Positions 1-39,056 of a DNA stretch of 39,056 nt are shown piece by piece. How positions within the stretch are numbered: position 1 is the stretch's first letter; each line of letters starts with the position of its first letter. The DNA comes from an uncultured Gemmatimonadaceae bacterium (GTDB lineage: Bacteria; Gemmatimonadota; Gemmatimonadetes; Longimicrobiales; RSA9): assembly GCA_964391035.1 (NCBI GenBank), contig CAYMLW010000004.1, positions 1 through 39,056 on the forward strand. The letters are read 5' to 3'. The translations under genes and the position numbers were made by a program. The notes beneath the pieces were generated by a model. It was given only the letters and a program-made list of their open reading frames with translations. It had not been told where the DNA came from and did not search any database.

Positions 1-103
1 CGCTTGGCGATTTTTTAGGGGGTTTGTAAGGTAATGGAGCGTTCCATCTCGTAGCATCTCATACCACTTCACAGTATTCGACCTATTTCGCAGGAGTTCA
101 CGC

Positions 104-598
104 ATGGCTGTTCGGGGAGGAAAGCCCGCGTTGGGTGTAGTGCAGGCCGAGGGCAACGACGTGCCCGACCGCACGCCCCCTGGCGAGGTCATCGAGCTGG
201 AGCGCCCGGAGGGCGTGCTCTCCGACAAGGGCGAGGACGTGTGGGACGCCATCGTGCCGACGATGGCGGCTTCTGGCGCCCTTATGTCCACTGACCTGCC
301 GCTCCTGGTCGAAATGGTCGAGTCCATCGCCATCGCGAAGCACTACCGCGAGGCGCTCCAGGCCGGCATCGAGCGCGGCACCGCCGTCGAGCACTCTCGC
401 GACGGCACCCCCTACGAGGTCGATTTCCTGGGCTCCCCGACCGAGAAACGCCTGCGCTCAGGGTACGTGGCCGCCATCGGCGCGGCCGAAAAGCTCGCCG
501 TGGAGTACGGCGTGACCCCGACCGCCCGCGCCCGCCTCGGCATCGCCGCCACGCAGGCCAAGAGCCTCATGGACGTGCTCACCAGAGGCGAAAGCTGA
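104..598 (+). CDS. terS: terminase small subunit (P27-like)
   Basis: AGGAG RBS; C-terminal EYGVTPTARARL matches the P27-family terS motif; lies directly upstream of terL. Confidence 0.9.
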   Translation: MAVRGGKPALGVVQAEGNDVPDRTPPGEVIELERPEGVLSDKGEDVWDAIVPTMAASGALMSTDLPLLVEMVESIAIAKHYREALQAGIERGTAVEHSRDGTPYEVDFLGSPTEKRLRSGYVAAIGAAEKLAVEYGVTPTARARLGIAATQAKSLMDVLTRGES

Positions 599-601
599 CC
601 C

Positions 602-2287
602 ATGCCTATCACGGGAGACGCCGTCCTCCGGCTCATGCGCAACCTCACCCTCGCCAAAGGGCGGTGGGCCGGCAAGCGTATGCCGGTGCAGCCGTTCCAG
701 GAGGAGCTGACCCGCGACGTGTTCTCCCTGCGCGAGGATGACCCGACGCGCCGCCAGTACCAGGAGGCGGTCATCTTCATGCCCCGTAAAAACGGCAAGA
801 GCACCCTCGTGGCCGCCTGGGCCCTGGCCCTGCTCATGGAGGAGCCGGGCGGTGAGGTGCTGGGCGTGGCCGCCAAGCGCGAGCAGGCCGCCATCCTGCT
901 CAACGCGGCCAAAGAGTTCGTCCGGGGCTCCAGCATCGGCGGCGTCCCGCTCTCGGACCACTTCACCGTGCGGCGCAACGCCATCATCTACCCCGAAATG
1001 GACGCCATCTACCGCGTCATCAGCTCGGACGCCAGCTCCGAGCACGGGGCCAACCCGCACGCCGTCGTGGCTGACGAGCTGCACGCCTGGCGCGACCCCG
1101 AGCTGCTCATCGCGATGACCACCGCGACCGCAGCTCGCGAAAACCCCCTGGTCATCCAAATCAGCACCCCCGGCGAGCGCCCGCAGGGCATCTGGTGGGA
1201 CCAGTGGAACCGGGTGCGCGACCTCCACGCTGGCCGCATCGAGGACCCCGAGCTGTTCGGGCGCATCTGGACCGGTACCGAGGGCTGCGACATCGCCGAT
1301 GAGGCCGAGTGGGAGAAATCGAACCCCGGCCTCGACGTCATCGTCAAGCGCGACTACCTCCGGCGCCAGGCCCGCACGGTCCCCGAGTACGCCTTCCGGC
1401 GCCTCCACCTCGGGCAGCCGACCACGGCGCACGAGCGCTGGCTCCCGCACCACCTGTGGGAGGAGAACGCCAAGCCGGTCGACATTCCCGAGGACGCCGA
1501 CGTCTACCTCGGCATCGACGCCGCGCTGAGCCGCGACACGTTCGCGCTCGCGGTGGTCTACCTCGACCAGGAGACCGACGAGGTGCACGCGCTGACCCGC
1601 GATTTCCGCCCCCCGCCAGGGCAGGCGTACATCGACCCGCAGGAGGTCCAGACCTACATTCTCGGGCTTGCGCAGCGCTACCGCATCCAGCGCGCCCTGT
1701 ACGACCCCGCGTACATGGGCCTGCTGGCCAGCTCGCTGGAGGACCGGGGCGTGCCCATCGAGCCGTTCCCGCAGAGCGCGATGAACATGGTCCGCGCGAC
1801 CGAGACGGTGCAGCGGCTCGTGTTCGACAAGCGCCTGCGGCACGGTGGCGACGTCGAGCTGGACGCGCAAATGGCGAACGTCCACGCGCGCCCGACCGAC
1901 CGTGGCGTGCGTATCAGTAAGGGCCGCTCCGGTGGCCCGGTCGACCGCGTGGTCGCGCTGGCGATGGCGGCCGATGGCTGTCTAAACGGCGAGCGCCCCG
2001 AGGGCCACTTCGCCTTCGCCGTGGACATCACCAAGCCCCGCGAGGAGGCCGAGGGCGAGGGCCGCAAGCGCGCCCCCAAGTCCGGACGGCCGAGGGGGCC
2101 CCGAGGGCCGATGGCCGAGCGCCGGGCGACCACCTACGCCAAGCGCAAGAGCGCCCAACGGCGAGCCGCTCTATTGCCTTCTAAGGCGTTGGCACCCCCC
2201 CTCGGTACGACCATAGCGGCCCCCTCCCCAAATCGCCGTAGACGAGCGCTAAGCCCCCTTAGCGTCCATTCTCACCACCGACTATAG
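602..2287 (+). CDS. terL: terminase large subunit
   Basis: Walker A MPRKNGKST, Walker B VVADELH, ISTPG, nuclease GIDAALSRD and DRVVALAMA. The basic C-terminal tail runs through repeat copy A. Confidence 0.97.
   Translation: MPITGDAVLRLMRNLTLAKGRWAGKRMPVQPFQEELTRDVFSLREDDPTRRQYQEAVIFMPRKNGKSTLVAAWALALLMEEPGGEVLGVAAKREQAAILLNAAKEFVRGSSIGGVPLSDHFTVRRNAIIYPEMDAIYRVISSDASSEHGANPHAVVADELHAWRDPELLIAMTTATAARENPLVIQISTPGERPQGIWWDQWNRVRDLHAGRIEDPELFGRIWTGTEGCDIADEAEWEKSNPGLDVIVKRDYLRRQARTVPEYAFRRLHLGQPTTAHERWLPHHLWEENAKPVDIPEDADVYLGIDAALSRDTFALAVVYLDQETDEVHALTRDFRPPPGQAYIDPQEVQTYILGLAQRYRIQRALYDPAYMGLLASSLEDRGVPIEPFPQSAMNMVRATETVQRLVFDKRLRHGGDVELDAQMANVHARPTDRGVRISKGRSGGPVDRVVALAMAADGCLNGERPEGHFAFAVDITKPREEAEGEGRKRAPKSGRPRGPRGPMAERRATTYAKRKSAQRRAALLPSKALAPPLGTTIAAPSPNRRRRALSPLSVHSHHRL
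2161..2265 (+). repeat. ~110-bp dispersed element, copy A
   Basis: GCGAGCCGCTCTATTGCCTTCTAAGGCGTTGGCACCCCCCCTCGGTACGACCATAGC...AAATCGCCGTAGACGAGCGCTAAGCCCCCTTAGCGT aligns with copies B-E. Confidence 0.9.
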
Positions 2288-2303
2288 CCCCGGAGCGAAC
2301 CCC

Positions 2304-2537
2304 ATGCTGACCACCCGCCGACACTGGCTCAAGCGCCAGGTGCTCACCCGCGTGCTCGTGCACACCTCCGACGGCTCGACCGTCGAGGGCATCCTCGACG
2401 TCGCCGCCCGCGACGGGCTCGTGCTGCGCTCCCCGAAGTTCCACGGCGACGAGCAGGAGCACTCGCTCAAGGGCACCGCCTACGTGCCCCGCGAGCAGGT
2501 CTCGTTCGTCCAGGTGCTCACCGAGGTGCCGGCGTGA
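2304..2537 (+). CDS. hypothetical small beta-rich protein (possibly Sm-like fold)
   Basis: GGAG RBS, typical codon usage, between terL and portal; pattern VLVHTSDGSTVEGIL...YVPREQVSFVQV. Confidence 0.75.
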   Translation: MLTTRRHWLKRQVLTRVLVHTSDGSTVEGILDVAARDGLVLRSPKFHGDEQEHSLKGTAYVPREQVSFVQVLTEVPA

Positions 2538-2626
2538 TTTGCGAGGCGTGCGGCGAGCTATTCGACCCGGTGGCGACCCGGTGGCTCTGCCCCCACTGCG
2601 GCTACAAGGCGCATTGCTGCGGGTGA
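2534..2626 (+). CDS. 30-aa Cys-rich zinc-finger microprotein
   Basis: GTGA overlap with the upstream stop, GAGG RBS; MICEACGELFDPVATRWLCPHCGYKAHCCG; below the ORF-track size cutoff. Confidence 0.7.
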   Translation: MICEACGELFDPVATRWLCPHCGYKAHCCG

Positions 2627-2654
2627 GGTCTAGCGGTTGGCGACACTCACCCCC

Positions 2655-4022
2655 ATGCGACTACTCACTGACGACGGCCCGGTCTCTGTCCGCTCCTCGT
2701 GGCCCCTCAAGGGGCTCGACCGCGAGCGCACCGAGGCGCAATCGTCCACGCGCGTCAAGCTCGTGGACAGCATCAACGGTGCCATCCGGCGCGCCAGCTA
2801 CGCGGACCTCTACCGGGGCAACCCGTGGGTCGAGGCCGCCGTCAGCCGCAACGCTGACTCCCTCGCCCGGCTCCCGCTCAAGGTCTACGAGCTGAACGGG
2901 GACGGCGACCGCGAGCGCGTCCGGGGCGACCTGCCGGTACAGGGGGCGCCGAGCGCCGCCGCGCAGCTCGACTCGATACTGCGCCGGCCGAACCGGGACC
3001 TGAGCGGCTTCCGGCTCCGGCACCTCGTGCACACCGACCTCGGCATCTACGGCAACGGGCTCATCGTCAAGGGGCGGGACGCGAAAAACCGCGTGGACGC
3101 CCTCTACCACGTCCCGTGGGCGCGCGTGTCGGTCATCCTCGGCAAGGACCGCCCCATCGTCGGTTTCGAGGTCCAGGGCACCGCCGGCCAGAAGCGGACC
3201 ATTCACCCCGAGGACGCCGTCCACTTCCGGCTCGGCAGCGACCCCGAGAGCGCCCTGGGCCTGTCCCCGCTGGAGCCGCTGGCTGACTCAGCCGGGCTCA
3301 TGGACGCCATCCGGCGCTTCACCCTGGCCTACTTCCGAAACCAGGCTCGGCCGAGCGGGAACCTCAAGCTCCCGCCGGGCGCCGACGAGCGCGTGCTGGA
3401 GTACGTGAAGGACCAGGTGTACGAAATGTACGCGAGCCCGGAGAACGCGGGCGTCCCGATGGTCACGACGGGCGACTGGCAGGCGCTCTCCGATGAGCCG
3501 CAGCACACCGAAGCCCTCAACCTCTACAAGCTCTCGCGCTCCGAGGTGGCCTCGGTCACCGGGGTCCCCGAGCCCCTGCTCGGCGCGCTCGACAAGGCCA
3601 CGCTAAGCAACGTCGAGGCGCTCAAGAGCTGGTACTACCGCGACGTCGTGGGCCCGCGCGCGGAGGGCTTCGAGGCCGACCTCGACACCTCCCTCCTGGC
3701 CCCGCACCCCTCGTGGCGCCGCCTCCTGGTCGAGCACGACCTCGGGGCGATGCTTAAGCCCGACCTCAAGGGCCGTGCTGAGGCGTACCGCTCCATGCGC
3801 TACGTCCACACCACGAACGAGCTGCGGCGCCTGGAGAACCTCCCACCCATCGGCGACGACCGCGCCGACACCGTGTGGCTGCCGGGCGCTGAGGTCCCCC
3901 TCATCGAGGAGACCTACCCCACTGAGCCGCAGGAGACCCCCGCCGACCCCGAGCCCAACCCCGAGGGCTCCAAGGGCCCCGGTGGCGACCCCGCCGACGA
4001 GCCCGACGCCGGCTACCTCTAG
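2655..4022 (+). CDS. portal protein (HK97 family)
   Basis: NPWVEAAV..A..LARLPL, RRPN, YGNG, GLSPL, FRNQARPSG, TTNELRRLENLPP motifs. Alternative TTG start at 2637. Confidence 0.95.
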   Translation: MRLLTDDGPVSVRSSWPLKGLDRERTEAQSSTRVKLVDSINGAIRRASYADLYRGNPWVEAAVSRNADSLARLPLKVYELNGDGDRERVRGDLPVQGAPSAAAQLDSILRRPNRDLSGFRLRHLVHTDLGIYGNGLIVKGRDAKNRVDALYHVPWARVSVILGKDRPIVGFEVQGTAGQKRTIHPEDAVHFRLGSDPESALGLSPLEPLADSAGLMDAIRRFTLAYFRNQARPSGNLKLPPGADERVLEYVKDQVYEMYASPENAGVPMVTTGDWQALSDEPQHTEALNLYKLSRSEVASVTGVPEPLLGALDKATLSNVEALKSWYYRDVVGPRAEGFEADLDTSLLAPHPSWRRLLVEHDLGAMLKPDLKGRAEAYRSMRYVHTTNELRRLENLPPIGDDRADTVWLPGAEVPLIEETYPTEPQETPADPEPNPEGSKGPGGDPADEPDAGYL

Positions 4023-4042
4023 CGACACCGGAGACTCCCCGC

Positions 4043-4696
4043 ATGGATACCAAGACACGCACCGCAACCCTGGCCGTTCGCGCCAAGAGCGACGACGAGC
4101 GCGAGGGCGTCATCGAGGCTTACGCCTCGGTGTTCGACACGCGCTACGACGTCGGCTACGCGCTGGAGCGCGTGGTCAAGGGCGCCTTCGAGGACTCCCT
4201 CGAAGCCCGCCCGACCCTGGCCATCTACCACGAGCACGGCTGGCGCCGGGGCGACGCCCCCATCGGCGTGGCCTCCGCGTGGGAGGACGACCACGGCCTC
4301 AAGGTCGAGGCCGAGCTGTTCCTCGATGACTCCAAGGCGAGGGCTGTTTACACGTCGGTCGAGCGCGGCGCGCTGACCGAGTGGAGCATCGGGTTCGTGG
4401 TGCGCGAGGAGGCCATCGTCACCGACGACGACGGGCTCGACGTGTTCGAGGTCCGGCGCGCGGACCTCCTGGAGGCGTCGACCACCATCCGGGGCTCCAA
4501 CCCGGACACCGAGACGGTCGGCGTCCGAGCGTCCGCCGTCTGCCCGGTGTGCGGAACCGCCACCGAGACCCGCGACGAGCGCGAGCACGTCGAAGAGCGC
4601 GACGACGAGGAGCCTGAGAAGCTCGCCCTGGTCGACGTCCTCGACCCCAACGACCCCGCCGAGCGGTGGCTGGAGAGCGTCCTCGGCGACGCCTAA
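4043..4696 (+). CDS. HK97-family prohead protease
   Basis: IEAYASVF, ERVVKGAF, YHEH, PIG, EDDHGL, WSIGF, LLEAS motifs; lies between portal and capsid. Confidence 0.95.
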   Translation: MDTKTRTATLAVRAKSDDEREGVIEAYASVFDTRYDVGYALERVVKGAFEDSLEARPTLAIYHEHGWRRGDAPIGVASAWEDDHGLKVEAELFLDDSKARAVYTSVERGALTEWSIGFVVREEAIVTDDDGLDVFEVRRADLLEASTTIRGSNPDTETVGVRASAVCPVCGTATETRDEREHVEERDDEEPEKLALVDVLDPNDPAERWLESVLGDA

Positions 4697-4795
4697 TCAC
4701 ACCCTCCGACGGCGGAAATCTAGCAAGCCCCCATGCTTGCTCCGACCCCCGCAAGACGACCGTTCCGAAATCGAACCCTCGGGAGGACCGAAACG

Positions 4796-6097
4796 ATGTT
4801 GACCGAAACCGAGCTGGAGCGGCTCCGCAGCGAAGCCCGCTCCAAGGATGAGCGCGCCACTGAGCTGCGCTCCAAGGCCGAGCAGCAGGCCAAGGAGGCG
4901 CGGGATGAGGGCGTGGACCTCGCCAAGGACCCCGAAGCACGCCGCAAGGTGCTGGACGTCTACCGCGAGGCCGACAGCCTGGCACAGGAGGCTGCCGACC
5001 TGCGCGACGACTACACCGCGCTGCTGGAGCAGAACAGCGACGGCCAGGAGCGCCAGCGCTCCGAGGCCCCCAAGGTCGAGAGCCGGTCCCCCGGTGCGCG
5101 ACTGACCGCCACCGACGAGTTCGGCGCCTTCCACGGGCTCGCCAAGCGCGACCTCGGCGCAGCGGCCAAGGCCCTGGGCTCGGTCGAGGTGTTCACCCGC
5201 GACGAGACCCTGGGCGTCATCAGCGCCCGCGCAGTCGACGGCACCGCCCTGACGCAGCCTGACCGGCTCCCCGGCATCACCGACCCGCAGCCCGAGCGCC
5301 CGGTGCGTCTGTTCGACGTCATCATGGTCTCCGGGATGAACGACGGGAACCTGGAGTACGTGGCCGAGCTGGCGCGGACCGACAACGTCGGACCGGCGCC
5401 CTACGGCACCGAGCCCGAGCCCTCCGGCGACGAGAACCTGCTGGCCGAGTCCAGCTACGCCTTCGAGGAGCGCTCGGTGGCGGCCAAGAGGATTGGTCAC
5501 TACACCCCGGCCTCCGAGGCGCAGATTGCGGACGTCCCGCAGTTCCGCACCCTCGTGGACGCGCGGCTCGTCTCCGGCGTCAACCGCAAGCTGGAGGACT
5601 ACGCTCTCCAGGGCAACACCGGTGGCGGCGACCCGTGGGACGGCATCTACAACACGACCGGCGTGCTGACCCTCGACGGGACCGACGTCGACCGTGGCGA
5701 CGCCATCCACAAGGCGCTCACCAAGGTGCGCATCACGGCCTTCGAGGAGCCCGAGCTGCTGGCAATCCACCCGGAGGACTTCGAGGAGTACGCGCTGGAA
5801 AAGAACAGCAACGGTGACTACCTCCACGGGCGCGGGGCCGTCATCCCGAGCCTGGTGTGGGGCAAGCCCTACATGCTCTCCACCGCAGTGCCGAAGGGTT
5901 CGCCGCTCGTCGGACAGTTCTCCACCTCGGCGATGCTCGGCATCCGCGACGGCCTGGCCGTCAGCGCGACCGACACGCACTCCGACTGGTTCCTGCGAGG
6001 CTGGCTGGCCATCCGGGCACAGGTCCGCGCCGCGTTCGGTGTGGTCCGGCCGGTGACCTTCTGCATCGTGGAAAACTACGGCGCAACCACGCCGTAA
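4796..6097 (+). CDS. major capsid protein (HK97 fold, N-terminal coiled-coil delta domain)
   Basis: GGAGG RBS before ATG 4796; coiled-coil N-terminus; AIHPEDF..ALEKNSNGDYL, VWGKP, and C-terminal AIRAQVRAAFGVVRPVTF. Confidence 0.95.
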   Translation: MLTETELERLRSEARSKDERATELRSKAEQQAKEARDEGVDLAKDPEARRKVLDVYREADSLAQEAADLRDDYTALLEQNSDGQERQRSEAPKVESRSPGARLTATDEFGAFHGLAKRDLGAAAKALGSVEVFTRDETLGVISARAVDGTALTQPDRLPGITDPQPERPVRLFDVIMVSGMNDGNLEYVAELARTDNVGPAPYGTEPEPSGDENLLAESSYAFEERSVAAKRIGHYTPASEAQIADVPQFRTLVDARLVSGVNRKLEDYALQGNTGGGDPWDGIYNTTGVLTLDGTDVDRGDAIHKALTKVRITAFEEPELLAIHPEDFEEYALEKNSNGDYLHGRGAVIPSLVWGKPYMLSTAVPKGSPLVGQFSTSAMLGIRDGLAVSATDTHSDWFLRGWLAIRAQVRAAFGVVRPVTFCIVENYGATTP

Positions 6098-6138
6098 TGC
6101 TCCTCCCCTCGTGACCCGAGGGTAGGTGGGTGGTGGTA

Positions 6139-6170
6139 GGGGGCGCGGAGCCAAATAGGCCCGCGCCCCC
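6139..6170 (+). terminator. GC-rich hairpin after the capsid gene
   Basis: GGGGCGCGGAGCC-AAATA-GGCCCGCGCCCC followed by GCTT. Confidence 0.5.
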
Positions 6171-6197
6171 GCTTCCTGACAGGCGAAAGGCTGAGCA

Positions 6198-6566
6198 GTG
6201 CCAGAGCGCTTCCGAGCACCGCATCGCATCATCCGGGACGGCCGCCTTATCGCTGCCAAGGGCCACCTCATCAGCGACGCATTGGCCGAAGAGCTGGGTT
6301 TGGGCACCCCCTCTGAGAGCCCGTCAGAGCCCGCGAGAGCCGTTGACCCCCCCTCCGCGTATAATGGGAAGGGGGGTGCCGCTAAATCCCCACCTGACGC
6401 ATTGACCCTGGTCAGAGGGGGTGAAATCGACCCCTCCCCGTACCACGTCGGTGGACCCTGGTACGAAATCGAAGGCACCAAGGTTCGGGGAAAACAGGCC
6501 GCCATCGAAGTGCTCGAAGCACTAAATAAAACCACGACTCACGAGGAGCAAGTGAACAATGGCTGA
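6198..6566 (+). CDS. hypothetical protein (head-associated position)
   Basis: Fills the gap after the capsid gene and overlaps the next start; contains a degenerate copy of the dispersed element. Confidence 0.65.
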   Translation: MPERFRAPHRIIRDGRLIAAKGHLISDALAEELGLGTPSESPSEPARAVDPPSAYNGKGGAAKSPPDALTLVRGGEIDPSPYHVGGPWYEIEGTKVRGKQAAIEVLEALNKTTTHEEQVNNG

Positions 6567-6963
6567 CGGCATCTACAACGCCTGGAAGGCCGGCATTGGT
6601 GACGGCACGCTCGACTGGACGACCGACGATTTGCGCATCAAGCTGGTCACGTCGAGCACCTTTGACCCCGACGACGCGACGCTAACGGCGGTCACTTACG
6701 CCGAGCCGACCGACGGGAGCTACTCCGAGCAGTCGCTCACCAACGCGGCTGTGACGCAGGACGACGCCAACGACGTGGCCGTCTACGACTGCGACGACGT
6801 GGCCTTCGGCGACCTGGCCGGCGGCGAGACCGTGACCGGCTACATCATCTACGACGCCACCACCGACACCCCGGTGTGCCACGTCGACAGCGTGAGCGAC
6901 CGGACACTCCAGGGTGACCCGTTCACCGTCGAGTTCCCGAACGGCGTGCTCGAAATCGCGTGA
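6559..6963 (+). CDS. probable virion structural protein
   Basis: GAGGAG RBS; acidic beta-rich sequence (LDWTTDDLRIKLV...AVYDCDDVAF...GYIIYD...FTVEFPNGVLEI) of the kind found before fibre genes. Confidence 0.75.
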   Translation: MADGIYNAWKAGIGDGTLDWTTDDLRIKLVTSSTFDPDDATLTAVTYAEPTDGSYSEQSLTNAAVTQDDANDVAVYDCDDVAFGDLAGGETVTGYIIYDATTDTPVCHVDSVSDRTLQGDPFTVEFPNGVLEIA

Positions 6964-7235
6964 TGCTACTCCGGGTCCCCGTCGAGCTTGGTTCGCCCCG
7001 GCCCCCGGCTGGGGTGACCTCCTACGTCGTCATCGAGTACCACGACGACGCCACCGCGACCATCCGCCCCCGAGCCGGCGCCGACACGCCTGGTCTCGAC
7101 GGGCTGCTGGCCCGCCTTCGCAACGTGGCAGAGCCCCGCACCCGGCGCGCTCTCCAGCTCGAAATCGAGCGGCTCATCGACTCCCTGGAGGGGGCAGAGC
7201 GGCAGCAAGCAATCGACGTTTACAGGGGGAGCTGA
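6960..7235 (+). CDS. hypothetical protein
   Basis: Overlaps the upstream stop; fits operon packing. Confidence 0.6.
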   Translation: MMLLRVPVELGSPRPPAGVTSYVVIEYHDDATATIRPRAGADTPGLDGLLARLRNVAEPRTRRALQLEIERLIDSLEGAERQQAIDVYRGS

Positions 7236-7238
7236 CCG

Positions 7239-7532
7239 ATGGCGCATGGTCACATCGAGTCCTCGCTCGGCTACACCGGGACCGAGGCGAACGTGTCGGC
7301 TGCGCTGGAGGATGCCGCAGCGCAGCTCCGCCAGCGCGCCCTCATGGCCACCTGGCAGCAGCGCCCCACCCCCGATGGCCAGCTCCCGTGGTGGGAGGCT
7401 TGGATGGTGCTGGACGACGGCGAGACGGTGCGCGTGGCCGCTGGCCACATCGACCCCGACGCCCCGGACGCTGACGCCTGGGGCATCGTGGACGGCCGGC
7501 TTCCGAGCGACGCCGCGCCAGAGGAGGGCTGA
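7239..7532 (+). CDS. hypothetical protein
   Basis: GGGGGAG RBS; fits operon packing. Confidence 0.7.
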   Translation: MAHGHIESSLGYTGTEANVSAALEDAAAQLRQRALMATWQQRPTPDGQLPWWEAWMVLDDGETVRVAAGHIDPDAPDADAWGIVDGRLPSDAAPEEG

Positions 7533-7534
7533 GC

Positions 7535-8407
7535 ATGACCTACACCCTCGTGCAGGAAAAGGGGCACCACGACCCCGATAGCGGCACCGCGACATCCGAC
7601 CTCGTGCTGGACGCCCCGGTCCAGGCTGGCAACTTCCTCATCGCCGCAGTCGGGCACCGTGCGAGCAGCGCCGCCGCGACCCCCACCATCGGCAAGGATG
7701 GCGCCTCAATGGTGCAGCGCGTCATCGCGTCGACCACAAGCGACGGCGGCAACAAAGGTGTGGCTCTGTTCGACCTTCTGCCGGCGGTGGGCGGCGAGCA
7801 GACCTTCGAGACCCCGTACTATTGGCAGAGCTTGTGGGTCGCCGAGTTCTCCGGCACCACCCCCGATTGGGTCGATGGCGACTCAGGGCACAGCGGCTCA
7901 TCGAGCGTAACCTCGTTCGGGCTCCAGGCGACCTCGACGGGAACTGACTCCCTCGGCATCGCCTCGGCCTTCCACCGCGAGGGCGGCCTGAACGACGGCT
8001 CCAAGGGGTCGTTCGACTCTGGCTACGGCGTCAACGAAATCGCCTACAGGGGCTCCTATTACGGCCTGGAGCAGCACCTTGTCTCGTGGCAGTTCGACGT
8101 CAGTGGCGTGTCGAGCCCGGTGACCTGGACGCACGGCGACCCGCACCAGGTCGCAATGGTCCTCGGCCACTGGCAGGCCGCCGGCTACACCATCTCCGGC
8201 ACGGTCACCGAGGGCGGTAACCCCGTTAGCGGAGCGAAGGTCGCCGTCATTGCCGGGGGCGAGCTACAGAGCATCGAGACCACTGACGCCAACGGCGACT
8301 GGAGCGCCCTCGTGCCCTCCGGCCTCGCGGCGCACGCTTTCGCCTACCACGACGACGGTGTGGACCTCTACACCTCTGAGGGACGCCCGTACATCGAGGA
8401 GGCATGA
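7535..8407 (+). CDS. probable virion fibre/decoration protein with C-terminal beta-sandwich (carboxypeptidase-regulatory-like) domain
   Basis: C-terminal YTISGTVTEGGNPVSGAKV...TTDANGDW; Ser/Gly/Thr-rich; more A/T-ending codons than neighbouring genes. Confidence 0.7.
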   Translation: MTYTLVQEKGHHDPDSGTATSDLVLDAPVQAGNFLIAAVGHRASSAAATPTIGKDGASMVQRVIASTTSDGGNKGVALFDLLPAVGGEQTFETPYYWQSLWVAEFSGTTPDWVDGDSGHSGSSSVTSFGLQATSTGTDSLGIASAFHREGGLNDGSKGSFDSGYGVNEIAYRGSYYGLEQHLVSWQFDVSGVSSPVTWTHGDPHQVAMVLGHWQAAGYTISGTVTEGGNPVSGAKVAVIAGGELQSIETTDANGDWSALVPSGLAAHAFAYHDDGVDLYTSEGRPYIEEA

Positions 8408-9621
8408 GCTACACCCCTCCCTCACCGTCGGCGGTCGACTTCGAGCTGACCGCCTACACGCCGCCGGGCCCCTCGGCGGTCGATTTCTCACTGTCTGTCG
8501 AGCCGGTCATCGTCACCGCGCCGCGCCTGACGGTCTCGACGGCTCCCCGCGCCGGAGCCCTGGCCACCTCCCCGAGCCTGACCGCCACAAGGCTCTCAGC
8601 GCCCGCCAGCGCCCGCGTGGGCGGCTTCCGCGCCCCCGTAGGTGTGGTGGCACCGCGCCTGACCTCGACGTCGCAGACCCGCCCTGGCGCGCTCTCGGCG
8701 CCTCCGGCCCTGGCCACCCCGAAGCTCACCTCGACGTCGAGCGTGCGCCCCGGCGCCCTCTCGGCGCCCACCGCCCTGGCCGCTCCAAGGCTCACCTCGA
8801 CGTCGAGCCCGCGCCCCGGCCCCCTCAAGGCACCCTCGACCCTGCCGGCACCCCGGCTCGGCTCGACCGCTTCGGCGCGGAGCGCGACGCTTTCGGCCCC
8901 GAGGACCGTGACGGCTCCGCGCCTGGGCACGCAGTCCAGTGCGCGTCCGGGGGCGTTCTCCGCTCCGGCGACCGTGACGGCCCCCCGTGCACAGGCGAGC
9001 GCAACCGCGCAACCAGCAACCATCGAGGCGGTTGGCTCGGCTACCGCCCCGCGCCTGACCGCCCCCGCCACCGTGCGCCCCGGTGCCCTCACCGTCGAGG
9101 CGAGCTTCACCGCTCCGCGCCTCGCCGTGCAGGCCACGGCGCAGCCGGCGCGCGCGACCACCCCACGCTCGGTCCAGGGCGTGCGCCCTGGCGCCACCTC
9201 GACCGTGCGCCCCGGCACCGTCACCACCCCCCGTACCGTCGAGGCGCCCCGCCTCGGCTCGACCGCCACCGTGCAGCCCGCCGGTTTCTCGGTCTCGGGC
9301 TCGGCCACAGCTCAGCGCCTGGCCCTGGCTGCCACCGTGCGCCCCGGCGCCCTGGCCCCCGAGGTGGTCATCGAGGCTGAGCGCATCGTCGCGGGCGCAG
9401 CCACACGCCTGGCCACGCTCTCGCACCCCCTTACGGTGAGCCACGAGCCGCTGACGGCGACCGCCACCGAGCGCGTCGGGACCCTGTTCGTGGACCGCGT
9501 GCTGGTCCCCGAACGCACCCGCGTGACCCTCACTGCCTCCGGCCTTCGAGGTGAAATCGACGGCGGCAGCGGCGGCAGCCGCACAACGCTCACCGCCCCC
9601 TCCAGGAGGATGCACGCATGA
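8404..9621 (+). CDS. Ala/Thr/Pro-rich repetitive fibre-like protein
   Basis: ATGA overlap; N-terminal YTPPxPSAVDFxL twice; many ~21-aa repeats of the type APRLTSTSxxRPGALSAP. Confidence 0.75.
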   Translation: MSYTPPSPSAVDFELTAYTPPGPSAVDFSLSVEPVIVTAPRLTVSTAPRAGALATSPSLTATRLSAPASARVGGFRAPVGVVAPRLTSTSQTRPGALSAPPALATPKLTSTSSVRPGALSAPTALAAPRLTSTSSPRPGPLKAPSTLPAPRLGSTASARSATLSAPRTVTAPRLGTQSSARPGAFSAPATVTAPRAQASATAQPATIEAVGSATAPRLTAPATVRPGALTVEASFTAPRLAVQATAQPARATTPRSVQGVRPGATSTVRPGTVTTPRTVEAPRLGSTATVQPAGFSVSGSATAQRLALAATVRPGALAPEVVIEAERIVAGAATRLATLSHPLTVSHEPLTATATERVGTLFVDRVLVPERTRVTLTASGLRGEIDGGSGGSRTTLTAPSRRMHA

Positions 9622-10439
9622 GGACGCTGACCGGCGCCGAGTTCCTGCTCACCATCTACACCGAGACCACGGCCGGTGAGCTGGTCGATGCTGACGGCAA
9701 CGTGACCTACGTCGTGCGCGACGGGGCCGGCGAACCCATCGACACGGGCAGCGCGACCAACGAGGACGTCGGCACCTACACCATCGAGGTCGCCCCGCTC
9801 GGCGAGCCTGACGAGCTGCGCGTCGAGGTGGCCTACGACGTCAACGGGGTCACTCGCACCGAGGACTACCCCGTCGAGGTCGTCGGCTCCCGCCTGGTGC
9901 CCTCCTGGCTCGCCCGTGACGTCATCAACGAGGACCGCAACGAGCAGGGCTACACCGACCTCCCCGACGACGACCTGGCCCGCATCATGCGCGAGGTCGA
10001 GGACACCTTCACCTCGGCGCTCGGCTTCCCGCCCTACCTCAAGCCGCTGCGCACCACCGTAGACAGCAAGGGCGGCCGGCGCCTCCGCGTGCCCGGCGCC
10101 GCGCTCCCCAAGGCCGTTTACACGGCCACGTTCGACGGCGAGGCCATCGACGGCGCCCTGGCTGAGCGGTTCCACCTCGTGCGCGAGGCCGACGGTCACT
10201 GGCCGCGCGGACGTATCGACCTCCACCTCGGCCACGGCTGGAGTGACACCCCGAGCGACCTCGTGCGCGCCGGCTACGTCTACGCGCGCGAGCTGGCCCG
10301 CAAGAGCACGCTCCCCTCGCGCGCTACTGAGGTGGCCACCGAGGGTGCCGTGTTCTCCCTGGCGACACCGGGCTCCGCGACGCCGACCGGGGTGCCCGAG
10401 GTCGACGGCGTGCTTCTGCGCTACCGGCTCAGGGTCTAG
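9618..10439 (+). CDS. head-to-tail adaptor with N-terminal Ig-like domain
   Basis: HGWSDTPSDLVRA and TGVPEVDGVLLRYR are typical of actinophage adaptors; N-terminal LVDAD...DVGTY beta domain. Confidence 0.8.
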   Translation: MRTLTGAEFLLTIYTETTAGELVDADGNVTYVVRDGAGEPIDTGSATNEDVGTYTIEVAPLGEPDELRVEVAYDVNGVTRTEDYPVEVVGSRLVPSWLARDVINEDRNEQGYTDLPDDDLARIMREVEDTFTSALGFPPYLKPLRTTVDSKGGRRLRVPGAALPKAVYTATFDGEAIDGALAERFHLVREADGHWPRGRIDLHLGHGWSDTPSDLVRAGYVYARELARKSTLPSRATEVATEGAVFSLATPGSATPTGVPEVDGVLLRYRLRV

Positions 10440-10451
10440 CGCTCCCCCATC

Positions 10452-10673
10452 ATGGCGCTCATGCAGACCTACACCTTCACGAGCGCCGTGAGCGTCGCCG
10501 AGCAGAGCCCCTACGCCGGGCTCGTGGTCGTCCACGCTCCTGCCGGTGATTACACCCCCGCCAGCGAGGCTGAGCGAGACCTCATCGAGCGTCGCCTCGT
10601 GCCCGCTGAGCGTGCCTACCTCAAGCCCGACGAGCCCGAGGGCTCGGACGACTCCAACCCGGAGGATGACTGA
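10452..10673 (+). CDS. hypothetical protein
   Basis: Small ORF filling the gap before the tail tube gene, typical codon usage. Confidence 0.7.
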   Translation: MALMQTYTFTSAVSVAEQSPYAGLVVVHAPAGDYTPASEAERDLIERRLVPAERAYLKPDEPEGSDDSNPEDD

Positions 10674-10675
10674 CC

Positions 10676-11620
10676 ATGCAGAGCCGTCTCGCGTTCGGGG
10701 GCCTCGCCCTCCAGAGTGCAAAGGAAACGCCCGCCACAGAGGCCGCGTACCGCTTCGGTCTGACCGGCGGTCAGGTCGTCTCTGCCGAAATCGAGGAGGA
10801 GGCCCTCAACCCGACCGGCGAGCAGCGTATCGCCGAGGGGCGGGAGCGCCTGACCGTGCAGCCGGGCGCGTCGCTCGAAATGTACGCCCTGCCCGAGTCC
10901 CTTGGGCTCCTGCTCATGGGCGCGTTCGGCGGGGTGTCCACCGACGGTCCGGGCCCCTACGACCACACGTTCTCCCCGGCCACCTCGTTGCCGTACCTCA
11001 CCGTGTTCGGTGAGCACAACAGCGACGGCTGGAGCGTCGAGGACGCCCGCGTCGACACCCTCGAAATCTCGTGGGACGGCACCGGCTCCGCAGAGGTCTC
11101 CGCTGAGCTGCTCGGCCGGCGCATCACCCCCGGCTCCTGGACCTACGCCGCGCACGAGCACTCGACCGCCCCGCTGCGCGGCGTCGGCGGCACCTTCGAG
11201 GTGGACGGCCAGGCGGCCCGCGTGATGAGCGGCTCGCTGAGCATCGCGAACAACCTCGAAGCCCTTGTGCTCTCGCGCGACGTCCAGCCTGACGACGTGG
11301 TGGTCGGCGGCAGCGAGGTCACCGTGAGCCTGACGGTCGCGGCTGAGAGCCTGGACCTCTGGCGGTCCATCCTGACCGGCAGTGCCGGCGGCACCGACCC
11401 CTCCGAGACCCCCTTCCAGGCCGACGCCAAGCTCACCCTGGTCTCCGGGACCGACTCCCTGGAGGTCGACGTGACCGAGGGCGTGTGGCTGGCCGAGTTC
11501 CCCGAGGCCGACCCCGACGGCGGCCCGGTCGAGCTGGAGCTGGAGGGCATCGTGCTGGAGAACGCAACCGCCGGCATCACCGCGCTCCTGACCAACGGCG
11601 TGGCTGACTACACCGCCTGA
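10676..11620 (+). CDS. major tail tube protein
   Basis: GGAGG RBS; LGLLLMGAFG...PYDHTFSPATSLPYLTV, SLSIANNLE and terminal LTNGVADY; lies before the chaperones and tape measure. Confidence 0.88.
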   Translation: MQSRLAFGGLALQSAKETPATEAAYRFGLTGGQVVSAEIEEEALNPTGEQRIAEGRERLTVQPGASLEMYALPESLGLLLMGAFGGVSTDGPGPYDHTFSPATSLPYLTVFGEHNSDGWSVEDARVDTLEISWDGTGSAEVSAELLGRRITPGSWTYAAHEHSTAPLRGVGGTFEVDGQAARVMSGSLSIANNLEALVLSRDVQPDDVVVGGSEVTVSLTVAAESLDLWRSILTGSAGGTDPSETPFQADAKLTLVSGTDSLEVDVTEGVWLAEFPEADPDGGPVELELEGIVLENATAGITALLTNGVADYTA

Positions 11621-11657
11621 TTTCCTACCCTCACCACCACCCACGAGGAGTAGCACT

Positions 11658-11945
11658 ATGAGCAAGGGCGCAATGCGCATCGACCTGGACATCGAGCTGG
11701 AGGGCGTCGGCTGGCGAACCGCCCACATCGGCCTGCCCGAGTTCGTGGCGGTGGAACGGGAGTTCGGCATCGCGGCGAGCGAGCTGAGCGGCGACTCCGG
11801 CCGCCTGGAGCCCATGCTTTTCATGGCGCACACCGCGCTCAAGCGCCAGAAGGTCTCCGGGGTGCCCTCGGCCTTCGATGACTTCCTGGCCGCAGTGGCC
11901 GACATCGGTGGCGAGGACGACGACGATGAGGGCGACGACGAGTGA
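11658..11945 (+). CDS. tail assembly chaperone (probable)
   Basis: GAGGAG RBS; FVAVEREFG..S..., FDDFL pattern; follows the tail tube gene. Confidence 0.7.
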   Translation: MSKGAMRIDLDIELEGVGWRTAHIGLPEFVAVEREFGIAASELSGDSGRLEPMLFMAHTALKRQKVSGVPSAFDDFLAAVADIGGEDDDDEGDDE

Positions 11946-12130
11946 CTCCCAAGCTGGCACGCCGGGTAGCTGCGGTGGCCCTGCGCACCGGCTGGACCCC
12001 GAGGGACGTGCTCGAAACGCCCCCCGAGGTGCTCGACGAGGTGCTGGCCATCCTCGACGAACGCGACCAACGCCAGCGCCGCGACCAAATGCGCGAGCGC
12101 CTGCGAGGCAAGGTGAAGGGCGGTGGCTAA
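11942..12130 (+). CDS. second tail assembly chaperone segment (probable)
   Basis: GTGA overlap; VALRTGWTPRDVLE pattern typical of gpT-like segments. Confidence 0.65.
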   Translation: MTPKLARRVAAVALRTGWTPRDVLETPPEVLDEVLAILDERDQRQRRDQMRERLRGKVKGGG

Positions 12131-12557
12131 GCGACTCTCCGGCGGCCTGGAGCTACAGCTCGAAGGCGGCGAGGCGTTCGTCAGGCAAATGCGCGCCGCC
12201 TCCAAGGAAATCAAGAGCGAGTTCGTCTCCGAGGGTCGCCAAATCGCCAAGGAGTTCCGCAAGGAGACCCGAGGTGACCTGCCCAAGCGCTCCGGCACCG
12301 CCCGCCGCGAGCTGCGCCACTTCGCCCGAGGCAACCGCGACGGCGTGACGGCCGGCGTGCGCTCCAGTCTCATCTACCACCCGGCGCTGCACTTCGGCTC
12401 CAAGGGCAAGTTCGGGGCCACGATGACCTCGCGCTACGGGCGCGCGCCACGCTTCGCTTTCGACGTCCGCGAGAAGCGTGCACCCGAGTGGGGCGAGCGC
12501 CTCCTGGAGCTGGTCGTCCAGGCGGCCCTTACGGTGCACTCGATACGCCGGGGCTGA
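12123..12557 (+). CDS. HK97 gp10-like neck/tail completion protein
   Basis: Basic protein with PKRSG..RRE, YHPALHFG and PRF motifs. Confidence 0.7.
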   Translation: MAKRLSGGLELQLEGGEAFVRQMRAASKEIKSEFVSEGRQIAKEFRKETRGDLPKRSGTARRELRHFARGNRDGVTAGVRSSLIYHPALHFGSKGKFGATMTSRYGRAPRFAFDVREKRAPEWGERLLELVVQAALTVHSIRRG

Positions 12558-12591
12558 AATCTCACCCCCGGACCAACCAGGAGTGTAAACG

Positions 12592-14736
12592 ATGTCTGCG
12601 CAGGAGCGCCTCAAGGTCGTCATCGACGGCGTGTCCGATGGTGCGCAGAAGGCATTTGACGACGTCGCCAAGGGTGCGCGGACCACCTCCGACAAGCTCA
12701 AGAGCGCCGGCAAGCAATCGCAGCGGTTCGGCAACCGGGTCACCCGCGGAATCAGCGGCCCGCTCCTCGGTGCCGGCGCCGCGCTCGTGGGCACCGCCAC
12801 CAAGGCGGCCCGCCAGGGCGACGCCATCGCTAAGGCTGCCGACCGTGCAGGCTTCGCGACCGACGCCTACCAGGAGTGGCAGTACGCCCTGGGCCAGTCC
12901 GGCATGAGTGCCGAGGAGACCGAAAAGACCATCGGGCGGCTCAATCAGCGCATGGCTGACGGCTCCCTGGACGTCATCGGCCCCTACTCCAAGGCGTTCG
13001 AGGAGCTGGGCGTCAACGTGAAGGACTCCAGCGGCGAAATGCGCTCGGCCGACGACGTCTTTGAGGAGTCGATGGAAGCCCTCGCGGGCGTCGCGAGCGA
13101 GGCTGACCAGGCCCGCCTCGCTGGCCGCATCTTCGGCACGAGGATGGGCCGCCAGGTGCTCCCGGCCCTGCGCAACGGTGCCGACGGCATGAGGGACCTG
13201 CGCCAGGAGGCCCGCGACGCCGGCCTGGTGATGGGCGAGGACTCGCTCCGGGGTGCGGAGGATTTCACCGACGCCATGAGCACCCTGCGGCAGCAGTTCG
13301 GCATGGTCGTCACACGCATCGGCAACAAGGTCATTCCCATCGTGACCGACAAGCTGGTGCCGGCCTTCCAGGACCACGTCGTGCCCGCCATCGACAAGGT
13401 GGGGGGTGCCATCGAGCGCGCCGTCGAGTGGTTCATCAACCTCGACCCCAAGGTCCAGGGCATCATCGGCGGCATCCTCGGGTTCGCCGCAGTCCTCGGT
13501 CCCGCCGCCATCGTGGTGGGCAAGCTCCTGGTGGTGCTCGGCGGCCTGGCCTCCGGGTTCGGGTCCGTCATCAAGGTCATCGGCATCGTGAGCAAGCTGC
13601 TCATGGCGAACCCGTGGGGCATCGCCATCGCGGCCGTCGCCGCCCTGGCTTACGCCGTCTACAAGCATTGGGACGAAATCAAGGCCGCTGTCCAGGCCGC
13701 CATCGAGTTCGTCATGGGCATCATCGGCCCGTGGGTCGAGCAGCTCCGCGCGCTCGTCGGCGGCTGGCTCGATGAGAACCGGCAGGCGTTCTCCGAGACC
13801 TGGGAGGCCATCAAGGGCTACATCGCCACGGCCATCGAGGTCATCAAGGGCGTCATCGACGCCGCCGTGAGCTTCCTGACGACTCTGTGGAGCGTATTCG
13901 GCGATGACATCATGGCCATCGCCGCGACCGCCTGGGACTACATCAAGGGCACGGTCGAAAACGTCATCACCATCGTGCAGGGCATCATCGAGACCGTGAT
14001 GGCGGTCATCCGGGGCGATTGGGGCGCCGCGTGGGACGGCATCAAGACCGTGCTGTCCGGCGTGTGGGAGCAAATCAAGCTCATCGTGCAGACCGCCATC
14101 GACCTCGTGGGCTCGGTCATCAGCGGCGTGCTCGAAGGCATCAAGGCTACCTGGAACGCCGCCTGGGACACCGTGACCGGCGCGGTCAGCGGTGCGTGGG
14201 ATGACATCACCACGGCGGTGGCCAGCGGCATCGGCGACGTGCTCAGTTGGGTCCGGGACCTCCCCGGCCGCATCCTGAGCGCCATCGGCGACCTCGGCTC
14301 GCTCCTGTGGAGTGCCGGCTGGGACATCATCGACGGCTTCATCGGCGGCATCACCTCCGGCTTCGACCGGGTCCGCGACACCCTCGGCAACCTCACCTCG
14401 ATGCTCCCCGACTGGAAGGGGCCGGAGGCGAAGGACCGCGTCATCCTGTCCGAGCCCGGTGAGCTGCTCATGCAGGGGCTCGGCGAGGGCATCGAGGGCG
14501 GTATGAGCAAGGTCCGCGCCGCGCTGTCCCGCGTGACCGACGAGGTCCGGGACCAGGCTGGCGACGCCCTCGACGGGCAGGTCGCCGGTCACTCCCTGGA
14601 GCGCTCGGTGACCCGGCCGCGAGGCCGCCGTGGGGGCGGTCGCCAGACCGTCGTTGTCGAGCTGGACGGGCGCGTGCTCGCTCGCGCCATCGGCTCGCCC
14701 CTGAGTGACGAGCTGCGCGTGAGGTTGGGGCGATGA
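12592..14736 (+). CDS. tape measure protein
   Basis: 714 aa, helical, MANPWG motif, periodic Trp repeats, PDWKGP near the C-terminus. Confidence 0.95.
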   Translation: MSAQERLKVVIDGVSDGAQKAFDDVAKGARTTSDKLKSAGKQSQRFGNRVTRGISGPLLGAGAALVGTATKAARQGDAIAKAADRAGFATDAYQEWQYALGQSGMSAEETEKTIGRLNQRMADGSLDVIGPYSKAFEELGVNVKDSSGEMRSADDVFEESMEALAGVASEADQARLAGRIFGTRMGRQVLPALRNGADGMRDLRQEARDAGLVMGEDSLRGAEDFTDAMSTLRQQFGMVVTRIGNKVIPIVTDKLVPAFQDHVVPAIDKVGGAIERAVEWFINLDPKVQGIIGGILGFAAVLGPAAIVVGKLLVVLGGLASGFGSVIKVIGIVSKLLMANPWGIAIAAVAALAYAVYKHWDEIKAAVQAAIEFVMGIIGPWVEQLRALVGGWLDENRQAFSETWEAIKGYIATAIEVIKGVIDAAVSFLTTLWSVFGDDIMAIAATAWDYIKGTVENVITIVQGIIETVMAVIRGDWGAAWDGIKTVLSGVWEQIKLIVQTAIDLVGSVISGVLEGIKATWNAAWDTVTGAVSGAWDDITTAVASGIGDVLSWVRDLPGRILSAIGDLGSLLWSAGWDIIDGFIGGITSGFDRVRDTLGNLTSMLPDWKGPEAKDRVILSEPGELLMQGLGEGIEGGMSKVRAALSRVTDEVRDQAGDALDGQVAGHSLERSVTRPRGRRGGGRQTVVVELDGRVLARAIGSPLSDELRVRLGR

Positions 14737-16700
14737 GCCACGCTTTCGACCTAGAGGTCTACGGCTCTCTCGACGGCTCCGCGTCGTCGTGGCACGACGT
14801 GGAGTACGAGGGCAACCAGCTCGAAATCGAGGACCGCACGGGCGAGCGCGCCCTGGCCCGGTTCGTGGCCGTGCTCGCTCGTGCCGACTCCCGAGCCCTG
14901 CTCGTGCAGGGCGCCCGCGTGCGCGTGACCGACGTCGCCGCCAGCGAGGTGGTGTTTGCTGGCCTCATCGAGAACGTGGACGCCGACCCCATCGCGTTCT
15001 CCGACTACGAGCGCTCGACCGTCGAGTGTGTAAACAACCACGCCATCGCCGACGACCGCATCGTGGCCGCATCGTGGGAAGGCGAGCGTGCCGGCAACAT
15101 CGTGCGCGACGTGGTGGACGACTACCTGGCCGAGGAGGGCGTGACCTACCGGCTGGAGGGCCAGGACGCCAACCCCACCGTCCGGCTCGGCCCGACCGTG
15201 CAGGAGACCCTGGCCAACTACGTGCCCGCCTCGAAGGTGCTGCGCCAGCTCGCCGACAAGGCCGGGTTCGTCTACCGCATCGACCGTGACCGGGTGCTCT
15301 GGTTCCACCCTCGCGACGACGAGCTGGCCCCGTTCGCCATCGACGGCTCGCTCATCGACCACGACTCCCTGCGCGTGCGGCGCTCCAGCGCGAAGTACCG
15401 CAACCGCCAGTACATCAAGGGCGGCAAGGCGACCACCGACGTGCAGGTCGAGCGACCGCTGAGCGGCTCCGGCTCCTCGCGCTCGTTCCCCCTGAGCTTC
15501 CCCGTGGCCAAGGCCCCCGAGGTCCGGCCGGTCTACCGCATCTTCGGCGACAAGCCGGGCACTGACGGCGACTACAAGAGCGCCTACTACGGCAACGTGT
15601 TCGAGGTGTTCGCCCCGGTGCGCCTCGGTCGCTGCTACATGAACGTCGACACCGCTGGCACCTATTCGGTCGAGGTGTACACCTGGACCGGCTTCCAGGA
15701 TGAGGGTGGCAGCGGCAAGGACCAACTTGTCGATAGCGCCAGCCTCACGTTTTCCTCGGACCAGGTTGGGGAGGACGTCGAGGTCGAGCTGGACATCACC
15801 CTGACCACGCCGGGGAAGTATTACATGGAGGAGCGCTCTCACGTCGGGAACACGAAGCGCTCAGTCAGCGACGAGTGGTACCACCCCGGAGACGAGCGCC
15901 CGCGCACCATCAAGCACATCGAGGGCGGCAGCGCGTCCGGCCATGACCACGCGGCGGCCATCTACGACACCTTCCACCTGGAGGTTGAGCGTCTCGACCC
16001 CGACGAGCTGGGCATCAAGGGCCTGGACAGCGGGCCAGCGTGGCTGTGGAGTGCCGGCGACGCCATCATCGGGCACGACTCTCAGGAGCCGATGCTCAAC
16101 GAGTTCGAGGGCATCGAGGTCACCTACCGGGGGCGTTACGATTTCGTGGCGCAAGCCTCGGACACCAACGAGCAGAACCGCCTGGCCGACCTGCGCGGCG
16201 GCTCCGGCCTCGTGGAGCACGCCGACGAGACCGAGCCGGTCGCCGACCGCGACGGCATCCTCGCCCACGCGGGCGCGATGCTGGAGCGCTGGAGCAGCAT
16301 GGGCCGTACGGTCACCGTGCAGCTCCGGCAGCCCGGCCTGGCCGCCGGTCAGCTCGTGGACGTCAACCTCCCCGATGCTGGCCTGACCGAGGCTGGCAAC
16401 CCGGTGCAGTTCTACGTGCAGTCGGTCGTGGCTCGGCCGCAGCCACGCTCCCCGCTCTACACCGCCGAGCTGGCCGAGGGCTACCCCGAGGGCTCGTGGG
16501 CGGACATCTTCCGCGAAATCCGCGACCTGGGCCCCTCTGTCATCGACAACGTCAACGTCGGCTCGGGCTCCATCGTGGTGCTCTCCGAGGCGGTGCAGGG
16601 CGAGGTCATCGACTGGAGCGAGGGCACGACGGCCAGCGCCTACGCCTGCCCCGTCCCCGGCACGAGCACCTACCCCAACACCAACCTCTACCCCTGCTAG
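14733..16700 (+). CDS. tail tip / baseplate hub protein
   Basis: Directly after the tape measure gene; hub-like motifs AGNIVRDVV, LADKAGFVYRID, YRNRQYIKGG, GLAAGQLVDVNLP. Confidence 0.8.
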   Translation: MSHAFDLEVYGSLDGSASSWHDVEYEGNQLEIEDRTGERALARFVAVLARADSRALLVQGARVRVTDVAASEVVFAGLIENVDADPIAFSDYERSTVECVNNHAIADDRIVAASWEGERAGNIVRDVVDDYLAEEGVTYRLEGQDANPTVRLGPTVQETLANYVPASKVLRQLADKAGFVYRIDRDRVLWFHPRDDELAPFAIDGSLIDHDSLRVRRSSAKYRNRQYIKGGKATTDVQVERPLSGSGSSRSFPLSFPVAKAPEVRPVYRIFGDKPGTDGDYKSAYYGNVFEVFAPVRLGRCYMNVDTAGTYSVEVYTWTGFQDEGGSGKDQLVDSASLTFSSDQVGEDVEVELDITLTTPGKYYMEERSHVGNTKRSVSDEWYHPGDERPRTIKHIEGGSASGHDHAAAIYDTFHLEVERLDPDELGIKGLDSGPAWLWSAGDAIIGHDSQEPMLNEFEGIEVTYRGRYDFVAQASDTNEQNRLADLRGGSGLVEHADETEPVADRDGILAHAGAMLERWSSMGRTVTVQLRQPGLAAGQLVDVNLPDAGLTEAGNPVQFYVQSVVARPQPRSPLYTAELAEGYPEGSWADIFREIRDLGPSVIDNVNVGSGSIVVLSEAVQGEVIDWSEGTTASAYACPVPGTSTYPNTNLYPC

Positions 16701-16710
16701 GAGGCCAAGC

Positions 16711-17169
16711 ATGGACGCCCTGACCTGGCTCGGCCGCGTGCGCGTGGTCGCCACCCACGAGGACGGCTCGACCACGGTCGAGGAGTTCCGCAACCTCCTC
16801 ACCCACGACGGCCTCGACCTGCTCCGCGACGCCCTGGCCGACGGGACCTCGCCGCGCATCGAGTATCTAGCGCTGGGGGATAACAGCACTCTCCCGAGCA
16901 CTGCGGACAGTGCGCTCTACAACGAGCGCGAGCGCTTCCAGGTGACCTCGCGCACCAAGAGCGGCACGGGCGAGCTGGTGACCACCGTCTACGTCGGCCC
17001 CGCTGACGCGACTGGCTACACCATCGAGGAGCTGGGCTGGTTCGCCGGTACCGACGCCTCGGGGGCGAGCGGCTCCGGCGTGCTCCTGGCCCGCGTCCTC
17101 TACAGCCGCAACAAGACGAACCTGGAGAGCTTGCAAATCGACCGCACCGACACCCTCGCGAGGGCGTGA
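16711..17169 (+). CDS. minor tail protein
   Basis: FRNLLTHDGL, IEYLALGD, DSALYNE, IEELGWF, LLARV, KTNLESL pattern common in tail-tip genes. Confidence 0.8.
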   Translation: MDALTWLGRVRVVATHEDGSTTVEEFRNLLTHDGLDLLRDALADGTSPRIEYLALGDNSTLPSTADSALYNERERFQVTSRTKSGTGELVTTVYVGPADATGYTIEELGWFAGTDASGASGSGVLLARVLYSRNKTNLESLQIDRTDTLARA

Positions 17170-17651
17170 TGAGCTACTCGAAAACCGGACCCTTCACCAA
17201 CGGCAGCGCCCCTGGCGTTGACGCCGATTTCCTGAACGAGGTCGAGCGCTCCCTGGAGGACGACCACGCCCCGGTCGACCACGACCACCAGGGCGATGAC
17301 CTCGACCTCGGCGACGTCACCGCCACGCAAATCTACGTCTACCTCGACGGGCTCAGTAACGGCGCTATCGCCCCTGGCGATTTCACCGTCTACCCCCGAG
17401 GGTTCTCCTACGGCATCGTCGGGGGCGGCTCTGCGGCGGGCTGGCCCGGCTACGGCGTCGTTTACACCGTCAAGAATGGCTCCACCCGAACCTTCCAGCT
17501 CCACGTCGGCCACACGACCCCCAACTTCGCTTTCCGGTCCTACTACAGCACTGCCGGCGGCTGGACCGAGTGGCAGCGCATGGACGCTGGCGTCCACGTC
17601 CAGTCGAGCGCGCCGACGAACAAGCGAACCGGCGACCTCTGGTTCTGGTGA
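17169..17651 (+). CDS. tail fibre / receptor-binding protein with knob-like domain
   Basis: N-terminal DADFLNEVE anchor; YPRGFS...GWP.YGVV...FRS...GWTEW knob-like motif; C-terminal SAP...GDLW. GTG start at 17166 also possible. Confidence 0.75.
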   Translation: MSYSKTGPFTNGSAPGVDADFLNEVERSLEDDHAPVDHDHQGDDLDLGDVTATQIYVYLDGLSNGAIAPGDFTVYPRGFSYGIVGGGSAAGWPGYGVVYTVKNGSTRTFQLHVGHTTPNFAFRSYYSTAGGWTEWQRMDAGVHVQSSAPTNKRTGDLWFW

Positions 17652-17660
17652 GGAGAGACC

Positions 17661-18308
17661 ATGCCAACCGCGCAACGCTGGACCGGCGCCTCGTGGGTCG
17701 ACCTCGAAACCGCGAAGCGGTGGACAGGTTCCTCGTGGGTCGACCTCGCCTTCGGGCGCCGCTGGACGGGCTCCGAGTGGGTCGACGTGCTTCGCGACCC
17801 GCCGACCACTGACATCTGGAACGCCGTGGAAACGCTCTCCTGGCGGGACACCTACGACTGGCGAACCGACAACGACTACGTCTACCAGGGCGAGTACCAG
17901 AGCTACGGCAACCACCGGGGCTGCATCTTCTACGGCTCCAACCTGACGAGCATCCGCAGCACCCTCGACGGCCGCAACATCGACGGTGCGTGGGTCAACC
18001 TCATCCGCCGCAACGCTGGCGGCAGCTCGGCCGCGCAGCCGGTGTACGCCTGGCTGCACGTCCTCGAAAACGCACCCTCCAGCTCCGGCGACCCTAAGCC
18101 CGCCTTCTACGGTGGCCCCGAGTACCTCGGGGACCTGGGTTGGGGCGACGCCAAGTGGCTCGCAATCCCGACGAGCTGGGTCGAGGGCATCCGTGACGGC
18201 ACCTACGACGGCATCGGCTTCTACCAGGCCGACACGAGCCCCTACGTCATCATGCGTGGCCGCAGCGAGTCGCAGGCGATGGGCAGTCTCCAGGTGAGCC
18301 ATTCGTAG
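17661..18308 (+). CDS. minor tail / receptor-associated protein
   Basis: Three RWTGxxWVD repeats, then an aromatic-rich domain with VYQGEY...NHRGCIFYG and GIGFY. Confidence 0.75.
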   Translation: MPTAQRWTGASWVDLETAKRWTGSSWVDLAFGRRWTGSEWVDVLRDPPTTDIWNAVETLSWRDTYDWRTDNDYVYQGEYQSYGNHRGCIFYGSNLTSIRSTLDGRNIDGAWVNLIRRNAGGSSAAQPVYAWLHVLENAPSSSGDPKPAFYGGPEYLGDLGWGDAKWLAIPTSWVEGIRDGTYDGIGFYQADTSPYVIMRGRSESQAMGSLQVSHS

Positions 18309-18371
18309 GGTCTAGCCCCCCTCCACCCTGGTCACTCAACCCCCGCAGTCGACCGAGTAGAGACCCTAACG

Positions 18372-18644
18372 ATGGCTGAGCACAGAGCCTCCCCTCCCCC
18401 GAGGGCCGAAATCCCCGTGTGGGTGACTCCCGAGGACGTGACGCTGGGCGAGGTCTACCGCCTGGCTGCCCGCACCGCTGAGGACGTCGCCTACGTGCGT
18501 GGGCGCGTCGAGTCGATGGGCGACCTTGAGCACCGCGTGACGAGCCTGGAGCAGTTCCGGCAACACATGGCCCGCTCGCTCCTGGCCTTGCTCGTGGCCA
18601 TCATCCCGCTCGCCCTGGTCGTCGCCGGCTTCAACGGCAACTAA
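18372..18644 (+). CDS. membrane protein, possible holin-like lysis protein
   Basis: Coiled coil (LEHRVTSLEQ) plus a C-terminal hydrophobic helix; directly upstream of the endolysin. Confidence 0.6.
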   Translation: MAEHRASPPPRAEIPVWVTPEDVTLGEVYRLAARTAEDVAYVRGRVESMGDLEHRVTSLEQFRQHMARSLLALLVAIIPLALVVAGFNGN

Positions 18645-18667
18645 TCCCACCCTCCGAGGAGACCAAC

Positions 18668-19420
18668 GTGAGCAAGCTCGAAAGCCTCATCCCCGGCAAG
18701 CACTACACCCGCCGCCAGTGGGGCGCCCCTTGGCTCTCCGGCGGCGCTCGACGCCCCCGGCGCGAGGTCGAGGGCATGACCATCCACCACACGACCGGTG
18801 ACACCCTCGGCAACCCGAACACCGTGGCGTGGGTCCTCAACATCTACCGCTTCCACACCGGCCCGCAACGCGGCTGGGCCGACATCGGCTACGCCTACCT
18901 CGTGGACCGCTACGGCAACGTGTTCACCGGCCGTGGCCGTTTCCGCCAGCTCGCTCACTCCCCTGGCTACAACCGCTCCCGGCTGGGCGTCGCCTACCTC
19001 GGGACCGGCCGCGCCGGGCACGTCACCCCGGAGGCCAAGCGCGCGTTCGTCGGCCTGCGCCACTGGCTCCGCGAGGGCGGCGGTATGCGAAACATGGACG
19101 GCCTCGATGGCCACCGCGACCTCAAGCTCACCTCCTGCCCTGGTGACGCCCTCTACGAGTGGGCCGTCCGGCAGGGGATGCCCCTGGAGAACGACCCCAC
19201 CGAAAACGAGGAGAACGAAATGAAGCGGCTCATCCACATCGACAGCCGGGGCGGCACCGCCTACGAGTTGGTCGACCACCCGTGCAAGCCCGGCGAGTAC
19301 GCGCTCCGGCCAGTGCCGAGCGCGGCAGCGGCCGAGGCCATCACGCGCGACAAGGATTGGGACCACAACACCGTTGTGATGCCCAAGAGCGATGCCGCCA
19401 AGCTCAGCGTGCTGCGCTGA
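18668..19420 (+). CDS. endolysin, N-acetylmuramoyl-L-alanine amidase (Amidase_2/PGRP-like)
   Basis: IHHT, RGWADIGYAYLVD..G.VF.GRG, AHS.GYN, GHRD...TSCPGD zinc amidase motifs. Confidence 0.95.
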   Translation: MSKLESLIPGKHYTRRQWGAPWLSGGARRPRREVEGMTIHHTTGDTLGNPNTVAWVLNIYRFHTGPQRGWADIGYAYLVDRYGNVFTGRGRFRQLAHSPGYNRSRLGVAYLGTGRAGHVTPEAKRAFVGLRHWLREGGGMRNMDGLDGHRDLKLTSCPGDALYEWAVRQGMPLENDPTENEENEMKRLIHIDSRGGTAYELVDHPCKPGEYALRPVPSAAAAEAITRDKDWDHNTVVMPKSDAAKLSVLR

Positions 19421-19422
19421 CC

Positions 19423-19935
19423 TTGGGCCAGCTCCACGAGTTCCGACAGTCCCTCGGGACAGGGTCCCTCGGCGAGACCCTGCTCGATGGGCTGTTCGGC
19501 TCGTGGTGGGACATCGAGCCCGTGTCGATGGACGACCAACGGCGCGGGCTCGACCGCGTGTTTACACGGGGCGACGAGCGCCTCGACGTGGAATACAAGA
19601 CCGACACCAAGGGCGCCGAGAGCGGCAACGTGTTCCTGGAGACCGTCAGCAACGACCGCTCCGGGAAATCCGGCTGGGCGCACTCGACCGAGGCCGACGC
19701 CGTGGCCTACTATCTCCACGAGGACGGCGGCGGCAGGGGCCTGGTGTTCGAGCCGGCAGAGCTGCGCAAGGCCCTCCACGGGTGGGTGCGCCGCTTCCGC
19801 ATCGTGACCGCCACCAACCTCGGCTACCACAGCTACGGCGTGCTCGTGCCCGCCAAGCTCGCCGCGACGATGGCGTCCGGGACCTTCGACCTGGCCGAGC
19901 GGAGCGCCGACGGGCTCCTCGGCCCGAGCCGCTGA
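19423..19935 (+). CDS. PD-(D/E)xK nuclease-like protein
   Basis: G..GE, RRGLD...DVEYKTD...SGNVFLE...GW..STEAD motifs. Probable TTG start at 19423; the longer ORF overlaps the amidase. Confidence 0.7.
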   Translation: MGQLHEFRQSLGTGSLGETLLDGLFGSWWDIEPVSMDDQRRGLDRVFTRGDERLDVEYKTDTKGAESGNVFLETVSNDRSGKSGWAHSTEADAVAYYLHEDGGGRGLVFEPAELRKALHGWVRRFRIVTATNLGYHSYGVLVPAKLAATMASGTFDLAERSADGLLGPSR

Positions 19936-20036
19936 GAGCCGCTCTAAGGCGTTGACACCCCCCCTTGGTACGACCATAGCGGGGGTGGTGTGAAATCGCC
20001 GTAGGCGAGCGCTAAGCCTGCTTAGAATGGAAGCTG
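19925..20036 (+). repeat. ~110-bp dispersed element, copy B
   Basis: CGAGCCGCTGAGAGCCGCTCTAAGGCGTTGACACCCCCCCTTGGTACGACCATAGCGGGGGT...AAATCGCCGTAGGCGAGCGCTAAGCCTGCTTAGAATGGAAGCTG. Confidence 0.9.
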
Positions 20037-20039
20037 ACG

Positions 20040-20621
20040 ATGGACGAGACCCCCAACCCCCACCCGCACGCCCTGGTCGCCCTCCACGGGTTCGCGAGAG
20101 CCGGGAAGGACACTGCCGCCCGTGGCCTCATCGAGGCCGACGGCTTCACCCGCGTGGCGTTCGCCGACGCCATCCGCGAGGCGCTGTACCAGGCCAACCC
20201 CTACGTCCCCTCGCTGCTCGGCGTCACCCACCTCCGGGACCTCGTGGACGAGTACGGCTGGGAGCAGGCCAAGGCCGACGCCGAGGTGCGCCGGCTGCTC
20301 CAGGAGGTCGGCCAGGCCATGCGTGACGTGGCCGGCGAGGACGTCTGGCTCCGCGCCGCACTCAAGCGCGCCCGCGAGGTCGACGGCCCGGTGGTGTTCA
20401 CCGACACCCGCTACCCGAACGAGGCGCAGGCGGTCCGCGCGCTCGGCGGCATCGTGCTGCGCATCGACCGTCCCGGCGTCGGGCCCGTCAACGGCCACGT
20501 CAGCGACCAGGGGCTCCCCCTCCACCTCATCGACGCGGTGGTCCCCAACACCGCGACCCCCGAGGCGCTGGCCTCGTTCGTGCGCGTGCTCGTGCACCGC
20601 CGTGGGCTACCTACTACCTGA
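20040..20621 (+). CDS. deoxynucleoside monophosphate kinase
   Basis: P-loop GFARAGKDT, FADAIR, GWEQAK...EVRRLLQ.VG..MR, VVFTDTRYPNE, HVSD motifs. Confidence 0.92.
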   Translation: MDETPNPHPHALVALHGFARAGKDTAARGLIEADGFTRVAFADAIREALYQANPYVPSLLGVTHLRDLVDEYGWEQAKADAEVRRLLQEVGQAMRDVAGEDVWLRAALKRAREVDGPVVFTDTRYPNEAQAVRALGGIVLRIDRPGVGPVNGHVSDQGLPLHLIDAVVPNTATPEALASFVRVLVHRRGLPTT

Positions 20622-20630
20622 GCGCAGCCT

Positions 20631-20740
20631 CTAGCTTCCACGCTAAGGGGGCTTAGCGCTCATCTACGGCGATTTTACCTAACCCCCGCTATGGTACTAC
20701 CAGAGGGGTGGTCGCGCCGCTTAGAACGCAATAGAGAGGC
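20631..20740 (-). repeat. ~110-bp dispersed element, copy C
   Basis: Reverse complement reads CTCTATTGCGTTCTAAGCGGCGCGACC...GGTAGTACCATAGCGGGGGT...AAATCGCCGTAGATGAGCGCTAAGCCCCCTTAGCGTGGAAGCTAG. Confidence 0.9.
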
Positions 20741-20762
20741 CCCCGGCGAGAGTGCCGGGGGC
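20739..20762. terminator. hairpin between convergent units
   Basis: GCCCCCGGC-GAGAGT-GCCGGGGGC. Confidence 0.6.
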
Positions 20763-20777
20763 TCGGTGTGGGCGGGG

Positions 20778-21149
20778 TCACTCGAAGTGTCCCCACTGGT
20801 GGAGCATTTCGACGGCCAGGCGCTCGGTGGCGTTCGCCTCCGCGCCGCCTCCAGTGCCGAGGGCGATGGGCACCCCGACCTCGGACACTGACACCCCGTG
20901 GTGCAGAGAGCTGGCGAGGTAGAGGGCGTCCATTTCGTGCGCCTCGGTCAGCGACGGGCTCTCTGCCCTGGCTGGCCAGACCTGGAGGTCCCGAGCTTCG
21001 AGTTCGAGGTCGAGTGCGCAAGCCTCGGGGTCGAGCCCGGTGAGGCTTAGCGACGCACCCTGGACAATCCTGGTGAGTCTCAGCGACGCACCCTGGACAA
21101 TCATGGTGCCGACGGCTGAGAGGGCGTGCAGGACGTGGCGTAGTCTCAT
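20778..21149 (-). CDS. hypothetical protein with an internal 11-aa duplication
   Basis: AAAGGA RBS; IVQGASL.LT twice. Confidence 0.65.
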   Translation of the reverse strand: MRLRHVLHALSAVGTMIVQGASLRLTRIVQGASLSLTGLDPEACALDLELEARDLQVWPARAESPSLTEAHEMDALYLASSLHHGVSVSEVGVPIALGTGGGAEANATERLAVEMLHQWGHFE

Positions 21150-21204
21150 CGTGCGTTCCTTTCGGTGGTGGGGAATAGCCCCGCCGGAGCGGGGCCGGGG
21201 GTGG

Positions 21205-21804
21205 TCAGCTCAGGTCCATCGGCCCGTGGCCGCCGGGGCAAATCGTCGGCCCGTAGGCTTCGAGCCACTTGCGCGTGGTCCGGGCGATGTAGCCGCAGGT
21301 TCCGCACTCCATCTTTTTCATCCGGGTGCTTTGCTTGCGACCCTGCGCGGTGGCCATCGTGAGCGTGGCGTGGGGGTACTCCCCTAGCTCGCGGGCCAGT
21401 GCGGTGAGCGCGTCGTGGAGCAGGCTGCCGGGCTCGGCGATGGTCGCCGTCGGCTTGCCGCCGAGGCCCCACGCCTTCATCGCGGTGACGAACGCTCCCC
21501 GGTGCCCGGTGCCCGTCGGCAGCGAGGCGTGGAGCACCTCGTGCAGGAGGACGTCGAGCACGCGGACCGGGTCGCCAAGCTCGGAGCTGACGAACAGGGT
21601 CCGGTTGCCGTCCTCGGTGCCGTAGTGGCACTGGCCGATGGCGCGGTTCGCGCCCTTCCGCGAGCCCGTCGGGAACCCGACGCTCACGTAGAGCTTCTCC
21701 GGGACCTCGATACCAGCGACCTCCTGGCTGATGTCGCGGAACGCCGTGATGGCGGCCTGTAGCCAACCTTCGCGGGTGGAGTAGTGGTGGGTGGTGGTTG
21801 TCAT
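21205..21804 (-). CDS. SprT-like zinc metalloprotease with C-terminal zinc ribbon
   Basis: GAGGAG RBS before ATG 21804; TREGWL, IGQC, LLHEVLHA...GHRGAF, KQSTRMKKMECGTCGY...CP.GH. Confidence 0.85.
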   Translation of the reverse strand: MTTTTHHYSTREGWLQAAITAFRDISQEVAGIEVPEKLYVSVGFPTGSRKGANRAIGQCHYGTEDGNRTLFVSSELGDPVRVLDVLLHEVLHASLPTGTGHRGAFVTAMKAWGLGGKPTATIAEPGSLLHDALTALARELGEYPHATLTMATAQGRKQSTRMKKMECGTCGYIARTTRKWLEAYGPTICPGGHGPMDLS

Positions 21805-21838
21805 TGGTGGCTCCTCGTGGTGGCTTGCTTCGCTCACG

Positions 21839-21869
21839 AGGGTAGGGGGGTGTTTACACTGTTTGTCAA
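21839..21869 (-). promoter_or_regulatory. candidate sigma70/SigA-type promoter
   Basis: TTGACA-N19-TACCCT upstream of the SprT-like gene; the spacer contains GTGTAAACAC. Confidence 0.45.
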
Positions 21870-21881
21870 GTCGAGGGTGTG

Positions 21882-22334
21882 TTATCGGCAATCGGGACAG
21901 TGCTTCGGCTTCCGGCCGCGCACGCGCTTGCGGGTGAACGTCCCACCGCACGCCTGGCACGTCAGCTCCTCGTGCCCCTCGGGCAGCTCCACCTCGGGGC
22001 GCTCCTGCCGTGGCGCCGGCAGCGCCTCGCCTTCGGCATCGGCCACGAGGTCGCCCCACCGCTGGTGCGCCGTCGTGGCGCCCTTGGGCAAGGCCCCCTT
22101 CCCGGTGCGCGCGCAGCTCGACGGGGTAGCGTAGGCGTGCTTCCCCTTGTGCTGGCCCGTGCGCCCCACGAGCATGAGGTCGACCTTCCCCGAGGCCCGC
22201 CGCAGCGTCTCGCGAAAGGTGTAGCGCCCGGAGCGCCCCTCGACCTTCACCTCATCGCCGGCCGTGAGCACCTTGCCGGTGCCGGAGCGGTACTCGTCGC
22301 GGACCTCGACCACGGGGTCGGGCTGAATGAACAT
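21882..22334 (-). CDS. hypothetical protein with C-terminal zinc ribbon
   Basis: AGGAGG RBS before ATG 22334; LTCQACGGTF...GRKPKHCPDCR. Confidence 0.75.
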   Translation of the reverse strand: MFIQPDPVVEVRDEYRSGTGKVLTAGDEVKVEGRSGRYTFRETLRRASGKVDLMLVGRTGQHKGKHAYATPSSCARTGKGALPKGATTAHQRWGDLVADAEGEALPAPRQERPEVELPEGHEELTCQACGGTFTRKRVRGRKPKHCPDCR

Positions 22335-22412
22335 TTGCGCCTCCTGGTGGTGAGAAATACTAGCCGGGTGTACCGTGCCTTCACCCCGATTTGCAATCTT
22401 GAGGAGCACCCG

Positions 22413-22643
22413 ATGACAAAGGCCGAACGCATCGAAGCGGTCATCGCGGCGCACGCCCGAGCTACGTCGACCCGCAGGGTGGCCGACCACGCCAGCGAGG
22501 TGGTCAAGCGCGAAATCGCGCAGGCCCTCGACAGCGGCGTGCTCGCCCCCGAGCTGGCCACCGAGCTTGGGCTGAGCGTCGTGCGCATCTATCAGCTCGC
22601 CCGCCAGGGCCGCGCCCTACTCGAAGCCGAGGAGCGAGAATGA
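22413..22643 (+). CDS. small helix-turn-helix DNA-binding protein
   Basis: GAGGAG RBS; GVLAPELATELGLSVVRIYQL HTH pattern. Confidence 0.8.
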   Translation: MTKAERIEAVIAAHARATSTRRVADHASEVVKREIAQALDSGVLAPELATELGLSVVRIYQLARQGRALLEAEERE

Positions 22644-22915
22644 CCACGCCGACCATCGCCCCGAACCCGACCTACGCCCCGCCGAAGGTGCCTGAGCGCA
22701 CTCGCCACCCCGACCGCACCCGCGACCGGGACCGGCTCGTGCACATCGTGGACGACCGCGACAAGGTCCGCGAGGCCATGCACTACGGCTTCCCCGTCAA
22801 GGCCCTGTGCGGCAAGCGGTGGGTCCCACGGCGGTGGAAGCCGCGCGGCGGCCTGCGCTGCCAGGTGTGCGCCGACATCGCCCGGCAGCGGTACCCCGTG
22901 GGCCCCGGAGAGTGA
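22640..22915 (+). CDS. DUF3039-like zinc-binding protein
   Basis: HIV...KV.EA...G.PV.ALCGK.WVP...CQVC pattern of the actinobacterial DUF3039 family, recalled rather than searched. Confidence 0.8.
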   Translation: MTTPTIAPNPTYAPPKVPERTRHPDRTRDRDRLVHIVDDRDKVREAMHYGFPVKALCGKRWVPRRWKPRGGLRCQVCADIARQRYPVGPGE

Positions 22916-22970
22916 CCAAATGACCTACCTTGCAACCGCCCAGGCCGTGTCAAGGTTGCCAAGTTGGTCG
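22913..22970. other. candidate attP of the serine integrase
   Basis: 58-bp imperfect inverted repeat (19 of 28 positions symmetric) around an asymmetric central CA at 22941-22942, abutting the integrase stop between convergent genes. Confidence 0.7.
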
Positions 22971-24428
22971 TCAATCCACCGCCAGCGCAGCGTGACGCGC
23001 TCTCGAAGGGGTGTGGCGCGGGCCGCGCCCCTTCGATTTCGCCACCTCGACCCGCTCCAGGAAATAGAGGGCGATGGTTCGGCGCTCCCTGGTGGTCAGT
23101 CCCGCCCACCGCTCGGGCAGGTCGTCGGCGAGGGTGCCGGGACGCTCGTGCAGTGGCGCCCGGAGGGCTTCGAGCTGGCCGAGCGCAGCGTCGAGTCGGC
23201 CCTGCGCGCGCTCGATGGCCTGGCGCCAAGAGGCCAGGGCGTCGGGGCCCTCGTAGAGCCCGTCCAGACGCTCCTCGTGGAGCTGCGCGATGAGGTCGCG
23301 GTACCGCCCCACCTCGGCCTCCACCTCGCGCGCGCGCTCGCTGGCGTCGCTCTCGATGGCCAGCTTGGCGGCGAGCCGGGGCTCGATGTCGGTGAGGATG
23401 GCCTCCCCCACGTAGGCGTCGAGCCCGCCCATGCGCACCGCTGAGCCGGGGCACTCCCCCGCACGCTTCTGGCACACGTAGCTCTGCGCCTGCGCCGACC
23501 GCATCGCGGTCATCGGGCCACCGCACTCCCCGCACCGCACGAGCCCCGCGAGCATGGACTCGTTCTGGCTGCGGCGCACGCCCCCGGTGCGGCGCCCTCG
23601 ACGGTCCAGTTCCTCGATGAGCGCGCGCCACCGCTCGGGGGCGAGCACGGGCTCGTCGGCGACCGTCACCGGCAGGCCGTCCTCATCGCGCACGAGGTCG
23701 TGGTGCTCCTGGCCGTGGGGGCGGTGGCTGCGGTAGCCGGCGAGGACCGGCTTGCGCAGGAGCTTCGAGAGGTTGGCCTGCTGCCACTCGCGCCCGGTGC
23801 GGGTCCGCTCTCCGCGCTCGTTCCAGGAGGTCAGCACGGCGCGCGTGGACTCCCCCGCCAGGACCCGGTCGGCCAGCTCGCGCAGGAGGGCTGCCTCGAC
23901 GGGCTCGATGGCCAGCCGCTTGTGCCCCTCGACCTCGATGAGCCGGTACCCGTAAGGCGCCTGGCCCCCGGTCCAGAAGCCACCCCGCCGAAGGTGCGCC
24001 TGCGCGCTCGACACTCGCGTGGACGTGTTCGCGCTCTCCTGCTCGGCCTGCGCCGCGACGAACCCCGCGATGGCCTGGCCAATCGGGGTCGAGGTGTCCA
24101 GCGACTCGCTCGTGGAGACCAGCTCGACGTCGGCCTCGCTGAGCCGGCCCATGAGCCCCACGAGGTCGGTGAACCGACGGTAGAGGCGGTCGAGGCGCCA
24201 GACCACGAGGACATCGTAGGCGTCGAGGCTGGCGAGCATCCGCTCATAGGCCGGGCGCGTGACGCCGCGCTGATAGCCGCTGAGGTCCGAGTCCACGTAG
24301 AGGTCGTCGGCCTCGACAAACGAAAGCCCCCGAGCCTCGATGGCCCGGAGGCACTCGTTCCGCTGCCGCTCGACCGAGGTGCTGGCCTCGGTCTCGCGAC
24401 TGAGCCGAACGTAGGCGGCGGCGCGCAC
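22971..24428 (-). CDS. int: large serine recombinase (integrase)
   Basis: YVRLS catalytic motif, SVERQ, DLSG...RP, WRLDRL, PYGY recombinase domain, LAGLVRCGECG...YVC...C zinc ribbon, coiled coil. Confidence 0.97.
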   Translation of the reverse strand: MRAAAYVRLSRETEASTSVERQRNECLRAIEARGLSFVEADDLYVDSDLSGYQRGVTRPAYERMLASLDAYDVLVVWRLDRLYRRFTDLVGLMGRLSEADVELVSTSESLDTSTPIGQAIAGFVAAQAEQESANTSTRVSSAQAHLRRGGFWTGGQAPYGYRLIEVEGHKRLAIEPVEAALLRELADRVLAGESTRAVLTSWNERGERTRTGREWQQANLSKLLRKPVLAGYRSHRPHGQEHHDLVRDEDGLPVTVADEPVLAPERWRALIEELDRRGRRTGGVRRSQNESMLAGLVRCGECGGPMTAMRSAQAQSYVCQKRAGECPGSAVRMGGLDAYVGEAILTDIEPRLAAKLAIESDASERAREVEAEVGRYRDLIAQLHEERLDGLYEGPDALASWRQAIERAQGRLDAALGQLEALRAPLHERPGTLADDLPERWAGLTTRERRTIALYFLERVEVAKSKGRGPRHTPSRARHAALAVD

Positions 24429-24429
24429 G

Positions 24430-24600
24430 TCAGGCCGCCGCGACGATGTTTACACGGTCCGAGGAGAACGGCTTGCCGCGCTGGCCCTTGGTCACCTCGA
24501 TACGGTCGATGGTCCCTCGCGCCAGGGCGCGCCACTCATCCTCGGTGAGCCGGGTCCACGGGAGCTTCCCGCTCCGGGCGCGCTCCAGGACGACGGGCAA
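24430..24600 (-). CDS. 56-aa protein resembling the C-terminal segment of a large serine integrase
   Basis: GGAGA RBS then TTG at 24600; stop 1 nt before the integrase GTG; WTRLTEDEWRALARGTIDRIEVTKGQRGKPFSSDRVNIVAAA. Confidence 0.6.
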   Translation of the reverse strand: MPVVLERARSGKLPWTRLTEDEWRALARGTIDRIEVTKGQRGKPFSSDRVNIVAAA

Positions 24601-24756
24601 GGGCGAGGTCTCCAGACCGGGGCGGGTTTGGCAAGAGGGTGTGAAAAGTGTGGCACTATTTCCCACCATCACACAACGGGTGTTTGCATCCGGCGGGGGC
24701 CTCGGTACGGTTGGCCCCACGCCAACAAGCCAAGCGGAGAAAGGCACCCCCGCTCC

Positions 24757-24903
24757 ATGTCGCTATCACCCGAGGACCGCGCAGCGGCCAGGGCAGAAGG
24801 ACTCGCTGCACAGAGAGCGAGCGAACCACCGCAGCGCGTTATCGACCTCACCGCCCACCTACTACGCCGGGCGCGCGAGCGCCAGGAGGAAACGAACGCA
24901 TGA
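24757..24903 (+). CDS. small helical protein, possible recombination directionality factor
   Basis: First rightward gene divergent from int; 48 aa; ATGA overlap with the next gene. Function inferred from position only. Confidence 0.55.
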   Translation: MSLSPEDRAAARAEGLAAQRASEPPQRVIDLTAHLLRRARERQEETNA

Positions 24904-25910
24904 CGAGCCCAAAAAACGCACGCTCAAGGTCTGGACGAGTGTACGTCTGGCCACCTGAACCACCCTTCGAGTTGGAGGTGCCCAACGTCACCGGCATCAT
25001 CAGCGGCGGCCTGCCCAAGCCGTTCCTCAAGGGCTGGGCCGCCCGCGAGGTGGCGACCGCCGCCGTCACGCGCCCCGGCGCCTGGCGGGCCATCCAGGAG
25101 AATGAGGGCGACGCCGCCGCCATCGACTACCTCAAAGGTGCGCCCTACCGGCACACCCGCAAGCGCGCCGACGTCGGGACCGAGGTGCACGACGTCATCG
25201 AGCGTCGCATCAAGGGCCAGCACGACCCCGAGGACGTCTCCGAGGAGGCCAAGGGGTTCCTGCGCGGCTACGAGCGCTTCGAGCGCGAGTGGCGCCCAAC
25301 CTTCGAGCACGCCGAGGTGACCATCTACTCCCGGCTCTGGGAGTATGCCGGGACCGCTGACGGTGTCGCCACGCTGGGCGCCCGCCCCGACCTCGGCCGG
25401 GTCATCGTGGACTGGAAAACCTCGAAGGCCCTCTACGCCGACAACGCCATGCAGCTCACCGCGCTCGCCAAGGGCGATTTCATCGCCGTGGAGCGCGACG
25501 GCAAGTGGTACGAGGAGCCCATCGTCGGCACCATCGACAACGGGCTGCTCGTGCGCTTCACCGCCAACGGTGAGTACGAGGTGCGCATCGTGCCCGTCAC
25601 CGACGCGATTTTCGGCACCTTCCTGGCCTGCAAGCGCGTAGCCCGGTGGGACCGCGAAATCGCCCCCACCGCCCTGAGCGAGCCCATCATCCTCGACGGG
25701 GCCGCGCCGCAGCTCACGCACGTCGAGAGCCCGGCGGTCCACGAGGCCCTGGCCTGGCTCCGCGACAACGGCCCGGCCACGCTGGGGCAGGTCGCCGAGG
25801 CGCTGGACATCACCGAACGCGCAGCCAAGGGCCGCCTGCGCAAGGGCTGGCGCGACCACCGGCTCGTGCAGTACGACGACGCGACCGAGCTGTTCTCCTA
25901 TGCCGAGTGA
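24900..25910 (+). CDS. PD-(D/E)xK (Cas4/RecE-like) exonuclease with C-terminal winged helix
   Basis: PNVTGI...LPKPFL..WAA, GTEVH, YAGTAD, IVDWKTS, QL.A motifs; C-terminal GPATLGQVAEALDIT HTH. Confidence 0.9.
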   Translation: MTSPKNARSRSGRVYVWPPEPPFELEVPNVTGIISGGLPKPFLKGWAAREVATAAVTRPGAWRAIQENEGDAAAIDYLKGAPYRHTRKRADVGTEVHDVIERRIKGQHDPEDVSEEAKGFLRGYERFEREWRPTFEHAEVTIYSRLWEYAGTADGVATLGARPDLGRVIVDWKTSKALYADNAMQLTALAKGDFIAVERDGKWYEEPIVGTIDNGLLVRFTANGEYEVRIVPVTDAIFGTFLACKRVARWDREIAPTALSEPIILDGAAPQLTHVESPAVHEALAWLRDNGPATLGQVAEALDITERAAKGRLRKGWRDHRLVQYDDATELFSYAE

Positions 25911-26388
25911 TTTCTCACCATCCGACAGGCACAAGCGACGCGGGGCCAAGGTCTATGCCAAGCTCATCGAGCTGTTTACACCGGCCGAGGTCTCGCCATC
26001 ATGGTGCCCGTCGTGCCAGCGCCAGGTGCGCACCCGCGCCAGCGAGAGCCAAGCGCTCGAAAACGGCGTGCGGCACCGCCGCCGCGCCTGCACCGAGTGC
26101 GGCGACGCCTGGTTTACCGCCGAGGTGTCCCGCGACGCTCTCCTGTCCCTGACCGAGCGCCTGGATGACGCCGAGACCGAGCTGGCCGACGCCCACTCCG
26201 CAGACCTCCAGGGGGCGGTCGATGGCATTCGCCACGCACTGCGCTCCTTGGAGGGCCCCCTCCGCAAGCAACCCACCCAAAGGACCGACCATGCACCCGC
26301 AAATGCGCGACCCTCGAAGGGCCCCAAGGCACGGTCGCCCCGCCGGGCCACGCCCATCGCGCCGCCTGGGCGCGCGAGCGACGGCTGA
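25900..26388 (+). CDS. NrdR-like zinc-ribbon protein
   Basis: CPSC...ES.......RRRACTECG..WFTAE resembles the NrdR N-terminal zinc ribbon; followed by a coiled coil, with no ATP cone seen. Confidence 0.7.
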   Translation: MPSDFSPSDRHKRRGAKVYAKLIELFTPAEVSPSWCPSCQRQVRTRASESQALENGVRHRRRACTECGDAWFTAEVSRDALLSLTERLDDAETELADAHSADLQGAVDGIRHALRSLEGPLRKQPTQRTDHAPANARPSKGPKARSPRRATPIAPPGRASDG

Positions 26389-26566
26389 CCGGCTGGAGAC
26401 CCTGGCCCGAAGCGTCGAGACCGCCGACTCGCTCGACCGTGCACGCGCGACGGCCGACGCCCTGCGCAACCTCGCCTCGATGCTGCGCGAGCAGCCGGAA
26501 CCGACCGACGAGGTGCGCGTCACCGGAACGGCCATCGACCGCACCGGGAGGTGGGCCCGTGGCTAA
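26291..26566 (+). CDS. hypothetical protein
   Basis: AAAGGA RBS before ATG 26291; overlaps the previous ORF, so the 5' end is uncertain. Confidence 0.5.
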   Translation: MHPQMRDPRRAPRHGRPAGPRPSRRLGARATADRLETLARSVETADSLDRARATADALRNLASMLREQPEPTDEVRVTGTAIDRTGRWARG

Positions 26567-27056
26567 TCCGGCCGGCGCCAAGGGGCGCGAGAAAGAGAAC
26601 GCCGTGGCCGGCGTCTACCGTGCGGCCGGCTTCCCCGAGGCCAAGCGCAAGCGGCAGACCGGGGCGCTCGATGAGGGGGACCTCGGCGGCATCCCCGACC
26701 TGACGGTCGAGGTGAAGTACGCCGGCCCCGGCAAGCCCCTCAACCTCGGCGTTGCGGTCGATGAGGCCGTGGCCGAGGCACGCAACGCCGGCACCTCCCA
26801 CTACGTCGCGGCGGTCCACCGGGCACGCAAGAGCGCGGCAGACACCTACGCCGTGCGGCGCCTGGAGGACGACGCTCGCCTGTACCGCGAGCTGGTCACC
26901 CTGCGCGAGACCGCCGAGTCCACCCACTACCTGCTCGCCGCCGCTCGACGCGCGGAGCGCGAGCTGTCCGACGCCTCCATGCTGGAGCTGGCCTACGCCA
27001 TCCGCCTGGCTACCTCGAAGCTAGAGGAAATCACACCACCAGAGGAGCAAGCATGA
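26559..27056 (+). CDS. Holliday junction resolvase-like nuclease
   Basis: GGGAGG RBS, GTG start; ANP...KG...E, G..DEGDL.G...TVEVK, EA..EARNA motifs. Confidence 0.85.
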   Translation: MANPAGAKGREKENAVAGVYRAAGFPEAKRKRQTGALDEGDLGGIPDLTVEVKYAGPGKPLNLGVAVDEAVAEARNAGTSHYVAAVHRARKSAADTYAVRRLEDDARLYRELVTLRETAESTHYLLAAARRAERELSDASMLELAYAIRLATSKLEEITPPEEQA

Positions 27057-27304
27057 GCCCCGTTGACGTCGACCCACGACTCAGCATCGACCCCGTCCAC
27101 TCTCCGCTCGGGCGGTCGACCATCTACAAGGTCCACACCGCCGACACGAACGGCGAGCGGGTTTACACGGTCACCGAGGATAACGTGCCCGTCGAGGACC
27201 ACCTCACGCTCGACGCCGCCGTCAAGCGCGCCGAGGAGTACGAGGCGCAGCGGCGCCGGGTCATCCACGGCCAGCGTGCGCGGGGCCAGGAGGTGCTCGC
27301 ATGA
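27053..27304 (+). CDS. hypothetical protein
   Basis: GAGGAG RBS, ATGA overlap. Confidence 0.7.
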   Translation: MSPVDVDPRLSIDPVHSPLGRSTIYKVHTADTNGERVYTVTEDNVPVEDHLTLDAAVKRAEEYEAQRRRVIHGQRARGQEVLA

Positions 27305-27510
27305 GGGCCCGTGAAGCCAAAGCGGCACTGGCCCGCCTACCCCTGACCGCCGACGGTCACGAGCGCGGCCGAGCGCTCATCGACACGCTGCACAAGAGCG
27401 GCGACCGGGTCTCGGCCGTGCGCGCGAACAGCTCCCCAAGGGGCGGCGTGCGCATCGAGTCCAGCTCGGCGCTCGTCATCATCAAGGGCGAGGACCGCAA
27501 TGGCACGTAG
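27301..27510 (+). CDS. hypothetical protein
   Basis: AGGAGG RBS, ATGA overlap. Confidence 0.65.
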   Translation: MRAREAKAALARLPLTADGHERGRALIDTLHKSGDRVSAVRANSSPRGGVRIESSSALVIIKGEDRNGT

Positions 27511-28009
27511 CATCGGCGACCCCCTCTCAGAGACCTCGAAGGTTCTGGTGGTGCGCTACTGTCACCGCTGCGACCGGCAGGCGGTCTCCTGCCCTCACGA
27601 GGGCACCGCCTACGAGGTCGGCCTGCTCGGCGGCAGCGCCTCGGCTGGCGTCGTCCAGCTCGCGGTCGATGGCAAGTTCGTCCGCTGGACCGAGGATGGC
27701 GCCTACCTCCGGGTGGCGCGCGCCGCCTACCTCCACGCCATCGGCGGCCGGGTCTCGAAAATCGAGGTGCTCGACGGCGAGCGCTGGTGGGTCCTCAACA
27801 TGCCGCTCGGCTCGGCCTCGGTCGAGAGCTGGGACGACGGCCGCGTGCGGTGGGAGGCCATCCCCCGGCACGCCCTCGACGCCTACGAACCACGCACGGT
27901 GAACGGCCAGCGCAAGGTGCGCAAGGTCCGCTCCACCGATGACGACCGCATCTGCCACTGTCACCAGGGCGCACGCTGTCCCGACTACGGCCGACGTGCG
28001 AACGCCTGA
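27500..28009 (+). CDS. hypothetical protein with Cys/His clusters
   Basis: GAGG RBS; CHRC...CPH and CHCHQGARCP. Confidence 0.65.
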   Translation: MARSIGDPLSETSKVLVVRYCHRCDRQAVSCPHEGTAYEVGLLGGSASAGVVQLAVDGKFVRWTEDGAYLRVARAAYLHAIGGRVSKIEVLDGERWWVLNMPLGSASVESWDDGRVRWEAIPRHALDAYEPRTVNGQRKVRKVRSTDDDRICHCHQGARCPDYGRRANA

Positions 28010-28077
28010 CGCATCCGCTATTCTCACCATCACCCACCCCGGCAGAGTGCCGGACCGACAAACAGGAGCTACACAGC

Positions 28078-28470
28078 ATGGGCATCCGTGACCGTCTCAA
28101 GGGAAAGGCGCAGCAGCCAGGTGGCGGGGATTTCCCCGACACCGTCAAGTTCGAGGACGTTGGCGACGAGGTCGCCGGCACTGTGACCGGCGTGCGCAAC
28201 GTGACCACCGACTACGGCGACGCCGTGGTCATCGCGGTGGACTGCGAGGTCCACGGCGAGGAGGTCGCCTTCTTCGCCACGAACCACAACCTCCGGCTGG
28301 CGTTCGTGGAGGGCGAAAACGACATCGGTCGCCCGGTCCAGAAGGGCGACGAGGTCTACGCCCGCTACGAGGGCAAGAACCAGACCAAGAATGGCAACAC
28401 GGTCAAGAACTTCGCCGTGGCCGTGGAGGCTGGCGGCGCCGAGGCCGAGGACGACGACGCGCCGTTCTGA
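28078..28470 (+). CDS. single-stranded DNA-binding protein (OB fold, probable)
   Basis: KFEDVGDEVAGTV pattern and acidic C-terminal tail ending DDDAPF. Confidence 0.75.
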   Translation: MGIRDRLKGKAQQPGGGDFPDTVKFEDVGDEVAGTVTGVRNVTTDYGDAVVIAVDCEVHGEEVAFFATNHNLRLAFVEGENDIGRPVQKGDEVYARYEGKNQTKNGNTVKNFAVAVEAGGAEAEDDDAPF

Positions 28471-28572
28471 GCCGACCGGGGGCGGTTCTGCCGCCCCCAT
28501 TTCTCACCACCCAACAGCCGAGCCCTGGCGCGCCCCCGCCCCGCGCGGGGGCGTTGCCGTCAGGAGGCCATC

Positions 28573-29070
28573 ATGCTGCTCTGCCCCACCACGCCCAAGG
28601 GGCTGCTCCCCTTGGCCATCCGCGCCGCCCTCGACGTCGGCATCGACCACGACGAGGCCGTGAGCGCCGCGAACCTGGCCGTCACCGAGGTCTGCCGACG
28701 CTACCCCGAGGAGTCCCGCTCGTGGGTCATCCGTGAGGCTGCCAAGCGTCGAGCCATCGACTACTGGCGCAGCGCGAGAGGACGCGAGGGCCAGAAGCCG
28801 CGCCCGGATTTCCTGGAGGACCACGTCTACAGCGAGCCCTCCCACGACCCCACCACAGACGTCGTCGACCGCCTGGCGGCGCAGCAGGAGGCGCGCCTGC
28901 TCCTGGAGCAGCTCGACGAGCGCGAGCGCTTCATCGTCACCCGCCTGGCCGACGGCTGGACCTTGCGCGAGGTCGGCGAGCACATCGGCATTAGCGAGGC
29001 CGGAGTGTCCCATGCGCGCAAGCGCATCCGCACGCGCCTGGAGCCGCTGAGAGCCGCTCTAAGCGCCTGA
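28573..29070 (+). CDS. sigma-70 family (ECF-like) sigma factor
   Basis: AIDYWR region 2; LEQLDERERFIV...GWTLREVGEHIGISEAGVS region 4 HTH. Confidence 0.85.
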   Translation: MLLCPTTPKGLLPLAIRAALDVGIDHDEAVSAANLAVTEVCRRYPEESRSWVIREAAKRRAIDYWRSARGREGQKPRPDFLEDHVYSEPSHDPTTDVVDRLAAQQEARLLLEQLDERERFIVTRLADGWTLREVGEHIGISEAGVSHARKRIRTRLEPLRAALSA

Positions 29071-29095
29071 CCCCCACCCCCCTTACGACCCTACC
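29041..29095 (+). repeat. partial (left-arm) copy of the dispersed element
   Basis: GAGCCGCTGAGAGCCGCTCTAAG is identical to the start of copy B, followed by a C-run and TACGACC. Confidence 0.7.
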
Positions 29096-29117
29096 GAGAC
29101 CCCACACAGGAGCAAAC

Positions 29118-31016
29118 GTGAGCCACCAGGACGCCTCTCCGAGCCTTCTAGAAGCCGCGCTGAGCTACGCCGACAACGGCGTGCCAGTGTTCCCGCTGAC
29201 CCCCGAGGGCAAGCGCCCGCTGGTCGAGCACGGGCTGCACGAGGCCACCACCGACGCCGACCAAATCGAGCGGTGGTGGACCGACTACCCCAACGCGAAC
29301 ATCGGGATGCCGACTGGAGCCCCGAGCGGCATGGTCGTCATCGACATCGACCCCGAGGGCATCGAGCTGGCCCGCGAGCTGCGCGACGACGGCAGGCTGC
29401 CACCGACCTGGGCGGTCAGGACCCCGCGCGGCGAGCACCTCTACTACCACGCCCCCGAGGAGCGCATCAAAAACGGCGTGGGTGAGCGCGGCGGCCTCGG
29501 CAAGGGCATCGATGTGCGCGGCGACGGCGGCTACGTCGTGGTCCCGCCCTCGACCGACGGCCAGGGGGGCACCTACGAGCGCCGAGGCGGCCCCCACGTC
29601 GAGCCCCTGCCAGGGTGGGTCGCGGACCTGCGCTCCGACCGGCGCACCGACGCCTCTCGCCTGGAGCGCCTGCGCGGCAAGGCGCGCACCAACGCGCCCG
29701 TCGAGCCCCATCCGCTCCCGGAGAGCGAGCACCCGGTCGGCACTCGCAAGGGCCTGCGCAAGCTCGCGGTCGAGGCCGCGCTCCTGGCGAACGAGGGCGA
29801 GGGCTCCCGCAACCACCGTCTAAACGAGGTGGCCTTCATCCTCGGCGGCTACCTCAAGGCCGGGCACCTCGACCTCGACTACCTCGTGGAGGTCATCCTC
29901 GCGGCGGCCGAGGAGAACGGCATGGTGGACGACGATGGGATTGGCCAGGTGGAGGCCACCCTGGAGAGCGGCCTGACCGCCGGGGAGGCCGAGCCCATCC
30001 CTGACGCCGCCACCGAGGCCGATTGGGTGGTGCCGGGCAAGGCTTACGCCACGCCCAAGCTGCTCTACACCCTCGACGACCTCGCCAACCTCCCGCCCAT
30101 CGAGTTCCTCATCGACGGCATCCTGCCGGCGCGCTCGCTGAGCGTGGTGTTCGGCCCGAGCGGCACGTACAAGAGCTTCCTGGTGCTCGATTGGGCGCTG
30201 TCCATCACCTCGGGGCGCCCGTGGGCTGGCCACCAGACCGAGAAAGGCAACGTCGTCTACGTCGCGGCCGAGGGTGCCTCGGGCATCCGCAAGCGCGCGA
30301 CCGCCTGGCTCGAAGCCAACCCCGGCTACGACCCGAGCGACCGCCTGCGCGTGGTCCCGCGCGCGGTCAACCTGCTCGACCCCGACAGCGCCTACGAGCT
30401 GCGCTCGGCGCTGCGCGAGGAGCTGGCCGAGAGCCCGTCGCTCATCGTGGTCGACACCTTCGCCCGGTCCATCACCGGGGGCGATGAGAACAGCGCCACC
30501 GACGTGGGCGTGGTCGTGGACGTGGTCGATGCCATCCGGCACGAGCACGGCTCGACCGTGCTGCTCGTGCACCACTCCGGGCGCCAGGGGGGCCACGAGC
30601 GTGGCTCCACCGCGCTCGAAGGGGCGATGGACGCGCGGTACGAAATGAGCGCGTCACAGGACACCCTCCAGGCCACGCTCAAGTGCCGGAAAATGAAGGA
30701 CCGAGAGGAGCCCAAGCCGGTCCACCTCAAGCTCCGCGAGCTGGGGCCGTCGCTCGTGGTCGAGCCCGGCCTGCTCGACGAGGAGGCCCGCAAACAGCTC
30801 GTGGCCGAGACTATCGAGGGGCTGCTCGACGCGCACCCCGAGGGCATCGGGTTCGGGTTCCTCGTGCGCGAGCTGCCGCTGGCCCCGCAGGACGCGCAGC
30901 GCGCCATCACCGAGGCCGAACTGGACCCAACGTGCCCGGTCGTGACGACGCGCCCGGACGGCTACAAAGACGACCTCTACACCGTCGTCGGCGACTTGCA
31001 CGAGCACGCCGCGTAG
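29118..31016 (+). CDS. bifunctional DNA primase/polymerase fused to a RepA-like (AAA_25) helicase
   Basis: PVFPL...KRP, ANIG..TG, VIDID, TPRGEHLYY, GIDVRGDGGYVVVPPS; Walker A GPSGTYKS, YVAAEG, IVVDT, DENS, VHHSG, RGSTAL. Confidence 0.95.
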   Translation: MSHQDASPSLLEAALSYADNGVPVFPLTPEGKRPLVEHGLHEATTDADQIERWWTDYPNANIGMPTGAPSGMVVIDIDPEGIELARELRDDGRLPPTWAVRTPRGEHLYYHAPEERIKNGVGERGGLGKGIDVRGDGGYVVVPPSTDGQGGTYERRGGPHVEPLPGWVADLRSDRRTDASRLERLRGKARTNAPVEPHPLPESEHPVGTRKGLRKLAVEAALLANEGEGSRNHRLNEVAFILGGYLKAGHLDLDYLVEVILAAAEENGMVDDDGIGQVEATLESGLTAGEAEPIPDAATEADWVVPGKAYATPKLLYTLDDLANLPPIEFLIDGILPARSLSVVFGPSGTYKSFLVLDWALSITSGRPWAGHQTEKGNVVYVAAEGASGIRKRATAWLEANPGYDPSDRLRVVPRAVNLLDPDSAYELRSALREELAESPSLIVVDTFARSITGGDENSATDVGVVVDVVDAIRHEHGSTVLLVHHSGRQGGHERGSTALEGAMDARYEMSASQDTLQATLKCRKMKDREEPKPVHLKLRELGPSLVVEPGLLDEEARKQLVAETIEGLLDAHPEGIGFGFLVRELPLAPQDAQRAITEAELDPTCPVVTTRPDGYKDDLYTVVGDLHEHAA

Positions 31017-31107
31017 GCTAATCTCACCGTCCGACCGGCACGGTGTGTCGGGGGCTCCAGACAGAGGGAACCTCACGGCGGGGAAGCGCCGCGCCGGTCA
31101 CCCACCT

Positions 31108-31152
31108 ACCCCCTCGACCCTCAGCGTGGTGGCTCCGGGGTCGAGGGGGTTT
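31108..31152 (+). terminator. 13-bp perfect-stem hairpin after the primase-helicase gene
   Basis: ACCCCCTCGACCC (31108-31120) pairs with GGGTCGAGGGGGT (31138-31150). Confidence 0.55.
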
Positions 31153-31180
31153 CACCGTCAGGGGCCACCAGGAGTCACCG

Positions 31181-31435
31181 ATGCCAGCACCGACAACGCT
31201 CGTGTTCGCTTCTACTCGACACCAGGCGCTCAGGGCCACCGACGAGCTGGGCCTGCCGCGCAATCGCGCCTACGACTACGGCTCGATGGACCGCGCGCTT
31301 CGAGGACGCGGCGCCGAGACCACCGCCGTGGTCGGCGACGGCCGCCTGACCGAGACCCCGGTCGAGCTGAAAGCCGCAGAGGCCAGCGGCGTGCGTGTCA
31401 TCGGCCTCGATGAGGCACGGGAGGAGCGCTCGTGA
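31181..31435 (+). CDS. hypothetical protein
   Basis: AGGAG RBS before ATG 31181; GTGA overlap with the next gene. Confidence 0.7.
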   Translation: MPAPTTLVFASTRHQALRATDELGLPRNRAYDYGSMDRALRGRGAETTAVVGDGRLTETPVELKAAEASGVRVIGLDEAREERS

Positions 31436-31971
31436 GCACTAAGGCCGCGCAGCGCGACGCCCGGAGCGAGGTCGTCCAGACCTCCCGCACCAAGGGCGAG
31501 CGCATCACCCTATTTCTCTCCCCCAAAGGCCGGGTGTGGTGGACCGACACGTTCACCGCCCGCCCCGCCCCCGAGGAGCTGACCGAGCAGCTCGAAGGCT
31601 TCGAGCTGCCGGCGACCATCGACATCAAGGTGGGGCGCCTGACCGCCCCCCACCCCGCCGACAGTGCCCACCCTAAGCCGGGCGCCATCGCGCAGGCCAC
31701 CGAGCTGGTCATCCGGCGCGCACTCAAGCGCGCCAAGCCGGTCCGGCCGACCGGCGAGCGTTTCGACAACGGCGCCGGCACCGAGGTGGTCGAGCTGCGC
31801 GGGGAGCCGGGCCGCGTGCTCCTCGATGAGCGCGACGCCGACCTACTCAACGCCAACCGACTCCTGGTCGAGGACCGCGAGCGCAAACCGCGCCCGGTGC
31901 TGGCCAGGAGCGACGACGGCATCGAGGGCGTCGCGATGGGCGTCCTCGAAGCCGAGAAGGAGCAATCGTGA
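31432..31971 (+). CDS. hypothetical protein
   Basis: GGAGGAG RBS, typical codon usage. Confidence 0.75.
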   Translation: MSTKAAQRDARSEVVQTSRTKGERITLFLSPKGRVWWTDTFTARPAPEELTEQLEGFELPATIDIKVGRLTAPHPADSAHPKPGAIAQATELVIRRALKRAKPVRPTGERFDNGAGTEVVELRGEPGRVLLDERDADLLNANRLLVEDRERKPRPVLARSDDGIEGVAMGVLEAEKEQS

Positions 31972-32219
31972 ACCGCTGGAGCGCATGGAACCTCGACGTT
32001 TACACCTGGAGCTGGCTCGTCTGGCTCGGCGCCTTCATCGTGCTGGAGACCCTGGCCATCATCGAGGACCGGCACAACACGCTGACTGAGCACTTGCGCC
32101 CGGTCCTCACCGAGCACCCGCTGGCCTGGTTTCTCACCCTCGGGCTCTGGCTCTGGCTCGGCGTGCATTTCCTGGCTCCGCGCATGGAGTGGGCGCTTCT
32201 GGACAGGTTCGTGCGGTAG
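31968..32219 (+). CDS. small Trp-rich membrane protein
   Basis: Two hydrophobic helices flanking TLTEHLR. Confidence 0.75.
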   Translation: MNRWSAWNLDVYTWSWLVWLGAFIVLETLAIIEDRHNTLTEHLRPVLTEHPLAWFLTLGLWLWLGVHFLAPRMEWALLDRFVR

Positions 32220-32310
32220 GCGCGCGTTCACACACCCTCGCATTTGCGTTACTGCATGAACACCCCCTACACAAAGAGTGCACGCCAACCCCCTACCGAC
32301 AGGAGACACC

Positions 32311-32826
32311 ATGACAAACGCAACCGAACAGCAGCAGGCCCCGACCGCCCCGGACCCCGCGCCCAAGCGGCGCAAGTGGCCGTGGGTCGTCGCCGCACTG
32401 TTCGTCATCGGCGCCATCGGCAACATCGCCGAGGACCCCGAGACCCCCGAGCCCGAGCCCACCGCCGTCGAGCAGGAGGCCGAGCCCGAGCCCGAGGTCG
32501 ACCCTGAGCCCGAGAGCCCGAGCCAACCCACCGAGTCCGAGCCCGAGGAGGGCGGCGACCTGGAGTGGGCGCGCCAGGAGCTTGCGTGGGCTGGCCAGGA
32601 CATCGCCGACGGCGACTATGACATCGCCCGCGACTCCCTAGAGTTCGCCCGCGCCTCAGCCGAGGACGCGCCCGAGGGGCCCGAGCGGACCGCCATCCTG
32701 GAGCTGGTCGACACGACGCTCGACGCCCTCGACGCCCTGGAGGAGTGCCAGGCAGGCGACCTCGAAGCGTGCGACACCTCCGACGAGCTGTTCGTGGAGG
32801 CCGGCGAAGCCCTCGACAACCTCTAA
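32311..32826 (+). CDS. membrane-anchored acidic protein (possible superinfection exclusion or lipoprotein-like role)
   Basis: AGGAG RBS; KRRKWPW plus a transmembrane helix, EP-rich linker, helical acidic domain with two Cys; own promoter candidate TTGCGT-N18-TACACA at 32244-32273. Confidence 0.75.
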   Translation: MTNATEQQQAPTAPDPAPKRRKWPWVVAALFVIGAIGNIAEDPETPEPEPTAVEQEAEPEPEVDPEPESPSQPTESEPEEGGDLEWARQELAWAGQDIADGDYDIARDSLEFARASAEDAPEGPERTAILELVDTTLDALDALEECQAGDLEACDTSDELFVEAGEALDNL

Positions 32827-32934
32827 TCCTGGTCGCTACCGGGACCCGAAAACCCCCTCTAGAGAGCCTTCTAGGGGGGGTTTGTGGAGCTGAGCAACAT
32901 CACCGGGCTCCAGGTCATTAGCTGACCGAGCCCC

Positions 32935-32975
32935 GCCGGGAGCGGCAGCGAGGGGTTCGACTCCCCTCCCCGGCA
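32935..32975 (+). ncRNA. tRNA-like minihelix (acceptor stem plus T arm), not a full tRNA
   Basis: GCCGGGA/CCCCGGC stem, AGGGG-TTCGACT-CCCCT T arm, 9-nt connector in place of the D and anticodon arms. Confidence 0.5.
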
Positions 32976-33149
32976 CAGGACGGTCGCCTCGCCCGGAGGC
33001 CACCAACCAGAAGCGAACCCGTCGCAGCTACGTGCTGCCCCGACGCCGGGTGGGCACCGCAGGCTGGATAAGACCAAGGGGTACGAGCCGTGGCCACGGC
33101 CACCGGCCCCACCGGGCACCACCGTCCACTGTTTACACGAGGAGCCACC

Positions 33150-33635
33150 ATGAGAGTCCACTTCACCCCCCTGCTCAACGAGGGGCACGCAACCTTCCGC
33201 GATTTCGACCGCGACACCGCAGTCCTCCTGGCCGCCGGCAACTACACCGTCGACCTCAACGTCGACACCATCGAGGAGGCCCTGGAGCGCATCTACCGTG
33301 CGCTCAACATCGGCGATGACGCCTTCTACACCGCTGGCATCATCGACGACTACCGCCGCCGCGAGTGCCGCTCGCTGAGCGTCGGTGACGCCGTCCTCAT
33401 CGGCGAGCTGGGCGATGACGCCCTCCAGGCGTACACCGTCGCCAGCTTCGGCTGGACGCAGGTCCCCGCCGACCGCGTCCTCCTCGCCACCTACGGCGAG
33501 TGGGAGGGCGACCGCAAGGCCCGCTACGAGGCCACGCTCAACGGCGTGCGCCACGTCATCGAGCGTAGCCACGGCGACACCCGCGCCAACCTCCTGGTCA
33601 ATGACCTGGAGCGGCGCATGCGCGAGGCCGCGTGA
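33150..33635 (+). CDS. hypothetical protein
   Basis: AGGAGCCACC-ATG start; RSLSVGDAVLI motif recurrent in actinophage small genes; followed by a hairpin and T-run. Confidence 0.8.
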   Translation: MRVHFTPLLNEGHATFRDFDRDTAVLLAAGNYTVDLNVDTIEEALERIYRALNIGDDAFYTAGIIDDYRRRECRSLSVGDAVLIGELGDDALQAYTVASFGWTQVPADRVLLATYGEWEGDRKARYEATLNGVRHVIERSHGDTRANLLVNDLERRMREAA

Positions 33636-33698
33636 GCCCGAGCCCCGGCCGCCCGGTCGGGGCTTTCCCACCACCCACCACCACGAAAGTAACTTACC

Positions 33699-34052
33699 AT
33701 GATGAGCCTTAGCACCATCCGCGAGCACAACTTCGAGGCTGCCGAGCGCGCCTCAGCCGAGGGGCTGGAGCCGTTCGTTCACTGGACCGCCTCCGAGGTC
33801 CATGAGCGGGAACGCTTCCCGTTCCCCCACCTCGGGGACCACCGGCCGCAGGGCTGGGAGCTGACCGAGACCTATTTCGTGGACAGCTCCGGTTTCGGCG
33901 AGCCGGGCGGGCCCGCCCTGACCGTCGATGCCTTCCGCAACATCATCCAGGAGCGCATCGAGGCCAGTGACGACATCACTGGCTGGGCGGTCATCGAGGC
34001 CGGGCAGTTCCAGGTGTGGGTCGGCGAGTTCCACAACGACCCGCGCAGCTAA
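33699..34052 (+). CDS. hypothetical protein
   Basis: PFP.LG, YFVDSSGFG..G.PALT, EAGQFQV motifs; typical codon usage. Confidence 0.8.
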   Translation: MMSLSTIREHNFEAAERASAEGLEPFVHWTASEVHERERFPFPHLGDHRPQGWELTETYFVDSSGFGEPGGPALTVDAFRNIIQERIEASDDITGWAVIEAGQFQVWVGEFHNDPRS

Positions 34053-34099
34053 TCCCACCATCGGCCCCGGCTTCCGGGTCGGGGCCAGGAGACTGAGAA

Positions 34100-34261
34100 A
34101 TGCCAACCAACCACGAAACCACCCACTGCGAAATCTGCCACCTACCCCTGCCCGCCGACCTCGGCGAGGTGCTCTGGCACCGCGCCCTGGCCCACAACCG
34201 GCAGGCCACCTACCCCCGGCGCAGCTCTCAGCTCGCCAAGCTGGAGAGGAGCACCCGATGA
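34100..34261 (+). CDS. 53-aa C2H2-like zinc-finger protein
   Basis: AGGAG RBS; CEIC-x13-H-x4-H; ATGA overlap with the next gene; not in the ORF track. Confidence 0.55.
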   Translation: MPTNHETTHCEICHLPLPADLGEVLWHRALAHNRQATYPRRSSQLAKLERSTR

Positions 34262-34686
34262 CCACCGAAACCCACCCCCGCCTCGAAGGCTTCGAGGCCG
34301 CCCCCGAGGACCCCGAGCGCGAGCACGACCGCAAGCGGCTCACCGCCGCAGCGCGCGGCTACGTCGTCTCGCTCTCGCTCCAGGAGAACGGCTACGTCGT
34401 CTCGCTCTCGCTCCAGGAGAACGGGCTCGTCAATCGCCAGCAGCACGCCTACGTGCTCGACACCTTCGGTCGGGCCGCCGGGCGCTACGCCTCGCGCTAC
34501 GGGCTGACCACCAACCAGGCCGCGACGCTGGCCCTGCTGTGGGCGGCGCACGCCTACGACGACCTCGCTGCCGGCGCGCACGAGCACACCGACACGAGCG
34601 CCGCCTGGTACGAGCGCCAGCGCGACCGCGCCTACGCGACGCACGAGCGCTGGGCCCGCCTAAGCCTGGAGAGCGGCACCCGCTGA
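34258..34686 (+). CDS. hypothetical protein with a perfect 11-aa tandem duplication
   Basis: GAGGAG RBS before ATG 34258; GYVVSLSLQEN twice. Confidence 0.7.
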   Translation: MTTETHPRLEGFEAAPEDPEREHDRKRLTAAARGYVVSLSLQENGYVVSLSLQENGLVNRQQHAYVLDTFGRAAGRYASRYGLTTNQAATLALLWAAHAYDDLAAGAHEHTDTSAAWYERQRDRAYATHERWARLSLESGTR

Positions 34687-34700
34687 CCATTCACACCCTC

Positions 34701-34727
34701 GCCCCCGCCATCCTCGGCGGGGGCTTT
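34701..34727 (+). terminator. intrinsic terminator
   Basis: GCCCCCGCC-ATCCTC-GGCGGGGGC-TTT. Confidence 0.7.
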
Positions 34728-34737
34728 GCTATGCCGC

Positions 34738-34847
34738 CAGCTTCCACGCTAAGGGGGCTTAGCGCTCGTCTACGGCGATTTCCCCTACCCCCGCTATGAC
34801 CGTACCAAGGGGGGTGTCAACGCCTTAGAACGGCTCTCAGCGGCTCG
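34738..34847 (-). repeat. ~110-bp dispersed element, copy D
   Basis: Reverse complement CGAGCCGCTGAGAGCCGTTCTAAGGCGTTGACACCCCCCTTGGTACGGTCATAGCGGGGGT...AAATCGCCGTAGACGAGCGCTAAGCCCCCTTAGCGTGGAAGCTG. Confidence 0.9.
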
Positions 34848-34909
34848 AAGGGCCGTATGCGCGATGAGCGCGCGCGCAGCGAGACTGCGCGTGCGCTCTC
34901 ACCCCCCGA

Positions 34910-34938
34910 TTGGACAACCGTAAAACACCCCATACCAT
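34910..34938 (+). promoter_or_regulatory. candidate promoter for the small-gene cassette
   Basis: TTGGAC-N17-TACCAT in an AT-richer gap, followed by an A-rich leader. Confidence 0.5.
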
Positions 34939-35096
34939 AGGTATTGCAAGGTTGAGAGAGGCAAGACAGAGCGGACCGCCCGAGAGCCGACAGGGAACCG
35001 ACCCCATCGGGAACAAAAATACATAGCGGGACTACCAAGAGAAACCAAGATTTCCGATTTGCCCACCATCCGATTTCACACCCACCAGGAGCCACC

Positions 35097-35207
35097 ATGA
35101 CACTCGCCACCTTCATCCACGAAATCCGGGAAGCCTTCCACGAGGCAATCCTCGATGACCAGGCCCGCTGCCTGGTCGAGGATGAGCGGGCTGGCCTCAC
35201 CTTCTGA
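35097..35207 (+). CDS. 36-aa hypothetical protein
   Basis: AGGAGCCACC-ATG start; MTLATFIHEIREAFHEAILDDQARCLVEDERAGLTF. Confidence 0.65.
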   Translation: MTLATFIHEIREAFHEAILDDQARCLVEDERAGLTF

Positions 35208-35247
35208 GGCCCCCGCCCCGACCGCATCGACCTAGACAGGAGCCACC

Positions 35248-35628
35248 ATGAACGACCTCGACCTAATCATCACCCACCAAGCCGCAGCTCGCGCCCAAGA
35301 GGCCGACGGCGGCATCACCATCAACCCCTTCACCGGCCAGGAGCCAAAGGGCGGCTTTGCCGTCGCCATCGCCCCTGAGCGCGAGCGGAAGATTGCCGCC
35401 GACATCCTCGAACCCGAGGATATCGGCCACTTCATCGAGAAGAACCTCGACATCTTCGAGGCCGAGCCGCGCGCCAACCTCGGCGTCTGGCACGACCCGG
35501 AGACCGGCATCGTCCACCTGAACGTCAGCGCCATCGAGAGCGACCAGGAGGTCGCCGAGTAGCTGGCTCGGGTCAACGACGAGCTGGCCATCTTCGACCT
35601 CTCGACCTTCGAGAGCGTCAGGGTCTAA
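35248..35628 (+). pseudogene. phage hypothetical gene interrupted by an in-frame TAG at 35560-35562
   Basis: AGGAGCCACC-ATG start; the frame continues past TAG with normal codons (LARVNDELAIFDLSTFESVRV) to TAA 35628, which is followed by the usual gene-end motif and a hairpin. Confidence 0.65.
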
Positions 35629-35675
35629 TCTCACCATCGCTCCGGCCTTCGAGCCGGGGCCCGACAGGAGCCACC

Positions 35676-35880
35676 ATGACAACCCCCGACGAAATCCGCG
35701 AGAGCCTTCGACAGCGACCTCACCGAGGCGGCTGAGCTGGCCGGCGACCTCACCTGCACGCTGGGCGAAGCGGAGGCCATCGCCACCGACCTGGCCAGGC
35801 TGCTGGGCGCCCTCGCTCAGGAGCAGGGCATCACCCTGAACGCGAGCCAGCGCGAGGCGTTTGACAGCGCCGCGCTCTGA
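35676..35880 (+). pseudogene. small gene with an apparent +1 frameshift near 35703
   Basis: AGGAGCCACC-ATG start MTTPDEIRE; skipping one base gives 58 well-biased codons (AFDSDL...DSAAL) ending just before the next RBS. Confidence 0.6.
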
Positions 35881-35900
35881 GCCCCACGAGAGGAGCCACC

Positions 35901-36125
35901 ATGCCAACCGTTACCGCCACCCGCCTGCTCGATGAGCCGAGCGTCCCCTCGACGGTCTACCGCTTCGAGGGCGAGACGCCGGCCGGCACGGTCACCTTCG
36001 CGGTCGACCACCGGCCAGCGGCCGAGCTGCTCGCCGCCATCGAGGATGGCGAGGAGCCCGAGGTCCAGGTCCCCTCCTGGGCCATCCTCGGCTTCGAGCA
36101 CGCCCACCCTCAGCTCGACCTCTAA
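35901..36125 (+). CDS. hypothetical protein
   Basis: AGGAGCCACC-ATG start; VTFAVDHRPA...VPSWAI. Confidence 0.75.
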   Translation: MPTVTATRLLDEPSVPSTVYRFEGETPAGTVTFAVDHRPAAELLAAIEDGEEPEVQVPSWAILGFEHAHPQLDL

Positions 36126-36135
36126 TCACACCATC

Positions 36136-36162
36136 GGCCCCCGCTTCTGGCGGGGGCCTTTT
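36136..36162 (+). terminator. intrinsic terminator
   Basis: GGCCCCCGC-TTCTG-GCGGGGGCC-TTTT. Confidence 0.8.
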
Positions 36163-36206
36163 CGTGTTTCGGGGGCCACGGAACGGGGGTGGTTCTGGAA
36201 CGGTGC

Positions 36207-36320
36207 GCGAGCCGCTCTATTGCGTTCTAAGCGGCGCGACCCCCCCTCGGGTAGTACCATAGCGGGGGTCACCCTATCTCCCCGCAGACGAGCGCTAAGC
36301 CCCCTTAGCGTGGAAGCTAG
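36207..36320 (+). repeat. ~110-bp dispersed element, copy E
   Basis: GCGAGCCGCTCTATTGCGTTCTAAGCGGCGCGACCCCCCCTCGGGTAGTACCATAGCGGGGGT...AGACGAGCGCTAAGCCCCCTTAGCGTGGAAGCTAG. Confidence 0.9.
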
Positions 36321-36674
36321 CCCTCACGCTCAGGTGTCGAGCGGCTGCGCAAGCGAGCGGTCGCCGCTGGGGCGGCTCCCTCGCCGCCGAGCGCTCGATT
36401 TTCGCCAGCTCGCGCGCCTTAAGAGCTAAGCATCCCCGCAGTCCCGAGCCCCTCATGTCTGGTCGGCCTGGAGAGGACCGAAACCGCGAAACCGCAACCG
36501 CTCAAACCCTAGTGATTTAGATTGTAATCAGCGCTAGACGAAACGCGCGAGGCGCTGACCTAGCGGTTGTGTCAGCGGCTCCACCAAGTAACACAACAGT
36601 CTCGAAAACGACTGGCCCTAGGAGGCCCCGCCCCCTACCTTCCTCACCATCAACCACCGAAGTAGTGGGAGACC

Positions 36675-36947
36675 GTGAAGATGGCAGGCGAGGTCCAAAG
36701 CGAAGCGCGAGCGAGCGAAGCGAGCGAGCGCGTCTGGCGTCTGCTCTCGACCGAGCTAGACGCCGCCTACCTCGGAGAGGTCCAGGAGGACCACGAGCCC
36801 GAGCCGCTGGCCATCCCTGGGGTCACCCGCGGAACCACCGCCAAGTGCGTCCTCTGCGGAAATCCCACCATCTGGAGGAGCGAGCGAAACGGCGCCCCGG
36901 TGCACGAGCACTGCATGGCCGACTACGTGGAAGACAAGCGCAAATGA
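36675..36947 (+). CDS. hypothetical zinc-binding protein
   Basis: CVLCG...HEHC; ATGA overlap with whiB. Confidence 0.7.
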   Translation: MKMAGEVQSEARASEASERVWRLLSTELDAAYLGEVQEDHEPEPLAIPGVTRGTTAKCVLCGNPTIWRSERNGAPVHEHCMADYVEDKRK

Positions 36948-37273
36948 CCGCCCGAACCGACTGGACCGAGGCCCCCTGCGCCGAGGACGAGCACCGAGCC
37001 CCATTCCTGGCCGCCCTGGACGTTGGCCCGGACGGGCTCCTCAACGAGGACGGTGAGGTCGAGCCCCTCGACCCCGAGGAGCACGAGGGGATTGTTATGG
37101 CCCTCTCGGACGCCCTGGCCGTCTGCAAGCGGTGCCCCATCCGGGCCGAGTGCCTGGAGGCTGCCCTCACCAACGGTGAGGAGTACGGCGTGTGGGGCGG
37201 GACCCTTCCCGAGGAGCGAGCCGATGTGGCCGTCCTCGCCAAACGACTAGCACGAGAGGCTTTCCGTGAGTGA
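36944..37273 (+). CDS. whiB: WhiB-family transcription regulator
   Basis: W..APC...VCKRCPIRAECLE.AL...EEYGVWGG..PEER; long acidic insert between Cys1 and Cys2. Confidence 0.93.
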   Translation: MTARTDWTEAPCAEDEHRAPFLAALDVGPDGLLNEDGEVEPLDPEEHEGIVMALSDALAVCKRCPIRAECLEAALTNGEEYGVWGGTLPEERADVAVLAKRLAREAFRE

Positions 37274-37721
37274 CCTAGTTGCAATCATCGACGCCCTGGC
37301 CGCCAAGGTCCAGGCGCACGCTAGCGGAACCCTGCCGACCAGGACCCGCTACTACCTCTACCAGCAGCACCGAGGCATCACCGCGCAGGACGTGCCGGCG
37401 CTGGAGGTCTACCCCACCTCATCCGACCTCGAAACCGTGGCCACCGATGGGACGACGGCGTTTACACCGTCCATCACCCTGGCATGGCACAGCTCGGCGC
37501 AGTACGGGGCCGAGACCGGCGACCGGGCGGTCGATGAGCGGGTGGCCTCGACCGGCCTGGAGTACGCCGAGGCCGTCGTGCACGCGCTGCTCGATTTCGG
37601 GGCCACCTTCGAGGCCAACGGCATCACCTACGTGCTCGACCTCTCGCGCATGGTGTGGCGCCTCACCGAGGGGCTGACCTGGAGCTGCGAAATCGAGGTC
37701 GAGGTAGAGTACCTCCAGTGA
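37266..37721 (+). CDS. probable tail terminator / tail completion protein (displaced)
   Basis: 151 aa; N-terminal helix IIDALAAKVQ, PALEVYP, a central strand, helix YAEAVVHALL, terminal strand SCEIEVEVEY: the layout of gpU-like terminators. Confidence 0.55.
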   Translation: MSDLVAIIDALAAKVQAHASGTLPTRTRYYLYQQHRGITAQDVPALEVYPTSSDLETVATDGTTAFTPSITLAWHSSAQYGAETGDRAVDERVASTGLEYAEAVVHALLDFGATFEANGITYVLDLSRMVWRLTEGLTWSCEIEVEVEYLQ

Positions 37722-37966
37722 CCCCCGACGACCTCACCCCCGAGACCAGGGAAGCCCTGGAGTCCATCGGCCATCGCCTGCTCGCCAAGCCGGGGCCCCT
37801 GTGCCCGAGGTGTGGCGCTCGCGAGGTGGGCCGCAAGGGCGATTGGTGCCTGCCCTGCGAGGACCAAGCCGATGCCGAGCGCCGTGAGTCGCGCCTGGCC
37901 TCTCGACGGCGCTGGTGGCGCAACACCGGGGCCGACCGACGACGTGAAGCGAAGGACCGACCGTGA
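37718..37966 (+). CDS. small zinc-finger protein
   Basis: GTGA overlap; CPRCG...WCLPC plus a basic tail. Confidence 0.7.
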   Translation: MTPDDLTPETREALESIGHRLLAKPGPLCPRCGAREVGRKGDWCLPCEDQADAERRESRLASRRRWWRNTGADRRREAKDRP

Positions 37967-38229
37967 CAATCGTGCTCATTCTGGCAATCCTCTGGCTCGC
38001 CGCAGCTATGGCCTTCGGCTGGGCCGTCGCCTTCTGGCTGCTCCTGCTCCTGGCCCCCATCGCCGCCCTCGGCTCCCTGGCCGTGCAGCACTGGCTCATC
38101 GAGGAGGTGGCCAACCTCTCGACTGCCTGCCGGCCGCACACCGGGTCATTCGGGCCACCCGACACCCTCGATGAGGTGCGCGAGCGCGCCAAGCGTCGCC
38201 ACCCCTCCAACCAGGGGAAGCGCCAGTGA
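37963..38229 (+). CDS. small membrane protein
   Basis: AAGGA RBS, GTGA overlap; long hydrophobic N-terminal half. Confidence 0.65.
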   Translation: MTIVLILAILWLAAAMAFGWAVAFWLLLLLAPIAALGSLAVQHWLIEEVANLSTACRPHTGSFGPPDTLDEVRERAKRRHPSNQGKRQ

Positions 38230-38483
38230 GGCCCCCCAAGAGGCCGACCCCCTACCGCACGGCCGAGTATCGGCGCAATCGCCGAGCCGCCTTCGAGCGG
38301 GACGGCTGGACGTGCCGGGTGTGTCGGCGCCACTACACGCAGCTCCCCCGAGGCAAGGCCGACCTCACCGCGCAGCACATCGTGCCGTGGGAGGCCGGAG
38401 GAACCAACGCCGTCAGCAACCTGGCCGCCCTGTGCAACCAGTGTCATGGGCGCATGGACGGTGGCAGGAGGTACCGACGATGA
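38226..38483 (+). CDS. HNH endonuclease (terminase-associated, HK97 gp74-like position)
   Basis: RDGWTCRVC...HIVP...GGTN..SNL..LCNQCH; lies near the right genome end. Confidence 0.92.
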   Translation: MRPPKRPTPYRTAEYRRNRRAAFERDGWTCRVCRRHYTQLPRGKADLTAQHIVPWEAGGTNAVSNLAALCNQCHGRMDGGRRYRR

Positions 38484-38653
38484 GAGAGTGAACACTCAAC
38501 GGCGCCACCGTGCTGTTCCTGACCTTACTTCTAGCCCTGGTGGCAGGCGCCTGGCCCTGGCTTGAGGCGGCCATGCTCCCCATCGTGGTGCTGGCCTACG
38601 CCCTGATTGTCCGGGATGAGCTGAGGATGCACGACCGAGAGGACGCACCATGA
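38480..38653 (+). pseudogene. small membrane-protein gene with an in-frame TGA at codon 4, or a short gene starting downstream
   Basis: AGGAGG RBS and ATG 38480, TGA 38489-38491, then an open hydrophobic frame TLNGATVLFLTLLLALVAGAWPW... to an ATGA overlap at 38650. Confidence 0.45.
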
Positions 38654-38964
38654 GCGAGGAGCGACTGACCCCCGAGCAGCAGCTCGACCGCCAGGACGCT
38701 GCCCGTTCACTGGCCGCCCTGGCTCACGCTGTCGAGGCTGGCTACGAGCCCAAGCGCCGCAACGCTCTGCGCGGCATGGCCGAGGAGCACGGCGACCTCC
38801 TGGTGCCCGCAGCCGTGGGGCTCATCCGAGCCCTGGCGTACAGGCTGGCGAGGGTGCAGGACGTGTCACCTCATGCCATCCTGTTACGTTTCACTCACGA
38901 CGTGAGCGCCTTCGAGGCTGGTCTCCGGGTCAGGCTCGCTGATGAGGAGGGTGAGTCGGGGTGA
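38650..38964 (+). CDS. hypothetical protein
   Basis: GAGGA RBS; last ORF before the putative cos region. Confidence 0.7.
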   Translation: MSEERLTPEQQLDRQDAARSLAALAHAVEAGYEPKRRNALRGMAEEHGDLLVPAAVGLIRALAYRLARVQDVSPHAILLRFTHDVSAFEAGLRVRLADEEGESG

Positions 38965-39056
38965 CTCAGGTCTCACAGAATGGCTCTAATCGCCTCAAAT
39001 CGTGCTCCTGTTGCACTTTGGGGGCGGGGTTCGGAAACCTACAAGGGCGCCGACAC

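Follow-up and report, generated by a model that had tools for sequence, protein, structure and literature searches.

A folded, dispersed repeat of about 110 bases at gene ends in a high-G+C temperate phage

The phage and its repeat copies

The window, by which we mean the whole 39,056-nt contig analysed here, is a complete-looking HK97-type temperate phage of the siphovirus type with 70% G+C and about 59 ORFs in its gene map, whose closest portal and terminase relatives are 77–82% identical. Dispersed through it is a family of six to seven copies of a repeat, each of about 110 bases and all at gene ends. The copies, lettered A to G, and the genes and signals around them lie along the window as follows:

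602–2287, + strand: large terminase ORF, with copy A within its last 42 codons
2161–2272, + strand: copy A, after which come TCTCACCACC, a ribosome site (GGAG) and the ATG of the next gene at 2304
Stop at 6097: major capsid gene, ending 218 nt 5' of copy G with a G+C hairpin between
6315–6430, + strand: copy G, full-length but diverged, beyond the major capsid gene
19925–20038, + strand: copy B, occupying the entire gap between the dNMP kinase gene and the preceding gene, which ends at 19935
20040–20621, + strand: dNMP kinase gene (PF21448, E = 4.5e-15), with the inverted copies B and C on either side
20630–20742, − strand: copy C, between convergent genes, its left end abutting the terminator of the leftward operon
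20739–20762, − strand: terminator-like hairpin of nine G-C pairs, belonging to the leftward operon, immediately 5' of copy C and on its strand
22971–24428: large serine integrase, the sole recombinase found in the ORF scan
28573–29070: ECF-like sigma gene, its stop (29068–29070) supplied by copy F
29041–29098, + strand: copy F, a half copy with left arm and core but no hairpins
From 29118: PrimPol-helicase, starting 20 nt after copy F
34701–34724, + strand: terminator-like hairpin with T-run, after the gene ending at 34686 and 10 nt from copy D
34735–34847, − strand: copy D, between this terminator and the promoter-like region
34900–35096: A+T-richer, promoter-like region beside copy D
36136–36158, + strand: terminator-like hairpin with T-run, after the gene ending at 36125 and 49 nt upstream of copy E
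36208–36321, + strand: copy E, with this terminator on one side and, on the other, 350 nt of non-coding sequence leading up to the gene at 36675

The original prediction had listed five full copies, a left arm at 29041 and a look-alike at about 6310–6400, and all of these stand. Copies A–E were recovered at the expected places and in the expected orientations by a repeat finder, by nhmmer (E = 1e-32 to 3e-28) and by a covariance model (115–125 bits). They share a composite motif of CATAGCGG, 18–28 nt, GAGCGCTAAGCC, 2 nt and CTTAG, present in five of five copies and in none of 100 shuffles; CATAGCGG is invariant in all five, and the divergence described for copy E at the AAATCGCC block is real. 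The left arm is a genuine half copy (20.8 bits with a sequence-only model, E = 1e-5 in the window), and the look-alike turns out, with the covariance model, to be a diverged full-length sixth copy, whose score the structure terms lift from 11.0 bits (E = 0.013) to 21.7 bits (E = 4e-5). Neither model recovers a core-only look-alike at 34972–35035, which has CATAGCGGG 75 nt before the ATG at 35097.

A shared fold

A full copy folds into three helices: one joins the left and right arms, one is a C-run/G-run hairpin whose 16-nt loop, GGTAnnACCATAGC, is conserved, and one is a second hairpin of 8 bp with a C-rich loop; the element then ends in GGAAGCT. Three half-sites have the form CTAAG/CTTAG. 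The C-run/G-run hairpin is found in copies B, C, D, E and G and is absent from A and F, that of copy A being broken because a C-run stands in place of the G-run. In the five full copies 91.5% of 130 cells pair, against 35–47% when the partners are slid. With copy G included the figure is 89%, and both partners have changed in seven pairs, where shuffles give 1.9 ± 1.2 (1 in 500) and slid partners 0–2, in an alignment which, being fitted to the model once copy G is part of it, favours structure. Among the five close copies alone, both-side changes affect two of 26 pairs, a value reached by 38 of 500 shuffles. Copy G retains the two-hairpin layout with different letters. Read on the forward strand, the wobble cells comprise 14 G-U and two A-C pairs, an excess by which the forward strand is favoured.

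Other measures of the fold are unremarkable. Its energy is ordinary for the G+C content (z of −1.1 to −2.6 forward and −0.5 to −2.9 reverse; −0.55 for copy G), a copy's own arms fold no better with each other than arms exchanged between copies (−20.5 versus −19.5 kcal/mol), and no covariation of arm with arm specific to individual copies was seen among the copies. A search of the whole window against Rfam 15 gave no match at the gathering score and, at E up to 10, only chance-level matches near the copies (the best, P9, at E = 0.8); no tRNA or tmRNA was found in the window.

The repeat had initially been read as a family of strong gyrase or DNA-wrapping sites with arms phased at about 10–11 bp. 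What survives of the phasing is a marginal A/T periodicity, with power peaks at periods of 9.5–10 (3.3–9.5) and shuffle p values of 0.03–0.075 per copy, the copies being related and not independent tests; at 10.5 the power is 0.0–1.3 in all copies. A site for a protein acting on DNA, duplex or cruciform, be it a strong gyrase site, a REP/BIME-like one or one of some other wrapping or architectural kind, would suit the length of ~110 bp, the use of both orientations, the A/T islands every 9.5–10 bp, the three half-sites and the placement at operon ends, including the convergent junction at copy C where supercoils build up. The conserved loop and right-arm sequence, too, could equally well be a DNA-binding site. 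Gyrase sites are degenerate, however, and require neither shared sequence nor paired stems, whereas this family has shared exact blocks and a paired fold. The stems have in part been retained through changes on both sides, the kind of covariation that had been named as speaking against a DNA site, and the excess of G-U over A-C pairs is a preference not expected of a site in duplex DNA. There is no power at 10.5 bp and the gyrase reading finds no support here; we regard a DNA-level site of any of these kinds as quite improbable.

Gene ends, mosaic copies and distribution

Four of the copies provide a neighbouring gene with its final codons or its stop. Copy B contains the TGA of the gene ending at 19935 and with it that gene's last 3–4 codons, the ECF-like sigma gene owes its stop and 10 terminal codons to copy F, and an extension of copy C to 20616, which it has in common with copy E, spans the kinase stop codon. 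The tolerance inside coding sequence that had been claimed thus applies only at the very 3' ends of ORFs (42 terminal codons for A, 10 for F, 3–4 for B). Orientation independence likewise holds only in that both orientations occur, as six of the seven copies point in the direction of incoming transcription, copy D alone being opposed. Three of the four strongest terminator-like sites between 19.1 and 39 kb lie at copies C, D and E, so that at these copies termination by the repeat, whose own hairpins have no U-tracts, is not needed. At its 3' end, one of the five full copies has GGAAG followed by a start codon: in B, GGAAG (20029–20033), 6 nt and the ATG at 20040 form the ribosome site of the kinase gene, an arrangement not seen in C, D or E.

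Such an arrangement invites comparison with a composite promoter, or promoter-operator, cassette resembling the PeSLs of T4-type phages, in which the core would serve as promoter, perhaps one used by the ECF-like sigma factor that the phage encodes, with the 20-bp palindrome GCGCTAAG-N4-CTTAGCGT as operator and GGAAG as ribosome site. Conserved inverted repeats are carried by the early promoters of phiC31. Copy B has TTGACA (19952–19957), a 17-nt spacer and CATAGC (19975–19980), as does D (two of five copies), and would be a complete expression unit for the kinase gene; CATAGCGG is invariant, a sigma-like protein is encoded by the phage, and copies follow terminators, as terminator-promoter units would. 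PeSLs also join promoter, G/C stem-loop and Shine-Dalgarno sequence over ~100 bp and mediate shuffling (PMC2839356). Against this, CATAGC has no T at position 6 of the −10 box, TTGACA is replaced by GCGACC in C and E, and a sigma-70-type consensus scan called no promoter in any copy; no homologue was found for the sigma-like protein that could point to a promoter motif. The palindrome is confined to the copies, its 12 matches being ten from the five copies on both strands and two from one site with three mismatches (31436–31455), and copy G keeps the second hairpin with other sequence, which speaks against a sequence-specific operator. We think a promoter cassette unlikely. An ECF-type −35/−10 pair built from GGAAGC was sought by eye and had no consistent partner.

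The copies are mosaics. The left half exists in two subtypes, identical at 14 of 26 positions between subtypes and 24 of 26 within, and copy A combines them, being subtype 2 in columns 3–19 (16/17 with E) and subtype 1 in columns 20–45 (23/26 with B and D). The right arm is identical at 27–34 of 35 positions in all copy pairs, and divergence along the element is very uneven. Copy A begins where three related terminase ORFs cease to resemble each other. One of these, P0057, turns into a P-loop domain near that point, a domain unrelated to the kinase between B and C. The terminase P0058 of a related phage, 82% identical, reads through an orthologous copy and retains the SK, TTIA and NR blocks in its tail; this copy has the other left-arm subtype, apparently lacks half of the second hairpin and, as read from protein rather than DNA, has its G-rich arm before the loop and its C-rich arm after it, the reverse of B–E. 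By this comparison the repeat family predates the split from the phage with the 82% identical terminase. The fallback of the original prediction, a recombination element, fits better than gyrase: the copies are mosaic, copy A lies at the terminase divergence, and inverted pairs enclose the kinase gene (B and C) and a 1.36-kb block of four small genes (D and E). Contigs built from the sequencing reads are short and end at the repeats, with no joint falling at an element, and so speak neither for nor against inversion isomers.

The mosaics, as exchange between copies, could also belong to a functionless duplicated junction sequence, similar solely through gene conversion, and the degeneration of both copy A (no G-run) and the P0058 orthologue would agree with this. 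It is, to our minds, a long shot, as copy G is too diverged for conversion and retains the fold, the family is older than the 82% split, and divergence is uneven along the element. Moreover, no multi-pair repeat was found in 94 portal-relative loci (≤42% identity), which suggests that such families do not arise readily; none of these loci had more than one dispersed repeat pair or any match to the element model.

A non-autonomous mobile element (a MITE or palindrome-associated element) inserted at gene ends would account for multiple copies in both orientations at such positions, for the four that supply codons or a stop to a neighbour, and for two subtypes. The absence of terminal inverted repeats and of a transposase had been predicted, and both hold (6–8 of 20 end positions match in all five copies; no transposase in the 50 of ~59 ORFs scanned). 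Nor is there a target-site duplication, the best border repeats being 3–5 nt against a random mean of 4.4 with none of five copies exceeding the null, or a conserved target at the left end. nhmmer found no copy in the other 626 of the 627 contigs of the assembly, an assembly from which the 16S gene is absent; 72 genomes of the family gave none either (one 32-nt chance match, E = 0.005), a phage collection had no DNA match, and viral, metagenome and genome contigs had no match to the exact motif. All of this makes a mobile element very improbable. The copies do not match integron attC sites either. Those are imperfect palindromes at cassette 3' ends, accompanied by an IntI tyrosine recombinase and an attI array, whereas the large serine integrase is the one recombinase found in the ORFs scanned and the copies are dispersed rather than arrayed.

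Single-protein scans of viral contigs with terminase and kinase queries found nothing, PrimPol relatives in 400 genomes of the order shared no more than 46% identity, and that across a portion of the protein, and a profile of the element's translation returned two low-complexity matches from 1.84 billion representative proteins. A nut-like boxA was considered because of the likeness of AAATCG to a stretch of the rrn leader in related genomes. The idea was dropped, as AAATCG has 40 occurrences in the window, most of them Glu-Ile codons.

A possible boundary module and its known counterparts

The explanation we favour, tentatively and at a little under even confidence, is that the repeat is a phage-specific structured boundary module that acts on transcripts and is also a recombination linker, a reading drawn from sequence. 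It would be active mainly on the transcript, in the forward orientation, where its hairpins, standing behind a gene or operon, would attenuate read-through and shield RNA ends from decay or processing, while the conserved loop might be recognised by a factor of phage or host origin and the 3' GGAAG could act as a ribosome site for a gene that comes next. With ~110 bp of homology in common, the copies might also serve as crossover points through which neighbouring genes are exchanged. It is tempting to go further and to speculate that a dedicated phage factor docks on the conserved-loop hairpin, giving a new read-through control at every unit boundary, and that the same modules move or flip cassettes such as the dNMP kinase gene and the 1.36-kb block by folded-strand or homology-driven exchange. 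We give this little credence, but if it were true, a tailed phage without a tyrosine integrase or RAYT would have a cassette system of the attC/REP kind.

Small phage genomes rarely have long, folded repeats in multiple copies, and none of the 94 portal-relative loci has such a family. If the copies are both insulators and exchange points, they would offer a concrete mechanism for the modular evolution of high-G+C temperate phages; no PeSL-like linker in such phages was found in the literature searched on such repeats. An insulating repeat would also be a compact natural insulator part, and one bound by a dedicated factor would belong to a new phage regulatory circuit.

Several known systems share some of these features. 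The strong gyrase site of Mu is a single central site of ~100–150 bp defined by gyrase cleavage; the present repeat resembles it in size and in lying in a phage genome, but is a multi-copy family with paired stems and no 10.5-bp signal. Among the REP/BIME elements of enterobacteria, REPs measure 20–40 nt, number in the hundreds on the chromosome and owe their spread to a RAYT transposase. Reports credit REP/BIME elements with stabilising upstream mRNA, attenuating transcription and binding gyrase, the last being a property of the BIME-2 repeats at operon ends in E. coli. These elements are likewise imperfect palindromes at gene 3' ends in both orientations, whereas the present family is phage-only, ~110 nt long and without a RAYT. 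Cluster O mycobacteriophages have 17-bp dyad repeats (13–17 bp, more than 30 copies), which PMC4351075 reads as duplex protein sites, its discussion also mentioning the start-associated sequences of Cluster K; these are similarly unexplained, dispersed in a phage genome and in many cases intergenic, but the present repeat is seven times longer and folded.

The PeSL cassettes of T4-type phages, described (PMC2839356; PMC4122927) as ~100-bp units of promoter, G/C stem-loop and Shine-Dalgarno sequence that mediate shuffling, differ in several respects. The present repeat has no clearly recognisable sigma-70 promoter, occurs in both orientations whereas PeSLs precede the gene they drive, folds into three helices with a conserved loop, numbers only six to seven copies and belongs to a 70% G+C temperate siphovirus-type phage. 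Its crossover role is read from mosaic subtypes and terminase divergence, no mini-circle or exchange product having been seen. Both, however, are dispersed, conserved intergenic motifs of ~100 bp with a stem-loop of G/C tracts and a 3' Shine-Dalgarno sequence (PMC2839356), behind which a start codon stands in one of the five full copies here, and both flank small accessory genes, where PeSLs serve as crossover points and the present copies may do the same (PMC2839356; PMC4122927).

Copies of the repeat and the phage that carries them

The five full copies of the ~110-bp repeat (A-E) were recovered by the repeat finder, nhmmer and a covariance model alike, in the positions and orientations of the original prediction, and agree pairwise in 76-99 of 111 columns; a composite motif matched 5/5 copies and 0/100 shuffles. 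What had been described as a left arm at 29041 is a true half copy (F, left arm and core; 20.8 bits, E 1e-5, model positions 3-60). The look-alike noted near 6310 is indeed diverged, but it is a full-length sixth copy (G) rather than a mere resemblance, and its score rises from 11.0 bits (E 0.013) for sequence by itself to 21.7 bits (E 4e-5) once structure counts; the E-values for F and G are rough.

Copies of the element
2161-2272, +, copy A
6315-6430, +, copy G (diverged)
19925-20038, +, copy B
20630-20742, -, copy C
29041-29098, +, copy F (half)
34735-34847, -, copy D
36208-36321, +, copy E

The family is limited to this contig, one of 627 in the assembly and identical with the window, and no copies were found in the other contigs. 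The window appears to be a complete HK97-type temperate phage (~70% G+C), and phiC31-like phages are its nearest in the annotated phage collection (terminase identity ~30%). The gene map is rough, with functions taken from family scans; it also includes tail tube and tape measure genes and, among the rightward early genes, an exonuclease and RusA. The ECF-like sigma protein had no homologue at E 1e-5 in a word-indexed protein search.

Genes of the phage
140-598, small terminase
602-2287, large terminase
2655-4022, portal
4043-4696, prohead protease
4796-6097, major capsid
18668-19420, amidase
20040-20621, dNMP kinase
20778 to 24600, leftward block, including a large serine integrase (22971-24428)
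28573-29070, rightward early, ECF-like sigma protein (Sigma70_r4_2, E 3.6e-6; PHROG sigma factor, E 1e-8)
29118-31016, rightward early, PrimPol-helicase
36944-37273, rightward early, WhiB
38226-38483, rightward early, HNH nuclease

Several other features of this genome deserve mention. An ORF of 405 aa (8404-9621), made of 66-nt and 132-nt tandem repeats and lacking a Pfam match, may encode a repetitive head-decoration or tail protein, and three tandem 42-nt repeats (17666-17791) lie within the gene at 17661-18308. A short non-coding stretch adjoining the integrase gene (22916-22970), with the inverted repeat CCTTGCAAC ... GTCAAGGTTGCCAAG, is a candidate attP, and between the portal gene and a gene whose end is at 2537 lies a small, Cys-pair-rich ORF (2534-2628; CEACGELF...LCPHCGYKAHCCG) that looks by eye like a zinc-ribbon mini-protein. 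The 10-nt motif TCTCACCAYC (<=1 mismatch) occurs at 21 sites in the window against 4.6 expected, 19/21 of them on the + strand (for example at 25913, 28022, 28502, 31022, 34053, 35629 and 36126); 10 of the 19 begin 1-40 nt past a stop codon on the + strand, in many cases as TAA-TCnCACCATC, and these stop-linked sites are followed either by a hairpin or by the next ribosome site. The repeat finder also returned a ribosome-site/start context, CAGGAGCCACCATGAC, that precedes each of four small genes of the early region, of which three belong to the D-E block; it calls to mind the start-associated sequences known from Cluster K mycobacteriophages.

Occurrences of the start context
32295-32341
35081-35127
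35660-35706
35885-35931

Fold and conservation of the element

Three helices make up the consensus fold: one of 10 pairs that joins the left and right arms, and two of 8 pairs each, namely a C-run/G-run hairpin and GCGCTAAG-CCCC-CTTAGCGT. Across copies A-E, 91.5% of 130 cells are paired, compared with 35-47% when the partners are slid, and only two pairs are changed on both sides, a number reached by 38/500 shuffles. Once copy G is included, 89% of cells are paired and the pairs of this kind number seven (1/500 shuffles; 0-2 when slid), in an alignment that was fitted to the model and is therefore biased towards it. Folded alone, copy G forms the same two consecutive hairpins with ordinary energy (z -0.55), and the energies of the other copies are likewise unremarkable for their composition; exchanging arms between copies costs almost no energy. 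Copies A and F have no central hairpin because the G-run is absent in both.

Conservation varies along the element: almost no change is seen in the hairpin loop (GGTA..CATAGCGG) or in the right arm (27-34 of 35), the segment 3' of the G-run varies freely (2-9 of 12), and the left half occurs as two subtypes, B/D versus C/E; copy A ends in a TCTCACCAYC-type motif in place of GGAAGCT. The right-arm palindrome was nowhere found on its own, and neither an Rfam family nor a tRNA was detected at the element.

The excess of G-U over A-C cells (14 versus 2) gives mild support to an RNA that is read in forward orientation. The helical phasing of A/T steps originally proposed is borne out only in part: power at 10.5 bp is essentially nil and the peak, at 9.5-10 bp, is marginal; a gyrase or architectural site acting at the DNA level is, in our estimate, a long shot. 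A functionless converted duplicate seems to us equally improbable. A mobile element appears slightly less probable still: as the original prediction held, the copies lack terminal inverted repeats and no transposase is present (50 of ~59 ORFs scanned); nor do target duplications flank the copies.

Gene boundaries and related phages

All copies lie at gene ends. Copy A falls within the final 42 codons of the large terminase ORF, which form a tail without counterpart among the phage-collection matches listed, which end at residues 458-475. Copy B occupies exactly the 104 nt that separate the kinase gene from its upstream neighbour, supplying the latter with its stop codon and the kinase with GGAAG, 6 nt, ATG; copy C is between convergent genes; D and E each separate a terminator from the next A+T-richer region; F ends the ECF-like sigma gene, supplying its last 10 codons; and G is downstream of the capsid gene and a G+C hairpin. 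Among terminator-like sites between 19.1 and 39 kb, three of the top four touch copies C, D and E (p roughly 0.05, estimated allowing for both features being confined to intergenic DNA). Six of the seven copies are oriented with arriving transcription, D being the exception. B and C form an inverted pair around a single gene, as D and E do around a four-gene block; direct pairs at close range would delete the intervening DNA, so the two reversed copies may owe their orientation to the survival of inverted pairs.

The main rival explanation, a promoter-operator cassette in the manner of the promoter-early stem-loops (PeSLs) of T4-type phages, draws on an architecture strikingly similar to that of the element (PMC2839356; PMC4122927). 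However, the -10-like box departs from the canonical form and two of the copies have no gene that they could drive; a scan for sigma-70-type promoters made no call within the copies, and we regard this explanation as rather unlikely.

The portal has relatives at 79% and 77% identity. In the phage of one of them the large terminase (P0058, 561 aa, 82% identical) carries a C-terminal tail whose reading frame runs through a copy at the equivalent place; the blocks RAA, SK, TTIA and NR are retained, so that the element family is older than the divergence of these phages. The translated left arm of that copy is of subtype 1 (RAAES), against subtype 2 (RAALL) in copy A. The codons are G-rich 5' of the loop (G-V-G-A) and C-rich 3' of it (A-P-P-T), and 6/6 determined positions of the arms are complementary, a T-A pair among them; judged from the protein rather than DNA, the hairpin therefore appears to be kept with its arms swapped relative to copies B-E, and the copy seems to be without ~21 nt of the second hairpin. 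A second related terminase (P0057, 665 aa) is 81% identical over residues 1-478 and shares the basic tail, beyond which, at the site of copy A here, it carries an unrelated P-loop NTPase-like domain (GPPGAGKST); copy A starts at about the point where this ORF departs from the other two. This domain is unrelated to the kinase located between copies B and C.

Comparison with known repeats

The best-supported reading, which we hold tentatively and at somewhat less than even odds, is that the element would be a structured boundary module acting on the transcript and doubling as a recombination linker, because the fold is kept across divergence, the loop is conserved, copies are placed at unit boundaries, the ribosome site is used once and the copies are mosaic. 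Dispersed regulatory or structured intergenic repeats are a kind already known in phages, and REP/BIME and the Mu gyrase site are further examples for comparison; the element has no sequence in common with these, with PeSLs or with the Cluster O repeats. Examples in phages include the PeSLs (PMC2839356; PMC4122927) and the 17-bp repeats of Cluster O actinophages (PMC4351075), the latter shorter and less elaborately folded than the element, which unites features of several known kinds.

Follow-up and report, generated by a model that had tools for sequence, protein, structure and literature searches.

A small open reading frame in front of a serine integrase gene is probably the 3' remnant of a second integrase-type gene

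Introduction

The recombination directionality factors (RDFs) of serine integrases, such as phiC31 gp3, Bxb1 gp47 and SPbeta SprB, are small phage proteins that act on the coiled-coil/zinc-ribbon region. An RDF binds the integrase to which it belongs and makes it recombine attL x attR. We know of no sequence signature common to the RDFs, and the known RDFs are, to our knowledge, not derived from integrase sequence.

The zinc-ribbon domain itself is completed only after the coiled coil, by helix alphaM and the final hairpin beta13-beta14, according to the part of the LI integrase structure paper that is cited here (PMC3783163). C-terminal tags of the SsrA type are described on the integrases and repressors of integration-dependent immunity phages in the cited part of a second paper (PMC5764923).

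Here we analyse a locus in which a 56-codon open reading frame (ORF) directly precedes the gene for a large serine integrase. The stretch of DNA that was analysed (the window) is the whole of contig C4, 39056 bases long, from an assembly of 627 contigs that is 88.7% complete. In a preliminary description, the ORF had been taken for a dedicated microprotein that mimics the C-terminus of the integrase, which would have meant a new control of lysogeny; the evidence presented below makes it, most likely, an ordinary gene remnant.

Results

The ORF and its junction with the integrase gene

The coordinates of the ORF and of the features around it are given in Table 1. A single base (24429) lies between the stop codon of the ORF and the GTG start codon of the integrase gene (24428-24426), and the GGAG on the minus strand (24613-24610) is located 9 nt ahead of the TTG of the ORF. 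The encoded peptide contains no Cys, has the C-terminus ...NIVAAA, and is found in the public record as a called protein of 56 aa (P0003). The statements of the preliminary description that a 56-aa ORF ends 1 nt ahead of the integrase start and that its product ends in VAAA can be read directly from the sequence. An open frame of such length is, however, weak evidence of a gene at 70% GC, with 76 ORFs of at least 30 aa over 6.5 kb in this region. The GGCGG run that precedes the integrase GTG may serve as the ribosome-binding site of the integrase gene.

Table 1. Positions of the ORF, the integrase gene and associated features in the window
Feature	Position	Strand	Remarks
56-codon ORF	24430..24600	minus	TTG start 24600-24598; TGA stop 24432-24430
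GGAG	24610..24613	minus	within CTG GAG (Leu-Glu) codons aligned to Leu-Glu of P0022; inherited coding sequence
GGCGG, weak Shine-Dalgarno-like run	24435..24439	minus	6 nt before the integrase GTG; made by the terminal Ala codons of the ORF
P0022-homologous segment, 61 codons	24433..24615	minus	corresponds to residues 271-331 of P0022/P0047/P0048; alphaM-beta13-beta14 of the zinc-ribbon domain
In-frame upstream extension	24616..24747	minus	no P0022 homology; no coding-type GC3; part of the intergenic region that separates the leftward integrase unit from the rightward early genes
Large serine integrase gene, 485 aa	22971..24428	minus	Resolvase, Recombinase, Zn_ribbon_recom; 79% identical to P0005 (500 aa)
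Frameshifted integrase 3' end	22925..23030	minus	shift just past Gly-Arg-Gly-Pro (23030-23019)
Imperfect inverted repeat, attP candidate	22914..22969		directly 3' of the integrase gene; 27-nt arms, 19/27 complementary, 2-nt centre

In the frame of the ORF, the GC fractions at the first, second and third codon positions were.67/.54/.92 for 24433-24615 and.61/.66/.57 for 24616-24747, compared to.76/.51/.92 in the integrase gene. By this measure, the extension of the ORF to 105 codons, up to a GTG at 24747, carries no coding signal.

The ORF corresponds to the end of catalytic-domain-less integrase paralogues

Three proteins of 329-331 aa, P0022, P0047 and P0048, match the ORF over their C-terminal 56-61 residues at 61-66% identity. 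Comparison of the ORF with residues 276-331 of P0022 shows 36 of 56 identical residues (64%, E = 3e-22), and a tblastn search of the window with P0022 placed residues 271-331 on 24615..24433 (66% identical, E = 3e-19). The homology thus reaches five codons further upstream than the TTG, to 24615, so that the GGAG that looks like a ribosome-binding site is old Leu-Glu coding sequence. Of the "own RBS" claimed in the preliminary description, the existence of the motif at the right distance stands, whereas its dedication to the ORF does not, since it is contained in ancestral coding sequence. Given that the GC3 coding signal and the P0022 homology both stop at ~24616, we infer a truncation of the parent gene near codon 271 with fusion of its end to non-coding DNA, and the truncation breakpoint is at ~24616, the 3' edge of the upstream extension.

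An exhaustive phmmer search of 1.84 billion representative sequences with the ORF gave three matches at E <= 0.001, namely the ORF itself, P0048, in which the match covers the C-terminal residues 274-329 (E = 4e-12), and P0049. The latter, a repeat protein of 1544 aa (E = 1e-6), was judged spurious, as five copies of a ...GRDG.LPW....D.D... repeat inflate a chance match. Apart from the ORF itself, no small protein was matched in the 1.84 billion representatives, and the sole candidate of 30-98 aa in 5.8 billion clusters was again the ORF (1 of 1). A word-indexed search for longer ORF-like proteins yielded 84 candidates, none of which reached E <= 10. P0022-like sequence was not found elsewhere in the window or in the 627-contig assembly.

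Of the parts of a serine integrase, P0022, P0047 and P0048 contain the recombinase domain, zinc ribbon, coiled coil and tail and lack the catalytic domain; in P0022 (331 aa) and P0048 (329 aa), Pfam detects Recombinase and Zn_ribbon_recom but no Resolvase domain. In alignments with full-length integrases the two proteins cover residues 152-480, and P0005, P0046 and the integrase of the window are the closest to them. Their start corresponds to residue 152 of a full integrase, where the catalytic domain with helix alphaE gives way to the recombinase domain. When P0022 was compared to the window by tblastn, residues 4-319 aligned to the integrase itself (37% identical, E = 6e-40), with the tails in the register of the preliminary description. 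P0022 and P0048 have a common N-terminal start, are 67% identical and differ by two single-codon indels; their identity is 180/268 in the body and 42/61 in the tail, with no discontinuity between the two. In the three-way comparison of the tails, 33 of 61 columns were invariant, and the unique changes numbered 9 in the window remnant, 4 in P0022 and 7 in P0048. The Ala-Ala end is common to the remnant (AAA) and all three relatives (PAA). The clusters of P0005 and P0022 have two members each, located on contigs of 15309 and 20297 bases (P0005/P0046 and P0022/P0047); as both clusters are represented on this pair of contigs, the long form travels with the orthologue of the integrase. P0022, P0047 and P0048 may represent a functional integrase paralogue consisting of the DNA-binding half only.

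Similarity to the C-terminal tails of serine integrases

In a Smith-Waterman comparison of the ORF to the whole 485-aa integrase, the best local alignment placed ORF residues 15-56 on integrase residues 440-483 with a score of 53. This score was matched by 2 of 2000 shuffles of the ORF when these were aligned to the whole integrase, and by 0 of 2000 when they were aligned to the tail alone. The alignment made by eye in the preliminary description is in the same register and, by the shuffles, beyond chance. BLASTP with composition correction did not report the tail alignment between the ORF and its own integrase (best E = 0.88, elsewhere). The similarity to serine-integrase C-termini was also present at the profile level, where an hhalign comparison of the ORF with 29 full-length homologues of the integrase, a set without the window's own integrase, P0022 and P0048, gave Prob 89.8% and E = 1.8e-6, with ORF residues 14-53 on P0005 residues 439-481. 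A tail HMM built from the 29 rows and run over 4745 six-frame segments, 740 of which came from the window, had only two matches in the window, the integrase tail (E = 5e-10) and the ORF (E = 3e-6). Comparison of the ORF to phages by tblastn returned 3 records, the best of which, the last 43 residues of the phiK38-1 integrase tail, is a lead only (E = 0.2).

Scans of the ORF with Pfam and PHROGs gave sub-threshold noise or nothing: Pfam matches to Recombinase (PF07508) and the zinc beta-ribbon (PF13408) were absent from the ORF, and no Resolvase match (PF00239) was found in the ORF or in the 105-aa extension. The ORF spans only the last ~12% of an integrase, that is, the post-coiled-coil tail alone. 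It is by descent the tail of large serine recombinases but without any defining feature of the enzyme family, as catalytic domain, recombinase domain and zinc ligands are all absent. The structural premise of the preliminary description, that the segment after the coiled coil completes the zinc-ribbon domain, holds, since alphaM-beta13-beta14 is described in this position in the LI integrase, within the cited part of PMC3783163.

The neighbouring integrase, its frameshift and a candidate attP

The three domains of the integrase were detected with Pfam E-values of 1e-28 (Resolvase), 1.2e-13 (Recombinase) and 7.7e-10 (Zn_ribbon_recom), and Y6, R8, S10 and the Cys ligands C299, C302 and C319 were invariant across 30 integrase sequences. 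We identified 42 homologues, among them P0005 and P0022; the nearest named relatives are actinobacteriophage integrases. Past Gly-Arg-Gly-Pro, the annotated integrase frame continues for 16 unrelated codons and terminates prematurely at 22971. The canonical tail is found in the other frame, 23017-22925, where the match to P0005 includes the ...RVTL.W strand and reaches the equivalent end. As assembled, the integrase thus has no beta14 of its own but keeps alphaM and beta13. Because the canonical tail frame is still open, the frameshift is either recent or an error. A Logan contig that covers 22402-23403 is identical over the frameshift region (depth ~5).

The inverted repeat directly 3' of the integrase gene overlaps the canonical frame of the integrase in the final 15 codons of that frame. 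Inverted repeats of equal score occur twice in the window (the other one at 28212-28267), compared to 0-2 in each of 10 shuffles (mean 0.4). The repeat at 22914-22969 is a likely attP.

Genomic setting and sequence support

The window looks like a free, non-integrated phage genome, in which terminase-type ORFs begin ~100 nt inside the left end and the plus strand carries nearly all frames with coding-type GC3; no terminal overlap, tRNA or att-type ends were found in it. In the assembly as a whole, a search for attL/attR-type partial matches gave only chance matches of 15-21 nt and no hybrid att contigs. Together with the small ORF that precedes it, the integrase gene makes up a leftward unit, with a rightward HTH-protein gene and a small-protein gene on one flank (about 22410-22915) and a rightward exonuclease and RusA-like resolvase on the other (24900 onward). 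The HTH gene (phrog_686) and the phrog_8575-like gene next to it, both on the plus strand, converge on the integrase 3' end, and a second small leftward block is located at 21205-22490 (minus strand), with a phrog_6361-like gene and a weak phrog_1338 match; no repressor was identified in the blocks at 21205-22915. Between the integrase unit and the exonuclease gene, ~280 nt (24616-24899) show no clear coding signal. For a 48-codon ORF at 24757-24903, GC3 in the frame of the ORF is low and PHROGs gave no match. A simple promoter scan of 22400-25000 gave 0 sigma-70-like sites.

The sequence occurs in a single sequencing run, a DNA-type run of a microbial mat metagenome, and no RNA run is listed; runs X2 and X3 contain short unlike pieces only, at 80% likeness. 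A Logan contig of run X1 bridges 24168-24927, across the junction, with 0 differences (depth ~5). Run X1 is probably from the same sample, so that the agreement of the Logan contigs does not amount to independent data.

Searches for DNA of relatives gave no close match. Megablast of 22500-25500 against phages had no match, and tblastn of P0022 against phages returned 77 records, all below 60% identity and none covering 80%. A relative of the integrase at E <= 1e-40 was found in 0 of 72 family genomes, and a relative of P0048 at E <= 1e-30 in 0 of 400 other genomes of an order sample. Viral contigs contained 8 integrase loci at 24-29% identity and none for P0022 or A2, genome contigs contained 12 loci at 25-42% identity, none of them close, and metagenome contigs contained none in one search and one locus at 27% in another. 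A DNA match of 40 nt between the ORF and contig C3 (~1440-1620), the only other one in the assembly, was rejected as chance likeness to a ...IERIEVTKG... motif. We take the C3 frame with this motif to be the plug domain of a TonB-dependent receptor (outer-membrane-receptor type), a hint of a Gram-negative binned host, although the named relatives nearest to the integrase come from actinobacteriophages. No tmRNA gene was detected by ARAGORN in any of the 627 contigs.

Discussion

The best explanation of these findings, to which we assign a probability of about 0.7, is that the ORF is the 3'-terminal remnant, comprising the last 61 codons, of a paralogous gene of the serine-recombinase type and has no protein function of its own. 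What was observed are the homology to the P0022 family, its boundary, the absence of small homologues in the searches described, and the presence of the long form together with an orthologous integrase on two contigs. Under this explanation, a second gene of the large-serine-recombinase type would once have been located directly upstream of the integrase gene, in the same operon, and would survive in the closest relatives as the form of 329-331 aa without a catalytic domain. A deletion would then have removed everything upstream of codon ~271, joining the tail to the intergenic promoter region at ~24616. The remnant would encode alphaM and beta13-beta14, an integral piece of the beta-sheet of the zinc-ribbon domain for which folding or action in isolation is improbable. 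Should the fortuitous GGAG-N9-TTG lead to its translation, it would be at most a leader frame, with termination 1 nt before the GTG helping initiation on the integrase gene; the latter has only the weak GGCGG of its own, and a gap of 1 nt between stop and start is of the kind typically seen in translational coupling. The Ala-Ala end, which is conserved, may reflect the overlap with this GGCGG rather than a degron. Such a leader role would explain the persistence of both the frame and the Ala-Ala end. The preliminary description had itself named a relic of a displaced integrase as the alternative to the microprotein; a remnant is indeed favoured, but its parent is a catalytic-domain-less paralogue and not recognisably a displaced full-length integrase.

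Several observations count against a remnant. The 61 codons contain no stop or frameshift, and the substitutions are mostly conservative; this undamaged state fits a recent truncation but also continued constraint. Further, a plausible Shine-Dalgarno-TTG combination is present, the frame abuts the integrase start, and Ala-Ala is found in the remnant as in its three relatives. The same features speak for the functional microprotein, according to which the 56-aa peptide is an unstable trans-acting piece of the zinc ribbon that complements, inhibits or redirects the integrase, a reading that we consider unlikely. The peptide may, in such a case, supply the beta14 that is missing from the frameshifted integrase, or compete for the alphaM-beta13-beta14 position, with Ala-Ala as a degron. 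The frame is intact, has a coding-type GC3 of.92, a Shine-Dalgarno-like GGAG and a TTG, and shows conservative substitutions with no excess divergence; the frameshift after Gly-Arg-Gly-Pro has removed beta14 from the integrase tail, so that complementation in trans is conceivable; and all 4 of 4 sequences of the ORF tail type end in Ala-Ala, while SsrA-like tags are described, in the cited part of PMC5764923, on phage integrases, namely those of cluster N/P mycobacteriophages, which are of the tyrosine type. However, no homologue of similar size exists among the 5.8 billion clusters or the 1.84 billion representatives, and in the relatives the sequence occurs only at the end of a protein of 329-331 aa; the start and ribosome-binding site are inside old coding sequence; most of the peptide would be redundant, as the integrase keeps alphaM and beta13; and a frameshift that is recent or an error, given that the canonical tail is still open, leaves no possibility of a partner having co-evolved with it. 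A predicted complex of integrase residues 285-485 with the ORF scored 0.31 against a mark of 0.32, in runs without controls and with the fold of the ORF partner uncertain in at least one of them, and speaks neither for nor against the microprotein. The claim of a dedicated microprotein mimicking the integrase is not supported: the ORF is the end of a larger paralogue, has no small counterpart, and starts within ancestral coding sequence.

The abrupt start of the homology beside non-coding DNA could also mark an attachment site. If attP were at ~24616 and integration took place into a P0022-like target gene, in the host or a resident element, a phage-borne copy of the last 61 codons would keep the target whole, and P0022 and P0048 would be hybrid genes in lysogens. 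P0022 and P0048 do have the same start and length despite only 67% identity, as site-specific events would give, and the contig has the appearance of a free form, with terminase genes at its left end and no att-type ends. Nevertheless, we regard such a replacement end as somewhat less probable even than the microprotein. No inverted repeat was found around 24560-24800, whereas a good one is present on the opposite side of the integrase gene, at 22914-22969, and neither a further P0022-like gene nor hybrid att contigs occur in the 88.7%-complete assembly; the missing dyad at the junction, the inverted repeat 3' of the integrase gene and the absence of another P0022-like gene all weaken this explanation. 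P0022 and P0048 are, moreover, equally diverged in body and tail (180/268 and 42/61). Serine integrases need no homology, and we know of none that carries a duplicate of its target gene. Least probable of all, and by a wide distance from the remnant, is an artefact, in which the junction at 24616 and the integrase frameshift are a mis-join or consensus errors and the real phage has a full 330-aa gene. The depth is only ~5, in the single run that contains the sequence, and the assembly is in 627 contigs; the Logan contigs of run X1, however, repeat 24168-24927 and 22402-23403 without a gap and with 0 differences, and X1 lists no loose end at 24616.

Returning to the remnant, the locus illustrates how automatic annotation turned a gene end into a "hypothetical protein", and how a frame can be kept by a tight stop-start junction when its gene has long disappeared. 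The parent family is the more interesting object, a conserved catalytic-domain-less copy of an integrase that travels with a full-length one. Should the P0022-type protein prove functional, it would show the DNA-binding half of an integrase in natural use as a separate factor, and it would bear on the tuning of directionality and site choice in serine integrases, which are widely used in genome engineering. A speculative extension, which we consider improbable, is that P0022-type proteins, encoded alongside the integrase, target it or its att sites through the coiled coil as a decoy, directionality or site-choice factor, and that the 61-codon piece is still translated and keeps part of this control; the piece may in that case be a coupled leader that sets the dosage of the integrase, or a short-lived peptide that replaces the lost strand of the hairpin.

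With the alphaM-beta13-beta14 segment of the LI/A118 integrase, as described in the cited part of PMC3783163, the ORF has in common the position to which it aligns, likewise in 29 integrases, in the phiK38-1 integrase and in the neighbouring integrase. As in the alphaM-beta13-beta14 tails of large serine recombinases, a Val/Leu/Ile-rich motif is followed by ...RV.I.... In contrast to the LI/A118 integrase described there, the segment stands alone, without zinc-binding strands, coiled coil, recombinase domain or catalytic domain. The RDFs phiC31 gp3, Bxb1 gp47 and SPbeta SprB represent the role that the preliminary description had in mind, and the ORF has no match to a family in Pfam or PHROGs. 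In the integration-dependent immunity phages, a protein of the integration module likewise ends in Ala-Ala; in these phages, however, going by the cited part of PMC5764923, the integrases are of the tyrosine type and attP is inside the repressor gene, whereas the Ala codons here also form the GGCGG in front of the integrase gene. A further parallel is provided by the gene remnants that deletion or module exchange leaves in mosaic phage genomes, where a fragment with an abrupt homology boundary is found beside an intact gene of the same family. Compared to the usual remnants of this kind, the one described here still has an undamaged frame and a usable start, ends 1 nt from the next start codon, and may thus still undergo translation as a leader.
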